Shown here in pieces: positions 1 through 64,000 of a DNA stretch of 64,000 bases. Source of the stretch: Acidobacteriota bacterium (GTDB lineage Bacteria > Acidobacteriota > Thermoanaerobaculia > Gp7-AA8); assembly GCA_019244185.1 (NCBI GenBank), contig JAFATB010000023.1:1-64000 (forward strand). Reading direction: 5' to 3'. Both the position numbers and the translations under genes were made by a program. How positions within the stretch are numbered: the stretch's first letter is position 1; each line of letters starts with the position of its first letter. The notes beneath the pieces were generated by a model. That model saw only the letters and a list, made by a program, of their open reading frames with translations. It made no database searches and was not told the origin of the DNA.

Positions 1-1
1 G

Positions 2-64
2 TTCGCCTACGGCTCGATGATCGACAACGCGAGCGGCGATCCGGTCTTCTTCGCTGGACAATGA
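2..64 (+). CDS. 3' end of an upstream gene (partial), ending FAYGSMIDNASGDPVFFAGQ*
   Basis: Open frame from position 2 to TGA at 62-64 with genome-typical codon usage; start lies outside the window. Confidence 0.7.
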   Translation, partial: FAYGSMIDNASGDPVFFAGQ

Positions 65-69
65 GAAAC

Positions 70-127
70 GGTTGCCGGGTAGCCGGGTTGCCAGACGGTA
101 ACTCGGCAACCTGGTCACCCGGTCACC
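70..127. repeat. Octamer-based imperfect palindrome (REP-like)
   Basis: GGTTGCCG GGTAGCCG GGTTGCCA followed by reverse-complement-like units CGGTAACT CGGCAACC TGGTCACC CGGTCACC, between convergent genes. Confidence 0.65.
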
Positions 128-863
128 CGATACTGTCCAGAATCTCCTCCATCGTCGTACGCCGGCACGTATACATCGGCGTATCGCGCAGCGTGTACTT
201 CGACGACTCGGTCTCGCGCAGATCCTGCACGAGATCGAGGAACTCCGACGGCTGCTCCGCCTCGAACGCGACGACGAAATCCTGATCGTCGAGTCCGAAC
301 GAATACGTCGTATTGATCTTCACGCGCGGGTACTTGTGCCCGATCGCGATGTGCTCGTTCATGATCCGCTGGCGGTCCGCCATCGGCAGCAGATACCAGT
401 CGCGCGTCTTCACGAACGGATAGACGAAGAGGAACGGCTTCTTGCCGGGGACGATGCGCAGGCGCCGTCCTTCCTGACCTTCGTGCACGTGCTCGTCGAC
501 GTATTGCGAGTGCTTGGTCATGGCGAGATACGACTGCGGCACGTCGAGGTAGCGGCCGAGCACGGAGCGGTTGATGTCCGCCACCATCTGCTGGAACGGA
601 TCGAGGTCGTAGCCGATGCGCCAGAGCATGAAGTCGACGCCGGCCTTGAGTCCCACCGTCGTGTACGGCAGCACGAACATCGGTCCCTGATAGCGCGTGA
701 CGATCTCCGCGAGCTCGCGTTTCGCGTCCGCTTTCGCGTTCGCATCGAGCGCCCGGAAAGCGCGGTCGACGCGGAAGAACATGAAGTTGACGAACTGGCG
801 TTGCACGGGCGCGGGACGCGTTGCAGCGGCTTGCGATTCGGGAGCGACAGTGGTGGTGGTCAT
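123..863 (-). CDS. hemQ: Chlorite dismutase-family protein, likely coproheme decarboxylase (ChdC/HemQ)
   Basis: YPFVK..DWY, RIMNEHIAIG and TTYSFGLDDQDFVVAFE motifs; the distal Arg of true chlorite dismutases is absent (KINTTYS). Confidence 0.75.
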   Translation of the reverse strand: MTTTTVAPESQAAATRPAPVQRQFVNFMFFRVDRAFRALDANAKADAKRELAEIVTRYQGPMFVLPYTTVGLKAGVDFMLWRIGYDLDPFQQMVADINRSVLGRYLDVPQSYLAMTKHSQYVDEHVHEGQEGRRLRIVPGKKPFLFVYPFVKTRDWYLLPMADRQRIMNEHIAIGHKYPRVKINTTYSFGLDDQDFVVAFEAEQPSEFLDLVQDLRETESSKYTLRDTPMYTCRRTTMEEILDSIG

Positions 864-882
864 GTGCGGATTCTAAGTTAGG

Positions 883-2277
883 ATGCGGATCGTGGCGACT
901 CGCGTTCCGCAGCAGCACGCCGCGCCTTCCACGGCGCGTTCGTACCAGCAACTTCTGACGAAGCTGCTGCGCCACGGCGCCTATCCGCAGCTGCGCAAAA
1001 TCATCGAGAAAACGCTGCCCGCCGACCTCTCGCCGGTGCTGCCGCTGCTGCTCGAGGAAGACCGCAAGCGCATCCTCTCGCTGCTCATCGAAGCGGGCAA
1101 AGCGGCGCGCGCGCTCTTCGAGCTCGACGAAGCGGACCTGCAGGAAATCCTCGCCTCGCTCGACGATCCGACGCTCGCGTCGGTCTGCAGTTCGTCCGCG
1201 CCCGACGACGCGGCCGACCTTCTCGATGTGCTCGACGAGGAGCGCCGCGCGCGCATCCTCGAGCTCCTCGGCGCCACGCAAGGCGCGAAGCTCGAGTCGC
1301 TGCTCGAAGGCGAAGAGGAAACGGCCGGCTCGCTGATGAACACCGAGTTCTTCGCGCTCGACGAAGAGCTCAGCGTCGCGCACGCGATCGACATGATCCG
1401 GCAGTACCCGCGCAAGGAGTCGTTCTTCTACGTCTACTGCGTCGACGCCGACCAGCATCTCGTCGGCGTGCTGTCGCTGCGCAGTCTCATCCTCGCGAAT
1501 CCCGGCGTGCTGCTCAAAGACATCATGGTCCAGAGCGTGGTGCGCACGCAGATCGACTCGAGTCCCGAGGAAGTCGCGCAGCTCGTGTCGAAATACGACC
1601 TCCTGTCGGTGCCGGTCGTCGATCTGCAGAACCGTCTCGTCGGCGTCGTCACCGTCGACGACGTGCTCGACGTCATCCAGGAGCAGGCGGAAGAAGATCT
1701 CCTCCACCTCGCCGGCGTCTCGGTGTCGGAAGGCGTGGCCACGCCCGCGAGCGAGTCGTTCAAGCTGCGCTTCCCGTGGCTCGCGATCAATCTCGCCACG
1801 GCGTTCCTCGCATCGTCGGTCGTGCGCCTCTTTCAAGGCACGATCGAGAAGTGGGCGGCGCTCGCGGTGTTCATGCCGATCGTCGCGGGGATGGGCGGCA
1901 ACGCGGGCACGCAGACGCTCACGGTGTTCGTGCGCGGCCTCGCGCTCGGCGAGATCGACTGGAACTCCGGATTTCGGCCGATCTGGAAAGAAATGCTGGT
2001 GGGCTTCCTCGATGGCGCGGCGAACGGCTTGCTCACGTGCGTCATCGTCGGCTTCTGGACGGGCGACTGGACGCTGGCGATCATCCTGCTCGTGGCGATG
2101 TGCTTCAACCTCGTCATCGCCGGCGTGGCTGGCGGACTGGTCCCGCTCGTGCTCGATCGGTTCGGCTTCGATCCGGCCATCGCCTCGTCGATCTTCGTGA
2201 CGACTTTTACCGACGTCGGCGGCTTCTTTTCCTTCCTCGGCCTGGCCACGATCGCCATGCGCTATTTCGCACATTGA
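883..2277 (+). CDS. mgtE: Magnesium transporter MgtE
   Basis: N domain, CBS pair (ETAGSLMNTE, GVVTVDDVLD), TM motifs GMGGNAGTQT, DPAIASS and TTFTDV. Confidence 0.95.
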   Translation: MRIVATRVPQQHAAPSTARSYQQLLTKLLRHGAYPQLRKIIEKTLPADLSPVLPLLLEEDRKRILSLLIEAGKAARALFELDEADLQEILASLDDPTLASVCSSSAPDDAADLLDVLDEERRARILELLGATQGAKLESLLEGEEETAGSLMNTEFFALDEELSVAHAIDMIRQYPRKESFFYVYCVDADQHLVGVLSLRSLILANPGVLLKDIMVQSVVRTQIDSSPEEVAQLVSKYDLLSVPVVDLQNRLVGVVTVDDVLDVIQEQAEEDLLHLAGVSVSEGVATPASESFKLRFPWLAINLATAFLASSVVRLFQGTIEKWAALAVFMPIVAGMGGNAGTQTLTVFVRGLALGEIDWNSGFRPIWKEMLVGFLDGAANGLLTCVIVGFWTGDWTLAIILLVAMCFNLVIAGVAGGLVPLVLDRFGFDPAIASSIFVTTFTDVGGFFSFLGLATIAMRYFAH

Positions 2278-2524
2278 GGCGGCCGCGGGTGTGACGAACC
2301 CGCCAACAGGACGTCAACGGCCGGTAATGCGCGCCGATTTTGGTGGGATCGCCTGTGCACTGTTCGAGAGATGACAGAGCGGCTCTTGTCAAGAGACGAT
2401 TTCACATTGGTACGGATGAGGCCATTTTCGACTCAAGCCTTGTGTTTGCAGCGAGTTGGCTCAGTTGCTCAACACATTGTGCAAAGCGCTCAAACCCGCG
2501 ATTTTTTGCGGCTCCGGCGCGTTT

Positions 2525-3127
2525 TCAAGGCGTTTTCCGCAGCGTTTTCCACACTTTCTGTGTAAACGAAGCTGCACTCTCGCGGATGAATCGCGGCTCA
2601 CTGCCGGTAAGGTCCAGAATCGCCGAAGGTTCGCCCGTTCGGACGCCTCCGTCGACGATTCCGCCGACCGCATCATGCAAGTCGGATGCGAGCGCGTTCG
2701 GGCTCGTGACGGGCGGTTCGCCGCTGCGATTCGCGCTCGTCGAGACGAGCGGACCGGTGCGCTCGACGAGCGCGCGCAGCCAGTCGAGCGCCGGGATGCG
2801 CACCGCGAGCGTGTTCCCGCCACGCGGAAGGATGGCGGTGAGGGGGGCGGGCCAGATGGAAGCGAGGCGTTGCAGCAGGTCCGGATCGGCGGAGATGCCG
2901 AGGGCCGGAAATTGATCGATGGAGGAGGCGAGGACGATGAACGGCTTCCGCTCGTCGCGCCCTTTCATCTCCGCGATGCGCGCGACCGCCTCCGCGTTCG
3001 CGAAGGCGGCGTGGAGACCGTAGATCGTGTCGGTCGGCATGAGCACGATCGCGCCGCGGGTGAGCGTCTGCGCGATCTCGTGTAACTGCACGGACGTGGG
3101 CGCGTCGTCGATGGTCCAACGCTTCAT
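2525..3127 (-). CDS. tsaC: L-threonylcarbamoyladenylate synthase (TsaC/YrdC/Sua5)
   Basis: PTDTIYGL, KGR...KP, WPAPLT and STSANRSG motifs; ATG at 3127. Confidence 0.9.
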   Translation of the reverse strand: MKRWTIDDAPTSVQLHEIAQTLTRGAIVLMPTDTIYGLHAAFANAEAVARIAEMKGRDERKPFIVLASSIDQFPALGISADPDLLQRLASIWPAPLTAILPRGGNTLAVRIPALDWLRALVERTGPLVSTSANRSGEPPVTSPNALASDLHDAVGGIVDGGVRTGEPSAILDLTGSEPRFIRESAASFTQKVWKTLRKTP

Positions 3128-3367
3128 GCGCGCACCTTTGTCGCGTGCGAACCGGCACGCAGGAGCTCGCGCGCGGACGCGGCGGCGGACGCGGAGACGG
3201 ACTCGCCGCCGAGCATGGGCGCGATCTCGCGCAACTGCACGGACGTGGGCGCGTCGTCGATGGTCCAGCGCTTCACGCGCGCACCTTCGTCGCGTGGGAG
3301 CCGGCGCGCAGGAGCTCGCGGGCGTGCGCAATCGCGGACGCCGAGACGGATTCGCCGCCGAGCATGC
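3070..3367. repeat. Diverged 149-bp tandem duplication of the recN 3'/tsaC 5' junction
   Basis: Units 3070-3218 and 3219-3367; GCGCGA(T/G)CTCG recurs at 3070, 3219 and 3368. Confidence 0.9.
3124..3276 (-). CDS. 50-aa chimeric mini-ORF (TsaC N-terminus fused to RecN C-terminus) created by the duplication
   Basis: GTG at 3276 overlaps the recN TGA and its own TGA overlaps the tsaC ATG; reads VKRWTIDDAPTSVQLREIAPMLGGESVSAS...TKVRA*. Confidence 0.5.
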   Translation of the reverse strand: MKRWTIDDAPTSVQLREIAPMLGGESVSASAAASARELLRAGSHATKVRA

Positions 3368-4973
3368 GCGCGAGCTCGCGGACGCGGCGCTCGCCGTCGT
3401 CGAGGCGTTCGATGCGCGCGCGCGTGTGGCCGCCCGCATCTTCTTTCCAGACGTAAAAGTGTGTCGCACCGAAGCTGGCGATCTGCGGCAGGTGCGTGAC
3501 GCACACGACCTGATTGCGCGCGGAGAGCTCCTGCAGTTTGCGTCCGACGACTTCCGCGACGCGGCCGCCGATGCCGGCGTCGATCTCGTCGAAGACGAGC
3601 GTCGCCGCGGCCGCGCGCGTCGACGCCTTGAAGAGCGCCGCGGCGATGGCGAGCTGGATGCGCGAGAGCTCGCCGCCCGAGGCGATGCGCTGCATCGGCT
3701 TCGGCTCCTCGCCGCGATTCGGCGCGATGAGGATGTCGATGCGGTCGATGCCGTCCGGCGACGCGTCGCGCGGCGAAAGCTCGACGCGCACCGTCGTGCG
3801 CTCCATCGCGAGATCGTCGAGCTCTTTCTGGATGGCCTGTTCGAACGCGCGCGCGGTTTTCTTCCGCGACGCCGACAGTTTCTCCGCCGCCTTGCGGAAT
3901 GTCGTCTGCCGCGCGGCCTCGGCCTGCTGCAGTTTCTCGACGCTCGCCTCGTAATCGGCGAGGCGTTCGTATTCGTCCTGAATGCGGCCGAGGTGCTCGA
4001 GCGCGGCTTCGACCGAGCCGCCGTACTTTTTGCGCAGGCGCTCGATCGTGACGAGCCGATCTTCGATCTGCTCGAGCCGCTCCGGATCGAGGCGCGTGCT
4101 CTCGGAGAGATTGGCGAGTGTGCGGCTGAGGTCCTGCAGGCGATAGAGCGCGTCCTGCATGTCGCCGGCGAGCTGGCGCACTTCGTCGATCTGCTTGGCC
4201 AGCGGCTGCAGCAGATGCAGCGCGCGCCCGAGCTGCGCGATCGCGGAGCTCTCGTCTTCGTCGACGAGCTGAAACGCGCCGGAGGTCGTCTCGATGAGCT
4301 CGCGCGCGTGGCTGAGGATCGCGCGCTCGCCGCGCAGCGTCTCCTCTTCCGCCGGATCGAGCTTCGCCGCCGAGATCTCGTCGAGCTGATACTTCAGCAG
4401 ATCGAGGCGCAGCGCGCGGTCGCGTTGCGCGTTCGTGATCTCCTCGAGTTGATCGGCGGCGAGGCGCCATTCGCGATACGCGGCGCGTGTCGCATCGACA
4501 AGCGCGTCGTGGCCGCCGTACTCGTCGACGAGCTCGCGGTACGTCTGTCCCGCGACGCGTTGCTGCGACTCGTGCTGCCCGTGAATCTCCAGCACCGCGT
4601 CCATCGCCGCCGCGAGCTCGCGCACCGCGATCGGCGAGCCGTTGACGAGCACGCGTCCGCGGCCGCTCGCCGCGATCTCGCGCCGCACGATGAGCTCGAT
4701 CGCGTCGTCGTGCACCTCGGTGTCGATGCCGAGCTCTTCGAGTGCCGGCGCGAGTGCCGCCGGCAACTGCACCACCGCCTCGGCGGTCATCTTGTCGCTG
4801 CCGGCGCGGATCATCTCCGTCGAGCCGCGCGCGCCGCGCAGGAACTCGAGCGAGTCGATGAGCAGCGACTTCCCCGCGCCGGTCTCGCCGGTGAGCACGT
4901 TGAGCCCCGGCCCCGGCTCGATGGCGAGCTCTTCGACGATGGCGAGGTTCCGCACCTTGAGGTAGGTGATCAC
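3273..4973 (-). CDS. recN: DNA repair protein RecN
   Basis: LTGETGAGKS Walker A, IHGQHE, ASGGELSR, FDEIDAGIGG, VTHLPQIA; GTG start at 4973 (ORF-track N-terminus is overextended). Confidence 0.95.
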   Translation of the reverse strand: MITYLKVRNLAIVEELAIEPGPGLNVLTGETGAGKSLLIDSLEFLRGARGSTEMIRAGSDKMTAEAVVQLPAALAPALEELGIDTEVHDDAIELIVRREIAASGRGRVLVNGSPIAVRELAAAMDAVLEIHGQHESQQRVAGQTYRELVDEYGGHDALVDATRAAYREWRLAADQLEEITNAQRDRALRLDLLKYQLDEISAAKLDPAEEETLRGERAILSHARELIETTSGAFQLVDEDESSAIAQLGRALHLLQPLAKQIDEVRQLAGDMQDALYRLQDLSRTLANLSESTRLDPERLEQIEDRLVTIERLRKKYGGSVEAALEHLGRIQDEYERLADYEASVEKLQQAEAARQTTFRKAAEKLSASRKKTARAFEQAIQKELDDLAMERTTVRVELSPRDASPDGIDRIDILIAPNRGEEPKPMQRIASGGELSRIQLAIAAALFKASTRAAAATLVFDEIDAGIGGRVAEVVGRKLQELSARNQVVCVTHLPQIASFGATHFYVWKEDAGGHTRARIERLDDGERRVRELARMLGGESVSASAIAHARELLRAGSHATKVRA

Positions 4974-4989
4974 CGCCGCGAAGTGTAAC

Positions 4990-5004
4990 CGGCAGAGGCT
5001 TTGC
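4990..5004 (+). promoter_or_regulatory. Candidate sigma54 -24/-12 promoter
   Basis: CGGCAGAGGCTTTGC (GG-N10-GC) just upstream of ATG 5019. Confidence 0.45.
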
Positions 5005-5018
5005 TTTGAATCGGGCTC

Positions 5019-6287
5019 ATGAAGATGCGAAACGTCGTGATCGCGCTGCTGATGGCGGCGAGCGTCGCCTGCTCGAAAGAAGAGGCGAAACAGAAAGCAC
5101 AGAACGTCACCGCGAAGGTGAAGAAGTCGGTCGACAACGCGCTCGACGTGGCCGTGCCGATCGGCAACCGTGAAGATCCCGCCGCGCGCGAGAAAGAGCG
5201 TTTCGACGAGAGCTGGCGCGGCGTGTTCCAGAACGTGAAGATGTCGGGGCAGCCGCAGGGTCCGGCCGCGCCGAAGGTGAATCTCACGTTCGCGCCGAAC
5301 GGCAAGGAGTCGTTCAAAGGACTCGATGCGAACGCGATCAACACGGCGCCGATCGTCGTGCCGCTGAAGGGCGACGTCGCGGGGCCGTCGGTCTTGAAAA
5401 CGCAGGTCTATCTCGACCGCGTGCATTACTCGGTCGGCGCGCTCGACGGGCGCTGGGGCCGCAACTCCGCGATCTCGCTCTGGTGGTATCAGCGCGCGCA
5501 CGGCATCAACACGGCGGAGCCGGGAGCGGTCGACGAGCAGACGTTCCGCGCGCTCGCGGCGCAGGCGGGTGGCGTGCCGGCGCTCGTGCAGCACACGCTG
5601 ACCGAGGAGGACGTTGCGGGGCCGTTCGTGCAGCTGCCCGATGACGTGTACGAGAAAGAGAAGCTCGAGTGCCTCTGCTACGAGACGAAGCAGGAGAAGC
5701 TCGCGGAGCTCTTCCACACGACACAGGACTTTCTCAAGCAGCTCAATCCCGACGCGGACTTTCCGTCGCTGACGGCGGGACAGACGCTGTGGGTGCCGAA
5801 CGTGCGCGAGCCGCTGAGCGCCGATCAGCCGGACATCGCGCGCATCGTGGTGTCGATCCGCGGCAACACGCTCAACGCGTTCGACGCGAACGGCGCGCTG
5901 CTCTTCCACGCGCCGACGACGCTCGGCTCGAAGTACGATCCGTCGCCGAACGAGACGACCAAGGTCGTGAAAGTCGTCTTCGATCCGCACTTCCACTATC
6001 AGCCGACGCTCTTCCACGAGGTGCCGGATTCGGATCCCGAGGCGGAGCTCAATCCGGGACCGAACTCGCCGGTGGGTGTGGTGTGGGTGGCGCTCAGCAA
6101 GCCGCATTTCGGCATTCACGGCACGTCCGATCCGGAGTCGATCGGGTACGCGTCGTCGCACGGCTGCGTGCGTCTCGCGAACTGGGACGCGCGAGAGGTC
6201 GGGCATCGCGTGACGCCCGGAGTGGAGGTGGCGTTCGTCGATACGCGGGACGCGGAACCGAGCAGCGAAACTGCTGAAAAGCAATGA
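5019..6287 (+). CDS. L,D-transpeptidase family lipoprotein with peptidoglycan-binding domain
   Basis: Lipobox SVAC; GALDGRWG PG-binding motif; PGPNSPVG, FGIHGT and SHGCVRL YkuD catalytic motifs. Confidence 0.9.
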   Translation: MKMRNVVIALLMAASVACSKEEAKQKAQNVTAKVKKSVDNALDVAVPIGNREDPAAREKERFDESWRGVFQNVKMSGQPQGPAAPKVNLTFAPNGKESFKGLDANAINTAPIVVPLKGDVAGPSVLKTQVYLDRVHYSVGALDGRWGRNSAISLWWYQRAHGINTAEPGAVDEQTFRALAAQAGGVPALVQHTLTEEDVAGPFVQLPDDVYEKEKLECLCYETKQEKLAELFHTTQDFLKQLNPDADFPSLTAGQTLWVPNVREPLSADQPDIARIVVSIRGNTLNAFDANGALLFHAPTTLGSKYDPSPNETTKVVKVVFDPHFHYQPTLFHEVPDSDPEAELNPGPNSPVGVVWVALSKPHFGIHGTSDPESIGYASSHGCVRLANWDAREVGHRVTPGVEVAFVDTRDAEPSSETAEKQ

Positions 6288-6349
6288 GTTAGCGCACTAA
6301 AAACGCGGCATTGATCTCGCAATTTAGGAACGTTCAGGAGGTGTACTGA

Positions 6350-6595
6350 ATGTTCAGCAAGCGAATCCAGGCCGCGGTCCTCAGCGTCTCGTTGATGTTG
6401 CCGGCGAGCGGCGCGATGGCAGCGACGCATCACAAGCATCACCGTCATCATCGCCATCACTACAGCCGCACGCGCGGCACCGCGGTCGGCGCGGTTGCGG
6501 GCGCGATCATCGATCACCATCAGCCGCTCAAGGGCGCGCTGGTCGGCGCCGCGGTCGGCAATGCCGTGCAGGCCGTGCGCAACCACAAGCAGTAA
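6350..6595 (+). CDS. Small exported His-rich glycine-zipper protein
   Basis: RBS AGGAGG, signal peptide (AMA/A), HHKHHRHHRHHY, GTAVGAVAGA and GALVGAAVG. Confidence 0.8.
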   Translation: MFSKRIQAAVLSVSLMLPASGAMAATHHKHHRHHRHHYSRTRGTAVGAVAGAIIDHHQPLKGALVGAAVGNAVQAVRNHKQ

Positions 6596-7882
6596 TCAGG
6601 CGAGCGCGTCGCGCAGCATCGCGGTCGTGATTCCGGGATCCTTGAGGTTGCCGAGCATCGTCAGGGAAACGGAGTCGGGATCGACGATGGTCTGCGCGAT
6701 CGCGTGAATGTCTTCGAGCGTGACGGCATCGATCGCGGCGATGATCTCGTCGGGCGAGAACTGGCGACCGAAGTAATACTCCTGCCGCGCGATGCCGCTC
6801 ATGCGGCTCACCGTCGATTCGAGCGAGAGCAGGATCGAGCCTTTCAGATGCAGCTTCGCCGCGGAGAGCTCGCCCGCGGTCACGCCCTGCGCCTTCACGG
6901 CGCGCATCTCCGCGAGCGTGATGTCGAGCACGCGGCGGAGGTTCTTCGGCGCGCACGCGGCGTAGACGGCCTCGTAGCCGCCGTGCAGGTAGCCGTTGTG
7001 ATACGAGGCGATGCTGTAGACGAGACCTTCCTGCTCGCGCACGCGCTGGAAGAGACGCGACGACATGCCGCCGCCTAGAATAGTGTTGAAGAGCGCCGCG
7101 CCGAAGCGCTCCGGACCCTGCTGCGGATAACCGCGCGTGCCGAGGCAGAGATGCGCCTGTTCGAGCTCGCGCTTCTCACGAACGATGACGTGCTGGCGCG
7201 GTGACGGCGCGTCCCATTCGCGGCGGAACGGCGCGCGCGCGTCGGGCGGGAACTGCGCCTCGAGAAACGGGACGAGCTGCTCGGGTCGCACGTTGCCTGA
7301 CGCGGCGAAGATGACGTTCGACGGCTGAAACGTTTCCTGGTAGTGCTCCACGATCTTCGCGCGCTGCAGCCGCTCGATGGTCTCCTCGGTGCCGAGGATC
7401 GGGCGGCCGAGCGGATGGTCCGGCCAGAACGCGGTGACGAAGATTTCGTGCACGAGATCGTCCGGCGTGTCCTCGACCATCTTGATCTCTTCGAGGATGA
7501 CGCCGCGCTCCATCTCCACGTCTTCATCGCTGAAGCGTGGCGCGGTCACGATCTCGGTGAGCAGCTCGAGCGCGGTCGGCACCTGTTCATCGAGTACGTG
7601 CGCGTAGAACGACGTGTACTCCTTGCCGGTGAAGGCGTCGACGTCGCCGCCGAGGATGTCGATGATCTGCGCGATCTCGGCCGTGTTGCGCTTGTCGGTG
7701 CCTTTGAAGACGAGATGCTCGAGGAAGTGCGACGCGCCGCCGTGCTCTTCCGACTCGACGGCGGAGCCACTGCGGAGGTAGTAGCCCATGGCAACGGAGC
7801 GGACGTACGGCAGCGTCTCGACGAGCACCGTGAGACCCGAAGGAAGCGTGGTGCGGAAGATCGGATTCGCGGTGCGCGACAT
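6596..7882 (-). CDS. M16 (pitrilysin-family) zinc metallopeptidase
   Basis: HFLEH inverted zinc motif, ERGVILEE, GGGMSSRLFQRVRE..GLVY. Confidence 0.93.
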   Translation of the reverse strand: MSRTANPIFRTTLPSGLTVLVETLPYVRSVAMGYYLRSGSAVESEEHGGASHFLEHLVFKGTDKRNTAEIAQIIDILGGDVDAFTGKEYTSFYAHVLDEQVPTALELLTEIVTAPRFSDEDVEMERGVILEEIKMVEDTPDDLVHEIFVTAFWPDHPLGRPILGTEETIERLQRAKIVEHYQETFQPSNVIFAASGNVRPEQLVPFLEAQFPPDARAPFRREWDAPSPRQHVIVREKRELEQAHLCLGTRGYPQQGPERFGAALFNTILGGGMSSRLFQRVREQEGLVYSIASYHNGYLHGGYEAVYAACAPKNLRRVLDITLAEMRAVKAQGVTAGELSAAKLHLKGSILLSLESTVSRMSGIARQEYYFGRQFSPDEIIAAIDAVTLEDIHAIAQTIVDPDSVSLTMLGNLKDPGITTAMLRDALA

Positions 7883-7913
7883 GCGGCGGCGATTGTAGCC
7901 TCACCGCGAGGCG

Positions 7914-8570
7914 TTACTTCTGCGAGAGCGCCTGTTGCCGCTGCTGAATCTCCGTCCGCAGATCCTGCACCGTGTACACCCACTGGTCGTAGTCTTCGAT
8001 CCCGTTGAAAGAGACGTAGCTCTTGCCGCTGGCGTTCGGACGCACGGCCACGAACGGTCCGGTGTAGTCCTTCGGCGAGGCCTCGGGGATGAGGCGCGTG
8101 CCGGTGGAGCCGAGCGCCGGCGGCGCGGTGGCCTGCGGATTCGTCGCGGGGTTCGACGGATTGCTCGCGGGATTCGACCCCGTCGTCGGTGGTGGCGGCG
8201 GAAGCGGTTGCCCCGGCTGTCCCTGCTGCACGGCCGTCGGCGGCACGAGGATCCAGTCATCGACCTTGCCGGTGAGCGGGCACGGCCACTTGCCGCCTCC
8301 GCGAATGACGCGCGGCTGTCGCGCGTCCTGGAGTTGCTGGAGGCTCGTCGGCGACGCGCTGTGGCGCACCTCGAAGGTCATGATCGAGCGCGCAAACTGC
8401 TTCATGAGAAAGATCGTCTGGCGGTCGCGCTCGCGCTTGAGCACGATCGACCATTGCTCGGGCACGGTGAAGGCGATGATGATCGAGATGATCGTCAGGA
8501 TGACGATCAGTGCCGCGAGCGTGAAGCCTTCTTGCGCGCGCCGCGCGTCAGAGATCTTTGTAGGGGACAT
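7914..8570 (-). CDS. Type II secretion/T4P pseudopilin, K-like (no Glu5)
   Basis: Class III signal QEG|FTLAALIVIL; Pro-rich insert. Confidence 0.85.
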   Translation of the reverse strand: MSPTKISDARRAQEGFTLAALIVILTIISIIIAFTVPEQWSIVLKRERDRQTIFLMKQFARSIMTFEVRHSASPTSLQQLQDARQPRVIRGGGKWPCPLTGKVDDWILVPPTAVQQGQPGQPLPPPPPTTGSNPASNPSNPATNPQATAPPALGSTGTRLIPEASPKDYTGPFVAVRPNASGKSYVSFNGIEDYDQWVYTVQDLRTEIQQRQQALSQK

Positions 8571-8994
8571 CGTCGAGCGTCTTCCCCTCCGCCTTGCTCT
8601 TCACGTCGATGAGGCCGGGCTGGAGCAGGTTGTTCGGATCGGGATCAGACGACATGCCGTTCTCGAGGCTCATCGGATCTTCCATGACCGGATCCCAGTC
8701 GGGCTGCTTGGTGATGGGATCGGTCGGAATCTTGCGGAGGTAGTTCGGCACGAGCTCGTTGAGATCGGACGGATAGTGCTGCTTGTCGGCGTAGAAGTTG
8801 TCGATGGCCTTGCGCATCTCGAACAGGTTGTCCTTGAGCGCGGCCTCGCGCGCCTTGCGCGCGGCGAACTTCACGTTGACGATCGCCACGGCGGCGAGGA
8901 TGCCGATGATCGTGACGACGACGATCAGCTCGATCAGGGAAAAGCCGGATTGGCCCGGTCGCCGGCGCAGCTTGCTCATACGCGTGATCACCAT
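8548..8994 (-). CDS. GspG-like pseudopilin
   Basis: QSG|FSLIELIVVVTIIGIL; REAALKDNL..MRKAIDNFYAD..YP..L.ELV; IPTDPIT. Confidence 0.9.
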   Translation of the reverse strand: MVITRMSKLRRRPGQSGFSLIELIVVVTIIGILAAVAIVNVKFAARKAREAALKDNLFEMRKAIDNFYADKQHYPSDLNELVPNYLRKIPTDPITKQPDWDPVMEDPMSLENGMSSDPDPNNLLQPGLIDVKSKAEGKTLDDVPYKDL

Positions 8995-9515
8995 TCGTTG
9001 TAATGCGTCTTTCCGTCGAGCGCCAGCGCGGTCGATTTGGAGTGCACTTCGTAGACGTTGTCGCCGTTGCTGCTCGTCGAGTCGGGATCGTCAGTCGTGG
9101 AGAGCGTGTTCCACTCCTTGCTGCCCGTCATCGGATCGATGAGGTCGCGCTCGCGGATGAGATGCACGGTGCGTCCGTCGGACATCTGCACGCCCTTGAG
9201 CAGCTCATCGAGATTCTTCGGATAGCCGTCCGAGCCGAGCGCCTGCATCTGGGCGGGACCGACCGACGGCAGCGCGACCTGGCCCGGCTGCGGCGGTTGC
9301 GCGAGGTTCGTCTGCATGGTCATGAGGTCGTGATAGCGATCGATGGCGTCGGTGATCTTGCGCAGCCGATCGTGCAGCTCGATCTCCTTCTGCCGCCGGA
9401 TGCCGAAGCGCGCCACGGGCAGCGCCACCGACGCGAGGATGCCGATGATCGCCACGACCGTGACGAGCTCCGCGAGCGTGAAGCCGCGGCTGCGGGTGCG
9501 GTTGCGCTGCAGCAT
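8988..9515 (-). CDS. GspG-like pseudopilin
   Basis: SRG|FTLAELVTVVAIIGIL; GYPKNLDELL; DPMTG; ATG at 9515. Confidence 0.9.
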   Translation of the reverse strand: MLQRNRTRSRGFTLAELVTVVAIIGILASVALPVARFGIRRQKEIELHDRLRKITDAIDRYHDLMTMQTNLAQPPQPGQVALPSVGPAQMQALGSDGYPKNLDELLKGVQMSDGRTVHLIRERDLIDPMTGSKEWNTLSTTDDPDSTSSNGDNVYEVHSKSTALALDGKTHYNEW

Positions 9516-9523
9516 CGGTGTCG

Positions 9524-12133
9524 CTACTGGACGCGCGCCCTTCCTCCCGCGACCGCGGCGACGATGGTGGAACCGTTGCCGTCGCGGAACTCGGGATTCG
9601 ACAGCACGAGGAACGTTTCGCCCGGATTGCCGCCGTGCACGCGGATGGCCAGCACGTCGCCGCCGCCGACGAAATGCAGTCCCTTCCCGTCGCTCGAGGT
9701 CACGCGGATCTGTCCCGCGTTGTGATCGACGCTGACGATGGGCGGCCGCGCCGGATCGACGGCGATGGCGCTGCCGAGCGAAACGTCGGTGACGTCCATC
9801 GCACGCGGGTTGTAGCGCAGCACGATCTCCGGCGCGGTGAGGCCGTCGACGTCCATGGCGATGACGTTCCACACCTTCGTCTCGCCGGGCGAGAGGGCGA
9901 TCGTCGACGGCTGCGCGGCGATGCGAGGCGCGACGCGGAGCGAGCCGCTGTCGTCGGCCGTCGCGAGCACCGTGGCCGCACGCGCGACGGGCGATGACGA
10001 CGACGTCGGCGACGAAGTGCTTGCGGATGCGAGCGAGGCCGCGGGCGTTGTCGACGGCAACGCGAGCTCGTTGCGCGACTCCGGCGTCGGCGGCGGATTG
10101 TTCGGATTCGCGGGCGGCGGCGTGGACGGCGTGCGGAACGGATCGTTCGGCGCGGTGCCCTGCGTCGGCGCGGGCTGCGCGACGACGTCGCCGTTATCGC
10201 CGTTGTCGCTGTTGCCCGGCTCCTGGATGTAGTTGCCCGGCTCACCGTCGGCGAGGCGCTGGTTGTTCGGATTGAACTGCTGTTCCGAGCGGCCCGGGAC
10301 GAACGGATCGGCGCCGATCTGCGACTCGATGCGCGGCGACACTCCGCGGAACGTGAGGTTGTTACCCGTGCCGACCCACATCGGCGCGAGATCCTCCTCG
10401 GTGATGTCCGGGATGCGGATGATGTGCGGCGTCATCGTGAGCACGAGATCGGTGCGCGACTCTTCGTTGTGCGAGTTCGTGAAGAGACGGCCGATGAAGG
10501 GAAGGTCGCCGAGGATCGGCGTCTTCGAGTTGCTCTCGATCTTGTTCGTCTGAATGAGGCCGGCGAGGAAGTTCGTCTCGCCATCCTTGAGGCGGATGGT
10601 CGACTCGATCGTGCGCGTGGCGAACGTCGGCTGGCGCTGGCCGCCGAAGTCGACCGGCGTACCGGTGTTCGACACTTCGACGGTGAGCTTGAGCGTGACC
10701 TCGCGGTTGTGGTGCACGCGCGGCTCCATCGCCACCTTGATGCCGACGTCCTGGTACTGGAACGACGTGTACGGTGTGACGAGCTGGTTCTGGCCGTTCG
10801 ACGTCGTCCCCGGCGAGTAGCCGGCGACGGTGGTGACAGGCACCGGGATGCGCTGGCCGATGTGCAGCGTGGCCTTCTCGCCCTCGGAGATGCGCAGCTC
10901 GGGATTCGCGAGCAGCTCGCTGTTGCCGACGGTCTTGAGCATCGAGTACGTCGCGGTCGGCATCGTGAGGCTGAGGTTGTTCTTGATGTCGTTCACGCTG
11001 CCGAGGACGCGCGCGAGGTCCTGCAGGCTGCCGCCGGTGAAGGTGGCGCGTGCGCCGTCGGCGCCGGCCTGCGTGATCGTGGCGCGCGTGGAGGCGCCGA
11101 GCGAGCCGTCGGCGGCGGGGAAGCCGGCGATGGCGAGGCCGAGGTCGCGGATCTTGTTGAGGTCGAGCTGCACGAGCTCGACGGCGACGACGACTTCGGC
11201 GCGAGCCTTGTCGTTCGCCTCGATGATCTTCTCGGCGATGCGCACCTTGTCGGCGGTGTCGCGGATGGTGATCGCGTTGAGCGCTTTGAGCGGGAAGACG
11301 TTGCGCGCCTCGATCATCGTGCGCACGACGTTGGTCACCTGCTCGGCGTCCCCGTTCGACAGATAGAACGTGCGGATGACGAGGTCCTCGTAGTCGCGCC
11401 GCGCCTGCGGGTTGTCGGGAACGACGATGATCGTGCGCTCGTCGAGCACTTTGTAGAAGTGATTCGCGGCCTGCATGACGCGCTCGAGCGCCTGCTGCGC
11501 GGTGACGTCGCGGAGCTCGATGGTGATGCGGTCGTCCTTGACCGCCTGGTCGAAGAGGACGTTGATGCCGAACGCGTTGCCGAGAGCGCGATAGATGTCC
11601 TTGACCGGCGTGTCGCGCGAGAAGGTCAGCGAGATCGGCTCGTTGGACGCGGGGTTGAGCTGCGGCGGCTGCGCCTTGGTGATGGCCGACTGCGCGCGCT
11701 TCTTGATCTCGTCGACGGAGACGCTCTCCTGCGTCGCGCGCTGGATGTCGTTGATGAGGCCGACCGCCTTCGCCAGCTCCACGGCGGCGTACTGGTTCGT
11801 CGCGTCGAGGCGCACGGTGAGCTGCAGTTCCGTGGCCGCGAGCTGAGCGAGGCGGAGCTGATCGTTTCCCTTCGCCTCGAGCGCGGCGTTGCGCAGCGTC
11901 TTGCCCTTCTCGAAGTGCACGCGCGAGGATTCACGCTTGGCGCGGTCGAGCGCCATCTGGTATTCGCGGTTGGTCGGGCTGATCTGCAGCGCCTGCTCGT
12001 AGCCGAGAACGGCCGCGTCCCAATCCTTCGTTTCCTCCGCCGTCTTGGCGCGCTGGTACGCGTTGTAGCTCGCGCACGACAGCGAAACGAACGAGATCAG
12101 CAGGATCGCGGTGGTGCTTTTCAGTCGATTCAT
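9524..12133 (-). CDS. gspD: Secretin (GspD/PilQ family) lipoprotein with N-terminal helical/TPR region and C-terminal cohesin-like domain
   Basis: Lipobox SLSC; RTFYLSN N3 domain; LHIGQRIPVP, YQDVGIK, RLKDGET, PILGDLPFIGRLF, TPHIIR; Pro-rich linker and beta-rich tail. Confidence 0.9.
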   Translation of the reverse strand: MNRLKSTTAILLISFVSLSCASYNAYQRAKTAEETKDWDAAVLGYEQALQISPTNREYQMALDRAKRESSRVHFEKGKTLRNAALEAKGNDQLRLAQLAATELQLTVRLDATNQYAAVELAKAVGLINDIQRATQESVSVDEIKKRAQSAITKAQPPQLNPASNEPISLTFSRDTPVKDIYRALGNAFGINVLFDQAVKDDRITIELRDVTAQQALERVMQAANHFYKVLDERTIIVVPDNPQARRDYEDLVIRTFYLSNGDAEQVTNVVRTMIEARNVFPLKALNAITIRDTADKVRIAEKIIEANDKARAEVVVAVELVQLDLNKIRDLGLAIAGFPAADGSLGASTRATITQAGADGARATFTGGSLQDLARVLGSVNDIKNNLSLTMPTATYSMLKTVGNSELLANPELRISEGEKATLHIGQRIPVPVTTVAGYSPGTTSNGQNQLVTPYTSFQYQDVGIKVAMEPRVHHNREVTLKLTVEVSNTGTPVDFGGQRQPTFATRTIESTIRLKDGETNFLAGLIQTNKIESNSKTPILGDLPFIGRLFTNSHNEESRTDLVLTMTPHIIRIPDITEEDLAPMWVGTGNNLTFRGVSPRIESQIGADPFVPGRSEQQFNPNNQRLADGEPGNYIQEPGNSDNGDNGDVVAQPAPTQGTAPNDPFRTPSTPPPANPNNPPPTPESRNELALPSTTPAASLASASTSSPTSSSSPVARAATVLATADDSGSLRVAPRIAAQPSTIALSPGETKVWNVIAMDVDGLTAPEIVLRYNPRAMDVTDVSLGSAIAVDPARPPIVSVDHNAGQIRVTSSDGKGLHFVGGGDVLAIRVHGGNPGETFLVLSNPEFRDGNGSTIVAAVAGGRARVQ

Positions 12134-12180
12134 GTCTTCTTCCTGAGTCCTGATGCTGTGACGCCCGAATCGCGGAAACG

Positions 12181-12876
12181 TCACTGCCCGAGAGGGATGC
12201 GCTGCGTGACGTCCGGCGGGAATCCGACGAACCCGATCTCGGCCGACTCGATGCCGATGCGGCGCAGGATGAACTTCCCTTCGATGACGTCTCCGATGCG
12301 CGCGTTGACGATCTCGCCTTCACGCGCGAAGGTGGCGATCGGCGACTGCGGTCTACCGAACATGCCGATGAATTTGTAGTTGAACTGCGGCGGAACCGGC
12401 GCGGGCGGCGGAGGCGGAATCTCCGGCTCCTGTTCGCACGCGGTGCCGATGCCGTCGCCGTCGATGTCTTTCTGATCGGGGTTCGGTACCTTCACGCAGT
12501 TGTCGCGAAAGTCGGGGATGCCGTCCTTGTCCTGGTCGGGCGGCGGCGGTGGCGGCGCGGCGGCAGGAGGCGGCGGCGGTGGGGGCGGCTCTTTGTACGC
12601 GAAGAGATTGCGCTCGCTGCGATAGCTGCCGCTCTCCGGCTCGAGCAGGTCCGTGCGCACGGGCTCGACGCCTGGAACGACGTTCTGCGCGACGCGGTGC
12701 GCGCCGGGCGCGGATGACGGTGCGTCCGCCGACAGCTCGCCGTCCGCCGGTCCCGACGAAGCCGCGACGGGTGCGGGCGAGGAAGACTCGGGCGATGCGA
12801 ACGTGTAGATCGCAAAGGCGGCGATGAGGAGCAGGGCCGCGGCGGTCCAGGGTTTCCAGTTCATCCAGTTCATCAC
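12181..12876 (-). CDS. PilP/GspC-position membrane protein with thrombospondin type-3 repeat
   Basis: N-terminal TM, RNLF motif, poly-Pro, [33 protein letters not shown]-terminal [13 protein letters not shown] beta domain. Confidence 0.75.
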
Positions 12877-13475
12877 AACCGGTTGTTCGCCGCCGGCGCG
12901 GCCGAGTCGTCGCGGAACAGCGTCTTGACGTGCAGATTGAGCGTGAGCTGATTGCCCTCGCGCGCGACGAGCGAGATCGAGTCGATGATCACGAACTGCC
13001 GCGAGAGCTCGAGGAGATTGATGAGTCGCCGCGCCTGATCGTATGTGCCGGTGACGCTGAAGGCGATGCCCACTTCGGTCGCGCCGATCGGCTCCGCGCG
13101 GCGGCGGTTGCCGGCGTTCTGCGCCTGCACGGCCGCGGCGTCGAACGCGTACGACGGCGGCACGAGCGCGCTGGCGACCGCGAGCCGCTTCACCTCGCCG
13201 ATCATGGCCGTTAGGCGCTCGGCCTGCGTCGACCAGTGGTGATCGTAGATGTCCTGCACATCGCGCTCGATGCGGCGGTAGCTCGCGAGCGCGGTGTCCG
13301 CTTTCGCGCGATCCGCTTTCGCCGAGCGCAGCTGCGCTTCCGCTTCGGAGAGGCGCTGTGCCGTCGCGTCGAGACGGCTCTGGTACTGCACGCGATAGGT
13401 GAAGAAGAAGATCGTGTTCGCGGCGAGGATCACCGCGAGGACGATGAGCAGAACCCGTTTCTCGCGCCAGATCAT
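12873..13475 (-). CDS. PilO/GspM-like alignment protein
   Basis: TM + coiled coil + ferredoxin-like core ([16 protein letters not shown]); operon position. Confidence 0.8.
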
Positions 13476-14053
13476 CGCGTGGCTCCGGCGTGCGGCGCGT
13501 CGGGACGGTAACCGACCGTGAGCGAGAAGTGATACCCGCCGGTCGGATCGAGCGTCTCGTTGCTCGGGAACGGATGGTAGAAGCGCGGATCGCGGTTCAT
13601 GCGGTCGATCGTGGTCAGCATGCCGTCGGCGGATTTCGAGTCGAACAGCAGCGAGAGCTGAATGCCGTTCGGCGTGAAGGCCGGCGTGACGGAGCTGAGG
13701 CGCACGTCATCGGAGAGCACCGACTCGAGCTCGTCGAGCAGCGCGCTCCACGAGAACGCGCGCTGGGCCAGCTTCTGGTTGATGAAGCGCGTGCGCTCGT
13801 CGAGACCGGCCAGGTCGAGGCTCTGCAGGCGCCGCTGCGACACCTGCGCGCGTTCGCGCTCCTGCGCCGCCTGCGACTCCACGGTCGCGATCTGCGCGCG
13901 CGTGCTCTTCGTCTCGTGCACGTAGCGGTAGTACGTGCTGATGTTGTTCAGCATCAGGAACGCGGCCAGCAGCGACATGAGCACCACCGCGGCGTACACC
14001 GGCCGGTAGTCCCGGTAGGGACGTGAGGCGAGGTTCAGATGGATCGGCTTCAC
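13472..14053 (-). CDS. PilN-like alignment protein
   Basis: [10 protein letters not shown]-terminal motif, TM, coiled coil, [10 protein letters not shown]...VRL; GTG at 14053. Confidence 0.85.
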
Positions 14054-14946
14054 GCGGTGAATACTCCTGTGCACGCGGTCAGTTCCGCGTCGAGGCCGGT
14101 GATGTCCGCCGGCGCGGCTTCCGCGTAGTCGCGCAGGGCGACCGGACGCACGGGCGTGTTGAATTCGGAGGCGAGCGTCTCGTGCACGGCCTGCGCGTTC
14201 GCGCCGGCGACGTAGCAGTTCTCGAACGTCTCGACCTTCAGCGAGTCGCGCAGGTAGTTCGCCGAGAGGCGGATCTCCTGATCGACGGTGCGGTTCTGGC
14301 TGAGATTGCGCGAGCGGATGAAGAGCGGCTGCGCGCCGCGGAACACCGCGGTGGTGAAGTCTTCCTCGCGTACGTACACGAAGAGGCGGTCGGCGTTCGT
14401 CTCCGCCTCGCGCACCGTGATGGCGTTCCAGATGTTGAGGCCGATCGGCTCGATGAGCACGACGTCGATGCCCGCGGCGGCGAAGACGCGCTCGATCGTG
14501 GCGAGCGTCGATTCCATCGCGCTCAGCACGAGCACTTTCGCGGCGCCGCTCTTTTCTTTCGACAGCACGCTGTACGAAACGCGCAGTTGCTCCGGCGGAA
14601 TCGGCAGCGTGCGCTTGAGGCTCCAGCGCACGACGTCGAGCGCCTCGGCATCCCGCTCCGGGAGCGACGGCAGCTCGACGATGTTGATGCGGAACCACGA
14701 GTCGGGCAGCAGCAGCGACGCCTTGTCCCACTTGCCCGTCTCGTTCTTCAACCGCCGCACCGCCTCGGCGAGCGAGGCTTCGTTCGCCAGCTGCGGCGAG
14801 ACCATCGACGGCGTGAAGGTGCCGGCGGCGAGACGATACGTCTTCGCATTCACGATGCGCGGACCGCTCTTGCCGCGGCCGAGGCGCGCGTGCAGGAGTC
14901 CGTCCGTATCGAGGAGGAGCACGTCGGGAGGAAAAGATCGCGGCAT
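14050..14946 (-). CDS. PilM/GspL-like cytoplasmic protein
   Basis: LLLPDSW, VVRWSLKRTLP, LFIRSR; directly upstream of pilN. Confidence 0.75.
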   Translation of the reverse strand: MPRSFPPDVLLLDTDGLLHARLGRGKSGPRIVNAKTYRLAAGTFTPSMVSPQLANEASLAEAVRRLKNETGKWDKASLLLPDSWFRINIVELPSLPERDAEALDVVRWSLKRTLPIPPEQLRVSYSVLSKEKSGAAKVLVLSAMESTLATIERVFAAAGIDVVLIEPIGLNIWNAITVREAETNADRLFVYVREEDFTTAVFRGAQPLFIRSRNLSQNRTVDQEIRLSANYLRDSLKVETFENCYVAGANAQAVHETLASEFNTPVRPVALRDYAEAAPADITGLDAELTACTGVFTA

Positions 14947-14948
14947 GA

Positions 14949-16574
14949 CTACTCGACGAACGTCACCTTGTTGATCTCGCGCAACGTCGTCTGTCCTTCG
15001 GCGACCTTCAGCAGCGCGGACTCGCGCAGGAAGGTCATTCCTTCTTCCTTTGCCGCCTTCTTGATCTCCGAAGCGGGACGGCGGTCGAGAATCATGCCTC
15101 GAATACGGTCCGAGAGGTCGAGAAGTTCCGAGATGGCCGCGCGGCCGTGGAATCCGGTGCCGTTGCATTCGAGGCAGCCGGCGCCTTCGTAGAACGTGCG
15201 TCCGCGGTGTTCCGCCGGATCGAGCCCGGAATCGACGAGGAAGCCGTCGGTGTACTTCACCTCGCGCTTGCAGTAGTCGCAGATGCGGCGCACGAGGCGC
15301 TGCGCGAGCACGCAGTTGAGGGCCGACACGAAGTTGTACAGATCGACCTTCATGTTGAGGAAGCGGCCGAGGACGTCGACGACGTTGTTCGCGTGGACGG
15401 TGGTGAAGACGAGGTGGCCGGTGAGCGCCGACTGCACGGCGATCTGCGCGGTCTCTTCGTCGCGAATCTCACCGACCATGATCTTGTCGGGGTCGTGGCG
15501 GAGGATCGAGCGGAGGCCGCGCGCGAACGTGAGGCCTTTCTTCTCGTTGACCGGGATCTGCGTGATGCCGCGCAGCTGGTATTCGACCGGATCCTCGATG
15601 GTGATGATCTTGTCTTCCGACGACTGAATCTCGGAGAGCGCGGCGTACAGCGTGGTGGTCTTGCCCGAGCCGGTGGGGCCGGTGACGAGCACCATGCCGT
15701 ACGGCTCTTTGATGAACTTGCGGAAGCGCGCCAGCATGGCCTGGTCGAAGCCGAGGATGTCGAGGCGGAGGTTCTTGAACTCCTTCGACATCGACTCCTT
15801 GTCGAGAATACGGATGACCGAGTCCTCGCCGTGCGCGGTGGGGACGATCGAGACGCGGAAGTCGATCGTGCGTCCGGTGATGCGGAGCTTGAAGCGGCCG
15901 TCCTGCGGGATGCGCTTCTCGGCGATGTCGAGCTCCGACATGATCTTGATACGGGAGATGATCGTGGAGTGATGGCGCTTGTCGATCGGCTCGAGCGCCT
16001 CGTAGAGCACGCCGTCGATGCGGTACTTGACCACGACCTCGTTGTCGCGCGTCTCGATGTGAATGTCCGACGCGCGGCGCTGGATCGCGTTGAAGACGAT
16101 CGAGTCGACGAGCTTGATGATCGGCGACGAGTCCTGCTGCGTGATCGAGTCGATCGTCAGCGTCTCTTCGCCATCCTCGGTCTCCGCGACGAGCTGCATG
16201 CGGAAGCCTTCGGTCGCCTCGTCGAGCACGCGCTGCGTCGACTCCGACTTCTGCAGCTTGTCGCGGATCGACGCCGGCGAGGCCACCTTCACGCGCAGCG
16301 GCGCGCCGAGGAGCAGCTCCAGCTCGTCGAGGCGGAGCACGTCCGTCGGATCGCCGACCACGATGTTGATGTGGCCGTCTTCGCGATGCTCGGGGATGAA
16401 CTGATAGCGGATCATCAGATCGAGCGGGATCTCGCTGAAGAGCTGATGGTCGACCTGGAAGTGCTCGAGGTCGACGAAGTCGAAGCCGTACTGTTCCGCC
16501 AGCCGGCGGGCGCGCGAGGCCTCACCCGCCGGATCGGCGTTCTTGTAGAGGGTGCGATTGGGATCTGCGACCAT
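14949..16574 (-). CDS. gspE: GspE/PilB assembly ATPase
   Basis: ASDIHIE, PQDGRF, GPTGSGKTTT, TIEDPVE, LRHDPD, MVGEIRD, TGHLVFTTVH, tetra-Cys zinc motif. Confidence 0.95.
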   Translation of the reverse strand: MVADPNRTLYKNADPAGEASRARRLAEQYGFDFVDLEHFQVDHQLFSEIPLDLMIRYQFIPEHREDGHINIVVGDPTDVLRLDELELLLGAPLRVKVASPASIRDKLQKSESTQRVLDEATEGFRMQLVAETEDGEETLTIDSITQQDSSPIIKLVDSIVFNAIQRRASDIHIETRDNEVVVKYRIDGVLYEALEPIDKRHHSTIISRIKIMSELDIAEKRIPQDGRFKLRITGRTIDFRVSIVPTAHGEDSVIRILDKESMSKEFKNLRLDILGFDQAMLARFRKFIKEPYGMVLVTGPTGSGKTTTLYAALSEIQSSEDKIITIEDPVEYQLRGITQIPVNEKKGLTFARGLRSILRHDPDKIMVGEIRDEETAQIAVQSALTGHLVFTTVHANNVVDVLGRFLNMKVDLYNFVSALNCVLAQRLVRRICDYCKREVKYTDGFLVDSGLDPAEHRGRTFYEGAGCLECNGTGFHGRAAISELLDLSDRIRGMILDRRPASEIKKAAKEEGMTFLRESALLKVAEGQTTLREINKVTFVE

Positions 16575-16588
16575 AAGTAGAAAGACCT

Positions 16589-17800
16589 CTACTGATCCTG
16601 TCCGACCGTTGAGAGCCGGAACAGCGGCAGGTAGAAGGCGTACAACAGCACGGCGATAACTCCGCCCATGAATACGAGAATGAGCGGCTCGATCGCCGCA
16701 ACCATCCGGGAGAGTCTGGCCTCGATTTCCTCGTCGTAGAACTCGCTCACATTCGCGAGCATTTCCGTCAATGCGCCGGTCGATTCGCCGACTTTGATCA
16801 TCTCCACCGCGAGGTCGCTCATGACGCCGGTGTTGTCGAGCGAGCGCCACAGCGGCTCGCCCTCGCGCACGTTCTGCACGATGCCCGAGATCCTCGTCGA
16901 CACGAGCTGGTTCGTCACCGACTGCGAAGCGATCTCGATGGCCGGCACCATCGGCGTGCCGCCCGCGAGCAGCGTCCCGAGCGACTGCGTGAACTGCATG
17001 ATCGCGAAGCGGTGCAGCACGCCGCCGACGAGCGGAATGCGCAGCTTGAAGCGATCCCACAGCAGGCGCCCGCTCGTCGCGACCCAGCGGTTGAGTAGGA
17101 AGATGGTCAGCGCGACGCCGAGCACGACCGCGATGATGTTGTTCCGCAGTCCGGTGGCGAGGCTGATCATGAACTGCGTGAACCACGGCAGCTCGGCGCC
17201 GAAACCTTCGAAGAACGTCGCGAACTTCGGAATGACGACGGTGATCATGATGAACACCATCGCGGACGAGAGCGTGATGAGGATGATCGGATAGACGAGC
17301 GCGCCGACGACTTTCTTGCGCAGGCTCACGATCATCTTCTGGTAGCGCAGGAAGCGCTTGAGCACGCCTTCGAGATCGCCCGAGCGCTCGCCGGCACGCA
17401 GCGACGTCGAGTAGATCGGCGGAAAGAGGTTGCCGTATGCGGCGAAGGCGTCGGAGAGCGCGACGCCGGAGGTGATCTTCTCGCGGATCTCGTTGAGCAC
17501 TTCGCGGAAGCGAAGGTTCTTCTGCCGCTCGAGCATGATGTCGAACGACTGCACGATGGGAAGACCGGCGCGCACGAGCGCGAGCAGTTCCTGGTTGAAC
17601 AGCAGGAAGCGCTCGGTCGAGATGACGCGGCGGGTCTTCGGCAGGAAGTCGCCGAGGGAGAGGGCGCCGCGCTTCGCCTCGAAGACGTGCAGCCCCTGGC
17701 GGCGCATCTCGTCCTGCGCGGCGCGCAAGGTCGCCGCGCGGACGTGTCGTTCGATCACGTCACCCTCGGGCGTTCCGACTCGGAGAATGAATTCGGGCAT
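16589..17800 (-). CDS. gspF: GspF/PilC platform protein
   Basis: AGERSGDL, ALVYP, VIPKF, VGESTGAL, IEPLI; ATG at 17800. Confidence 0.95.
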   Translation of the reverse strand: MPEFILRVGTPEGDVIERHVRAATLRAAQDEMRRQGLHVFEAKRGALSLGDFLPKTRRVISTERFLLFNQELLALVRAGLPIVQSFDIMLERQKNLRFREVLNEIREKITSGVALSDAFAAYGNLFPPIYSTSLRAGERSGDLEGVLKRFLRYQKMIVSLRKKVVGALVYPIILITLSSAMVFIMITVVIPKFATFFEGFGAELPWFTQFMISLATGLRNNIIAVVLGVALTIFLLNRWVATSGRLLWDRFKLRIPLVGGVLHRFAIMQFTQSLGTLLAGGTPMVPAIEIASQSVTNQLVSTRISGIVQNVREGEPLWRSLDNTGVMSDLAVEMIKVGESTGALTEMLANVSEFYDEEIEARLSRMVAAIEPLILVFMGGVIAVLLYAFYLPLFRLSTVGQDQ

Positions 17801-18055
17801 GTGGGTAAGTCGTTCCCTTCGCTTCGGCTTGGACGCGCTGAGCCTGCAAACGTTTCGACGAGCGGCGAGGATAACGGAGGGGCGGGAGCGACCATTTCCG
17901 CCACGTTCGGTGCGAAGATTGCAGCGCGGCGCGTATTTCAGCAGTCCATCGCGGCGTTTCTGGTGATGCACATTACGGCGGCGGGTGGCGGGTGAACGCA
18001 TTCTTTAACCGGGTTTTCCGCGAAAAAGAAAGGGTTTTCTGCCCAAGTTGGTTTC

Positions 18056-21000
18056 ATGGTGAACGTGAAACGCCTCATCATCGCCGCTGTCGTTGCGTCC
18101 GGCTTGCTGCTGGCCGGCGGACGCGCATCGGCGCAGACGATCTTCGTCAGTGACTCGTTCACCGTCGCGGCGAACCAGACGCTGCAGTCGCACACGCCGA
18201 ACATCGGCGGCGCCTGGACGAACTTCTTCGGCGGCACGCTCACCATCAACGCCGCCGCCGACAACCTCAGAAACACGAACGCGGCGGACTGGAGCATCTA
18301 CGCGAACGGCGCGACGCCGCCCTCCGCCGAATACGTCGTCGGCGCGAAGGTGACGTTCACGAACGCGAGCGCGACGAACCAGATCATGCTGTTCGGCCGC
18401 GGCGACCTCGCGTTCAACTCCGGATACGTCGTCGAGCTCAGCGGCGACGGGGTGGTGTCGCTGGTCTACTACCAGAGCTCCACGCGCAACGTGATCACGT
18501 CGACGACCATCGCCGGCTTCACGCTCAACACGGTGCACACGGTCGCGCTCTACATCCGCAACGCGCGCAAGGAAGTGTTCATCGACGGCGTCTCCCGCGG
18601 TTTCACGACCACGAACAACCTCGTCACGACCGCCGGCGTCGTCGGCCTGACCATGCAATCGCGCAACGTCGGGGAAGTCATCCTCGACGATTACTACGCC
18701 GGCACGTTCGCGCCGACGCTCGCGCGCACGTTCGACGCGACCGCGGTGCACGACCATGCGTCCGCGCGCACGCTGCTCACCTGGCGCACCACCGGCGAGG
18801 TCGAGAACCTCGGCTACCGCGTCTGGCGCGAGCTGAACGGCCGCCGGCAATTGCTGACGAAGTCGCCCGTCGCCGGCTCGTCGTTCCTCGCCGGCGCGAC
18901 GACCACGCTCGGCGCCGGCAACACGTATCGCTGGCTCGACGCGACCGCGCGCCGCGACGCGCGTTACGTCGTCGAGGAAATCGACCTGCACGGCCGCAGC
19001 GTCTGGCACGGTCCGTACGCGGCGGAAGCGGGCGCGATCGATTCGCGCGTTGCGGTGTCGCGCGTGCTGTCGGAGCTGACGCGCACGTCACCGTCGATGT
19101 CCGCGACGCCGCATCCCGCCGCGCAGGAAACATCGAGCGCCCCGCGCCGCCGTGCGGTGCAGCCCGGCAGCACGCAACTGCAGCAGTACGCGCTCGCCGC
19201 GTCGAACGCCGTGAAGATCTCGGTCGCGACGCGCGGCTGGTATCGCGTGACCGGCAGCGAACTCCTCGCCGCGGGACTCGACGCGAACACCGATCCGCGC
19301 ACGCTCGCGCTGTACGAAGACGGACTGCAGGTTCCGATCACTGTCGAAGGCGACGACGACGGGAAGCTCGACGCGCAGGACGCGATCCGCTTCTACGGCA
19401 TCCCGCTCGACAGCGCGTGGTCCGCCGCGCGCGTCTACTGGCTCGCCGCGGGGCAGCCATCGCCGAAACGGATCGCGCACGCCGCGACGAGCGCGACGTC
19501 GAACGCGCAGACGACGTACGCGGCGACGCTCGTGCGCCGCGACAAGACGATCTTCTTCCCCGGCCTCACCACCGACGACGGCGACGGCTTCTTCGGACCG
19601 ATCGTGAACGGCGACGCGCCGACGACGCAACAACTCGACGTCACGAGCGTCGCGCCGTCGACGCCCGCGCGCATCACGGTCGTGCTGCAGGGCGGCGCGA
19701 ACATCGCCGGTCAGCCGCACCACGTCGACGTCTCCTTCAACGGCACCTACCTCGGCACGCTCGACTACGTCGGCTTCGACCGCGCGACGTCGACGTTCGC
19801 ATTGGACGCCGGCGCGCTCCGCGAAGGTGCGAACGAAGTGAAATTCTCGACCAGCGGCGGCAGCGAGGACGTGAGCGTCGTCGAGTCGGTGACGATCGAC
19901 TACACGCGCATCGATCAGGCGGTCGACAATCGCCTCGAGCTCTCCGTCGACGGCGGCCGCACCGCGCGCATCAGCGGCTTCACGGGGAGCGACATTCGCG
20001 TGCTCGACGTGACCGATCATCGCAATCCGATCGAGCTCGACGCGACGCGCGACGGCGACGCGGTGCTCGTCACGCCATCCGGCGCGGGCGCGCATCTCCT
20101 CGTCGTGCAGAGCGCCGATCGTTTTCTCAACGCGGAGAAGGTCGAGGCGAACGCGCCGTCTTCGCTGCACGGCGCCGCGGGCGCGGACGTCATCATCGTC
20201 ACGCATCCCGATTTCGCCGCCGCCGTCGAGCCGCTGCGCGCGTTGCGCGAGTCGCAGGGACTGACGACGCTCGTGGCGACGACGACCGACATCTACGACG
20301 AGCTGAGTTTCGGCGCGAAAGACCCGCACGCGCTGCGCGCGCTCTTCGAGGCGTCGCGCAAGTGGGCGACGGTGCCGCGGTACATCGTGCTCGTCGGCGA
20401 CGCGACGTTCGACAGCCGCAACTACATCGGCGGCGGCGCCGCGGACTTCGTGCCGACGAAGCTCGTGCCGACGAGTCTCATCCGCACCGCGAGCGACTCG
20501 TGGTTCACCGACTTCGATTTCGACGGCGTCTCCGAGATCAGCATCGGACGCCTGCCCGCGCGCAGCAGCGACGAGGCCGCGGTGATGGTGCAGAAGATCG
20601 TCGCGTACGAAACGGCCGCGCCGAACGCCGACTGGACGAACCGCGCGGTGCTCGTGTCCGACGCCGATCCCGCGGTCGACTTCACCGGCAACATCGCCGC
20701 GTTGCGCGATCCGCTGCCGGAGAACGTGCAGGTGGAGGAAGTGAACGTCGCTTCCGAAGGCGCGACCGCCGCGCGCTCGCGTCTCCTCGAAGCGTTCGAC
20801 TCAGGCGCGCTGCTGATCGGCTTCGCCGGTCACGGCTCGGTCGAGGAGTGGACCGCGGCGAGCCTCTTCTCCCGGACCGACGCGCTCGCGCTCGACAACG
20901 GCGCGCGTCTCCCGCTCGTGATCGCGCTGACGTGCCTCAACGGCTACTTCCACGACGTCGTGAGCGACAGCCTCGCCGAGGCGCTGCTGCGCGCGCCGAA

Positions 21001-21217
21001 CGGCGGCGCGATTGCGGTGTGGGCGTCGTCGGGACTCACGGAGACGCGGCCGCAGGAAGCCGCGGCGGACGCGCTGTCGTCCGCGCTCTTCCGCAGCACG
21101 GCCGCGCGGATCGGCGACGCGATGATCGATGCGCAGCGCGCCGCGACGGACGCGGACGTGCGCCGCACGTTCCTGCTGTTCGGCGATCCGGCGACGCGGC
21201 TCAATCGCGCGCGGTGA
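18056..21217 (+). CDS. Secreted C25 (gingipain/PorU-like) cysteine peptidase-domain protein with N-terminal beta-rich passenger domain
   Basis: Signal peptide (ASA/Q); W.T..E.ENLGYRVWR Ig-like module; IYDELSFG, YIVLVGDA, IGRLPAR, FAGHGS, LTCLNGYF, PNGGAIA, LFGDPA. Confidence 0.88.
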   Translation: MVNVKRLIIAAVVASGLLLAGGRASAQTIFVSDSFTVAANQTLQSHTPNIGGAWTNFFGGTLTINAAADNLRNTNAADWSIYANGATPPSAEYVVGAKVTFTNASATNQIMLFGRGDLAFNSGYVVELSGDGVVSLVYYQSSTRNVITSTTIAGFTLNTVHTVALYIRNARKEVFIDGVSRGFTTTNNLVTTAGVVGLTMQSRNVGEVILDDYYAGTFAPTLARTFDATAVHDHASARTLLTWRTTGEVENLGYRVWRELNGRRQLLTKSPVAGSSFLAGATTTLGAGNTYRWLDATARRDARYVVEEIDLHGRSVWHGPYAAEAGAIDSRVAVSRVLSELTRTSPSMSATPHPAAQETSSAPRRRAVQPGSTQLQQYALAASNAVKISVATRGWYRVTGSELLAAGLDANTDPRTLALYEDGLQVPITVEGDDDGKLDAQDAIRFYGIPLDSAWSAARVYWLAAGQPSPKRIAHAATSATSNAQTTYAATLVRRDKTIFFPGLTTDDGDGFFGPIVNGDAPTTQQLDVTSVAPSTPARITVVLQGGANIAGQPHHVDVSFNGTYLGTLDYVGFDRATSTFALDAGALREGANEVKFSTSGGSEDVSVVESVTIDYTRIDQAVDNRLELSVDGGRTARISGFTGSDIRVLDVTDHRNPIELDATRDGDAVLVTPSGAGAHLLVVQSADRFLNAEKVEANAPSSLHGAAGADVIIVTHPDFAAAVEPLRALRESQGLTTLVATTTDIYDELSFGAKDPHALRALFEASRKWATVPRYIVLVGDATFDSRNYIGGGAADFVPTKLVPTSLIRTASDSWFTDFDFDGVSEISIGRLPARSSDEAAVMVQKIVAYETAAPNADWTNRAVLVSDADPAVDFTGNIAALRDPLPENVQVEEVNVASEGATAARSRLLEAFDSGALLIGFAGHGSVEEWTAASLFSRTDALALDNGARLPLVIALTCLNGYFHDVVSDSLAEALLRAPNGGAIAVWASSGLTETRPQEAAADALSSALFRSTAARIGDAMIDAQRAATDADVRRTFLLFGDPATRLNRAR

Positions 21218-21232
21218 GAACGCGCCGCGGCG

Positions 21233-21841
21233 TTACGGCCGCGGCGGCGATACGGGAGCCGGCGGCGTGGCCTGCGGAGTGACGAGAGGCGTCTGCAGCG
21301 TTTGGATCTGTTGCGGAATCTCGGTCATCCGCTTCTCGGCGAGATCCTCGTCGATCTCGTTGCCGTACTGGTCGTCCGAGTCGTCGAACGTGCGCGCCTG
21401 CTCGTTCTGCAGTGTGGTCACCTTCTCCCGGATCTCGGCAGCGCTTGGACCGGTCGGCGGCGCGGGCGACGCTTCCGGCAGATCGGGATCGGTGGGGCGA
21501 TAGATGGGAAGCGCGGCAGTCGGCTCGTTGGCCTGGAACATGTGGCCGCGGCCGACGACGTTGTTGTCGACCATGATGCGGTCGCGGCTGCCGTGACGCG
21601 CGGCGACCGCGCGCTTCGCGGCGCTCACCATCGGCGAATCGCCCGCCTGCACGACCGTGCTCGACGTGAGCGGCGGCGCGGTGGTGGCGTCGGCCGCCGG
21701 AGCGGGAGCCTGCGGACGAACGGCCGGCAGCGCGGTGAACTTCGGCGCCGCGGGTTTCGCCTTCGCTGGCGGCGCCGGCTTCTGCGCGGGGGTCACGGCC
21801 GCTAGCGTAATCGTGAGTGCAACGACGGCGACTTCGTGCAT
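21233..21841 (-). CDS. Pro/Ala-rich exported hypothetical protein
   Basis: RBS GGGAGA before ATG 21841; hydrophobic N-terminus; DSPMVSAAKRA segment and short coiled coil. Confidence 0.65.
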   Translation of the reverse strand: MHEVAVVALTITLAAVTPAQKPAPPAKAKPAAPKFTALPAVRPQAPAPAADATTAPPLTSSTVVQAGDSPMVSAAKRAVAARHGSRDRIMVDNNVVGRGHMFQANEPTAALPIYRPTDPDLPEASPAPPTGPSAAEIREKVTTLQNEQARTFDDSDDQYGNEIDEDLAEKRMTEIPQQIQTLQTPLVTPQATPPAPVSPPRP

Positions 21842-21899
21842 GATCGTTCTCCCAGGGTTCCAGCGTGGCAACAGCCGCGCCGTTCGCGGCATTTCGCGG

Positions 21900-22484
21900 T
21901 CAGAACGACCACTGCTGCCGCAATGCATCGTAGTACAGGATGCGAATCCAGTCGCCGCTGTCCGACGTCCTCACGAGCGCCTCGCGGTCGCCGCTGTGCA
22001 GGTACAGACTGCCCGGGCTGGCCGAGCCGTTCGGACCGAACGAGCAGAGCAGCGACGTCCCATAGCGCACCGCATTCTCGTCCGCGGCGATCCAGGTGCC
22101 GTCGGTGCCGCGCACGCCGCCGCGGATGAAGCCGGGCAGCGCGCCCTGGTGCGGCGCGAAGAGCACCTCCGGCCCGCGCACTTTGCGGTCGATGCCTTGT
22201 GCGATGTCGGCTACGAGGACGCCGTCGCCGTCGCCGTCCTCGTACACGCCCGCCAGCCAGGTGCCGTCGATGTTCTGAAAGCGAACCGCACAATGCGTCT
22301 GCAGCGCCATCGCGTGCTCGCGCGTCATCGTCATCAGCGTCGTCACGCGCGAGACCGACTGCTTCAATGCTGCTTCCGAGGCGAGACTGGCGAATGCCGG
22401 CACCACCACTCCCGCGAGCATGCCGGCGATGGCCACGGCCACGATCAATTCCGCGAGGGTTTGTCCGTTCTGTGAGTTCTCCAT
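21900..22484 (-). CDS. GspH/FimT-like minor pseudopilin
   Basis: QNG|QTLAELIVAVAIAGML; FGPNGSASPGSLYL. Confidence 0.85.
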   Translation of the reverse strand: MENSQNGQTLAELIVAVAIAGMLAGVVVPAFASLASEAALKQSVSRVTTLMTMTREHAMALQTHCAVRFQNIDGTWLAGVYEDGDGDGVLVADIAQGIDRKVRGPEVLFAPHQGALPGFIRGGVRGTDGTWIAADENAVRYGTSLLCSFGPNGSASPGSLYLHSGDREALVRTSDSGDWIRILYYDALRQQWSF

Positions 22485-22605
22485 GCGTTCCTCCGGAGAG
22501 GGAGGAATGCATGGGGAAGATCACGGCGCGCTCGCGCGCCAAGTTGCTGACGCGCAACGGCTAACGCGATTCAGAGCGTTGCCGCGAACGTCAAAAAATC
22601 TTGCG

Positions 22606-23712
22606 TCACATGGTCTGTCGTGAGGCGGCGATGACTTCGGCCTCTTCGGAGTCCCAGCCGACGCCGCGGACTTCGTTCGTGGCGCGCGCCCGCATCTGCG
22701 CGCCGCTGTAGTTCGCCATGACGACCAGACGCGCGAGCGTTCGCTGCGTCGGTCCGACGCCGACGATCTTGATCTCGAGGCCCGACGGGAACAGCGGCGC
22801 GGCGCTGTTGTAGCTCGCGTACAGCGGAATGCGATGGCGGATCGGGAACTCTTCCGTCGTCGATTTGCGGAAGCCGATCGAGTAGTCGATCTTGCCCGTG
22901 ATCGAGCCGCCTGTGAAATCGCGCTCCAGCGACTTCGTGTCGACGCGCGTGAGAACGGTGGCGTTGTTCACCGTCCACTTGCCGAGGTTCGCGCCGGCGG
23001 TGGTGAGGTCATAAAAGGCCGCGGTGATGTCCGTGCCCGGTGTCGGGTCCCATGACTTGGTGAGGCCGTTGGCCGCGAGGTAGGCGACGATCTGCGACTT
23101 TTGCGTGGCGGAGAAGGAACCGCCCGTCCCGATCAGCGGATTGAGCTGGAAGTAATCGGCGAATTCGACGCTGCGGAAGCGCACGATGTCGATCGGCGTG
23201 AGCGTGCGCGCGAAGCGGCGGCTGGTGTCGGGCCGCAGGTAATAGAGCTCGAACCGGTAGCGGTCGATCGGGAACGGCACAGTCGCCGTCGACGCGTCAT
23301 TGTCGTGATCGTAATTGACGAACACGGGCGGGAGCTGCCGCGCGATGAGCAGACAGTTGCCGACTTGCGGCGTGGCGGGATCGTCTGGCGCGATCTGCGT
23401 TTCGGAAACGACGACCACCGGCAGGCGGGTATTGCCGAGCGGCGTGAAATCGGACGGGATCTGCGACGCGATGCGGGTGTAATACGACTGACCGATCGTG
23501 TCGTTGCTGAACACCGTGCGCGAATGAAGCACCGCGACCTGGAGGATGTTCACCGGCCGCTGGGCGAGCGTCGTGAGCGAGTTGCGCCCTTCAATGCGCA
23601 TCGCCGTGCGCATCGACTCGCCGATGATGCCGTACGCGGCCAGGATGGCCACCCCGACGATGGCCACCACCACGATCAGTTCGGCGAGCGAATAGCCGCG
23701 TTCCCGTCTCAT
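22606..23712 (-). CDS. PilW/GspJ-like minor pilin
   Basis: ERG|YSLAELIVVVAIVGV class III signal; 368 aa. Confidence 0.8.
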   Translation of the reverse strand: MRRERGYSLAELIVVVAIVGVAILAAYGIIGESMRTAMRIEGRNSLTTLAQRPVNILQVAVLHSRTVFSNDTIGQSYYTRIASQIPSDFTPLGNTRLPVVVVSETQIAPDDPATPQVGNCLLIARQLPPVFVNYDHDNDASTATVPFPIDRYRFELYYLRPDTSRRFARTLTPIDIVRFRSVEFADYFQLNPLIGTGGSFSATQKSQIVAYLAANGLTKSWDPTPGTDITAAFYDLTTAGANLGKWTVNNATVLTRVDTKSLERDFTGGSITGKIDYSIGFRKSTTEEFPIRHRIPLYASYNSAAPLFPSGLEIKIVGVGPTQRTLARLVVMANYSGAQMRARATNEVRGVGWDSEEAEVIAASRQTM

Positions 23713-26700
23713 GACGTTCTCCTGACGTACGCCGTGAACTGATGATACGAGTAGTGCAGGCTGAAATTACTGCGATACGCCTCGACCCGGATGATGACGT
23801 TCCCCTCGGGGAAATCACTGGACGGCGTGTTCAGCGTGTACGTGGTCGTGCCGGTGAGGATGCGCGAGTCGCCGGCTGGGAGTCGCTGGCCGATGGGCCA
23901 GGCCGTGCCGGCCGTGCCGTCCTGGACGAATTTCCACGTGCTGCCGTTGTCCTGACTGAACAGTACCTGGTATTGCACGGCCTGCGTCTCACTGAACGTA
24001 TTGCTGTAGGAAGGCGTGTATTTCTGGCCGTCCCAGCGTTTCCAGCTGAGCGACCAGTTGATGAGGATATTGGCCGGATCGACGATCTGCGTGGACGGAT
24101 TCGGATCGACGAGCTGTACGCGCGGCAACTGCACGATACGGAACGGGCAGCCCGTGCACGACTCCGTGCCCGCGTAGAGACCGGCGTCCATGTAACTGTG
24201 AATGAGGCTGAGGAACGACCAGCGCGCAATGAACGCCGTACCGGAGTCGCCGGTCGGACTCAATCCATTGACGACGACGAAGGCCACGCGGTTCGTGGTG
24301 GTGTTTCGCAGCGAGATCAGTGCGCTGGCGCGGCGGTTGTTGTACGGATGCCGGTAGAACTCGCCGACCTCGGTCATGGTGTGCGTCGGCCCGTAGGCGG
24401 TATTGAGGAAGTCCTCCGGATTGTCGCCCGTCATGTTTAGATTGATATCAAAGGGGCGGTTCGACGGGATCGGATTGAGGAGCGGATAGTTGTAGCCGCT
24501 CGTCGCTCCCGCCATTTCCGTGCCCTCGTTGTACGGCGACGTCGTGGCCGTACTGGTGAGGTTCGCGAGATTGTCGTTCGGATCGTGGTGGAACGTGGAT
24601 GACGCGCTGCCCGCCCAGAAGAGCGTCGTGCACCCCTTGCGTGCCGTACGCCGGAGAGCATCGATGAACGTCGTTCCGGGGGGCAGCGTGTTGTTGGTCG
24701 TCGGATTGATCGCCGAGCGGAGGACGCGCACGAACGAACTTGAACTGGTGCCCGTGGGAAGGTTGCCGGTTGTGCCATATCCCGACCCGCCGCTGTACTG
24801 ATCGTCGGGATAGAGCTCTCCCAGCCAGCTCATGCCCCACCAATAGTCGGTGGAGGTCAGGCCGGAGCCGTATTGACGGATCACCTTGACGCCACCCGGC
24901 GAGATGATCGACTGCTCCGTCGAGTTGCCGCCGGAGCCGGTAAACGGCTTGCTGGAAACGGGGATGCTGTTGGGGAATCGGTTGGCGTCGTCATATCCGA
25001 TCTCGCCGCCGATGCCGATGTAGTAGTACGAGAAGCCGGTCATCGTCGTGAAGAGGGCACGGGAGGAGACGATCGCCGTTCTCAGGATTTGATAGGCGCG
25101 CGGGACGTCGATCTCCAGGTATCCGTCGCCTGAATCCCAGCCGCCGTTATTGTAGACGGCGTCGTTTTTGATCCCCAATCCGTTGTTGTGGTAAAGGCCC
25201 CAATCGCCCTCATGGTTGCCATCGGTGCTGTCCTCCATGTCGTCGAAATAAGGATTGAACCCCATTCCGAGCGGACTGTTGGCGGTGGCGCCGGCAAACC
25301 CTTTCTTGAGGTCCGCGTAGGGACAATGACGCGGATCGCCGATGAACTGAAAGCGCTCCGTGATCGGCAGGTTCGGCGGATTCGCCTCAGTACCGTCTCC
25401 GTAGAGCCAGGTATTCGTGCCCCGCCAGAGGTACGTAACGGAATGATTCATCGGCTGAACTTCCGTCGGATACTCGTGCGACTCGGGCAGTCCGTCTATG
25501 CCGGTCGGCTCGCCGATCGACGTCTCGATCTGCAGGTGCGTATTGATCGGCTGCGACGCGGCAGTGAGAGTGCTGTTCAACGTCGCCGCGTTGATGTGAA
25601 TCTTCCAGCGCGCCGTGTTCTTCTCTCCCGTTGTTGAATTGTCGGTGAGATCGACCGAAAACGGGGTTGTGCCACCGGACACGTTTTCGACCGGCGACGG
25701 GATGTAATTCATGTTGTAGAACCTGGCGGTCGAAGCGAGCCCTTGCCGGTTGCTGGTGCCGCAGTTGCTGTTGGTGCACTGCAATGCTCGATAAGGAGTC
25801 CTGTACAACTTGATCAACGTGCTGCCGGCGACATAGTTGACGGTGGCATACATTCGGTTCGGGGTCGGGAGGGAACTGGGGCCAGTGGGGGCTGTGCTCC
25901 AGACGTAATCCCATGTCCCGGTCGCGGCCGCGCCGGTCTGCGTGGTGCCGCCCTCCAGCCTTTGAACCGAAACCGCTCCTCCTGTCAGATTGACGCCGCG
26001 GATGACGACGCAGATGGGCGTGTTCGCGCCGAGGAACGCGTCCTGATCGTTGCCGCCCTTCTTCCCGGCGACCGTCTCGTACGCGTACACGCGCAGGTTC
26101 ATGTCGGTGCCGGTGTCGTAGGCGAGATATTCCGGATGCGTGACGGCGCGGATGTAGCGGAGGTCGGGGCTGGAGGTCTGGCCCGGCACTTTCGCCGCGT
26201 CGGAGTAATTGCGGATGGGCGGGAAGGGAAAGAGCTCGCCGTGAAGGTTGATGATGATCGCGTTCGTGTATTTCGACGGATTCATCACCATGTCGTCGAG
26301 GAGCAGGCGATAGGTCGGCTCCTCGTCTTTGTAGGCTTTATCGCCGGAGGCGTTGGTGGCTGCAACGCGGCTGTCGTACAGCGCCTTTTCGTCGTAAAAG
26401 CGCATCGCGTGGTTGTACTGGTCCGCGAGCGCGTATGGATTTGGATTATCGGCGCTGTAGTCGTTAGGAAGGGAAGGGGTGTCGTCCGTGCGGATGTTCG
26501 CCTGGAAATCCGCGGCCGAATAATAGGCGGCGATGCCTGGAGGGTTCGCCGTGGAACTGCTCGGTAATTTCCCGGGATAGAAATAGACGCTGTTGATGTC
26601 CGCGTAGGAGTCGGCCACGGTATTGATGTACGGCCGGTATTCGAGATCGCGTCCGTAGGCGAGCTTCGTAATGAGGTGCGTGCGGAATTCGAGCCCGGGG

Positions 26701-27305
26701 TTGCGGGCCTGCAGTTCATTGATTGCGCCGGTGACGGCAGCCTGCAGGTTGACCTTGTAAACCCACCAACCCGGAACGTTCTCGATGGCGATGAGATAGA
26801 CGTCATAGACCTGCGTCGGCGGCGTCACCGTGGATAACGTGCGGATGACGCTCGAGACCTCGGCGATGACGCGCGGCCCGGTCGGCTCGTTCTTGAAGAT
26901 CGTCACCTGCACGCGCCGCACGCCGCGCGTGCTCTGGCCGGCGATCGGTGCCACCGAAATCTGGCGCAGATACAGCCACCGGCCGCGCAGGTTGGTGTTG
27001 CCGCTCAGTTTATCGGCGGGACTGGAAACGTCCTGGATCGTGAGCTCCGGCGGCGTGTTGATGCCGTCGTCGTACGCATCGAGCACGATGAGGCTGCCGG
27101 TCGTCGATTGTGCGACCGACTTGAGCTCCTCCATGATGGCAATGGCCTTCTGTGTGCCGAACTGCCGGTCGGAGTTGAAGCGCGTAAGCCGTTCGGTGGA
27201 GACCGTGAGCGTCGTGCTCGCGAAAATCAGGATCGCAAGGATGGCCACCGCCGCCATCACTTCCACCAGGGTCAAACCGCGTTGCCAGCGACGAGCGATT
27301 CTCAT
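23709..27305 (-). CDS. Giant (~1198 aa) PilV/GspI-like prepilin with large C-terminal extracellular region
   Basis: QRG|LTLVEVMAAVAILAIL; pilin-like first ~160 aa (AIMEELK, RRVQVTI); Asn/Thr/Ser/Tyr-rich remainder with lower GC. Confidence 0.85.
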   Translation of the reverse strand: MRIARRWQRGLTLVEVMAAVAILAILIFASTTLTVSTERLTRFNSDRQFGTQKAIAIMEELKSVAQSTTGSLIVLDAYDDGINTPPELTIQDVSSPADKLSGNTNLRGRWLYLRQISVAPIAGQSTRGVRRVQVTIFKNEPTGPRVIAEVSSVIRTLSTVTPPTQVYDVYLIAIENVPGWWVYKVNLQAAVTGAINELQARNPGLEFRTHLITKLAYGRDLEYRPYINTVADSYADINSVYFYPGKLPSSSTANPPGIAAYYSAADFQANIRTDDTPSLPNDYSADNPNPYALADQYNHAMRFYDEKALYDSRVAATNASGDKAYKDEEPTYRLLLDDMVMNPSKYTNAIIINLHGELFPFPPIRNYSDAAKVPGQTSSPDLRYIRAVTHPEYLAYDTGTDMNLRVYAYETVAGKKGGNDQDAFLGANTPICVVIRGVNLTGGAVSVQRLEGGTTQTGAAATGTWDYVWSTAPTGPSSLPTPNRMYATVNYVAGSTLIKLYRTPYRALQCTNSNCGTSNRQGLASTARFYNMNYIPSPVENVSGGTTPFSVDLTDNSTTGEKNTARWKIHINAATLNSTLTAASQPINTHLQIETSIGEPTGIDGLPESHEYPTEVQPMNHSVTYLWRGTNTWLYGDGTEANPPNLPITERFQFIGDPRHCPYADLKKGFAGATANSPLGMGFNPYFDDMEDSTDGNHEGDWGLYHNNGLGIKNDAVYNNGGWDSGDGYLEIDVPRAYQILRTAIVSSRALFTTMTGFSYYYIGIGGEIGYDDANRFPNSIPVSSKPFTGSGGNSTEQSIISPGGVKVIRQYGSGLTSTDYWWGMSWLGELYPDDQYSGGSGYGTTGNLPTGTSSSSFVRVLRSAINPTTNNTLPPGTTFIDALRRTARKGCTTLFWAGSASSTFHHDPNDNLANLTSTATTSPYNEGTEMAGATSGYNYPLLNPIPSNRPFDINLNMTGDNPEDFLNTAYGPTHTMTEVGEFYRHPYNNRRASALISLRNTTTNRVAFVVVNGLSPTGDSGTAFIARWSFLSLIHSYMDAGLYAGTESCTGCPFRIVQLPRVQLVDPNPSTQIVDPANILINWSLSWKRWDGQKYTPSYSNTFSETQAVQYQVLFSQDNGSTWKFVQDGTAGTAWPIGQRLPAGDSRILTGTTTYTLNTPSSDFPEGNVIIRVEAYRSNFSLHYSYHQFTAYVRRTS

Positions 27306-27310
27306 GGGTA

Positions 27311-28570
27311 TCAATCCTCGAAGATCGACGATTTGCAGCTCGGGTCATTCGTGTTACACGGCATGTAGGCCGGCCTGCTGAACCGGTAATTGCCGAGTTG
27401 CAGAGCGATCTGCTGCAGGATGAAGCGGTCGTAGAAGAGCTCCGCGAAGTCCGACGAGCCGCGGATGGTGAAGGTCGAGGCAGCGCTGCCGAGCATCACC
27501 GTGCCGTTGATCGACGACGGTCCGACTTGCGTGTAGTTGCCGGTGACGAAGATGATCCCGTTGAAGCTGCAGTTGCCGCCGTTGATGGTGAGATTGCCGT
27601 TCACGACGAGGATGCCGCTGCCGTTGAGCGGGTTCGAGGAGTCGAACGTGGCGGTACCGGCGCCCATGTTGAGGACGATGATCGACGTCGTGCGGATGGG
27701 ATTCGGGACGGCGGCGACGCTCGACGCGCTGATGTCGGCGACGGCGCTGAGATCGGCGATCGTCGACACGCCGAAGACGTTCGGGATCGTGAACGACGAC
27801 GCGGCCAGGCCGTTGCTGCTGGCCGGCGTGCCGCTGAGCACCGACACCGGAGTGTCGACGATGTCGACGGTCGGCGCACCGCTCACGGACGCGACGCCGA
27901 TGCCGGTCGAGCCGCCGATGACGCGTGCGCGCGAGTTGCCGGTCGTACCGATGCGAGCGCCGTTGAGGCCGGCGGCCTGAATGATGACCGCCGCGGCGGC
28001 CGGCAGGTTCACCGTCACGCGCTGGATTTCGGCGAGCAACGTGCGTCGCGCGATCACGATGTTCGGCGCAACGTTCCACGCCACGCTGGGGTCATTGCGG
28101 ATGTACACGCCGCCCAGCGATTGAAGCTGCCAGACCGCGCCGGTGCCGGCGCCGCTCCCGCGGCGGTTCTGCGTCAGGTCGACGACCTGGTCCTTCCCGC
28201 CCGGAGTCCCGCGCACGACCTCGTAATGGCCCCAAATCCTGCCCATGCTGCTGATCTGGTACTCGCGGTTGATGGAAACGGGCGAAGTGACGACGTCGGT
28301 GTCGTTCACCGGCGGCGTCGCGCTCAGGTTGCGCTGCGGATTGAAGCTGGCGACCGGCTGGGTCGTCTGCCGGCGGAACCAGTCCAGCCCTTCGATCAGA
28401 CCCGCGTGCGCGGCATTCAGTCCCTGTCCCTGATAACGAAGCCGCAACTGCAGCATGCGCGTCGTGGTGAGCGTATGCACCGACACCGTCATCAGGATCA
28501 GCAGGACGAACGAGATCGCGAAAATGGTGATGATGAGCGCAAAACCGCGTTCGGATGTTTTCTTCTTCAC
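27311..28570 (-). CDS. PilX/GspK-like minor pilin with beta-solenoid-like C-terminus
   Basis: ERG|FALIITIFAI (no Glu5); NAAHAGL PilX N-terminal motif; GSGILVVNGNLTING..FNGIIFVTG; GTG at 28570 with GAGG RBS. Confidence 0.8.
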   Translation of the reverse strand: MKKKTSERGFALIITIFAISFVLLILMTVSVHTLTTTRMLQLRLRYQGQGLNAAHAGLIEGLDWFRRQTTQPVASFNPQRNLSATPPVNDTDVVTSPVSINREYQISSMGRIWGHYEVVRGTPGGKDQVVDLTQNRRGSGAGTGAVWQLQSLGGVYIRNDPSVAWNVAPNIVIARRTLLAEIQRVTVNLPAAAAVIIQAAGLNGARIGTTGNSRARVIGGSTGIGVASVSGAPTVDIVDTPVSVLSGTPASSNGLAASSFTIPNVFGVSTIADLSAVADISASSVAAVPNPIRTTSIIVLNMGAGTATFDSSNPLNGSGILVVNGNLTINGGNCSFNGIIFVTGNYTQVGPSSINGTVMLGSAASTFTIRGSSDFAELFYDRFILQQIALQLGNYRFSRPAYMPCNTNDPSCKSSIFED

Positions 28571-28718
28571 GATGGTCCTCGCGAAACCGCCGCGCCGCAG
28601 ACGCAAGCGAGGTGCCCGCGCTGCCGGCGAGGAGTAAACGACTCGATCGGCTGTATGTTACCGCGCGACAGGGATGACCACGCGCGTCAGGCATTCGCGC
28701 AAGTTGTTACGAAAGGTA

Positions 28719-30305
28719 TCACGCGATGTCGTCGCCGATCGCCGGAAGCTCGATCGTGACGGCGGCACCGCCGCCGCGCCGCGGCTCGAGCACGATGCGT
28801 CCGCCGTGAAAGAGGATGATCTTCCGCGCGAGCGCGAGTCCCAGTCCGTGGCCGCCGCTCTTGGTCGACTGGAACGGGAGAAAGAGCTTCGCGGTCTGCT
28901 CCGACGCGACGCCGACGCCGTTGTCGGCGATGACGACGCCGGATGTGGCGCCGCCGAAGATGGTGACGTCGATGACGCCGTCGCGTTCCGCCGCCGCAAT
29001 CGCCTCGGCTGCATTCCGCAACACGTTCTCGATGACGCGCCGCAACAGCGCGGCGTCGCCGGCCACGCGTGCGTCGCCGCCGTGAAAGCGGAGGTCGATC
29101 GGCTGCAGCTCCGGCATCGCCTCGGCGACCTCGCGCACGAGCTCGCGCAGGTCGACCGGCTGCATGTCGGGATCGAGCGGACGCGCGAGATGCAGCAGCG
29201 ACTGCACGGCCGCGGCGAGCGTGCGCGCTTCCGCCTCCGCCTGGCCGACGCGATGCTCGGCTTCGGGCGCGAGCGGCAACTTTCGCGTGAGCTGCAGATA
29301 GCCGGTGATCGTCGCGAGCGAGTTGCGGAACTCGTGTGCGATGCCGGCGGAGAGCTCGCCGAGATCGGCGAGCACTTGCATCTCGCGCACGCGCTGCTCG
29401 AGGTGGCGCGTCGGCGTGAGGTCGGTGAAGAGCGCGAGAAGGCCGAGGTACTGGCCGTGCGCGTCGAGGAGCGGGACGGTCGTGAGGCCGAAGACTTTCC
29501 CCGCGTGCGGCTCCGCGACTTCCTGCCGCTGCACGGCGGCGCGCGCATCGACGGCGGCCTGCAGCGCGTGTGCGAACTCGGTGTCGCCGAGGAGTTCCGC
29601 GATCGCGCGCCCGGTGACGGTGCCGCCCGCGGGCAGGTCGAGAAGCTCGCGCGCGGCGTGGTTGACATCGACGATCGCACCGTTCGCGTCGACGGAGATG
29701 AAGCCCGACGCGAGGTTACGGACGAGCGTCGCGGTGACGGTCGCGAGCTCGTCGGCGCGGCCTTTCAGAAAACGGATCGACGACTCGAACGACTGATACA
29801 GCGGCTGCTCTTCGATCGTGTCGCGACGCTCCTCCGCGTTGCCGAACGATCCTTTGCCGAGGATCGCGGCGGCGTTGATGGCGAAGAGGATCACGCTCGC
29901 GAGCGCGCCGGCCGTCGCGACGACGACGAGCGAACGCAGCGCGCCCGTCGGCGATCCCGGTGAGCCGCTGTAAAACGCCACTTCGAGCAACGCGCCGTTC
30001 ACCGGACGATAGAGACGCAGCGCCCCGTCGCCGCGCGCGTGTGGTCGATCGACCAGTGCGAGCGAAACGTCGTGGTGCTGCCCGATCAACGCGATCGTCG
30101 ACGGCGAGACGTCGCGATGAGTCGTCGCGGCGAGGCGGACTTCCGCGGCGCACGCATCGGCGATCGCGGCGCGCGCGTTCTGCCGGGCTACGGTCGCGGC
30201 GACGTACAGCGCGGGGACGGCGGCGGTGATGCCGATGACGAAGACGCCGAGGACGACGACCACCGCCGTGCGGTAGATGCCGCTCATCGCGTTGCGCGAC
30301 TTCAT
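28719..30305 (-). CDS. PAS-domain sensor histidine kinase (PilS/NtrB-like)
   Basis: Two TMs, PAS, GIAHEFRNSL H-box, NVLRNAAEA, DNGVG, PFQSTK, GLGL. Confidence 0.9.
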   Translation of the reverse strand: MKSRNAMSGIYRTAVVVVLGVFVIGITAAVPALYVAATVARQNARAAIADACAAEVRLAATTHRDVSPSTIALIGQHHDVSLALVDRPHARGDGALRLYRPVNGALLEVAFYSGSPGSPTGALRSLVVVATAGALASVILFAINAAAILGKGSFGNAEERRDTIEEQPLYQSFESSIRFLKGRADELATVTATLVRNLASGFISVDANGAIVDVNHAARELLDLPAGGTVTGRAIAELLGDTEFAHALQAAVDARAAVQRQEVAEPHAGKVFGLTTVPLLDAHGQYLGLLALFTDLTPTRHLEQRVREMQVLADLGELSAGIAHEFRNSLATITGYLQLTRKLPLAPEAEHRVGQAEAEARTLAAAVQSLLHLARPLDPDMQPVDLRELVREVAEAMPELQPIDLRFHGGDARVAGDAALLRRVIENVLRNAAEAIAAAERDGVIDVTIFGGATSGVVIADNGVGVASEQTAKLFLPFQSTKSGGHGLGLALARKIILFHGGRIVLEPRRGGGAAVTIELPAIGDDIA

Positions 30306-30343
30306 CAGCCGCGAGAGTAACAGGGGAGAGGTTGCGAGGGGAG

Positions 30344-30378
30344 CGGAAGACGGCGGCGCATGGCGCCGCCGTCTTCCG
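30344..30378. terminator. Perfect 16-bp hairpin downstream of the large C25 gene
   Basis: CGGAAGACGGCGGCGC-ATG-GCGCCGCCGTCTTCCG; no strong U-tract. Confidence 0.55.
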
Positions 30379-30390
30379 GATCGGTTTCGA

Positions 30391-33300
30391 TTACCGCAGC
30401 TTCATCGACGGATCGCCGAACAGGATCCACGACTTGCGCACGTCGTGATCGGCCGTGGCGGCCTTCGCGCGCGCGGCCGCTTCGCCGAGCGTGCGGTTCG
30501 ACGGGAAGAGCTGGCGGAACATCTCTTCGGCGACGACCTGCTGCGAGTCGGGCTGCGTCAGCGCGGACGAGGTCCACACCGCCACCGCGCCGCCGTTCGG
30601 GTTCTGCAGAAGCGCTTCGCCGAGGCTGGTCTGGTAGAGGTCGTGGAAGTACGCGTTGAGGCAAGTCATCGCGAAGACGACCGGCTGCCGCTGCCCGTTC
30701 GTGAGCGCGAGCGCGTCGTTGCTGTCGAACGTGTTGCGCCACAGATCGACCGAGCCGTGGCCGAAGTAGGTCGCCAGCAGCTGGCCGGAGTTGAGCGACG
30801 AGAGGAGCGCCGTGCGGTCGTGCGCGATCGTCGTCGACGTGAGCGTGTTCGGCGTCAGCGCGCGCGCCGCGGTGGCGGCGCCGTCGAAGTCATAGCCGTC
30901 GTTGAAGTCGGTGAAGAAGAGCGCCTTCGTCGTCCACGCGCCGGCCGCATCGCTGCCGCGTCCGCGCTGGACGACCTTGTTGATCATCGTCTGTGCTTCG
31001 GATGCGTTGCGGGCCGGGAGGCGGCCGATGGCGACGTCTTCGATGTCGTCGCTGTTGAAGTCGGCGAGCCACGCATCGGACGCCGTCTTCATGACGTCGA
31101 CCGGCACGAGTTTCGTCGGCACGAGATCGGGCACGCCGAAGCCGAGGTAGTTGCGCGGATCGACGTTCGCGTCCCCGACGAGCAGCGCGAAGCGCGGAGC
31201 GGTCTTCCACTTGCGCGCGCTGCTGAGGAAGTCGCGGATCGCGGACGGGCCGCGCACGCCGAAGTTGAACTCGTCGAAGAGCGACTCGACGTCGACGATC
31301 TTCGTGGAGATGCCTTCCGCGTCGCGGCGCGTCTTCAGCGGCGCGGCGGCGGAGGCGAACTCCGCGGGCGCGATGACGACCATGTCCGCGGTGTTCTTCT
31401 TGTCGTTCAGCGTCGAGGCCGGACGCGACACGATCTGCCGGGGCGCGTCGACGCGCGGGGCGCCGACGAAGAGCAGCGTGCGCTTCGCCGTGCCGGTGCG
31501 CAGCGCCGAGGCCGTCGCGGTGTACGTGCCGCCGGTCGAGGTGCGCACGACGAGCGCGACGTCGAACGGATCGAGCGAGTTGGTGACGTCGATCGCGCGG
31601 ATCGCGTTCGTGGTGAAGCCCTTCACGGTGACGGACGCGCCGGGCACCGCGATGACTTTGAGCGCGTTGTTGTCCGCGACGAGCTTGTGCAGATACGTGA
31701 GGCGCACCGACTCGACGACGCTGACGTCTTCGTCGCCGCCGAGCGCGGTGATGCCGAGCGTGTTCGTGCCTGCCTGCAGCGCGGACGCGGGGATGCTCAC
31801 CGTCTTGACGTTGCGCGTCATGCCGGTGAAGTTGTACGTCGTCAGCGCCGCACCATTCAGCGTCAGCGCGATCCCGTGCTGCACCTCGGTCGCCCCCTGC
31901 AGCGTGAGCTCGAGCGTGGCCGCGCCGCTCGCATCGAGCTGCTCGACCGTGAGGTCCTGCGTCACCGGCGCGGACGAGACGATCGCGCCGAAGAAGTTGT
32001 CGCGGTCGCCGTTGTTGACCAGCGCGGTGAAGAAGACCGTGCGCTCGATGCGCTCAAACGTGTAGCTCGTGTTCGACGGCAGCGCCGTGGCCGTGCGCGA
32101 GCCGGCGTCGGAGCGGAGCCGCAGCGGCAGGCCTTTGCCCTTCGTGACGAAGTACGCGTGGGCGCCGCTCGACGGCGTGTCGAGCGCGGTGCCGTAGAAC
32201 TCGATCGCGTCGTTCGCGTCGAACGAGCCGTCGCCGCCGTCGGAGACGAAGATCGGGCATTCGTTGCCGTCGACGTACAGGCGCACCGCGTCAGGCACGG
32301 TGCCCGGATCGAAGCCGGCGGCCACGATCGCGCTCTTGGTGACGCGATACCACCCCTCGTGCGTGACGTAGAGCTTCGCGGCGGGCGCGCCGAGGATCGC
32401 GTACTGCTGATTGACGCGGCGGGTGTCGAATACCTGCGTGATCGGCTGCTGCGCCGCGAAGCCGCGCGCGGAGACGAAGATGCCGCCGTTCTCGAGCGGC
32501 GCGGCATTCGCGAGCGTCGGCGCGTCGACGGTCGCCATCGCGGCGGCGGTGAAGCCGCTGTGGACGACGGGCGTGATCGGGCCGTGCATCGTGTGCTCGC
32601 CGTTGAGGTCGACGTCTTCGAGCCAGTACTGCACGAACGAGCCGGCGTCGACGTTGTCCTTCCACTGATAGGAGCGGCCCGACTCGAGTCTGCGCGAGGC
32701 GGTGAAGAACGCGGAGCCGGCGATGACGTACGGGTTGATCTTCTCGCGCTCGCCGCCGCTGCGCTGGCGATAGAGGTTGAAGCCGAGATTGTCGGACTCG
32801 AAGCTGGTCTTCCAGGAGACGACCACGTGGCCGTTGCCGTCCTGCTCCGCGTCGAGCGAGAGCACGCGCGCGAACGTCGGCGCGGGCACGTTCGAAACGA
32901 ACGACGCGCTGTTGTTCGTCGTGTTCGTCTCGGACTCGTTGATCGCGACGGTGGCCGTGTTGGTGACCTGCGTCGTGTTGACGGTGATGGTGCCGGTGAT
33001 GGTGATGACCTGCGTTGCGTTCACGGCGAGCGACGCGTAGTTGCACGTCACGGTGCCGCTCGCGAACGTGCACGTCGGCGAGCCCGGCGAGACGTTGGTA
33101 AACGAGACGCCCGACGGGATCGGATCGCTGACGACGACGCCGGTGGCAATCGTCGGGCCGTTGTTCTTGGCGGTCAGCGTGTAGGTGATGGTCTGCCCGA
33201 AGAAGATCGGATCGGGGCTGCCGGTCTTCGTGATCTGCACGTCGGTCTTGTGGACCGTGGTGGTCGTGCTGGCGGTGTTGTTCGCCGTGTTCGTCTCGGG

Positions 33301-36243
33301 GTTCGTCGTCGCGGTCGTGACGCTCTGCGTGATCGTGGTCGGATCGGCGAGCGCGGTGGACGTCTTGACGACGAGCTGGAAGTTGCCGGTGGTCGCACCC
33401 GCGGCGAGCGCGGTGCCCGCGGCGATGGTGCAGGTGATCGTGCCGGTGCCGCCGACGGCCGGCGTGGTGCACGACCAGCCCGCGGGCGGCGTCATCGAGA
33501 CGAACGTCGTGCCCGGAGGCGTCGTCTGCGTGAGCGTGACGCCGTAGGCCGGGATGTTCGTCGAGTTGTTCGTGACGGATTCGGTGTAGGTGATGTTGCC
33601 GCCCGCGCCGACGGGATCGGGCGAGTCGGAGATGGCGACGGAGATGTCCGTGCAGCCGGACTTGATGCCGGTGATCTGATCGAAGTCGGCCGTCGTCACG
33701 ATGGTGCCGACCGCGCCCGGCTGCGCGCCGAACGTGTCGTTCGCATCGGTGGTGATGCCGGACGTGCCGCCGAGGACGCTCGAAGCGCCGTTCGGAGTGC
33801 CGTTGGTGGCGATGTAGCCGCCCGCACCGCCGCCGCCGGGGCCGTGACGCTCGCCGGGGTATCCGCCGTTCGCATGGCCGCGCCATGCGTCGCCGCCGTC
33901 GCCGCCGTCGGCGTGCATGGTGAGACCGTTGATGCCGCCGTTGTGCGAGAGCACGACGATCGAGCCGCCGGCGCCACCGCCGCCGCCGCCGTCATTGAGC
34001 GTGTCGTCGTAGGCGTCGGCGCCGTTCGCGTTGATGGTCGCGGTGCCGCTCAGGTTCGCGGCGCGGATGAGGACCATGCCGCCGCCGGCCGCGCCGGAGC
34101 CGCCGAGGTCGCCGGTTGCGTCGCTGTTGTTGCGCGCGCCGCCGCCGCCGCCGCCGCCGAGAACCGCGCGGCCCGGAGAGTCGAAGAACGGAGCGCCGCC
34201 GAAGCCGCCGCGCGCCTGATTGGACTGCCACGCGTTGCCGCCGCCGCCGCCGCGGCCCCAGTTGCCGCCGCCGCCGCCGCCGGAGTTCTGGTCGTTGACC
34301 GTACCGGTATCGGTGCCGCCGCCGCCCGCGTTCGCGGGAGCACCGCGGCCGTAGTCGCCATTGGGATAACCCTGCGGGCCGATGTCGAGCGTCGCGCCCG
34401 AATCGAACAGCAGCTCGGGCGAGCCTGCGATGCCTTCACCCTTGATGCCGTGCGTGTCGTCGGTGGCGATCGCGTTTCGATAGTCGTCCGGCTGCGCGGT
34501 GCCGTTGCCGTCCTGCTGGATGCCGGCCGCGCCGCGGAAGCCCTGGCCGTTCACGCTGACGGTGGCGCTGTTGAGCGTGAGCTGACCGGCGACGTCGATG
34601 GCGAGAATGCCGCCGGTGAAGCCCGTCGTGGTCGTGCCGCCCCACGGACGCGCGGTCAGCGCGGCGCCGAGCGTCGCGTTGAGATACTGCGGCACGCGCA
34701 CGACCTGGAAGCGCCGTTGTCCCTGCGTCGCGGTCGCGGCCGCGTTCGTGTACGCGTACACGAGACCGCCGGAGCCGTTGACGCCGGTGAAGGTGATCGT
34801 GCCGCCCGCCGCGCCGATCGCGGTCGCATTCGTCGCGACCACGTATTCGTAGCGGCCGGCATTGTTCGCGTTGGTGTAGCCGGCGCCGATGCCGGTCACG
34901 CTGCCGGCGACGCCCGCGCCGTTGCCGTAGCGGTCGTCGTTCGTGCTGTCGATCGCCGCGTCCTGCATCTGGATGATGAGCAGCAGGTCGCCGGCGGTGA
35001 TCGAGTTCGCGGCGCCGGTGCGCGTGCCGGCGGTGATCGAGGTCGCGCCCGCGGCGGCGCTGGCCGTGCCCGGCCAGTAGGAGTTCACGACACCCGTGAT
35101 CGGCGCGGCGGGCGTGCCGTCCTTGCCCGGCTGCGTGCCGCAGACCGTGGCCTGCACGAGCGAGTAGGAGCTCGCGCTGGCGGTGTTCGGCGTGCCGGGG
35201 TCGACGGTGGTCGTCGTCACGGTCCCGGTGTTCGCCGCGATCGCGCCGCCGGTGAGCGGTGCGACGACCTGAATCGAAATCGAGGCGGTGGCGCCGTTCG
35301 TGAGCGTGCCGACGGTGCAGGTGACGGTCGTCGTGCCGCTGCAGGTTCCCTGCGTCGTCGTCGAACTGACGAACGTCACCGTGCCGGGAAGCGTGTCGGT
35401 GACGGTGACGCCGTTCGCGGCCGACGGGCCGTTGTTGTAGACGTAGAAGGTGTAGGTGAGAATCCCGCCCGGTGCGACCGGATCGGGAAGCGCGCTTTCA
35501 TTGAGCTCGACGTCGGCCTGCGCGGGCCGCACGTTGACGGCGATGTCGGTCCAGCTGCGATTGGCCGACAGCGTCCAGCTCATCGTGGTCGTGCCGGCCG
35601 CGGCGGCGCGGCGGCTGCTGGCCGCCTGGACGTCGTTGTTCGACGTGCCGGCGTTGGAGATGTTGTAGTTCTGGGTTTGCGCGGCGTTGACGGTGAGCGT
35701 CACCGACTCGCGCGCGGAGACGAAGTCCACGATGGTGTCGTTCGTGGCGGAGGTCAGTGCGGTCGACGTCGCAGGACTCGTGGTGCCGGTGTTTGTCGAC
35801 ACGATCGTCGACGGCATCGTCTGATTCGCGCCGGAGTACGTGATCGCGCCGATCACCCCGCGGACGGTCTGGCCCGCGCCGACGCCGCCCATCGTCACAC
35901 TCACATTGTTCGTTCCCGTGTTCGGATTGAGCAGGTACCACACCTCGGTACGCGTATCGACGGCCGCGTCCGTGATCGCTTCGAGCAGCGTCAGCGTCTG
36001 CGCGCCGTACGAGACGCTCGTCACCGTCGCGCCGGTCGGCGTGTTGACGTTCATGTGCACGCCGACGAGCAGCAGGCGATTGTTCGCCGTAGCTGCCGGG
36101 ATCGTGTGCGCCATCGTGACGGTCGGCGCGCCGTTGGTGAAGTTCGCCGCCGCCGAGTTCTGCACGACGAGCGTGGCCTGCGCCATAGCGGACGCGGCAA
36201 CGAAAAACGAGACGATTGCAGCAGGGATCAACCGGCGCAGCAT
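30391..36243 (-). CDS. 1950-aa secreted protein: beta-rich N domain, DUF11 Ig-like repeats, Gly-rich region, C-terminal C25 peptidase domain
   Basis: Signal peptide (AMA/Q); PDPV...LTYT..V.NNGP..A.GV.V.D.LP repeats; GAPANAGGGG; W.TSFESDNLGFNLYR; LFDEFNFG, IGRLPAR, YFGHGS, MTCLNAYF, LFGDPS. Confidence 0.9.
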   Translation of the reverse strand: MLRRLIPAAIVSFFVAASAMAQATLVVQNSAAANFTNGAPTVTMAHTIPAATANNRLLLVGVHMNVNTPTGATVTSVSYGAQTLTLLEAITDAAVDTRTEVWYLLNPNTGTNNVSVTMGGVGAGQTVRGVIGAITYSGANQTMPSTIVSTNTGTTSPATSTALTSATNDTIVDFVSARESVTLTVNAAQTQNYNISNAGTSNNDVQAASSRRAAAAGTTTMSWTLSANRSWTDIAVNVRPAQADVELNESALPDPVAPGGILTYTFYVYNNGPSAANGVTVTDTLPGTVTFVSSTTTQGTCSGTTTVTCTVGTLTNGATASISIQVVAPLTGGAIAANTGTVTTTTVDPGTPNTASASSYSLVQATVCGTQPGKDGTPAAPITGVVNSYWPGTASAAAGATSITAGTRTGAANSITAGDLLLIIQMQDAAIDSTNDDRYGNGAGVAGSVTGIGAGYTNANNAGRYEYVVATNATAIGAAGGTITFTGVNGSGGLVYAYTNAAATATQGQRRFQVVRVPQYLNATLGAALTARPWGGTTTTGFTGGILAIDVAGQLTLNSATVSVNGQGFRGAAGIQQDGNGTAQPDDYRNAIATDDTHGIKGEGIAGSPELLFDSGATLDIGPQGYPNGDYGRGAPANAGGGGTDTGTVNDQNSGGGGGGNWGRGGGGGNAWQSNQARGGFGGAPFFDSPGRAVLGGGGGGGARNNSDATGDLGGSGAAGGGMVLIRAANLSGTATINANGADAYDDTLNDGGGGGGAGGSIVVLSHNGGINGLTMHADGGDGGDAWRGHANGGYPGERHGPGGGGAGGYIATNGTPNGASSVLGGTSGITTDANDTFGAQPGAVGTIVTTADFDQITGIKSGCTDISVAISDSPDPVGAGGNITYTESVTNNSTNIPAYGVTLTQTTPPGTTFVSMTPPAGWSCTTPAVGGTGTITCTIAAGTALAAGATTGNFQLVVKTSTALADPTTITQSVTTATTNPETNTANNTASTTTTVHKTDVQITKTGSPDPIFFGQTITYTLTAKNNGPTIATGVVVSDPIPSGVSFTNVSPGSPTCTFASGTVTCNYASLAVNATQVITITGTITVNTTQVTNTATVAINESETNTTNNSASFVSNVPAPTFARVLSLDAEQDGNGHVVVSWKTSFESDNLGFNLYRQRSGGEREKINPYVIAGSAFFTASRRLESGRSYQWKDNVDAGSFVQYWLEDVDLNGEHTMHGPITPVVHSGFTAAAMATVDAPTLANAAPLENGGIFVSARGFAAQQPITQVFDTRRVNQQYAILGAPAAKLYVTHEGWYRVTKSAIVAAGFDPGTVPDAVRLYVDGNECPIFVSDGGDGSFDANDAIEFYGTALDTPSSGAHAYFVTKGKGLPLRLRSDAGSRTATALPSNTSYTFERIERTVFFTALVNNGDRDNFFGAIVSSAPVTQDLTVEQLDASGAATLELTLQGATEVQHGIALTLNGAALTTYNFTGMTRNVKTVSIPASALQAGTNTLGITALGGDEDVSVVESVRLTYLHKLVADNNALKVIAVPGASVTVKGFTTNAIRAIDVTNSLDPFDVALVVRTSTGGTYTATASALRTGTAKRTLLFVGAPRVDAPRQIVSRPASTLNDKKNTADMVVIAPAEFASAAAPLKTRRDAEGISTKIVDVESLFDEFNFGVRGPSAIRDFLSSARKWKTAPRFALLVGDANVDPRNYLGFGVPDLVPTKLVPVDVMKTASDAWLADFNSDDIEDVAIGRLPARNASEAQTMINKVVQRGRGSDAAGAWTTKALFFTDFNDGYDFDGAATAARALTPNTLTSTTIAHDRTALLSSLNSGQLLATYFGHGSVDLWRNTFDSNDALALTNGQRQPVVFAMTCLNAYFHDLYQTSLGEALLQNPNGGAVAVWTSSALTQPDSQQVVAEEMFRQLFPSNRTLGEAAARAKAATADHDVRKSWILFGDPSMKLR

Positions 36244-36406
36244 GGACCTTCTCCTTAGGACGATGAGCGTGTTGAACAGCTTACGGCGCGAGGACGTTCC
36301 CGCGGCGCCTCTCTTCGCGACGTTATCCTGACCTAGTTCGCCGCCTCTGGGCGCTCGGCAGCCGTCAAGAAGCCGTGAAATGTGCCGATTTCCGGCCGCG
36401 CTTCGC

Positions 36407-37207
36407 TTAGAAGGCGATGCCGGGCATCAGCAACGGCTCGATGTCGCGTCCGAAGAACAACATGACGAGCGCCGCAAGTCCGAGAAAAACGCCGAAGGGC
36501 AATTCCGCCTTCATGCCCTTCGCGCTGCGCGCCGCGACGGTGATGCCGATGACCGCGCCGGAGACGGACGCGAGCAGTAGCACGGGAAACAAGGCCTGCC
36601 ATCCGAGGATCGCGCCGAGCATCGCCATCATCTTCACGTCGCCGAGTCCCATGCCTTCGATCTTCTGCACGAGCTTGTAGGCGAGCGCGATGGCGAGAAT
36701 GCCGCCCGCACCGATGAGCGCGCCGAGAATCGACTCGCGCAACGTCGAAGCGAGCGCGAGCTCCGGATGCAACGCGCCGAGATGCAAAGCGCCGATCGCC
36801 AGACCGATGGCGACGCCCGGAAGGTCGATCACGTCGGGGAGAATCTGAATGTCGAGGTCGATGTAGATGAGCGCGATGAGCATCGACACGACGGCCGCGA
36901 CGAGCAGAAACGCGGGCGAGAGTCCCGTGCGCTGAAAGATGGCGAGATAGAACAGCGCGTTAGCGAGCTCGACTAGCGGATAGCGCGCGCCGATCGGCTC
37001 ATGACACTCGCGGCAGCGTCCGCGGAGCCAGAGGTAGCTGACGATCGGGATGTTGTCGTACGGCCGGATCGGCGTCGCGCAATGCGGGCAGCGGCTCGGC
37101 GGAAAGACGATCGATTCCTCGCGCGGATAGCGATGGATGACGACGTTGAGGAAGCTGCCAAAGATCGCCCCAAGAGCGAACGCCACAACCGAAAAGAACA
37201 AACCCAT
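36407..37207 (-). CDS. pilD: Prepilin peptidase/N-methyltransferase (A24)
   Basis: GSFLNVVIHR.P, SRCPHC, GRCREC, IDLDIQILPD, GMGLGDVK, PFGVFL. Confidence 0.95.
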   Translation of the reverse strand: MGLFFSVVAFALGAIFGSFLNVVIHRYPREESIVFPPSRCPHCATPIRPYDNIPIVSYLWLRGRCRECHEPIGARYPLVELANALFYLAIFQRTGLSPAFLLVAAVVSMLIALIYIDLDIQILPDVIDLPGVAIGLAIGALHLGALHPELALASTLRESILGALIGAGGILAIALAYKLVQKIEGMGLGDVKMMAMLGAILGWQALFPVLLLASVSGAVIGITVAARSAKGMKAELPFGVFLGLAALVMLFFGRDIEPLLMPGIAF

Positions 37208-37239
37208 ACGCCACCCGATTGTAGGCCGGCACGGCCGGC

Positions 37240-37391
37240 TGCGCTAAGGGCCGAGCCGACCCTCACGTACGGCTGCCGCGCGAGTTCACGATGTGGCGGA
37301 TGCACGAGAGACGGCGACGAGCTCGCGTGCAGCCGCGCCGGATGAAATCGCGCTGCAGCCGTACGTGCAACTGGGCTCGGCCCTTAGCGCA
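37240..37391. repeat. 152-bp nested inverted repeat (long hairpin, MITE/REP-like)
   Basis: Perfect 18-bp termini 37240-57/37374-91; perfect 13-bp inner arms 37264-76/37355-67; further inner pairings. Confidence 0.8.
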
Positions 37392-37413
37392 CCGGGCCGC
37401 GCCCGGCGGCCGG

Positions 37414-37508
37414 CGGAGGCGTGTCGGAATCGAACCAACCTTTCGACGCTTCCGCGCCGAAACAACGGTTTTGAAGACCGCGGGAGCCACCAGACCCCAT
37501 TCGCCTCC
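37414..37508 (-). tRNA. selC: tRNA-Sec (anticodon UCA)
   Basis: Acceptor GGAGGCG/CGCCTCC, 6-bp D-stem with TGGT loop, anticodon loop CTTCAAA, long variable arm, TTCGATT T-loop; CCA not encoded. Confidence 0.93.
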
Positions 37509-37582
37509 CGGTTTCCGGGCTGGCGACGATACCTGAAACGCGGCTCGCGCGTCGATGAGACCTGCTGCGCTCGATCGGTCGG

Positions 37583-38516
37583 GTGGTGTTGGCGACGGTA
37601 GGTGCGGGGGTCGTGGCGTTTCTCGTGTTCGCGGCGGTGTTACGCCAGCCGGTGCTCTCCGCGCCGCGGTATGGAGGTGCGCGTGCGAGCGCGGAGGTGC
37701 TTCGTCAACACGTTGACTTTCTGGCGAAGAGCGTGTTGCCGCGGAGTGCGGCGCATCCGGAGAACCTCGATCGCGCGGCGGCGTACATCGCGGACGCGTT
37801 TCGACGCGCGGGTGCGGAGGTCGTGGAGCAACCGTTCCGCGCGCGCGGACGCGTGTCCCGCAACGTCATCGCGCGGTTCGGACCGCGCGATGCGCGGCAG
37901 CCGCTGCTCGTGGTCGGCGCGCACTACGACGCGTTCGGCGAGACGGGCGCGCTGCCCGGCGCCGACGACAACGCGAGCGGCACCGCGGGTCTCCTCGAGC
38001 TCGCCCGCATCCTCCGCGACTCCAACGTGCACGCGCCCGTGGAGCTCGTCGCCTTCACGACGGAAGAGCCGCCGTTCTTCGGCTCGGAGGAGATGGGAAG
38101 CGCGGTCCACGCCGCGTCGCTTGCGGGACGACCGGTGCGCGGCATGATCAGTCTGGAGATGATCGGCGTCTTCTCTGGCGAGCAGACGTGGCCATCGCCG
38201 CTCTTCGCGTGGCTCTACACCGATCGGAGCGACTTCATCGCCGTCGCCGGCGGCTGGTCGGATCGCGCGCTTGCGCGTCAGGTGAAGCGCGGCATCCGCG
38301 GCGTGGGCGGCGTCGACGTCTACTCGTTCAGCGGTGCGCGAGAACTGTCCGACGCTTCCGACCAGCGCAGCCACTGGGCGCGCGGCTGGACGGCGGTCAT
38401 CGTCACCGACACCGAGTACCTGCGCAATCCGCGCTACCACACGAACCGCGACACCGCGGAGACGCTCGACTACGCGTTGATGGCGCGCGTTGTCGACGGC
38501 GTCGCGAACGCGGTCA

Positions 38517-38536
<20 letters not shown>
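37583..38536 (+). CDS. M28 family peptidase
   Basis: VGAHYD, PGADDNASG, TTEEPP, SLEMIG, SDQ, YHT..DT. Confidence 0.9.
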
Positions 38537-38939
<403 letters not shown>

Positions 38940-38947
38940 GTCGCCTC

Positions 38948-39394
38948 CTACTGCCCGCCGCCGGCCATCTGCCTGCCCGCCATCTGGTTCTCGGTGAGGA
39001 TTGCCACGCCGCGGAACTCCGCCGCGTTCGCCGCGCGCATCACCGTGCGGATCTTCCCGAAGTTAATGCGCTTGTCCGCTTTGAGCAGCACCGCGCGCGT
39101 CGGGTCCTTCTGATATTCGGCTCGCAGATACGTGTCGAGCTGTTTGTCGGGAATCCAGTTCTGGCCGACGAAGACCGTGCCGTCCGACTTCACGGAGATG
39201 ATCAGATCGCTCGGCTGCCCCGGCTTCTTCTCGGCGTGCGGACCCGCGGGCAGCAACACGTCGACGCCCTGCTGCAGCATGGGCGTGACGACCATAAAGA
39301 TGATGAGCAGCACGAGGCAGACGTCGACGAGCGGCGTGACGTTGATCTCGCTCCTGACTTCGTCGGGGCTTCCGCCGCCGGCTCCGAATGCCAT
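38948..39394 (-). CDS. exbD: ExbD/TolR biopolymer transport protein
   Basis: SEINVTPLVDVCLVLLIIFMV; LKADK. Confidence 0.92.
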   Translation of the reverse strand: MAFGAGGGSPDEVRSEINVTPLVDVCLVLLIIFMVVTPMLQQGVDVLLPAGPHAEKKPGQPSDLIISVKSDGTVFVGQNWIPDKQLDTYLRAEYQKDPTRAVLLKADKRINFGKIRTVMRAANAAEFRGVAILTENQMAGRQMAGGGQ

Positions 39395-39403
39395 CGCTCG
39401 CTC

Positions 39404-40117
39404 CTACGTCGTGGCCCGCGCCCGCGCGCGCGCTTCGTTCTTGATGAAGTAGTCGATCAGCTGCGACGAGGAGTTCGACATCTCGACCTGGAATCGCTCG
39501 ACCTTGTTGAGGAAGTAGTTGTACATCCACACCGCGGGCACGGCGACGAAGAGGCCGAGCGCGGTCGTCGCGAGCGCTTCCGCGATGCCGGCCGACACGG
39601 CGCCAAGACCGCCCGAGCCGGAGATGGCCATGCCGCGGAACGCGTTGATGATGCCGATGACGGTGCCGAAGAGACCGACGAACGGCGCGGTCGTCGAGAT
39701 CGTGGCGAGGTTGCCGAGGCCTTTCTTCATCTCCGCCGTCGTCATCAGCGTCTCACGCTCGATCGCCCTCTTTCCCGACTCGACGATGTCGAAGTCCTCG
39801 GGGAGCTCCTGCGACGACTGATACTGAAACTCCGTGAGGCCCGCCGACAGCACGCGCGCGAGGTGGCTGTGGCGGAAGCGGCGGTCCTTCGTGAAGTTGA
39901 TCGCCTGATCGAGCTTGTGATCGCGCAGCAGAGGCGTGACGCCGAGGGCGACCTGCAGCGACTCTTTCTTCGCGCGCTGGAAGCGCCACAGACGCTCGAC
40001 CGCGATCGTGAGCGACCAGATCGACATGAGGAGCAAGACCGACGCGACGCCCTTGCCCAGCAGCGTCATCGACTGCCACATGCCCAAGATACTGAAACTG
40101 GCGTCCATCCCTTCCAT
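39404..40117 (-). CDS. exbB: MotA/TolQ/ExbB proton channel protein
   Basis: LATISTTAPFVGLFGTV.GI, GIAEALATTALGL; GAGGAG RBS before ATG 40117. Confidence 0.92.
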   Translation of the reverse strand: MEGMDASFSILGMWQSMTLLGKGVASVLLLMSIWSLTIAVERLWRFQRAKKESLQVALGVTPLLRDHKLDQAINFTKDRRFRHSHLARVLSAGLTEFQYQSSQELPEDFDIVESGKRAIERETLMTTAEMKKGLGNLATISTTAPFVGLFGTVIGIINAFRGMAISGSGGLGAVSAGIAEALATTALGLFVAVPAVWMYNYFLNKVERFQVEMSNSSSQLIDYFIKNEARARARATT

Positions 40118-40134
40118 GCTGCACGTCTCCTCTG

Positions 40135-40923
40135 CTATTCGATTTTGAAGTTGATCGTGAGGTTGTAATACACCGGCACCGCCTGTCCGTTGAGCGTGCC
40201 CGGTCTGAACTTCCACTGCCGCAGCGCGTTGAGCGCCGTTTCATCGAGCCCCATCCCAAGACTCTTGAGGATGCGCGCCTCGGTCACGTTGCCGTTGCGA
40301 TCGATGACCGCCTCGATGATCACGAATCCCTGCACGCGCGCACGCCGCGCGACGTCCGTATACAACGGATCTACGCGTTTGACGATCACCGGCGCCTTGA
40401 CGTTCCCTCCGACGCGCACCGGGACGTCGCCGGTGCCGCCGACCTGGCCGCCCAACTGCCCGCCGAGCTGACCGCCGACCACGCCGCCGACGACACCACC
40501 CACCACGCCACCGACGACGCCACCTTCGACGCCGCCGACCACGCCGCCTTCCACGCCGCCGGTCGTGTCGGTGTCGGCGGAGGTCTCGGGGACGTCGGGC
40601 ACGTCCTGCGGGACTTCGGTCGGCTGCCGGAACGTCGGCTGCTTCGGCGTCTCGTGCGGCGTCTCGACTTTCGGTTTCGGATGCGAGGCGCCCGACGCGG
40701 GGGCGGGCGGCGGCGGGGGTGGAGGCGGCGGTGGGGGCGCGGAGGTGACGATGAACGCCGCGATCGGTTTCTCGACGGTCTCGGGATGCTCGTGAACGTA
40801 CATCCCCGCCGCCACGACGGCGCCGACGATGCCGAGGTGAATGACCGCGGAAATCACGGCGGTGATCCACCCGCCCTTCTTCTTGTCTTTCCCCGCGGAT
40901 TCGATGAGCACATCGTCGAACAT
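40135..40923 (-). CDS. tonB: Energy transducer TonB
   Basis: TM with SxxxH, poly-Pro, GGVEGGVVGG repeats, TonB C-terminal domain (ARRARVQG.V, QWKFRPG). Confidence 0.92.
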   Translation of the reverse strand: MFDDVLIESAGKDKKKGGWITAVISAVIHLGIVGAVVAAGMYVHEHPETVEKPIAAFIVTSAPPPPPPPPPPPAPASGASHPKPKVETPHETPKQPTFRQPTEVPQDVPDVPETSADTDTTGGVEGGVVGGVEGGVVGGVVGGVVGGVVGGQLGGQLGGQVGGTGDVPVRVGGNVKAPVIVKRVDPLYTDVARRARVQGFVIIEAVIDRNGNVTEARILKSLGMGLDETALNALRQWKFRPGTLNGQAVPVYYNLTINFKIE

Positions 40924-40958
40924 CGCGAATCCCCTTTGTTTCGAGGACAACGGCCTGT

Positions 40959-40973
40959 GCTGAAGTAGTGCCA
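40959..40973 (-). promoter_or_regulatory. Candidate sigma54 promoter of the tonB operon
   Basis: TGGCACTACTTCAGC (GG-N10-GC) ~35 nt upstream of ATG. Confidence 0.5.
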
Positions 40974-41024
40974 AACGGTTCGACACCGCCCGCTCGCGGG
41001 GAGAAACCGGCGCCGGCGTTGCCG

Positions 41025-41750
41025 TTACGGGCGGTTCGCCGCCCGCAGCAAGGCGAGGAAGCGCTGCGCGTCGCGCACGCGCGGGACGTTGTTGAACATG
41101 ACGTAGGTCTCGGGCGTCCGCGGCAGCCGCGCGATGAGCGTCCGCAGCTCGTCGTCCGTGTAGACGTGATACGCGTTCCCGATGCCGTGCAGCCGCCAGT
41201 AGGTGAGCGGCTGCTCGATCGCGTCGCGGTCGAACGGATCGACGACATGCGTCAGCGCGAGCTCGCCGCAGAGTTCCGCGATCAGCTCCTGCGGCCACGG
41301 CCCGCGCGGCTCCCACAGGAACCGCACGCCGTCCGGACGCTCGACGTTCGTAAAGAAGCGTCGCAGGTTTACGACGTTCGCGTCTTCCGCGCGAAAACTC
41401 GCCGGACATTGAAAGAGAATCGCCGTCGCGCGCAGGATCCGCGCCGCCTCGACGGTCGAGTCCCACGCGCGCCGCAGAATGGGCGTCCATTGAAAGCCGC
41501 CGCATTGTGCGCGCTCGTCGTCATTGAGCGGCGTGCGCAGACGCCGATAAGTGCGGCTTGACGAGCGATGCGTAATGAGCTGCCAAGCCTTGATCGTGAA
41601 TTCGAACCCTTCCGGCGCCTGCTCCCGCCACCGGAGCATGGTGCGCGGCGCGGGCGGCTCATAAAACGTCTGCTGCACTTCGACGAGTGGGAAGGTCTCG
41701 AAGTAGTCGCGGATGTTCATGGTGAAGCCGCAGAGGCCGACTTTGATCAT
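41025..41750 (-). CDS. DUF72 domain protein
   Basis: VEVQQTFY, FEFTIKA, LFQCPASF, YWRLHG, YVMFNN. Confidence 0.9.
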   Translation of the reverse strand: MIKVGLCGFTMNIRDYFETFPLVEVQQTFYEPPAPRTMLRWREQAPEGFEFTIKAWQLITHRSSSRTYRRLRTPLNDDERAQCGGFQWTPILRRAWDSTVEAARILRATAILFQCPASFRAEDANVVNLRRFFTNVERPDGVRFLWEPRGPWPQELIAELCGELALTHVVDPFDRDAIEQPLTYWRLHGIGNAYHVYTDDELRTLIARLPRTPETYVMFNNVPRVRDAQRFLALLRAANRP

Positions 41751-41810
41751 GCGCAGCGTTCAGGGAGCAAGAAGGCCGCCCATCAACAGCGCGCGCGGCG
41801 CGCAGTCGGA

Positions 41811-41845
41811 AAAACGAAAAGCGCCGGTCATGCCTGACCGGCGCT
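41811..41845 (-). terminator. Rho-independent terminator after tRNA-Ala
   Basis: AGCGCCGGTCA/TGACCGGCGCT stem followed by a T-rich tract on the minus strand. Confidence 0.8.
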
Positions 41846-41862
41846 GCATCGTCTTCGGGAAT

Positions 41863-41939
41863 TGGTGGAGCCGATGAGGATCGAACTCACGACCTCCTGA
41901 ATGCCATTCAGGCGCTCTCCCAAACTGAGCTACGGCCCC
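41863..41939 (-). tRNA. tRNA-Ala (GGC)
   Basis: GGGGCCGTAGCTCAGTTTGGGAGAGCGCCTGAATGGCATTCAGG...TTCGATCC...CTCCACCA; G3-U70 pair. Confidence 0.97.
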
Positions 41940-42221
41940 ACGTTCTCGTCGCGCGACCGAGGCGCGAAGAGCAACGCCGCTAACGCGGCGGCACCTGAAA
42001 AATTTCAGGGCGGGCGCATTCTACGGGAGTGCGTTAGCATTCGGCAATGCGCAGGGGAAAGCCGAAGTTCGGTCGCCAGCGATCGGCCAGCGGAGCGTTC
42101 TCGCTCTCCCGTTCCCTCCCCGCGCTCAAGCTGCCGCGCTCCGCGGCGGCCGCGTCCGGTGCCCGCCCGAAGCCGCGCATCGGGAAGCCCTCACCGGCCG
42201 GCGGTGTTAGGGGCGGCCGGA

Positions 42222-42500
42222 ATGGATGAACAGGAACCGTTGCACCCGGCCATCCGCGGTCTGAAGACCGTCTGCCGCTGCAACAACATCAAATACCGCA
42301 CGATCGAGCGGGCCATCCGCGAGGGAGCGCACACGCTGACGCAGGTCGCGAACCGCACCACCGCCACGATGGGCGAGTGCGGCGGCTCCTGCACGCCGGA
42401 CGTTCAGGCCATGCTCGACGAGCTGGCCCCCGCGTATACGCAACTCCCGAAAGCCGCCCCGGCGGCAAATCCGGATGCATGGTGGGTACGGAAGAAATGA
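42222..42500 (+). CDS. BFD-like [2Fe-2S]-binding protein
   Basis: VCRCNN....I..AI..GA and ECGGSC. Confidence 0.85.
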   Translation: MDEQEPLHPAIRGLKTVCRCNNIKYRTIERAIREGAHTLTQVANRTTATMGECGGSCTPDVQAMLDELAPAYTQLPKAAPAANPDAWWVRKK

Positions 42501-42841
42501 CGAAAACTCTCGAGGTCTACCTCAAGCCTTCCTGAACGAGCTGCCGCAAGGCGGTGGCCGACCTGGAAGGTCGGGGATACGAACTGGTGAAGCACAACCT
42601 CGCGAACGACCGCCCGAGCCGCGAGCTCCTCGCGCGCCTCATCGACGAGCACGGACTCGACTCCGTGATGAACGCGCGCAGCCCCGCCTTCAAAGCCCGC
42701 AACCTCGGCGAGCGGAAGCTGGACAAGGCGGAAGCGATCGCGCTGATGCTCGAGGATCCGAACCTCATCCGGAGGCCGCTCGTCCTCGGCAAGCGCCGCG
42801 TCGTCTTCGGTCACAAGCCGGAGGAGTACGACGGCCTGTGA
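42497..42841 (+). CDS. ArsC/Spx-family selenoprotein (UxxC), Sec at codon 13
   Basis: ATG overlaps the bfd stop; MTKTLEVYLKPS-TGA(42533-35)-TSCRKA continues in frame to DPNLIRRPLV; hairpin CCGACCT-GGA-AGGTCGG at 42558-74. Confidence 0.88.
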
Positions 42842-43110
42842 CGATGATTACGCCGTCGGCGATGGCCATCGCCACGATCACGGTGATGCTCTGGATCGTC
42901 TGGAGCGACACGATCCGCGCGAAGCGGCCCGCGCCGATCCTCTACGCGGTGCGCGTGGCGCTGTATCTCATCGTCACCGGGCTCTTGATCCTGAACCTCG
43001 TGCGCTACCCGCGGCTGTACAGCAGCGGCGCGCGCGCCGTTACCATCGTGGCCGCTTTGACCGGCCTCGTCGGTGCAGTGTATTTCGCACGGAGGCTCGT
43101 AAAGCGTTAG
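42838..43110 (+). CDS. Small 3-TM hypothetical membrane protein
   Basis: GTGA overlap with the upstream stop; three hydrophobic segments. Confidence 0.7.
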   Translation: MTMITPSAMAIATITVMLWIVWSDTIRAKRPAPILYAVRVALYLIVTGLLILNLVRYPRLYSSGARAVTIVAALTGLVGAVYFARRLVKR

Positions 43111-43154
43111 TTGTGTGGAAATGGAAACCTTTCCGAGTCTTAGTTCCGTATCAG

Positions 43155-43183
43155 TAGACAGTGCGGAAAAAATGCACTATGAT
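43155..43183 (+). promoter_or_regulatory. sigma70-type promoter
   Basis: TAGACA-N17-TATGAT. Confidence 0.7.
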
Positions 43184-43189
43184 GCTTCT

Positions 43190-43323
43190 GGGTTCGGTGA
43201 GGGTTGGCAGCTCTCCGAAGCGGATCTGACGAAGTCGCGGGGCCTGCGAATCTCTCTCTCTCGATCTCCCACGACGATACGGCTACCCACAAGCCGTCCT
43301 AGCGTCGATCCTCGGCCGGACCC
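43190..43323 (+). ncRNA. Candidate 134-nt structured ncRNA of unknown family
   Basis: Starts 7 nt after the -10 box; 5' and 3' ends pair over ~20 bp with several G-U pairs; three internal hairpins; followed by a T-run and terminator. Confidence 0.7.
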
Positions 43324-43343
43324 ACTTTTTTGCTGATGATTCG

Positions 43344-43371
43344 GAGCCGCGATTCTCGCGGCTCTTTTTTT
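43344..43371 (+). terminator. Rho-independent terminator
   Basis: GAGCCGCGA-TTC-TCGCGGCTC-TTTTTTT. Confidence 0.88.
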
Positions 43372-43420
43372 CCTCCACGGAGCGCGGCTCCTGTCCGTTT
43401 TGCGACAATCCCCCCGTTTC

Positions 43421-45766
43421 ATGCCGCTTCTCCTTCATTCACTCGCCGCGCTCGCGCTCGTCGGTCTCGCGCATCGCTTCGTGCGCCCGCTCTCGCGCGG
43501 CGCGGCGCTCGTCCTCTTCGCGCTGCCGTTCGTCATCGCCGGCTACGCGCTTCTGACCTCGCGCGTCCTCGCGCCGGTCGACCTCGCGTATCAGACCGTG
43601 CCGCTCAACTGGATGAAGGAGACGTACGGCGTCAGCGACGTGAGCACCGGACTGCACAGCGACGTGCTGTCGCAGTTCATCCCGTGGCGCGCGGCCGTGC
43701 GCGACTCGCTCGCACGCGGCGAGTGGGGCCTCTGGAACCGCTACGCCTTCGCGGGCGACATCCTGCTCGCGGGCGAGCAGCCGGCGGTCTTCTCGCCGAT
43801 CACGCTCCTCGCGTGTCTGCTGCCCGCGGCGCTGAGCTTCACCTTCACCGGCGCGCTGACGCTCTTCATCGCCGCGCTCTGCGCGTTCCTCCTCGCGCGC
43901 GAACTCGATTGCGGCGAGCCGGCGGCGCTCGTCGCCGCGGCGTCGTGGTCGCTCGCGACCTCGCTCGTCGTCTTCGTACTCGTGCCGCTCGGCGCGACGT
44001 GGGCGTGGGCGCCGCTGCTGTTCGTGAGCGTCCAGCGTCTCGTGCGCGCGCCGCGCATCGCCTCCGCCGCGCTGCTCGCGTTCACGTTCACTGCATTGCT
44101 CGCGGCCGCGCATCTCGAATCCGTGTTGCTCATCGTCGCATTGGGCGTCGCGTACGCGCTGCTCGAGCTCGCGCGGCGGCCGTCGGTACGCGCGGTCGCG
44201 CTCGCGGCGGGCGCGGGCGTCGTCGCGCTGCTCGTTTCGGCCGTGCATCTCCTGCCGTTCTTCGAGGCGCTGCCGTGGACGATGGAGTACGCGACGCGCG
44301 ACCTGTTCCGCGACTCGGCGCGCGGCGTGCCGCTGCCCGACGCCGCGCTGCGGATGCTGATGACGTTCTTCCCGTACCTCAACGGACGGCCGCCGGTGAC
44401 GTCGTTCATGAACGGCGCGATCGGCAGCATTGCCACCGCGCTCGCGCTGTACGCGCTGTGGCGCGTGCGCTCGCGCGCGACGTGGTTCTTCGGCGCGACG
44501 TTCCTCGCCTGTCTCGTCATCGCGTCGGAATGGCGTCCCGTCGCGACGCTGCTCGGGCGTGTGCCGCTCTTCGACATCGCCATCTTCGACCGCATGGCCT
44601 TTGGCGCCGCGCTATCGCTGGCCGTGCTCGCCGCGCTCGGCGCCGAAGCGCTCGCGCGGCGCGGCGGCGATCGCGCGGCGGGCGCGACGCTCGCGGCGTG
44701 GTTCGTCGTCGTCGCCGCCGGCAACTACGCGTTGCTGCACGCGGCGTCCGTTCCGCGCGGTCCGGTGAAATTCGGCGAGCACGTTGTCGCCGCAGAGCTC
44801 GTGCCGCTCGCGTTCGCAGCGGCGCTGTTGTTTCGCAAACGTGCCGCGCTGCCCGCGCTGCTCGCGCTCATCATCGTGCAGCGCTGGCTCGCGGTCAGCG
44901 ACGCGCAGAAGTCGTTTCCGCGTCGCGCTGCCTATCCGCCGATCCCGATCCTCGAACCGCTGCGCGCGATCCGCACGCCGTTCCGCATCGTCGGCCACGG
45001 CAACGCGCTCATCCCCGGCACGGCCACGCTGTACGGACTCGAAGACGCGCGCGGCTACTCGGCGATGACGCTGCTGCGCTACCGCGAAACGTACGGCCTG
45101 TGGTGCGTCGAACAGCCGGTGTGGTTCAACCGCGTCGACGATCTCTCGCGGCCGTTCCTCTCATTCCTCAACGTCCGCTACGCCATCACGTGGGACCGCG
45201 CGGTGCCGCCGCCGGGATGGACGGAAGTGGCGCGGCAGCGCGGCGCGATCCTGCTCGAGAACCACAACGCGCTCGATCGCGCCTTCGTGCCGCGCGGCGT
45301 GCACGTCGGCGCGAGCACGAACGTCACGCTGATGGAGATGGCGCTCGCCACCGACTTTGCCGACCGCGCGTGGATCGAGGCGAACGTTCCCGCGCCGTAC
45401 GACTCCGCGAACGGGCCGGGGCGGCTCACGATCGCTAACGCGCGCCTCGGCTACGCGATCGACGCGGACATGCAGAACGACGGCTGGATCGTGACGTCGA
45501 TCGCGGCGTGGCCCGGCTGGCGCGCGTACGTCGACGGCCGCCGCGTCGACACGAACATCGCCAATCATGCGTTCGTCTCGGTGCGCGTCCCGCGCGGACA
45601 TCACCGCGTCGCGCTGCGCTACTTTCCGGACGGCTTCGCGGTGGGAAGGACGATCAGCGCGGTGACGCTCGCGCTGATCGTCCTCGCGTCGCTACTGTTT
45701 CATCGCCGCAAGCCGCTTCTCGAGGCTGGCGATGCGGCCGTCGCTGCGCTGCCCCTCGGGGAGTGA
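43421..45766 (+). CDS. YfhO-family multi-TM protein (GT-C glycosyltransferase-like)
   Basis: SDV..QFIPW, LWNRYAFAG, GLEDARGY, LNVRY, WPGWRAYVDG, ANHAF..V.VP.G.H.V. Confidence 0.85.
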   Translation: MPLLLHSLAALALVGLAHRFVRPLSRGAALVLFALPFVIAGYALLTSRVLAPVDLAYQTVPLNWMKETYGVSDVSTGLHSDVLSQFIPWRAAVRDSLARGEWGLWNRYAFAGDILLAGEQPAVFSPITLLACLLPAALSFTFTGALTLFIAALCAFLLARELDCGEPAALVAAASWSLATSLVVFVLVPLGATWAWAPLLFVSVQRLVRAPRIASAALLAFTFTALLAAAHLESVLLIVALGVAYALLELARRPSVRAVALAAGAGVVALLVSAVHLLPFFEALPWTMEYATRDLFRDSARGVPLPDAALRMLMTFFPYLNGRPPVTSFMNGAIGSIATALALYALWRVRSRATWFFGATFLACLVIASEWRPVATLLGRVPLFDIAIFDRMAFGAALSLAVLAALGAEALARRGGDRAAGATLAAWFVVVAAGNYALLHAASVPRGPVKFGEHVVAAELVPLAFAAALLFRKRAALPALLALIIVQRWLAVSDAQKSFPRRAAYPPIPILEPLRAIRTPFRIVGHGNALIPGTATLYGLEDARGYSAMTLLRYRETYGLWCVEQPVWFNRVDDLSRPFLSFLNVRYAITWDRAVPPPGWTEVARQRGAILLENHNALDRAFVPRGVHVGASTNVTLMEMALATDFADRAWIEANVPAPYDSANGPGRLTIANARLGYAIDADMQNDGWIVTSIAAWPGWRAYVDGRRVDTNIANHAFVSVRVPRGHHRVALRYFPDGFAVGRTISAVTLALIVLASLLFHRRKPLLEAGDAAVAALPLGE

Positions 45767-47005
45767 CTTCGCGTAGTCGATGGCCTGCTGCATCGTCGCG
45801 CGCGCGGCGGCGGTGTCGCCTTTCGCCGTGTAGATGTCGGCGCGCGCGGTGAGCACGACCAGCTTGCGCGGACCGTAGACGCGCGCGAGCGCGCGGTCGG
45901 ACGCGGCCAGCGCCTTGTCGTACTCCTTCATCGCGTTGTAGGCGAGGGCCAGGCGCGCCGGCGGGTTGTAGTCGTCCGGGAAATCGCGCTGCGACTGCTC
46001 GAGCATCGGGATCGCCTTTTCCGGCGTGCCGAGGTCGAGGTAGGCGGCGAGGCGGTGCGAGTCGTAGACCGCGCGCTGTTCGGCGGTCTTCGCCGCGGCG
46101 GCGGACTTCTCGAGGAACGCCGCCCATTCGCCGCGCAGCTTCTTCGCGCCCGCTTCGTCTTTCGCGTCGTCGCGCGCATCGATGAGCGACATGTACAGAC
46201 CGGAGCGGTCGTCGCCGGAGAGCGTCAGCGTGTGATCGTCGAAGACCTCGCGCGTGTCCTTCTCCAGCGTCGCGATCCACTGCGCGCGCTTCGGATTCTT
46301 CTCGTCGACTTCGATCGCGCACGAGAGCCCGCTCGCCGCGACGCCGGCCGCGGACGACGTGCCCTTCACGCGCGGATACAGATCGAGCGCGCGCGTCGTG
46401 CAGCGTTCCGCGTCGCGGGCCATGCTCAGCGAGAAGAGCAGCGACTCCGCGGTGCGGCCGTAGCCGTTCCATCCCTTCGGCGCATTGCCGAGGGCCTGGT
46501 CGAAGAGCTTCGCGGCCTCGGCGTCCTTCCCTGCGGAGGCGAGCGCGTTCGCGCGGGCGAGAAGCTGATCGGCGGACGAGAGCGACTTCGCGCGATACGT
46601 CTTCTCCGCGTCGTCGAGCATCTTGCGCAACTGCGGCACGGTCGCGCCGCCGACGTAACGCATCGTCACCGCGTCACGCTTCGCGTCGAGCACGAGCAGC
46701 GTCGGCAGCGCCGGGATCGGATACTTTTTGAGGAACGACGCGCTCTTCGCGTCTTCCGTGTTGAGGCTGAGCCAGACGAACCGTCCGGCGTACCGTTCGA
46801 GCGACGCGTCCGTGAGCACGTACGCGCGCATCGAGCGGCAGGTGTGTCACCACGGTGCCCACGCCTCGACGAAGATCGGCAGATTCTTCGTCTTCGCGCG
46901 GGACACCGCCGTGGCGTAGTCGTTCTCGATGAAAGGGAGAACTTCTTTCGCATGCGCGGCGACGCTCGCCAGGAGCACCGCCGCGGCCATGAGCATGTTT
47001 CGCAT
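45692..47005 (-). CDS. Exported thioredoxin-fold + TPR selenoprotein (WUHTC), Sec at codon 53
   Basis: Signal peptide MRNMLMAAAVLLASVAAHA; LPIFVEAWAPW-TGA(46849-47)-HTCRSM in frame with ORF 45692..46831; cis-Pro motif ALPTLLVLD; TPR-like helices. Confidence 0.88.
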
Positions 47006-47028
47006 CGTAATAGTCTACCGTGCGCGCC

Positions 47029-49122
47029 TCACATCGGACCGGGGGTGACCCAGCGACGTAACCATTCGTCCACCTCGCGGTAAAACACGCGCGAGTTTTC
47101 GGCGTTGAGAATCCAGTGGTTCTCCTCGGGCCAGACCAGCAGTCGCGACGGCACGCGCAGCCGCTGCAGCAGCGACCACGCTTCCAGCGTGTTGTTCAGC
47201 GGCACGCGGAAGTCGTGCTCGCCGACCGACAGCAGGATCGGCGTCTTGAACTGCGCGGCGAAACGCGCGGGACTCTGCGTGCGCCACACCTCGCCCTGCT
47301 CCCACACCGGACCGTTGTTCATCAGCTCGCGGCCGTAGATCGTGTCCGACGTCGCCCACTGCGTTTCGAGATTGATGAGCCCCGCGTGCGCGACGAGCGC
47401 CTTGAAGCGATCGCCCGACCACGCTTCGAGCGCGTACGTGAGATGCCCGCCGTAGCTCGCGCCGCCGGCGACCTGCCGCGTCGCGTCGATGAACGGATAG
47501 CGTTTGATCGCCTCGTCCGCCGCTTCCATCAGCTCGTCCGCGGGACCGCGCAGCGGATCGCCCTGAATGAGCTGGCCGAACTGCTCGCCGAAGCCGGTTG
47601 AGCCGCTGTAGTTCGTCATCAGCATCACGTACCCCGGCTTCGCGAGCAGGTGATAGTTCCAGCGCAGCGAGATCGCGTCGCGCCACATGTTCGCGGCGCC
47701 GCCGTGGATGAGCACGAACAGCGGGTACTTCTTCGACGCATCGAAGTTCGCCGGCAGGACGATCATGTTGTGGATGCGCCGGCCGCGCTTCGACGTGAAC
47801 CAGAAGTGCTGCGGCGGCTGCCAGTCGATCGTCTTCGCCTGCTCGACGTTGAACGACGTGAGGTTCGTGTGCTTCTTCGCGTTCAGGTCGACGCGCACGA
47901 TCTCGATCGGATTGACGGACGAGCCCCACTGCGCGACGACGACCGGCGCGCGTTCGGCGACGCGTAAGGACGTGTAGACGCCGCGCTGCGGATCGACCGC
48001 GAGCTGCGCGTCGCCGCCGGCCGCGGGCACCGAGTAGATCTTCACCAGCCCCGCGTCTTCGGCCGTGAAGTAGATCGTGCGGCCGTCGCTGGTGACGCCG
48101 AAGTCGTCGACGGAGCGGTCGGTTTTCGCGACGACGCGCTCGTTCTTCATCGACGGCCAGTCGAACGCAACGAGGCGGTTGAGGTTGTAGACCTTGCCGT
48201 TGTTCGGATTGAACGTCGCGAAAAGCGTCTTTCCGTCGGGACTGAAGTCCGGGCTGCCGTAGCCGCCGTTCGCGGTCGTGAGCTTCTCCGGCTCGCCGCC
48301 GTTCGCCGAGACTCGATAGAGATCGAACGAGACTTCCGCGTATGCGCCGGTGTTGCGCGTGCTGGTCGCGGCGAAGACGAGCCACTGTCCGTCGGGCGAC
48401 CACGCCGCGTCGAGCGACTCGCGTCCCTCGCCGCCGCCCGTGCCGCCGAAGCCGGCGCTCGCGACGAGCTTCGTGCCGGCGAGCACGTCCTTCGCCGGCG
48501 CGCCGGGCGTGAGCGACTGCACGAAGACGTGCGCCTGTTTCTCGTCGAGCCAGCGATCCCACGCGCGCACGGGGAAGCTGTCGTAGACGCGCACTTTGTC
48601 CTTACGGTCTTTCTCCGCTTTCGCTGCCTTCTTGTTGGCGTCGTCGTCGAGCGCGCCGGGATAGACGGTGCTGACGAACGAGATCGCGTTGCCGTCGGGG
48701 CGGAAGTGCGGGCGGCTCGCGCCGGTGGAGACATTCGTCACGCGCAACGCCTCGCCGCCGCCGGCGAGATCGAGGACGTAGATCTGTGCGGCGTCGTCCG
48801 TGTCGCGTTTCGCGGCGAAGGCGATGCGGCGGCTGTCGGACGACCACGTCACGTCGCTCTCGCCGGCCTTCGTGTTCGTGAGGCGGCGCGGCTGCGCGCT
48901 GCCGTCGGCGGGGACGAGCCACAGATCGCTGAGCTGATCTTTCTCGTCGTACGCGGGCTCCGTGAGCGAGAAGACGACCCACTTGCCGTCGGGGCTCAGC
49001 GCCGGCGCGCCGATGCGTTTCATCAGCCACATCGTCTCGTGCGTGAGCGGCACGCCCGCGGCGAACGCGGCGGCGGAGAAGAGAAGGAGGAGTGCGAGAG
49101 GGAGAAGCCGGACTCGTCTCAT
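47029..49122 (-). CDS. S9 family peptidase (dipeptidyl aminopeptidase/acylaminoacyl peptidase)
   Basis: Signal peptide, SPDG beta-propeller repeats, IHGG, GASYGG nucleophile, DFRV, EENHW. Confidence 0.93.
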   Translation of the reverse strand: MRRVRLLPLALLLLFSAAAFAAGVPLTHETMWLMKRIGAPALSPDGKWVVFSLTEPAYDEKDQLSDLWLVPADGSAQPRRLTNTKAGESDVTWSSDSRRIAFAAKRDTDDAAQIYVLDLAGGGEALRVTNVSTGASRPHFRPDGNAISFVSTVYPGALDDDANKKAAKAEKDRKDKVRVYDSFPVRAWDRWLDEKQAHVFVQSLTPGAPAKDVLAGTKLVASAGFGGTGGGEGRESLDAAWSPDGQWLVFAATSTRNTGAYAEVSFDLYRVSANGGEPEKLTTANGGYGSPDFSPDGKTLFATFNPNNGKVYNLNRLVAFDWPSMKNERVVAKTDRSVDDFGVTSDGRTIYFTAEDAGLVKIYSVPAAGGDAQLAVDPQRGVYTSLRVAERAPVVVAQWGSSVNPIEIVRVDLNAKKHTNLTSFNVEQAKTIDWQPPQHFWFTSKRGRRIHNMIVLPANFDASKKYPLFVLIHGGAANMWRDAISLRWNYHLLAKPGYVMLMTNYSGSTGFGEQFGQLIQGDPLRGPADELMEAADEAIKRYPFIDATRQVAGGASYGGHLTYALEAWSGDRFKALVAHAGLINLETQWATSDTIYGRELMNNGPVWEQGEVWRTQSPARFAAQFKTPILLSVGEHDFRVPLNNTLEAWSLLQRLRVPSRLLVWPEENHWILNAENSRVFYREVDEWLRRWVTPGPM

Positions 49123-49208
49123 GCAGTTCATTCGGGAACTTGACAACGGTGCGTTCGGCGGCAACGATTCCTGGCCTCTGCCGGCATTGCGACGTTCGAG
49201 GAGGAACG

Positions 49209-49604
49209 ATGAACGTGCTCTCCAGGATGATCGGTTTCCTGACCACCACGAAGCCGGACGAAGCGCGCGCGTTCTTCGGCGACAAGCTCGGCTTCCGTTT
49301 CATCGACGACGACGGCTTCGCGCTCGTCTTCGACGCGAACGGCACGATGCTCCGCATCGCGAAAGCGAAGGCTTTCACGCCGGCGCAGGGGACAGTGCTC
49401 GGCTGGCAGGTCGCCGACGTCCACGCCGCCGCCGCGCAGCTCGCCGCGCGCGGCGTCGTCTTCGAGCAGTTCGGCCTCCCGTTTCTGCAGCAGGACGACG
49501 CGGGCGTCTGGACCGCGCCGAACGGCGACGCCGTGGCGTGGTTCAAAGATCCCGACGGCAACACGCTCTCCATCTCCAGTCACGCCGCGAGCGCGCGGTC
49601 ATGA
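49209..49604 (+). CDS. VOC/glyoxalase family protein
   Basis: ARAFFGDKLG, L.ARGV.FE, AWFKDPDGNTL; GAGG RBS. Confidence 0.9.
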   Translation: MNVLSRMIGFLTTTKPDEARAFFGDKLGFRFIDDDGFALVFDANGTMLRIAKAKAFTPAQGTVLGWQVADVHAAAAQLAARGVVFEQFGLPFLQQDDAGVWTAPNGDAVAWFKDPDGNTLSISSHAASARS

Positions 49605-50374
49605 AGCAGACCGCTCTCATCACCGGCGCGTCGAGCGGCATCGGCCTCGATCTCGCGCATCTCTTCGCGCGCGACGGCCACGACGTCGTGCTCGTCGCGC
49701 GCAGCGGCGACAAGCTGCGCGCGCTCGCGCACGAGCTCGAAGTCGAGCATCAGGTCCGCGCGCATGTCGTCGTCGCCGATCTCGCGCAACCGGATGCGCC
49801 GCGCGCGATCGCGGACGCCGTGCGCGCGCTCGAGATCGACGTCCTCGTCAACAACGCCGGCTTCGGCCTCACCGGCGCGTTCGCGGAGACGCCGCTCGCG
49901 AGCGAGCTGGAGATGATCCAGGTCAACATCACCGCGCTGACGCAGCTCACGAAGCTCTTCCTGCCGGCGATGCTCGCGCGGAAACGCGGCCGCATCCTCA
50001 ACGTCGCCTCGACCGCCGCGTTTCAGCCGGGACCTTTGATGGCGGTCTACTACGCGACGAAGGCGTACGTGCTGTCTTTCTCGGAAGCGATCGCGGAAGA
50101 GCTGAGCGGCAGCGGTGTCGCCGTGACCGCGCTTTGTCCGGGACCGACGGCGACCGGCTTCGCGGATGCCGCGGCGATGCACGACCGGCGGCTCTTCAAG
50201 ATGATGCGGCCGATGACGTCGATGGACGTCGCGCGCAGCGGCTATCGCGCGCTGCAGCACGGCAAGCGCGTGGCCGTCACCGGCGCGCGCAACAAGCTGC
50301 TCGCGCAGGCGGTGCGCGTCAGCCCGCGGCGGCTGACGGTGAAGATCACGCGGGCGATGCAGGAAAAGGTGTGA
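49601..50374 (+). CDS. Short-chain dehydrogenase/reductase
   Basis: TGASSGIG, NNAG, YYATK, CPGPT. Confidence 0.93.
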   Translation: MKQTALITGASSGIGLDLAHLFARDGHDVVLVARSGDKLRALAHELEVEHQVRAHVVVADLAQPDAPRAIADAVRALEIDVLVNNAGFGLTGAFAETPLASELEMIQVNITALTQLTKLFLPAMLARKRGRILNVASTAAFQPGPLMAVYYATKAYVLSFSEAIAEELSGSGVAVTALCPGPTATGFADAAAMHDRRLFKMMRPMTSMDVARSGYRALQHGKRVAVTGARNKLLAQAVRVSPRRLTVKITRAMQEKV

Positions 50375-51390
50375 GGCCGCGGCGCGTCGCCATCCAGCCC
50401 GACAAGCTTTGGCGCGAGGACAACCCGCGCCACCAGTCGTACTCCGCGCGCTGGACCGAGCTCCTCACCCGCGACGGCCACGAGGTCGTGCCGGTCGATG
50501 TTTTCGCTCCCGAGGCGTTCGAGCGCATCCGCGCGTGCGAGGGCTTTCTGTGGTGGTTTCCGCCGCTCCCGTTTCCGCGCGACGCGGCGAAGCGGATCAT
50601 CCTCGCGCTCGCGCATGCGACCGACGTCGTGCTCTTTCCGGACTGGAAGGAAGCGTGGCATTACGACGACAAGATCGCGCAGACGTACCTGCTGCACGCC
50701 GCGCGGATTCCGATGCCGGAGACGCACGTCTTCTGGCGTTACGGCGATGCGGTCGCGTTCCTGCGCGACGCGCGCTATCCGCTGGTGATGAAGCTCGCGG
50801 CGGGCTTCTTCGCGCAGCGCGTGACGCTCATCCGCAATCGCGCGGAAGGGGAGAAGTGGGCGCGCTGGCTCTTCAGCTCCGGGCTGTCGAATCTCCATCG
50901 TCCGTTCCGCCGGCTCGTGCTGAAAGAGTTCGTGAGTCTCTGGCGCCGTCACGCGCGCACGCTCGACGTTTCGCACGGCGGCGAGGAGCAGGGCTACATG
51001 CTGTTGCAGGAGTTCGTGCCGGGGAACGACTTCGACACGCGCGTCACCGTCATCGGCGACCGCGTCTTCGCCACGCGCCGCTACAACCGCCCGAACGACT
51101 TTCGCGCGAGCGGCAGCGGTCTGCTCGACATGGATCCGGCGAAGATCGATCGCGACGCGCTCGCGCTCGGACTGCACACCGCGCGCACGCTCGGCGCGCA
51201 TTCGCTGTCGCTCGACATCCTGCGCCACCACGGCCAGCCGGTGATCACCGAGGTGAGCTTCGGGTACGAGGCCGCGCAGGTGGCGATCCGGCCGGGACAC
51301 TGGCGCGGCGACGCGCTCACGTGGAGCGAAGGCTCCGTGCGCGCGGAAGACGCGCTGCTCGAAGACTTCCTCTCACGCCTCCCGGCGTGA
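50371..51390 (+). CDS. RimK-like ATP-grasp protein
   Basis: DDKIAQ, YPLVMK, QEFVP..DFDTRV, NDFRASGSG, ITEVS; GTGA overlap. Confidence 0.8.
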   Translation: MRPRRVAIQPDKLWREDNPRHQSYSARWTELLTRDGHEVVPVDVFAPEAFERIRACEGFLWWFPPLPFPRDAAKRIILALAHATDVVLFPDWKEAWHYDDKIAQTYLLHAARIPMPETHVFWRYGDAVAFLRDARYPLVMKLAAGFFAQRVTLIRNRAEGEKWARWLFSSGLSNLHRPFRRLVLKEFVSLWRRHARTLDVSHGGEEQGYMLLQEFVPGNDFDTRVTVIGDRVFATRRYNRPNDFRASGSGLLDMDPAKIDRDALALGLHTARTLGAHSLSLDILRHHGQPVITEVSFGYEAAQVAIRPGHWRGDALTWSEGSVRAEDALLEDFLSRLPA

Positions 51391-51795
51391 CGCGGAGAAG
51401 CGGATCACGACGAGCGCGATCGCCGCGCCGCAGAGATCGAGCAGGACGTCCTGCGGACGTCCGGTGCGCATGCGCGTCATGCTCTGATGGATCTCGTCGA
51501 TCGACGCGACGACCAGCACGATCGCCAGCGCGATGCCGGCCCAGCGCATCGTGAAGCCGCGGCGCTCCGCGCGCGCGGCGCGGAAGCCGAGCGCGCCGAG
51601 GAAACCGTATGCGGTGAGGTGCGTGGCCTTGCGGATGAGGATGTTCACGAGCTCGATGGAGCGGTCGGAAAGGAACTGTCCGATGAACTCATGCAGCCAG
51701 CCGTGCGTGTGCGACGACGAGAGCCGATCGTTGCCGGCGGAGACGAGGCACGCGGCCCACACGATGACCGGCAGCCAGTAGCGGAGGAAGCGCAT
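51373..51795 (-). CDS. VanZ family membrane protein
   Basis: RKATHLTAYG.L, DEIHQ....RTG...DVLLD..GA. Confidence 0.88.
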   Translation of the reverse strand: MRFLRYWLPVIVWAACLVSAGNDRLSSSHTHGWLHEFIGQFLSDRSIELVNILIRKATHLTAYGFLGALGFRAARAERRGFTMRWAGIALAIVLVVASIDEIHQSMTRMRTGRPQDVLLDLCGAAIALVVIRFSASRREA

Positions 51796-51820
51796 GCGGC
51801 GCGTACAATACCGCCTCCGC

Positions 51821-53440
51821 ATGGAAGCCCCGACGATCCGTCTCGTCCTTCAACAGCCGAGCCTCGCACCGACGAACCTCGAGCTCCGCGGACCGGTGAT
51901 CACCCTCGGCCGCGCGAGCGACTGCACGGTGCCGATCCGCGACCGCTACCTCTCGCGCCATCACGCGGAGATCGCGTTCGAGTCGGGCGCGTGGCTCGTG
52001 CGCGACCGCAACAGCGCGAACGGCACGCTGCTCAACAACGTGAAAGTCGACGGCGGCTCGCCGCTGCGCCCCGGCGACCGCATCGTCCTCGGCGATACGC
52101 AGATCGTCTTCGATCCGCCGGTCGAGCCGTCGCTCTCGCAGATCATCCCGCTCGACACCGACTCGCAGGCGAAGAACCTCGCGCTGCCGGCGGAGAAGGT
52201 CGTCGCCGGCGACACCGCGCGCGCCGGCGTGCTCGCGTCGCTCGCGCTGGAGTTCATCGAAGACCGTCCGATGGACGACCTCTTCGAGTTCATCCTCAGC
52301 CGCGTCGTCGAGCTGCTCCATCCGTCGCGCGCGGCGCTCGCGCTCCTCGGTGCCGGCGGCTCGTTCGAGCACGTGCATCTGCGCCGCCGCGACGAGAGCG
52401 ACTCCGCCGATCTCTACATCTCGCGCACGCTCCTCGGCGAAGTCATCGAAGGGCGCAACGTCATCTCGTTCGTCGACACGTCCGTCGACGAGAAGCTCGC
52501 CCGCGCGCAGTCGATCATCGCGCAGGACATCCGCTCGGCCGTCTGCGCGCCGCTGCTCGTCGGCGACGCGGTCCTCGGCGTGCTCTATCTCGATTTCCTT
52601 TCCGCGCATGGCTCGGTGACGCAGGACGACGTGCGTCTCATCGCGCAGATCGCGCGCTTCGCCGCGGCCAAGCTCGAGACGACGCGGCTGCGCGAGGAAG
52701 CGATCGCGAAGGCGAAGCTCGACGAGGAGCTGCGCACCGCGTACACGATCCAGAGCCGCCTGCTGCCGGTCGAGCTGCCGAGCGTCGACGGCTACGACCT
52801 CGCGGGCTCGAACCGCCCGTGCCGCACCGTGAGCGGCGACTTCTACGACTTCATCGTGCGGCCCGACGGCCGCATGTACTTCATCATCGCGGACGTGAGC
52901 GGCAAGGGCATCACCGCGGCGCTGGTGATGGCCAGCCTCGCGACGGCGTTCGACATCTTCGTCAGCCGCGATCCCGATCCCGCGGAGCTCGTGTCGCAGA
53001 TCAACAAGACGCTCGCGCCGAAGACCGCGCCGACGAAGTTCGTGACGCTGGTCGCCGGCGTCCTCGATCCGCGCAGTGGGACGATCGACTTCACGAACGC
53101 CGGCCACGTGCCGCCGCTGCTGATCACGGCGTCTGGCGTCGAGCGGCTCGCGTCGACGGACATGATCGTCGGCCTCTTCGCGCACGCGCGCTACCGCACG
53201 CAGCGCGTCACGCTCGCGCCGCACGACTCGCTCGTGCTCTTCACGGACGGCGTGACGGAAGCGGAGAACGCGGACGAGGAACAGCTCGGCCTCGACTCGG
53301 TGGCGACGGCCGTCGCGACGTTGCACGGCACGCCGGCGACGCGCATCCTCGACGCCATCGACGCGCACGTGCAGGCGTTCGCCGGACACACCGCGGCGAA
53401 CGACGACGTGACGCTGCTCGCCGTCACGCGGAACGTCTGA
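51821..53440 (+). CDS. FHA-GAF-SpoIIE (PP2C) phosphatase
   Basis: LGR/SRHHA/SANGT FHA motifs; GAF (CAPLL, GVLYLD); SGDFYD, ADVSGKG, NAGH, FTDGVTE, DDVT. Confidence 0.92.
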   Translation: MEAPTIRLVLQQPSLAPTNLELRGPVITLGRASDCTVPIRDRYLSRHHAEIAFESGAWLVRDRNSANGTLLNNVKVDGGSPLRPGDRIVLGDTQIVFDPPVEPSLSQIIPLDTDSQAKNLALPAEKVVAGDTARAGVLASLALEFIEDRPMDDLFEFILSRVVELLHPSRAALALLGAGGSFEHVHLRRRDESDSADLYISRTLLGEVIEGRNVISFVDTSVDEKLARAQSIIAQDIRSAVCAPLLVGDAVLGVLYLDFLSAHGSVTQDDVRLIAQIARFAAAKLETTRLREEAIAKAKLDEELRTAYTIQSRLLPVELPSVDGYDLAGSNRPCRTVSGDFYDFIVRPDGRMYFIIADVSGKGITAALVMASLATAFDIFVSRDPDPAELVSQINKTLAPKTAPTKFVTLVAGVLDPRSGTIDFTNAGHVPPLLITASGVERLASTDMIVGLFAHARYRTQRVTLAPHDSLVLFTDGVTEAENADEEQLGLDSVATAVATLHGTPATRILDAIDAHVQAFAGHTAANDDVTLLAVTRNV

Positions 53441-53442
53441 CC

Positions 53443-54501
53443 ATGCAGAACTACACGATCCTTTCCCTCGACGGCGGCGGCATCCGCGGCCTGCTCACCG
53501 CGAAGATCCTCCAGAGCCTCGGCAACAGCGTCGTCGCGAACACGACCGTCCTCGCCGGCACGTCGACCGGCGGCATTCTCGCGCTCGCATTGGCCGCGGG
53601 CATCGACGCGCAGCAGCTCGTCGATCTCTACTCGAAGCGATGCCCGAACATCTTCGGCGCGCAGTTCTCGCCCGCATCGTCCGACGCGCAGATCCGCGAG
53701 TACCTGCATCTGCTCACCGGCAACGCGATCGCGGCGAACACGATCTGGGGCGTCATCGAGATGGGGCTGCTGAAGAAGGATCTCTTCTCCGCGAAGTACA
53801 GCCACGACGGACTCCGCCAGCAGATCACGAACGTCCTCGGCACGCACGCGACGACGCTCCTCAGCCAGCTGCCGCGCCGCGTGTTCGTGACGACGTATCA
53901 GCTCGACGACGGCAACGGCGCGTGGACGCCGATCTCGCTCGACAACTTCGGCTCGCCGGAGTCGCACGACAGCGCCATGCTCGACGCCGCGCTGTCGAGC
54001 TCCGCCGCGCCGACGTACTTTCCGCCGTACGAGCATCCGCTGTGGGGACCGTGCGTCGACGGCGGCATGTTCGCGAACGATCCGGCCATGTTCGTGCTCG
54101 CGCGCGTGCTGCAGCTCGGCGTCGATCCGAAGTCGATCCGCCTGCTGTCGATCGGCACCGGCGAAACGGTCGACGGCGTGCCGCGCGCGTACTTCAACAC
54201 CGTGCCGCCGGAGATGTGGGGCGCGGTGCAGTGGCTCGACCCGATCAAGGTGAAAGGCACGCCGCTGTCGAAAGGCCTGCTGCTCAATCTGCTGATGGAC
54301 GGCTCGTCGGAAGTCGACGACGAACAGGCCGGGACGATGCTGATGACCGGCAACTACCTGCGCGTGCAGATTCCGCTCAATCAACCGATCACGCTCGACG
54401 ACTGCAGCTGCACGCCGGAGCTCGAGAAGGTCGCCGACGCGTTCGTGCAGGGCTCGCAGTGGCCGGCGATCCAGCAGTGGGTCGCACGCAACTTCGTCTA
54501 G
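53443..54501 (+). CDS. Patatin-like phospholipase
   Basis: LSLDGGGIRG, GTSTG, SAAPTYFPP, DGG. Confidence 0.9.
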   Translation: MQNYTILSLDGGGIRGLLTAKILQSLGNSVVANTTVLAGTSTGGILALALAAGIDAQQLVDLYSKRCPNIFGAQFSPASSDAQIREYLHLLTGNAIAANTIWGVIEMGLLKKDLFSAKYSHDGLRQQITNVLGTHATTLLSQLPRRVFVTTYQLDDGNGAWTPISLDNFGSPESHDSAMLDAALSSSAAPTYFPPYEHPLWGPCVDGGMFANDPAMFVLARVLQLGVDPKSIRLLSIGTGETVDGVPRAYFNTVPPEMWGAVQWLDPIKVKGTPLSKGLLLNLLMDGSSEVDDEQAGTMLMTGNYLRVQIPLNQPITLDDCSCTPELEKVADAFVQGSQWPAIQQWVARNFV

Positions 54502-55823
54502 CGCGCTCGCGGTAACCGCAGCCGCGCCACCGCGCCGCGCGCGCCGTCGCGGTTCTCGAGCGTCAGCGTGCCGCCGTGCGCCTCCGCGATCTGGCGGCTG
54601 AGCGCGAGTCCGACGCCGCTGCCGCCGGCCTTCGTGGTGAAGAATGGTACGAAGAGATTCGCCGTCGACGCGATGCCGGCGCCGTCGTCTTCGATCGCGA
54701 CTTCGACTTCGTCGCCGCGCGTGGCGCACGCGATCGCGACGTAGCCTTCGCCCGCTTCGAGCGACGCGTCGACGGCATTGCGCGCGAGGTTGATGAGCAA
54801 CTGTTCGAGTTGATCGCGGTCGACGTCGACGAGGACGTCCTCGTCGCACGTCACGCGCAGCGGCAGCCGCTGTTCGAGCTCGGGCAATCGCGCGACGAGC
54901 TCCGCGATCGGCGTGCGTCGCAGCACGGGACGCGGCAGCCGCGCGAGCCGCGCGTAGCCGTCCATGAAGCGCGCGAGACCGGCGGTGCGCGCGCCGATGA
55001 CGGCCAGTCCGCTGCGCACATCATCGAGCCAGTCGTCCGGCCGTGCACCGGCGTCATCGTTCGCGAACAGTTCGGCGAGACTCAGTGCGATGGAGCGGAT
55101 GGGCGCGAGCGAGTTGTTGAGCTCATGGCCGAGGACGCGCAGGAGGCGCTGCCACGCGATGCGTTCTTCTTCGCGCAGCGTGCGGCTGAGATCGGAGAGC
55201 ACGAGCAAGCGATGCGGCACGCCGTTGTCGCGGAAACGCGAGCGGCGCACGAGCCAGCGTCCCGACGCGCCGGGCAACGCGAGCTCCGCGGTCTCGGATT
55301 GCGCGCCGGCGAGCAGCGGCGCGAGCCCGAGCTCTTCGGCGCTGCGGCCGAGGAGCTGCTCGGTGTTGCGCGCGAGCAGGCGCTCGCCGGCGTGGTTGAC
55401 GAGCTGCAGCCGCTCGCGCGCGTCGAACGCGAAGATCGCGGAGTCGATGCCCGCCAGGATCGCGCGCACGAGCGCCGCGGATTCAAACGCTTCCAGTCTC
55501 CGCGTCCGCAGCGCCTCGGACAACCGATCCAGATCCGCGATCACCTCCGCCATCGCGCCGCCGGACGCGCGTCGCACGCGGAACGAATAGTCCTCTTCGC
55601 GAATCGCGCCGATGAAGCTCGCCAGCGTGCGCAGCGGATAGACGAGCTGCGCGCGCACGGCGATGACGTAGAGCGCGCACGAGATGACGCACGCGCCGAG
55701 GAGCAGCCAGCGCGCGACGCCGTGCAGTTCCTTGAACGCGAGCACGAGCGCGACGGCCATCAGCGGCACGAATGCGCCGAGGCCGAGGAAAAGCACGTTG
55801 CGCTCGAAGCGGAACAGACGCAT
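54498..55823 (-). CDS. PAS-domain sensor histidine kinase
   Basis: LGHELNNSL, INLARNA, DDGAG, PFFTTK, GVGL. Confidence 0.92.
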   Translation of the reverse strand: MRLFRFERNVLFLGLGAFVPLMAVALVLAFKELHGVARWLLLGACVISCALYVIAVRAQLVYPLRTLASFIGAIREEDYSFRVRRASGGAMAEVIADLDRLSEALRTRRLEAFESAALVRAILAGIDSAIFAFDARERLQLVNHAGERLLARNTEQLLGRSAEELGLAPLLAGAQSETAELALPGASGRWLVRRSRFRDNGVPHRLLVLSDLSRTLREEERIAWQRLLRVLGHELNNSLAPIRSIALSLAELFANDDAGARPDDWLDDVRSGLAVIGARTAGLARFMDGYARLARLPRPVLRRTPIAELVARLPELEQRLPLRVTCDEDVLVDVDRDQLEQLLINLARNAVDASLEAGEGYVAIACATRGDEVEVAIEDDGAGIASTANLFVPFFTTKAGGSGVGLALSRQIAEAHGGTLTLENRDGARGAVARLRLPRAR

Positions 55824-55826
55824 CGC

Positions 55827-57184
<1,358 letters not shown>

Positions 57185-57188
<4 letters not shown>

Positions 57189-59578
57189 TCGACCCTCAGC
57201 GCCAGCGCGGGATCGAGCGCCGCCGCGCGGCGCGCCGGCACCCACGACGCGACGATCGCCACCGCGAGCAGCGTGAGCGCGACCGCCGCGTACGCCGCCG
57301 GATTCGTCGCCGTGACGGCGTACAACACGCTGCCGAGCGCGCGTCCTGCCGCGAGCGCCGCGATCACGCCGACGACGACGCCCGCGAGCGCGAGTCGCAA
57401 GCCTTCGCGCAGCACGAACCGCAGCACCATGCGTTCATCCGCGCCGACCGCCATGCGCACGGCGAGCTCGCGCCGCCGCTCGGTCACGAGATACGCGAGC
57501 AAACCGTAGATGCCGACCGCGGTGAGGAAGAGCGCGACGAGTGCGAACGCGGAGAGCACGGCCGTCCCGAAGCGCGGCTGCGCGAGCGACGCCGACACGT
57601 ACGCGTCCATCGGCAGGATGCGGTCGACCGGCAGCGACGGATCGATCGCATGCACGGCCGCGCGGATCGACGCGACGAGCGAGCTTGCGGGTAACGCGCT
57701 GCGCACGACGTACGTCATCGACGAGTCCGCGGCCTGCAGCGCGTCGAAGTAGACGTGCGGCACCGGGCGCTCGCCGAGGCTGCCGTGGCGGATGCTGCCG
57801 ACGACGCCGATGATCGTGCGCCAGCGGATCTCCTGTGCGTCGAGCTCGGAGTAGGTGATGCGTTTGCCGATCGGATCCTGCCCCGGCCAGTAGCGCTGCG
57901 CGGCTGCCTCGTCGATGACGGCGTAGCGCGGCGACGACGGCGTGTCGCGCGCGTCGAACGCGCGTCCGCGCACGACCTTGATCCCGAGCGCCGCGGGAAA
58001 GCCGGGCAGCACGCGGCGGTACTTGCCGGACGGCATGCCGTCTCCCGGCGCTTCCGGACGTCCTTCGATGTGGAACGTCGCGGTGTTGTCGTCGCTGCTG
58101 AGCGGCAGGACCGTCGTTGCGGAAACGGCCGTGACGCCCGGCAGCGCCGCGATGCGTTGCTGGATGCCGCCGAAGAGCGCCACGAGCCGCGCGTTGTCGC
58201 CGCGCATCGACTCCGGCGCGGCGATGCGGAACGTGAGCACGCCGTGCGGATTGAAGCCGGGATCGTTCGCGGCGAGCCGCCGCAGGCTGACCAGCACCAG
58301 CGCGCCGGCGGAGAGCAGCGCCGTCGCCAGCGCGATCTCCACGACAACGAGCGCGGAGCGGAAGAAGCGCACCGCCAGCGTGTCGCCCGCGGTCTTCACC
58401 GCCTGCGGCCGCCAGCGCGTGAGCGTGGCCGCGCCGAGCGCGGGCCCGAGACACGCCGCGCCGAGAAGCGCGAGCAGCGCGAACGCGAAGAGAAGCACCG
58501 GAGCGTCGACGCGAATGACTTCGACGTGGCCGAGGAGCGTCGCGCCGTTGCGCACGATCGCGGCGACGACCGCGTACGTGAGCGCGAGACCGAGCGCGCC
58601 GCCGGCGGCGATGGCTACCCACGCCTCGAGGAAGCGCGTCGCGGCGGCGCGGAGCGGTCCGGCGCCGAGCGCGCCGCGCACGTCGCTCTCGCGGCGGCGC
58701 GCGATCGCGCGCGCGAGGACGAGCGCGAGACTGTTCGCCGCGCCGATGATGAAGACGAGCGCCGCGGCCGCGAAGAGCAGCAGCAGCGGACGCCGCAGGT
58801 CGGCGACGAGATCGTCGTGCAGTCCGGCGAGCACGATGTGCCAGTGCGTGTCGAGGAGGAACTGGCGGCGGCTCGCGACGCGATCGACAAGGCGGCGCGA
58901 GAGCACGTCCGCTTCCGCCTGCGCGCTTTGCAGCGTGGCACCGGGCGCGAGCCGCGCCAGCATCTCCAGATACTCGCTGCCGCGATTCGAGTCGTCGTAC
59001 GCCGACGGCGGCAGCACGAGCGGCTCCCACAGCTCGACGTCGGCGTCGGGAAACGCGAAGTCGCGCGGCATCACCGCGGCGATCGTGCGGCGGCGTCCGT
59101 CGAGGACGAGCGTCTTGCCGATCGCATCCGCGCCGCCGAAGCGCCGCTGCCACGTCGCGTAGCTCAGCACGACCGCGTCATCGTCGTTGGACCAGCGCCC
59201 GGCGAGCGGCGCGACGCCGAACGTCGGGAAGAAGCCGCGCGTGACGCGCGCGGTCGTGAGCCGCAGCGGCTCGCCGCCGCCGAGAACCGCGGAGCTCTTC
59301 TGCCACGCGCCGGAGGAGATGAACGAGCGCGAGGCGGCGCGGTCCGCGACGTCGGGCGGCGACATCGAGCCGCCGCGATCGTTCGACATCCCGTAATGGT
59401 TGTAGAGCCGCACGAGGCGCTCCGCGTGCGCATAGGGCAACGGCCGCAAGAGCAAGCCGTAGGTCACGGCGAAGGTCGACGTGAGGATCGCCGTCGACAG
59501 CGCGACCGTGGCGATGAGAGGGAGCGCGTACGACGGCGCGCGGAGCAGCGCGCGAATGGCCCAGCGAAGATCGTTCAT
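57185..59578 (-). CDS. ABC permease, ADOP/MacB-like duplicated family
   Basis: DLRWAIR, LLRPLPY, duplicated MacB periplasmic/FtsX units, RMAVGA, PARRAA.LDP..ALR.E. Confidence 0.9.
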
Positions 59579-59591
59579 GGCATCCTCCGCA

Positions 59592-60323
59592 TCAGCGCAG
59601 CTCGAAGCCGCTCTCGCGGATCGCCTGTTCGGCGAACGGCAGCGGCAGGTCTTCGACGACGGCGCCGTCGAACATGTGGATGGTGCGGTCGGCGTGCTTC
59701 GCGTAACGCGGGTCGTGCGTGACCATGCAGATCGTCGCGCCTTCGCGATTGAGCTCGCGCATGAGGTTCATCACCGCCTCGCCGTTCTTCGAGTCGAGGT
59801 TGCCGGTTGGTTCATCCGCGAGCACGATCGACGGCTCGCCGACGATCGCGCGCGCGACGGCGACGCGCTGCTGCTGTCCGCCGGAGAGCTGCGCCGGATA
59901 GTGCTTGACACGGTGCGACATCCCGACGCGCTCGAGCGCGGCGTGCACTTTCGCGCGGCGTTCCGCCGGCGCCATGCCGCGGTAGCTGAGCGGCAGCTCG
60001 ACGTTCTCGAACACCGTGAGATCGCCGACGAGGTTGAAGCTCTGGAAGATGAAGCCGACCTGGCGGTTGCGGATGCGCGCGCGCTCGAACGACGTCAGCC
60101 GCGCCACCGGCTGTGCGCCGAGGTCGTACTCGCCGCTGGTCGGCGCGTCGAGCAGGCCGAGGATCGAGAGCAGCGTCGACTTGCCGCAGCCGGACGGGCC
60201 GGCGATGGAAACGTACTCGCCGCGCTCGATCGCGAGATGCACGCCGGAGAGCGCGTGCGTTTCGACGTCGCCGGAGTGGAAGATCTTGGTGAGTCCTTTG
60301 AGATGAATCAGTGGCTCGGTCAT
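59592..60323 (-). CDS. ABC transporter ATP-binding protein (LolD/MacB-like)
   Basis: [26 protein letters not shown]. Confidence 0.95.
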
Positions 60324-60331
60324 GACGCTCC

Positions 60332-61585
60332 TCATTGAATGCGTACGCGCCGCGCGTCGCTCCACGCGGACATGTCGGACAGGATTACGCGATCGCCCGC
60401 GGCGAGGCCGGAGCGGATCTCGACTTCGTTGACGGATGTGCGGCCGAGCGTGACCGGCGTAATGGCCGCCTCGCTGCCGTCGGGGCTGAGCTTGAAGAGG
60501 CCGATCGTTGCGCCATCCGCGGCCTGCACCGGACGGCCGACCTGCAGGACGTTCGCGAGCCGCTCGAGCTCGATCGTGCCGTCGACGGTGAGGTCGGGAC
60601 GCGCGCCGCGCGGCAACGGCCCCGGGATCGTGACGTCGACGACGACGTTGCCTTCCTGCGATGCGGGATCGATCCGGGAGACGTTGCCGCGGACGATGCC
60701 GTTGCGCGTGTCGATCGCGACGGCTTGTCCGACCGCCACGTCGCGCATCTGCGTCTCCGCGATGCGCAGCTGCGCTTTCAGCGGCGCCGGCTGCGCGACG
60801 CGCGCGAGGTTCGCGCCCGCCGCGACGCGCTGCCCCGACTCCGCGGCGAGCACCTGCAGCACGCCGTCGATGCCCGCGCGCACGTGCAGCGACGCGGCCT
60901 GGCTCTCGCGCAATGCGTGCAGCGCGCGCAGCTGCTCGACGCGTGCGCGCAACGCCGCGAGCTGCGCGTCGCCGGCGCGCGAGGCCATCGCCAGCCGCTG
61001 CTGCTCGATCTCGTTGCGCGTGCGCAGCTCCTCCGCGCGCGAGCTGGAGAGCTTCACGGTGAGCGGCGAGGTGAGGCCGTTCTGCGCGAGGTCGCGGTCG
61101 ACGTCCGCGCGCAGACTCGCTTCGACGAAGTCCGCCTTCACGCGCGCCGCCTCCGCGCGCTGGTTGAGAAACTCGCTCTGCAACTCCACGTTGCGCCGCG
61201 CGAGATCCGCCTCCGCGGCCTGCAGCTGCAGCGCGGCGTCCTTCGCGCCCTGCGCGACTTCGGCGTTGTCGAGCTCGAGGATGATCGTGTTCGCGGTGAC
61301 GGCCGTGCCGGGCCGCACGAGCACGCGGTCGACGCGACCTTCCGTCGCCGCGGCGATCCAGCGGATGTTCTCGGGGACGAGCGTGCCGCTGCCGCGCACT
61401 TCGCGCACGAGCGTGCCGCGACGCACGGTGTCGATGACGACGGCGGAGCGGTCGACGGTGGGAGCGGCGGGACGCAGCCGCGTGAGGCCGAACGCGGTCA
61501 GCGCGAGGGCGAGGATCGCGGCGGTGAAGAGCAGGCGTCGCCGTCGCGTACGTGCGGCGGCGAGCTCGGGTCGGACGATATCCAT
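60332..61585 (-). CDS. Efflux periplasmic adaptor (HlyD/MFP)
   Basis: N-terminal TM, lipoyl half-motifs, long coiled coil, GL.AGDRVI. Confidence 0.9.
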   Translation of the reverse strand: MDIVRPELAAARTRRRRLLFTAAILALALTAFGLTRLRPAAPTVDRSAVVIDTVRRGTLVREVRGSGTLVPENIRWIAAATEGRVDRVLVRPGTAVTANTIILELDNAEVAQGAKDAALQLQAAEADLARRNVELQSEFLNQRAEAARVKADFVEASLRADVDRDLAQNGLTSPLTVKLSSSRAEELRTRNEIEQQRLAMASRAGDAQLAALRARVEQLRALHALRESQAASLHVRAGIDGVLQVLAAESGQRVAAGANLARVAQPAPLKAQLRIAETQMRDVAVGQAVAIDTRNGIVRGNVSRIDPASQEGNVVVDVTIPGPLPRGARPDLTVDGTIELERLANVLQVGRPVQAADGATIGLFKLSPDGSEAAITPVTLGRTSVNEVEIRSGLAAGDRVILSDMSAWSDARRVRIQ

Positions 61586-61601
61586 GGACCGCGCCTCGTG
61601 C

Positions 61602-61616
61602 GCAAGGCCACTGCCA
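61602..61616 (-). promoter_or_regulatory. sigma54 -24/-12 promoter of the MFP-ABC-regulator operon
   Basis: TGGCAGTGGCCTTGC (GG-N10-GC); the operon itself encodes a sigma54 activator. Confidence 0.7.
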
Positions 61617-61713
61617 CGGGTCTCCGCCGGCGACAAAGTGCTCACGTCCGGCTATTTACGACAAATTTCGTACTTGGGTTCAAGGATTCCGCGTGTGCGG
61701 ATGTGGGATTCGA

Positions 61714-61731
61714 CTGTTCGGATCCGAACAG
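61714..61731. promoter_or_regulatory. Palindromic enhancer (UAS) candidate
   Basis: Perfect palindrome CTGTTCGGATCCGAACAG (TGT-N10-ACA) ~100 bp upstream of the sigma54 promoter. Confidence 0.6.
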
Positions 61732-61742
61732 CGGACTGGCGC

Positions 61743-61776
61743 TTGACAGCAATCGGTAGTTGATTGATCATTCAAC
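61743..61776 (+). promoter_or_regulatory. tetR promoter (-35 TTGACA) with overlapping operator palindrome
   Basis: TTGACA 61743-48; near-perfect inverted repeat GTTGATTGATCATTCAAC 61759-76. Confidence 0.65.
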
Positions 61777-61782
61777 CAAGTC

Positions 61783-62445
61783 ATGGACACCCGCGAGAAA
61801 CTCCTTGCCGCCGCGGCGCGGCTCTTCCACGAGAAAGGCTTCACCGCCACGTCCGTGGCCGAGATCCTCGAGCGCGCGGACGTCAACAGCGGGAGCCTCT
61901 ATCACTTCTTCTCCGGCAAGGAAGAACTGCTGCGCGGCGTCCTCGAGCGCTACCACGCGCTGCTGCCCGACGAACTGATCGCGCCGGCCGAAGCGACGAC
62001 CGAGGACGGCGTCGAGCGCGTGTTCGCGCTGCTCGCGCTCTATCGCAAGGGGATGGAGATCACCGGCTGCCGTTACGGCTGCCCGATCGGCAACCTCGCG
62101 CTGGAGACGACCGACGCGTATCCCAACATCCGCCCGCTCGTGGAGGCGAACTTCGTCCAGTGGATCGGCCACGTCGAGCGCTGGCTCGCGGCCGAGGGAG
62201 CGCGCTTTCCGCGCGGCACTGACTTCCACCGCCTCGCGCAACTCGTGCTCACGACCATGGAGGGAGGGCTCATGCAGACGCGCGCGCGCCGCAGCCTCGC
62301 TCCGTTCGACGAATCCGTCGCCGCGTTGCGGCACTACCTCGATCTGCTCATGGGAAAGAAAGGAAAAGGAAATGCTCCATCCCGTACGACTCACCGCCGC
62401 CCTTCTGCTCCTCGCCGCAACAGCCGCTCCGCTCGCGGCCGCTGA
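61783..62445 (+). CDS. TetR/AcrR family regulator
   Basis: TREKLL.AA..LF.EKGF..TSV, GSLYHFFSGKEEL, GCPIGNLA. Confidence 0.92.
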   Translation: MDTREKLLAAAARLFHEKGFTATSVAEILERADVNSGSLYHFFSGKEELLRGVLERYHALLPDELIAPAEATTEDGVERVFALLALYRKGMEITGCRYGCPIGNLALETTDAYPNIRPLVEANFVQWIGHVERWLAAEGARFPRGTDFHRLAQLVLTTMEGGLMQTRARRSLAPFDESVAALRHYLDLLMGKKGKGNAPSRTTHRRPSAPRRNSRSARGR

Positions 62446-62962
62446 CACCTCCACGGAGACGACGACGCTCGCGGGCCACGTGCTCGTCGTCACGCGCACA
62501 ACCCCGGAAAAGCGTCTCGAGATGCGCGTCACCGTTCCCGCGCCCCTCGGCGAAGTGTGGAACGCGTTCGCCACGCGCGAGGGCATGCAGACGTGGCTCT
62601 CGCCCGAAGCGAAAGTCGAGATGCGCGCGGGCGGCGACTGGCTCGTGAGCTATCCCGGCGCGGCACCAGGCGGTGGCAGCGTGCTCGCGTTCGTCCCGCG
62701 CGAGATGCTGTCGCTCTCCGCGATGGCGCCGGAGGCGTATCCGACCGTGCGCAAGGAACGGACGATGGCCACGTTCTTCTTCACCCCGAAGAGCGAGCGC
62801 GAAACGGAAGTGCGGCTCGTGCAGGTCGGCTGGAAAGAAGGCGCGGAGTGGGATCGCGCGTTCGACTATCTGTCGAAAGGCAACGCCATGCTGCTCAACG
62901 GTCTGCACCAGCGCTTCACCGACGGGCCGGTCAACTGGAGCGCGCTGCTGCAGAAGCACTGA
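62372..62962 (+). CDS. Exported SRPBCC/AHSA1-like protein
   Basis: Signal peptide; VPAPLGEVWNAF...EGMQTW, TEVRLVQ.GW. Confidence 0.85.
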   Translation: MLHPVRLTAALLLLAATAAPLAAADTSTETTTLAGHVLVVTRTTPEKRLEMRVTVPAPLGEVWNAFATREGMQTWLSPEAKVEMRAGGDWLVSYPGAAPGGGSVLAFVPREMLSLSAMAPEAYPTVRKERTMATFFFTPKSERETEVRLVQVGWKEGAEWDRAFDYLSKGNAMLLNGLHQRFTDGPVNWSALLQKH

Positions 62963-63010
62963 CGCGCGCGAGGGAGCCGCGCGGCGCTGCACGCGCCGCG
63001 CGGCTGCTGC

Positions 63011-64000
63011 TCAACGCGGGAACGCTTCCTTCACGCCGCCGTCGACCGGCAGCATCGCGCCGGTCGTTTTCGCCGCGCGCGGTCCCGCGAGAAAGAGCGC
63101 CGCTTCGGCGACGTCGTCCGCGGTCACTTCGACCTTGAGTAATGTGCGGTTGCGATAGAAGTCGGGGAGGCGCTCGGTGTCGACGCCGTACGCCTGCGCG
63201 CGCATCGTGCGCATCTCCTCGCTCCAGAAGCGCGAGCCGCCGAAGATCGCGTCGGGATTGAGCATGTTCGCGCGGATGCCGTGCTCGCCGCCTTCGAGCG
63301 CGACGATGCGGCAGAGCTGCGCTTCCGCGGCCTTGCTCACGCTGTACGCCCCGAACTCTTTCCCCGGCGCGGTCACGTTCTTCGACGCGTTGAAGACGAT
63401 CGATCCGCCGAGTCCCTGCGCCTTGAGCACGCGCAGGGCGGCGCGCGCGACGAGGAAGTGCCCGCGCGCGTTGATGGCGAAGCTGCGGTCCCAATCCGCG
63501 GTCGCGAGCTCGTCGAGCTTGCCGAACGACGAGATGCCGGCGTTGCTGACGACGACGTCGACGCCGCCGTACGCGCGTACGGTCTCGTCGAACGCGCGCT
63601 CGACGTCGTGCTCGTCCGCGACGTCGAGCCGCAACGCGATCGCGCGGCGCAATCCATGTTTGGCGACGATGCTCTTCGCGACGTCTTCCGCGAGGCCGAG
63701 GTCGATGTCGGTGACGACGACGTGCGCGCCTTCCTCGGCGAACCGTTCCGCCACCGCCCGCCCGATGCCGCTCGCCGCGCCGGTCACGAGCGCGATCTTG
63801 CTGGCCAGCTCTTTCTCCTTCGGCAGCAGCGTCAGTTTGTAGAGCTCGAGCGGCCAGTACTCCGCGTGAAACGCGTCGTCGTCGTCGAGCGTTTCGTAGC
63901 CGCCCGCGTCTTCCGCCGCGGCGAGGATGCGCATCGTATGGCGATAGATGTCGCGCACGATGCGCGCGCCGCGCGCGTCCTTGCCTGCCGTCCACATGCC
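63011..64000 (-). CDS. Bifunctional aldolase/short-chain dehydrogenase (RhaD/YuxG-like), 5'-truncated by the window edge
   Basis: EYWPLE.YKL linker, TGAASGIG, SNAG, ASKN, YSVSK, NPDAIF. Confidence 0.88.
   Translation of the reverse strand, partial: GMWTAGKDARGARIVRDIYRHTMRILAAAEDAGGYETLDDDDAFHAEYWPLELYKLTLLPKEKELASKIALVTGAASGIGRAVAERFAEEGAHVVVTDIDLGLAEDVAKSIVAKHGLRRAIALRLDVADEHDVERAFDETVRAYGGVDVVVSNAGISSFGKLDELATADWDRSFAINARGHFLVARAALRVLKAQGLGGSIVFNASKNVTAPGKEFGAYSVSKAAEAQLCRIVALEGGEHGIRANMLNPDAIFGGSRFWSEEMRTMRAQAYGVDTERLPDFYRNRTLLKVEVTADDVAEAALFLAGPRAAKTTGAMLPVDGGVKEAFPR

Follow-up and report, generated by a model that had tools for sequence, protein, structure and literature searches.

Two C25 peptidase genes within a type IV filament locus of an Acidobacteriota bacterium: possible cargo of the neighbouring machine

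A filament machine of mixed character

Positions 7914-37207 of the DNA analysed here (the window, a stretch of 64,000 nucleotides) were found by family-profile scans to hold a type IV filament machine locus together with two large C25 protease genes. Based on the source names of homologues, the host was judged to be a member of the Acidobacteriota, class Thermoanaerobaculia. The T2SS/type IV pilus genes named in a preliminary description of this DNA were all present, with strong statistics overall, and its seven pilin genes (three pseudopilins and four further prepilins) proved to be present.

The core machine genes are read on the minus strand, from 18001 down to 7914. The platform protein GspF/PilC (16589-18001, 470 aa; T2SSF, E 1e-51) scored 299 bits against GspF (cutoff 424) and 267 bits against PilC, both below cutoff, and the GspE/PilB assembly ATPase (14949-16574, 541 aa; T2SSE, E 4e-130, with an N-terminal MshEN domain, E 3e-16) was likewise below cutoff for both GspE (543 bits, cutoff 630) and PilB (533 bits). 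The best PDB match of the ATPase was PilB (429 bits), with GspE at 348 bits on truncated constructs. These genes are followed by those for a PilM-like protein (14050-14946, 298 aa), with a weak, below-cutoff match to pilM (TIGR01175, E 8e-5, 21.8 bits), a PilN-like protein (13472-14053, 193 aa) that has no family match and is so named only for its position and single membrane helix, and a GspM/PilO-like bitopic membrane protein (12873-13475, 200 aa; T2SSM_b, E 0.003, and GspM_XpsM, E 1e-4, both weak). The PilP position is taken by a Pro-rich protein that carries thrombospondin type 3 repeats (12181-12876; TSP_3, E 2e-5), the gene of which overlaps each of its neighbours by 4 bp. The secretin (9524-12184, 886 aa; Secretin, E 6e-41, and Secretin_N) scored higher against GspD (167 bits, cutoff 351) than against PilQ (113) or MshL (98), all below cutoffs, and matched PDB entries of GspD with 79.5 bits and of PilQ with 57 bits. 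It ends in an extension of ~290 aa with a weak cohesin-like match (Cohesin, E 3.6e-4, below cutoff); a dockerin partner for this region was sought, and no protein of the locus gave a dockerin match.

Three pilin-type genes complete this set. A prepilin with the motif GFTLAE (8988-9515, 175 aa; N_methyl, E 2e-6) conforms to the strict prepilin pattern, and a candidate major (pseudo)pilin with GFSLIE (8548-8994, 148 aa; N_methyl, E 9e-9) scored 49 bits against Myxococcus-type PilA and 43 bits against GspG (cutoff 89), both below cutoff, its best PDB matches being Geobacter PilA-N, Myxococcus PilA and GspG. The last is a pseudopilin-like protein with a class III signal, GFTLAA (7914-8570, 218 aa; N_methyl, E 0.0017), which conforms to the loose prepilin pattern, lacks Glu5 and has weak GspG/ComGC matches.

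The minor-pilin cassette, also on the minus strand, includes an Ala/Pro-rich secreted protein that has no family match and is not a prepilin (21233-21928, 231 aa, or 202 aa if begun at 21841), a GspH-like minor prepilin (21900-22484, 194 aa; N_methyl, E 1e-5; GspH, E 1e-4; TIGR01708, E 4e-8) and a minor prepilin of the strict pattern with GYSLAE (22606-23712, 368 aa; N_methyl, E 8e-7). Beside these lies a giant prepilin of 1201 aa (23709-27314, GLTLVE; N_methyl), a candidate tip subunit with a PilV-like N-terminus. It has 774 homologues at E<=1e-5, and the best 120 of these are 44-84% identical, 119 of the 120 over 99-100% of the query; judged by these alignments, it is conserved across the Thermoanaerobaculia. 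Its AF2 model (pTM 0.79) had no match in the PDB at E<=1e-3 and no usable one in the ESM Atlas. The adjoining prepilin-type protein (27311-28606, 431 aa, GFALII, loose pattern) has no family match, and its size and missing Glu5 suggest that it may be GspK/PilX-like. Also on the minus strand are a PAS-HisKA-HATPase sensor histidine kinase (28719-30305, 528 aa), recognised from its domain matches, with an AtoS-like protein as best NCBIfam match (228 bits, below cutoff) and no adjoining response regulator gene, and the prepilin peptidase PilD/GspO (36407-37207, 266 aa; A24_N_bact, E 5e-36; Peptidase_A24, E 9e-17).

All gene types of the T2SS set GspD, GspE, GspF, GspG-type pseudopilin and prepilin peptidase are thus present, and every equivalog score is below its cutoff. 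GspC and GspL had no match in the locus, and the PilM-like and PilN-like genes stand in their place. Among the minor pseudopilins, one is GspH-like and one is the Glu5-less GspK/PilX-like candidate; the 368-aa and 1201-aa proteins were not assignable. With regard to the T4aP set, the ATPase is nearest PilB (by PDB match), PilM is weak, PilN, PilO and PilP are placed by position, and the secretin is nearer GspD. Taken as a whole, the locus encodes a bona fide machine of the type IV filament kind, in which T2SS and T4aP traits are mixed. No third C25 gene, T9SS gene (including the partners PorV, PorZ, PorQ, Sov and PorKLMN) or PilT was seen in the scanned ORFs of the 64-kb window, as had been stated earlier for T9SS and PilT; pilT is commonly located elsewhere in the genome, so its absence from a window of this length says little. 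A promoter scan of 17800-37600 returned 0 sites, and the 7 terminator-like sites in the same interval, against 12.2 expected by shuffling, are uninformative. Rfam searches of the whole window gave no riboswitch and matched tRNA-Sec and tRNA-Ala only.

The C25 proteins and their family

The two C25 genes that had been reported within the locus matched PF01364 with E 9e-77 (259.3 bits) and E 6e-73 (246.7 bits), where the cutoff is 23. The gene for the first (C25_1, protein P0001, 1053 aa) lies on the plus strand at 18056-21217 and is divergent from gspF across a spacer of 54 bp. That for the second (C25_2, P0002, 1950 aa), on the minus strand at 30391-36243, is co-directional and has pilD on one side (163-bp gap) and the kinase on the other (85-bp gap), the kinase that had been noted beside it being the PAS histidine kinase. 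Such a short divergent spacer, and such short co-directional gaps, are compatible with co-expression. Repeats found over 7000-38000 were solely internal to coding sequence, together with an inverted similarity between the C25 genes (I1 and I2, 75-76%); the same search gave no insertion-marking repeats flanking the C25 genes, and a domain scan gave no mobile-element genes flanking them.

Each protein carries a signal peptide of the Sec type, and neither has a prepilin signal. In C25_1 the signal is followed by a CBM66-like jelly roll (residues ~28-220), which fits a secreted enzyme, an Ig/FN3-like domain (~225-325), PorU-like beta domains (~375-700) and the C25 catalytic domain (713-1049), with which the protein ends. 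Foldseek matched its AF2 model (pLDDT 86.5) to PorU (6za2_B, E 2.4e-25 over 819 aligned columns), to RgpB (TMt 0.66) and Kgp (TMt 0.58-0.62), indicating a caspase-like alpha/beta fold, and to CBM66 (TMt 0.79-0.82). In C25_2 the Sec signal precedes an N-terminal domain, DUF11, a Gly-rich AgmC_N-like region (374-816), three DUF11 repeats and a PorU-like module of ~820 aa that is common to C25_1 and ends in C25 (1621-1949); DUF11 matched with E 7e-48 and AgmC_N with 89 bits, and residues 360-860 found unnamed or DUF11 clusters only in the ESM Atlas. Against the PorU model NF033707 (1095 positions, cutoff 420), C25_1 scored 266.1 bits over positions 2-734 and C25_2 207.1 bits over positions 8-732.

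The observation of the preliminary description that both C25 domains keep the His-Cys dyad (GHGS...TCLN) was confirmed by alignment with RgpB, in which His211 and Cys244 correspond to His926 and Cys960 of C25_1 and to His1829 and Cys1861 of C25_2. The catalytic His and Cys were invariant in 26/26 relatives, and in the C25_2 group the His was kept in 42/42 and the Cys in 41/42, the remaining one being a gap. Both proteins are accordingly predicted C25 cysteine peptidases with an intact dyad. C25_1 has 68 homologues. C25_2 has 38 full-length relatives in the Thermoanaerobaculia, at 51-58% identity, a degree of conservation that appears about equal to that of the giant prepilin; among these relatives the N-terminal Gly-rich region is 62-75% identical, versus 38-57% for the C25 module.

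C25_1 and C25_2 belong to separate clades, so they are not the products of a local duplication. The ~820-aa C-terminal module had 17,937 representatives at E<=1e-3, mostly labelled Acidobacteriota. Among the best 150, proteins of 666-3254 aa, 142 have the module ending no more than 10 aa from the C-terminus, and in a second set it ended within 20 aa in 146/150. The N-terminal regions of the family vary, and precomputed Pfam annotation gives DUF11, Ig, CarboxypepD_reg, beta-helix, G8 and PATR among them. On sequence grounds, C25_1 and C25_2 each represent a different branch of this very large family of modular proteins, which is mostly from Acidobacteriota and predicted to be exported by Sec. 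In each member the constant module is fused to a variable N-terminal region of binding or adhesin-like type, which is a CBM66-like lectin in C25_1 and DUF11 repeats with a Gly-rich region in C25_2.

Gene neighbourhoods and possible roles

Linkage in relatives was examined in the best 80 of at least 590 matches to C25_1, with flanks of up to 10 kb, a sample in which none of the 80 loci is that of a close relative of C25_2. In 0/80 of these loci was gspE, gspF, a secretin, pilD, a PilMNOP-like gene or a prepilin found in the flanks; as positive control for the prepilin patterns, the window gave 5 strict and 7 loose matches. In this sample, the check for linkage of C25 genes to T2SS/T4P loci thus turned out negative. 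The three full-length Thermoanaerobaculia relatives of C25_1 (L006, 50% identical; L001, 44%; L032, 40%) lie in unrelated contexts, as do the nearest C25_2 relatives in the sample (L068, L048 and L071). The recurrent neighbours of the family are radical-SAM/SPASM, PqqD and NTP_transf_5 genes (28/80 loci). Across the 80 loci 131 C25 ORFs were counted, often arranged in tandem, and single MAGs contribute five loci each, i.e., CAVTUR (L009, L012, L033, L040 and L043) and DATMCM (L021, L026, L038, L052 and L070). In one relative, a C25_1 homologue of 87% identity and a giant prepilin of 84% identity are both on 55,964-bp contigs, probably the same contig. Within this sample, the co-location of C25 genes with a filament locus appears lineage-specific and not a family-wide rule.

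Likewise, contigs of 81,959 bp carry the C25 protein P0045 and the prepilin P0080, and contigs of 5,030,005 bp carry the C25_2 relative P0360 and the prepilin P0076; these shared lengths, like that of 55,964 bp, are suggestive only and do not imply adjacency.

Our preferred reading, held tentatively and at somewhat less than even odds, is that the C25 proteins are exported modular proteases, probably cargo of the machine and not conserved parts of it. Sec would export them to the periplasm, where they would fold, and their passage through the outer membrane would most plausibly be via the adjacent secretin-based machine, as its cargo; their N-terminal binding domains would then aim proteolysis outside the cell or at its surface. 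T2SS cargo carries no recognisable signal, and it is thus from the position of their genes, and from that only, that the C25 proteins would be called cargo. There are precedents for such a position: pulA adjoins the T2SS genes of the Klebsiella pul cluster, and PulA is cargo. In excerpts of a report on SslE of E. coli, the gene for this large secreted protease is described as lying beside T2SS genes, with which it is co-regulated, and SslE secretion as T2SS-dependent (PMC3707838). The absence of conserved linkage counts as much against a compulsory pairing of cargo and machine as it does against a role as a machine part. It also sits well with a rather unlikely reading in which the genes are neighbours with no functional link, i.e., multi-copy paralogues, mobile within the genome, that came to lie inside the filament locus by chance in this lineage. 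The number of C25 ORFs, the MAGs with five loci, the absence of linkage from the whole sample and the family's real recurrent neighbours all suit chance, as does the count of 774 homologues of the giant prepilin versus 68 of C25_1, by which the machine is much more widely distributed than the C25_1 group. However, two independent C25 clades in a single 29-kb locus, with short intergenic gaps, are more than one chance insertion would give, the C25 genes have no flanking repeats or mobile-element genes, and one relative probably has the 87% and 84% homologues on a single contig.

The core inference of the preliminary description tied the C25 enzymes to the machine, one or both acting as PorU-like peptidases or transpeptidases that mature, release or anchor the pilus tip, here the giant prepilin, or exported adhesins. 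With no linkage in 80/80 loci examined, and with the PorU-specific C-terminal part (positions ~735-1095) and CTD missing and scores below cutoff, this inference was not supported, and we consider it improbable; nor does the window hold PorV, PorZ, PorQ or a CTD-bearing substrate. It does gain from a fold and architecture closest to the T9SS sortase PorU and not to the gingipains, from the conserved dyad, and from C25_2, which is class-conserved, as is the giant prepilin, and lies co-directionally between pilD on one side and the kinase and minor-pilin cassette on the other. The better conservation of the Gly-rich region of C25_2 than of its C25 module tells against it, suiting a functional 'passenger'. 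There is, by our estimate, only a slim chance that C25_2 would be a dedicated accessory of the class-wide filament machine, a T9SS-free PorU-type peptidase or transpeptidase that would process the giant pilin or secreted adhesins, or attach them covalently to the cell surface; should C25_2 be beside pilD and the pilin cassette in relatives too, this would favour a conserved member of the locus with a closer functional tie. Most improbable of all would be that the constant C-terminal module is a self-acting device for export, anchoring or autoprocessing of the variable N-terminal passenger, which it would display or release with no need of the neighbouring machine, much as an autotransporter or a releasing peptidase does. 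Such a device would account for the strictly polar architecture and the very wide range of passenger lengths, and caspase-fold peptidases are known autoprocessing domains of large surface proteins, as noted in excerpts of a study of polymorphic toxins that mention gingipains in passing (PMC3482391). It is, however, drawn purely from architecture, neither a cleavage site nor an anchor motif was found, and the C25_1 model consists of soluble beta-sandwich and alpha/beta domains, with soluble proteins as its best solved-structure matches.

The earlier statement that the combination is undescribed was in agreement with our literature searches, which found no paper with C25/PorU and T2SS/T4P and turned up nothing relevant on Acidobacteria C25 proteins or Thermoanaerobaculia pili. 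To our knowledge, the Bacteroidota T9SS is the only setting in which PorU-type C25 enzymes are understood, and we know of no description of a T9SS in Acidobacteriota. A very large and as yet uncharacterised family (the 17,937 representative clusters) is defined by a PorU-like module that lacks the C-terminal third and CTD, and the outer-membrane route and targets of its members would inform protein turnover and surface biology in the abundant soil Acidobacteriota. The missing synteny weakens the idea of a secretion-coupled sortase and narrows the question to one gene, C25_2; if C25_2 were a machine accessory, PorU-like sorting would be an older mechanism, independent of any one secretion system. 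A further feature of the locus is the giant prepilin, which is found class-wide and resembles no known fold.

Comparison with known systems

In common with type IVa pilus systems, the locus has PilM/N/O/P-like genes and then a secretin, in that order, a prepilin peptidase and a PilB-like ATPase; unlike them, it has no PilT in the window, and its secretin and pilins are closer to the GspD and GspG types (GspG-like motif). As in T4aP systems with a minor-pilin/PilY1 tip cassette, the cassette holds a very large subunit and a sensor kinase gene lies within the pilin genes, but here the large subunit is one of the prepilins and has neither a PilY1-like nor any other known fold.

The designation of the C25 proteins as gingipain/PorU-like in the preliminary description stands. 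Homology and the dyad bear it out, and both proteins are nearer PorU than the gingipains: PorU (PDB 6ZA2, NF033707) is the best match in sequence and fold, and its C25 domain is likewise preceded by homologous beta domains. The last ~360 residues of PorU, the uncleaved CTD among them, have no counterpart in C25_1 or C25_2. According to excerpts of a PorU study, this CTD spans A1054-Q1158 and is retained in PorU (PMC11285876). The two proteins also differ from PorU in their Acidobacteriota host, in belonging to a multi-copy family and in their additional, variable N-terminal binding domains. With the gingipains RgpB and Kgp, which are secreted proteases, they share a caspase-like catalytic fold, the His211/Cys244 equivalents and the joining of adhesin-type domains; unlike in gingipains, the catalytic domain forms the very C-terminal end and does not follow an N-terminal prodomain, and no Ig-like domain plus CTD is downstream of it. 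Asp163, which confers Arg-specificity on RgpB, aligns with Ala in C25_1, in a stretch that is poorly aligned.

The T2SS loci of sslE and pulA differ from the present one in that PilM/N/O/P-like genes here replace GspC and GspL, PilB is the closest match of the ATPase, the linkage is not kept for relatives of C25_1, and the status of cargo is putative. The similarity is to E. coli T2SS-beta (sslE, pppA) and Klebsiella pul, in each of which a gene for a large Sec-dependent enzyme, a route that is predicted for the C25 proteins, is found beside genes for the secreton and its prepilin peptidase.

Gene content and type of the filament locus

The window has a high GC content (0.61-0.72), and its genes were chosen by third-position GC and open frames, with start codons refined afterwards. 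Pfam and NCBIfam scans confirmed the gene inventory that the preliminary description had given for the locus at 7914-37207. The machine genes follow one another closely down the minus strand (18001 to 7914), most of them overlapping by 4 bp, and encode GspF/PilC (16589-18001), GspE/PilB with an MshEN domain (14949-16574), a PilM-like protein (14050-14946; weak match), a membrane protein called PilN-like from its position alone (13472-14053), a GspM/PilO-like protein (12873-13475; weak match), a Pro-rich protein in the PilP position (12181-12876), a secretin (9524-12184) and three prepilins (8988-9515, 8548-8994 and 7914-8570). The gene for C25 protein 1 (C25_1; P0001, 1053 aa; 18056-21217, plus strand) points away from gspF across a 54-bp spacer, and the minus-strand genes of 21233-37207 run convergent on it. 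These encode a small Ala/Pro-rich secreted protein (21233-21928), a GspH-like prepilin (21900-22484), a 368-aa prepilin (22606-23712), a giant prepilin of 1201 aa (23709-27314), a GspK/PilX-like protein without Glu5 (27311-28606), a PAS histidine kinase (28719-30305), C25 protein 2 (C25_2; P0002, 1950 aa; 30391-36243) and the prepilin peptidase PilD (36407-37207). Housekeeping genes flank the locus. The scanned ORFs of the 64-kb window included no PilT, T9SS or third C25 gene, which bears out the claim that T9SS genes and PilT are absent from it.

On mixed typing evidence, we class the machine as a type IV filament system that is T2SS-like but has an alignment module of the PilMNOP type. NCBIfam scores of the ATPase, platform protein and secretin were slightly higher for T2SS models, all below cutoffs. 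In the PDB, the ATPase was nearest to PilB (429 bits over residues 21-539, versus 348 bits for GspE on N-terminally truncated constructs), the secretin to GspD, and the N-terminus of the 148-aa pilin to Geobacter and Myxococcus PilA, with GspG next. GspC and GspL are absent from the locus.

Several other features were observed in and around these genes. The secretin has a C-terminal extension of ~290 aa (residues ~590-886) with a weak cohesin-like match (E 3.6e-4, below cutoff), and a dockerin, looked for as its partner, was not found among the locus proteins; the adjoining PilP-position protein (12181-12876, minus strand) carries thrombospondin type 3 (TSP3) Ca-binding repeats. An M16 (insulinase-type) peptidase gene (6596-7882, minus strand) lies just beyond the coordinates given for the locus, after a 31-bp gap from the last pseudopilin gene, and may form one transcription unit with the pseudopilin genes. 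The locus kinase (28719-30305) is AtoS-like and has no adjoining response regulator; a sigma-54-dependent response regulator and a PAS histidine kinase are encoded ~17 kb from the locus (54498-57245, minus strand). At the other edge, 205 bp beyond pilD, is a tRNA-Sec gene (37412-37508, minus strand; Rfam, 71 bits), and between the two is a 61-nt inverted repeat, 84% complementary (37228-37403); repeat and tRNA gene may together mark an integration hotspot, or else form a terminator.

Two predicted proteases resembling part of PorU

Both C25 proteins begin with ordinary Sec signal peptides, and both end where the C25 domain ends. The nearest solved structure for each was PorU (6za2), with RgpB second, and the His-Cys dyad attributed to them held up, the GHGS and TCLN motifs of both aligning with RgpB His211 and Cys244. 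In C25_1 the residues are His926 and Cys960, kept in 26/26 aligned relatives, and in the C25_2 group alignment the His was present in 42/42 and the Cys in 41/42. The NCBIfam PorU model was matched from position 2 to ~734 of 1095, at 266 bits for C25_1 and 207 bits for C25_2 (cutoff 420), so the homology covers the N-terminal domains and the catalytic domain without the C-terminal third. According to PMC11285876, that third of PorU includes its uncleaved CTD (A1054-Q1158); in contrast to PorU, both C25 proteins are missing it.

An AF2 model of C25_1, built on a 49-sequence alignment (pLDDT 86.5, pTM 0.79), matched PorU in Foldseek over 819 columns (E 2.4e-25) and RgpB with a TMt of 0.66, while its N-terminal domain (~28-220) resembled CBM66 lectin modules (TMt 0.79-0.82). 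In C25_2, the same PorU-like module is preceded by DUF11 repeats and a Gly-rich AgmC_N-like region.

The C25 family and its genomic neighbourhoods

When the last 829 residues of C25_1 were used as a query, 17,937 representative proteins matched at E<=1e-3 and 5,464 at E<=1e-30. In 142 of the best 150 matches (666-3254 aa, median 1355) the module stopped no more than 10 residues short of the C-terminus, and in 146 of a second set of 150 no more than 20. The family thus consists of a constant C-terminal PorU-like module of ~820 aa, C-terminal in nearly all matches listed, and a highly variable N-terminal region, for which precomputed Pfam assignments included DUF11, Ig, CarboxypepD_reg, beta-helix, G8 and PATR. 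In the limited literature collection searched, we found no paper on this Acidobacteriota C25 family, nor one on C25 proteins in combination with T2SS/T4P.

A genome scan with the family alignment confirmed 590 stretches, and the best 80 loci, ranked by similarity to C25_1, were kept with flanks of up to 10 kb per side. They come from species-representative genomes and contain 131 C25 ORFs, commonly in tandem; 71 of the 80 are labelled Acidobacteriota. In a few loci, typical members also occurred under record titles naming 'Clostridia' (L018, L029, L039, L049), 'Patescibacteria' (L028), 'Actinomycetota' (L058), 'Abditibacteriaceae' (L061) and 'delta proteobacterium' (L078), which may reflect misbinning, mislabelling or hosts outside the Acidobacteriota.

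The preliminary description had staked its case on conserved linkage of C25 genes to T2SS/T4P loci, and among these 80 best-ranked loci there was none. A phmmer search of 20 window proteins against all their ORFs returned C25 proteins in 80/80, histidine kinases in three, one M16 peptidase and nothing else: gspE, gspF, the secretin, pilD, the PilMNOP-like proteins and the seven prepilin-type proteins were each found in 0/80. A prepilin-signal pattern that recovers five (strict) or seven (loose) prepilins in the window likewise found none in the 80 loci. The three Thermoanaerobaculia loci with full-length relatives of C25_1 (L006, 50%; L001, 44%; L032, 40%) had as neighbouring genes a transposase, a GGDEF protein, methyltransferases, TIG/Calx-beta giants, PLD, YkuD and UvrD, and the nearest C25_2 relatives among the loci (L068, L048, L071) lay in unrelated gene contexts. 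A FastTree phylogeny of 149 modules, with two PorU-like proteins as the root, placed C25_1 and C25_2 in different supported clades, which rules out local duplication as the origin of the pair.

What did recur beside the family, in 28/80 loci (among them L002, L008, L010, L016, L022, L028, L036, L039, L041, L047, L057, L064, L072 and L073), was a cassette directly adjoining the C25-family genes, in many cases same-strand and at a distance of 0-173 bp. It combines a radical-SAM/SPASM enzyme and an uncharacterised protein of ~320 aa with an NTP_transf_5 nucleotidyltransferase and/or PqqD. These loci are mostly of Blastocatellia and Terriglobia; the cassette is in none of the six Thermoanaerobaculia loci, nor in the window. 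For part of the family, the arrangement is suggestive of a link to a peptide maturase.

The negative linkage result is weakened by the ranking on C25_1, since the neighbourhoods of 38 C25_2 relatives and of the giant-prepilin relatives fall outside the sample. These 38 full-length proteins (51-58% identity, 1852-1928 aa) are all from Thermoanaerobaculia where named. Among 41 relatives, the Gly-rich region (residues 300-1000 of P0002) is 62-75% identical, versus 38-57% for the C25 module; to judge by this conservation, the function of C25_2 may reside chiefly in its N-terminal 'passenger'. The giant prepilin shows comparable conservation across Thermoanaerobaculia, with 774 homologues, the best 120 of which are 44-84% identical and 119 of these aligned over 99-100% of the query. 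Its AF2 model (pTM 0.79, pLDDT 75) had no PDB match at E<=1e-3, and nothing beyond the pilin stalk and an FN3-like domain at the C-terminus was recognisable. GC over its gene (0.61-0.63) is lower than in the remaining locus. An 87% relative of C25_1 and an 84% relative of the giant prepilin are both on contigs of 55,964 bp, a C25 homologue (P0045) and a giant-prepilin homologue (P0080) on contigs of 81,959 bp, and a C25_2 relative (P0360) and another giant-prepilin homologue (P0076) on contigs of 5,030,005 bp; the three equal-size pairs hint at co-occurrence on one contig, not adjacency. The protein search returned no C25_2 relative above 58% identity, so the contig of the 84-87% relatives either ends short of the C25_2 gene or is without it.

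Candidate roles of the C25 proteins

The description of the locus therefore stood, while the mechanism proposed for it, a PorU-like, secretion-coupled processing or anchoring system, found no support in synteny or in features specific to PorU. The C25 genes are most simply read as encoding modular proteases that are exported. A sortase or processing role for them we consider improbable, what credit it keeps resting mainly on the question of C25_2; that the C-terminal module is self-acting seems more improbable still. It is also rather unlikely, in our estimate, that the C25 genes are simply unlinked neighbours of the filament locus.

If they are functionally linked to it, the C25 proteins would be cargo of the neighbouring machine, a reading that is quite possible and stops a little short of probable. 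A precedent for such cargo of an adjoining machine is SslE: as reported in PMC3707838, sslE lies directly upstream of the E. coli T2SS-beta genes and is co-regulated with them, and SslE secretion requires the prepilin peptidase PppA.

Follow-up and report, generated by a model that had tools for sequence, protein, structure and literature searches.

The window considered here, i.e. the whole analyzed stretch of 64,000 nucleotides at the beginning of contig JAFATB010000023.1 from an Acidobacteriota bacterium, contains a structured small RNA, encoded between a gene for a small membrane protein and a gene for a membrane glycosyltransferase. Below, we report the gene of this RNA, its promoter, strand and fold, the taxa in which it occurs and its representation in RNA libraries, before turning to what the RNA might do. 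The locus comprises the following features, where P1 to P4 are the helical arms of the RNA and J2/3 is a junction strand:

42497-42841, + strand: ArsC/Spx-family gene (PF03960) with an in-frame TGA at 42533-42535
42844-43110, + strand: gene for a membrane protein of 88 aa that falls into no known family, recognized by a third-position substitution bias and a GC3 of 0.89
43155-43183, + strand: sigma-70-type promoter, with the -35 box TAGACA at 43155-43160, a 17-base spacer and the -10 box TATGAT at 43178-43183
43171-43188, no strand: degenerate inverted repeat spanning the -10 box, AATGCA-N6-TGCTTC in the window and AATGCA-N6-TGCATT in relatives
43190-43323, + strand: structured small RNA of 134 nt with a four-way junction, as judged from the fold, the homologue alignments and the model match
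43190-43212, + strand: 5' strand of the closing stem P1, pairing with 43301-43323 in 19 + 3 pairs (22 bp) with one bulged G
43214-43224, + strand: hairpin P2, UCCG-AAG-CGGA, from the fold
43225-43233, + strand: junction strand J2/3, UCUGACGAA, within which GGAUCUGAC is nearly invariant among the homologues
43234-43275, + strand: arm P3, GUCG.GGGG / UCCC.CGAC with an apical CGA/UCG, from the fold
43250-43260, + strand: apical loop of P3, AUCUCUCUCUC, 11 bases, the CU repeat of which is a putative recognition element
43279-43297, + strand: hairpin P4, ACGGCU-ACCCACA-AGCCGU, from the fold
43301-43323, + strand: 3' strand of P1, from the fold and from covariation
43326-43331, + strand: T-run directly 3' of P1, a possible terminator together with P1
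43343-43372, + strand: intrinsic terminator, a 10-bp stem with a 3-base loop (stem-loop 43343-43365) followed by T7
43401-43409, + strand: extended -10-like box TGCGACAAT of the downstream gene, outside the RNA and 11 bases before the ATG
43421-45766, + strand: YfhO-family membrane glycosyltransferase (PF09586, E = 3.4e-22)

The promoter, stem, hairpin, T-run and terminator elements that an earlier, sequence-only reading of this DNA had listed are all found where it had placed them, and the promoter is the only promoter-like site between 42500 and 44000 (the mean for shuffled sequences is 0.1). Comparison with relatives bears out the proposal of the same reading that the RNA has a promoter of its own and starts at the base of the closing helix: in 57 of the 60 homologous loci, a -10 element of the form TANNNT is located at a constant distance, ending 7-8 bases 5' of the first G of P1, and a -35 box of the form T[AG]GAC[ACT] is found in 45 of the 60. 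Both boxes are retained in secondary copies of the RNA that have unrelated flanks. In 17 of the 60 loci, the inverted repeat that spans the -10 box is perfect (ATGCA-N5-7-TGCAT), the window having an imperfect copy; the repeat may be an operator or repressor site.

The + strand folds into a stable structure (-58.8 kcal/mol for 43190-43330, z = -2.57, with 2 of 200 shuffled sequences folding equally well), and the folding of the reverse strand is no better than chance (z = +0.34). The comparative analysis of this structure rests on two alignments and two covariance models. Alignment A1, made with MAFFT, contains 30 close sequences, 29 from the window's genus plus the window itself; model R1 was built from 30 sequences using the structure proposed in the sequence-only reading; and model R2 was built from 60 aligned matches, which make up alignment A2, fitted to the model. 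The window matches both models at 43189-43324, with 150.3 bits for R1 and 147.2 bits for R2. Homologues were thus collected and checked for covariation, as had been suggested earlier: the RNA is present in relatives, and its pairs covary in the model-fitted alignment. In A2, 93% of the cells are paired and 30 of the 44 pairs change on both sides, as compared to 8-17 in controls with the partners shifted by 1-3 columns; none of 500 shuffles reaches this value. Such two-sided changes affect 19 of the 23 pairs in P1, 5 of the 8 in P3 and all 6 in P4; the UCC/GGA pairs of P2 and the apical CGA/UCG of P3 show no covariation in A2 because they hardly vary. Since the structure is both conserved and covarying in relatives, it is more than a product of chance, and the many G-U pairs in P1 and across A2 imply that it forms on the + strand only.

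Since A2 leans towards the model to which it was fitted, the sequences were also folded singly, without any model. At least 14 pairs of P1 are formed in 54 of the 59 distinct sequences; three inner arms, that is, a four-way junction, are obtained in 48 of the 59, and two inner arms in 5. In the narrower alignment A1, covariation is weak, with 8 pairs, a count equalled by 29 of 500 shuffles. RNAalifold yielded for A1 an alternative, weak structure (-14.5 kcal/mol) and did not recover the one proposed in the sequence-only reading; as the latter is the structure that sequences folded singly adopt, we attribute this result to misaligned 3' strands and have discarded the alternative. The arms differ in how they are preserved. 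P2 is extended to UCCGAG/CUUGGA in other genera, and the P4 arm, the loop letters CCCAC of which are invariant in all 30 sequences of A1, is substituted or missing there.

Behind the RNA, two kinds of stop signals are encountered. P1 followed by U5-8 is the sole arrangement in several other genera, and most species of the window's genus are without the T-run. A hairpin with a T-rich tail is found within 90 bases downstream in 44 of the 60 loci, by lax criteria; the stems of these terminators covary freely and the length of the linker that separates them from P1 varies. The window has both signals, and its RNA is therefore either ~140 nt long, if transcription ends at P1 and the T-run, which could terminate, or ~180 nt long, as the terminator at 43343-43372 would give. 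A second terminator-like hairpin, GGAGCGCGGCUCC with a T-rich tail, is located at 43379-43399 (+), right behind the main terminator.

The RNA has a narrow taxonomic range. Of the 24 other genomes from the genus of the window, 22 contain the stretch according to BLASTN, as opposed to none of 16 genomes at a greater distance. The search with R2 recovers the RNA from 54 of the 123 other genomes of the same family, in 11 of its 43 genera; the window's own genome yields one match, and several genomes have 2-4 copies. None of the 115 sampled genomes from other families of the class and none of the 146 sampled genomes of the phylum outside the family contains a match; in these wide searches, run with Infernal's stricter filters on sampled genomes, absence means that the RNA was not found in the genomes searched. 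The tallies include the unpublished genomes G002 and G024 (also present as rows L015 and L023), and the count of the 88-aa gene given below includes G076 and G128. A motif search of genome contigs with GGATCTGAC-N6-20-GCCTGCGA proved too loose: among the at least 120 stretches listed, 80 were examined and 2 fit the model (L039 and L049). In 18 of 20 genomes from genera in which the preceding model searches had not found the RNA, none was found beside the membrane-protein gene with the model filters switched off and a promoter pattern applied, the remaining matches being plain hairpins. Two loci from other genera, L208 (- strand, ~387-560) and L210 (409-568, E = 2.4e-4), carry divergent long-stemmed RNAs behind the 88-aa gene, with the same -35 box (a GTGGACA promoter) and one to three CU-rich runs. 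The separately transcribed RNA is a conserved gene, and its homologues make up a well-supported small-RNA family that belongs to one family of soil Acidobacteriota.

The suggestion to look for the RNA in RNA libraries was also borne out, within the limits of the material. A small fraction of the words of the stretch is shared by 24 public runs, 13 of which are recorded as RNA. Four soil metatranscriptome runs were compared in the form of contigs, at 85% likeness, and the contigs stem from close relatives. In all four, contigs cover the body of the RNA, beginning at 43171-43198 and reaching 43261-43299, from where the letters go on to match relatives. In a size-fractionated library, a contig of 113 bases, with a word depth of 13,707, is joined to an adapter at 43197; two or three other contigs, with depths of 4.9-22, extend upstream into the promoter letters and may represent DNA or read-through. 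Because this evidence consists of contigs, strand, start and end cannot be read from it, and the uncovered segments 43100-43164 and 43308-43460 are uninformative, as the relatives from which the contigs stem have differing flanks.

The genes next to the RNA differ in their constancy. The 88-aa gene is the most constant linked gene, adjoining the RNA in 46 of the 60 loci (one genus has it in a convergent rather than an upstream position), and is found as a single copy in 107 of the 124 genomes of the family; its product, apparently a three-helix protein, scores above the cut-off for no Pfam or NCBIfam family. The 211-aa ORF 42475-43110 (+), which covers the same region, is an artefact made up of two genes that are read in different frames, as can be judged from the codon positions of the substitutions: over the initial 369 bases, these peak at position 1, and a peak at position 3 is confined to the final 267. 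In the ArsC/Spx-family gene upstream, the TGA at 42533-42535 takes the place of the first Cys of the family's CxxC motif (MTKTLEVYLKPS-TGA-TSCRKA); 39 of 41 relatives share this TGA, the other 2 having TGT or TGC. Such a pattern is characteristic of a selenocysteine (UxxC) protein, the reading frame of which ORF callers break in two, and a tRNA-Sec gene at 37415-37508 (-), with 71.1 bits, is consistent with such a reading.

On the downstream side, the nearest ORF is on the opposite strand in 25 of 57 loci, by crude ORF calls, and the gene families are mixed: co-oriented GT2 genes (16 loci), YfhO (3, including the window), convergent TPR genes (10) and convergent acyl-CoA dehydrogenases (5). 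In L007, the RNA is directly followed by a TPR gene that shares 69% identity with that of the window (45692-46831, -), and the locus can therefore be described as the RNA, a variable GT2/YfhO insert and the TPR gene. The TPR protein, which is syntenic in the genus, has a weak thioredoxin-like N-terminus; together with the ArsC/Spx-like selenoprotein, it lends the locus a certain redox flavour. In 12 of the 19 loci listed, a -10-like hexamer (GACAAT, TACAAT, GAGAAT, GATAAT or GAAAAT) precedes the called start by 6-9 bases; hexamers of this kind precede the co-oriented genes, for example, in the window (43401-43423), L004, L006, L173 and L020, and often lie inside TGCGACAAT. No Shine-Dalgarno sequence is seen before the co-oriented GT2/YfhO genes. 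From these sequence features, it appears that the GT2/YfhO genes probably have a promoter of their own and leaderless mRNAs.

The RNA is unannotated, as the sequence-only reading had it, and a comparison with Rfam by Infernal, the novelty check that had been proposed, confirms that it belongs to none of the families there. At the gathering cut-offs, no family matches the window except for two tRNAs; for the body of the RNA, none of the 4227 families gives a match at E <= 10, nor does any for the loci of five relatives at E <= 1. The matches to ncS54, SorY, asX2, suhB and CcsR1 are chance matches of the terminator type beside the RNA, all of them far below the cut-offs. The bacterial SRP RNA (RF00169) does not match here, the SRP RNA of this genome being located at C15:81198-81296 (+), with 67.5 bits. 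A bacterial Y RNA would be expected to go with a Ro (TROVE) protein, the gene of which is usually adjacent; there is no Y RNA match, and Ro/TROVE (PF05731) was not found in this 98.9%-complete genome. A full-text search of the literature retrieved no description of this RNA and no paper on small RNAs of Thermoanaerobaculia, although the supplements of the Weinberg papers could contain unnamed motifs. Taken as a whole, the RNA is a new family, and not a ribozyme.

Three readings would assign the RNA to a known functional type. The sequence-only reading drew attention to a hammerhead-like core, so that the RNA could be a self-cleaving ribozyme, perhaps a degenerate one, that cuts after the GUC at 43296-43298. 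In the hammerhead ribozyme, CUGANGA is found between stems I and II and GAAA between stems II and III of a three-way junction, with Mg-dependent self-cleavage at a UH site. The letters pointed out in that reading are, indeed, there: the junction strands of the window read CUGACGA-A, GAUA and GUC, thus containing CUGA and having GUC at a helix end. It is their conservation that fails. Among the 60 homologues, CUGAC is kept and then followed by AAG, GAG, GGG, ACAG or AAAAG, with the loss of G8/A9; there is no GAAA, and the window shares its GAUA with just a few close relatives, most sequences having UGACCAUA, UGAACACA or the like; the window's GUC is GUA, GUU or GUG in relatives. Furthermore, the junction is four-way rather than three-way in the 48 single folds mentioned above, and neither the hammerhead models nor those of any other ribozyme family match at E <= 10. 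On this sequence comparison, the ribozyme idea is refuted, and we see hardly any chance for it. The other suggestion of that reading, a minimal 6S-like RNA that binds RNA polymerase, has to be abandoned as well and strikes us as next to impossible. The long closing helix and the abundance of a small RNA are features shared with 6S RNA (RF00013); the latter, however, is a rod with a central bubble, which is absent here, RF00013 is silent at this locus, some relatives have 2-4 copies of the RNA, and the genome has a canonical 6S RNA elsewhere, at C2:175196-175395 (-), with 65.1 bits against a cut-off of 46.4. A cis-acting leader, i.e. a riboswitch or attenuator that acts on the gene behind it, for a GT2 polyprenyl-phosphate sugar transferase or YfhO, with the terminator as the expression platform, is a better-founded reading, albeit still a very improbable one. 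The order of promoter, structured multi-helix RNA, terminator and gene is that of riboswitches that terminate transcription; a co-oriented GT2 or YfhO gene begins 45 to ~210 bases past the RNA in 19 of 57 loci, one third of the total, including two other genera, and the space between terminator and start codon is small. By contrast, what comes next in at least 15 loci is a convergent TPR or acyl-CoA dehydrogenase gene, so that the RNA has no gene to control there, and nothing like a constant co-oriented gene of related function emerges from the mixture of families and strands described above. P1 is much longer than a switching helix; the terminator stems and the linker to P1 vary as noted, and inspection of the alignments by eye revealed no conserved case of alternative pairing between RNA and terminator and no conserved anti-terminator. 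In addition, with a -10-like box only 6-11 bases before the start codon, the downstream mRNAs would lack a 5' UTR. Since the genes that follow are of different kinds, lie on either strand and have, apparently, leaderless promoters of their own, the RNA is most probably not their leader.

We are left with two ways in which the RNA could act in trans. The reading that we favor, although we would call it an even bet, is that of a stand-alone trans-acting small RNA, the CU loop of which would pair with purine-rich sites in mRNAs. The RNA displays the features by which trans-encoded small RNAs are recognized, being intergenic, conserved, equipped with its own promoter and terminator, and represented among the transcripts in RNA libraries. 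The CU loop, to which the sequence-only reading had already pointed, turns out to be the most conserved exposed element across the homologues. When the sequences are folded singly, 45 of the 59 leave the CU run unpaired to at least 80%; this run is the one exposed element that is kept through the changes of the scaffold and it recurs in the divergent syntenic RNAs of L208 and L210, while the number of repeats changes, as if by slippage, L199 having almost none and L165 about eleven, with L022 as a further example. A repeat that is kept and yet varies in length fits the recognition of a linear partner. The long stem, the four-way junction and the long invariant paired stretches are, however, unusual for a pairing small RNA, and they fit a protein-bound RNA better. 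The main rival, therefore, is a scaffold or decoy of a pyrimidine- or helix-binding protein, with the CU repeat and the junction serving as protein contacts rather than as an antisense seed, a possibility that we regard as serious if rather unlikely. It would account for the invariant letters that occupy the upper half of P1, GGAUCUGAC and GGCCUGCGAA, inside helices and junctions, for the rigidity of the 22-bp stem and the four-way junction, for the great depth of one contig from the RNA libraries, and for the free variation in length of the CU repeat, as in a linear binding motif. The targets, too, speak for it: a crude scan of the genome finds 57 perfect sites with at least four GA repeats, six of them at RBS-like places, and such complementary sites are not enriched by a rough composition estimate, nor is any of them a convincing target. 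Against a protein partner, Ro/TROVE and CsrA were not found in the 98.9%-complete genome, and no protein gene is strictly co-distributed with the RNA, the 88-aa gene being present in 107 of 124 genomes and the RNA in 55 of 127. A more specific form, in which the RNA would be an abundant subunit or decoy of a lineage-special RNP, with loop slippage tuning the binding and with a function tied to the 88-aa protein, the sugar transferase and YfhO, appears more doubtful still. Two further points speak against the pairing model: Shine-Dalgarno targeting may matter less if many genes of this organism are leaderless, as the neighbouring ones seem to be, and the match to Hfq in the genome is just below the cut-off (26.6 versus 27 bits).

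The mechanism that we envisage is as follows. The RNA's own sigma-70-type promoter sets the start at the first G of the 22-bp closing stem, and transcription stops at the T-run behind P1 or at the next terminator, the gene extending over 43190-43323, or up to ~43372. The longest arm of the four-way junction displays the CU-repeat loop in a single-stranded form. This loop would be the working part of the molecule, pairing in trans with GA-rich, Shine-Dalgarno-like stretches of mRNAs and, in doing so, altering the translation or stability of the target mRNA. The rigid scaffold, together with the invariant junction letters GGAUCUGAC, would provide stability and, perhaps, a contact with a protein.

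Acidobacteriota are among the most abundant bacteria in soil. With the RNA described here, Rfam would gain a well-defined family, and the genomes of this lineage could be annotated better; its loop, its junction and the possible operator on the -10 box offer a handle on RNA-based regulation in an uncultured group of bacteria. As a lineage-specific small RNA, it is a solid rather than a surprising find.

Among the known systems, two groups of RNAs invite comparison with this family. Acido-1 (RF01686) and Acido-Lenti-1 (RF01687) are orphan non-coding RNA motifs restricted to Acidobacteria (Weinberg et al. 2010, PMC2864571) and, like the RNA described here, have no tie to a particular gene; their models match neither the RNA body (E <= 10) nor the loci of the five relatives (E <= 1). 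The closer functional parallel is with LhrC1-5 of Listeria and the UCCC-containing small RNAs RsaE, RNAIII, SprD and FsrA, which are likewise small and separately transcribed, and multi-copy in some genomes (PMC4132741). In both cases, an exposed CU- or C-rich loop motif is conserved: LhrC uses CU-rich loops, and RsaE and others use UCCC motifs, to bind G-rich stretches that coincide with the Shine-Dalgarno sequence (PMC4132741). The Firmicute RNAs belong to a different phylum and share neither sequence nor fold with the family described here. Unlike their CU-rich loops and UCCC motifs, the acidobacterial RNA presents a single, variable (CU)n on a four-way junction that is closed by a 22-bp stem.
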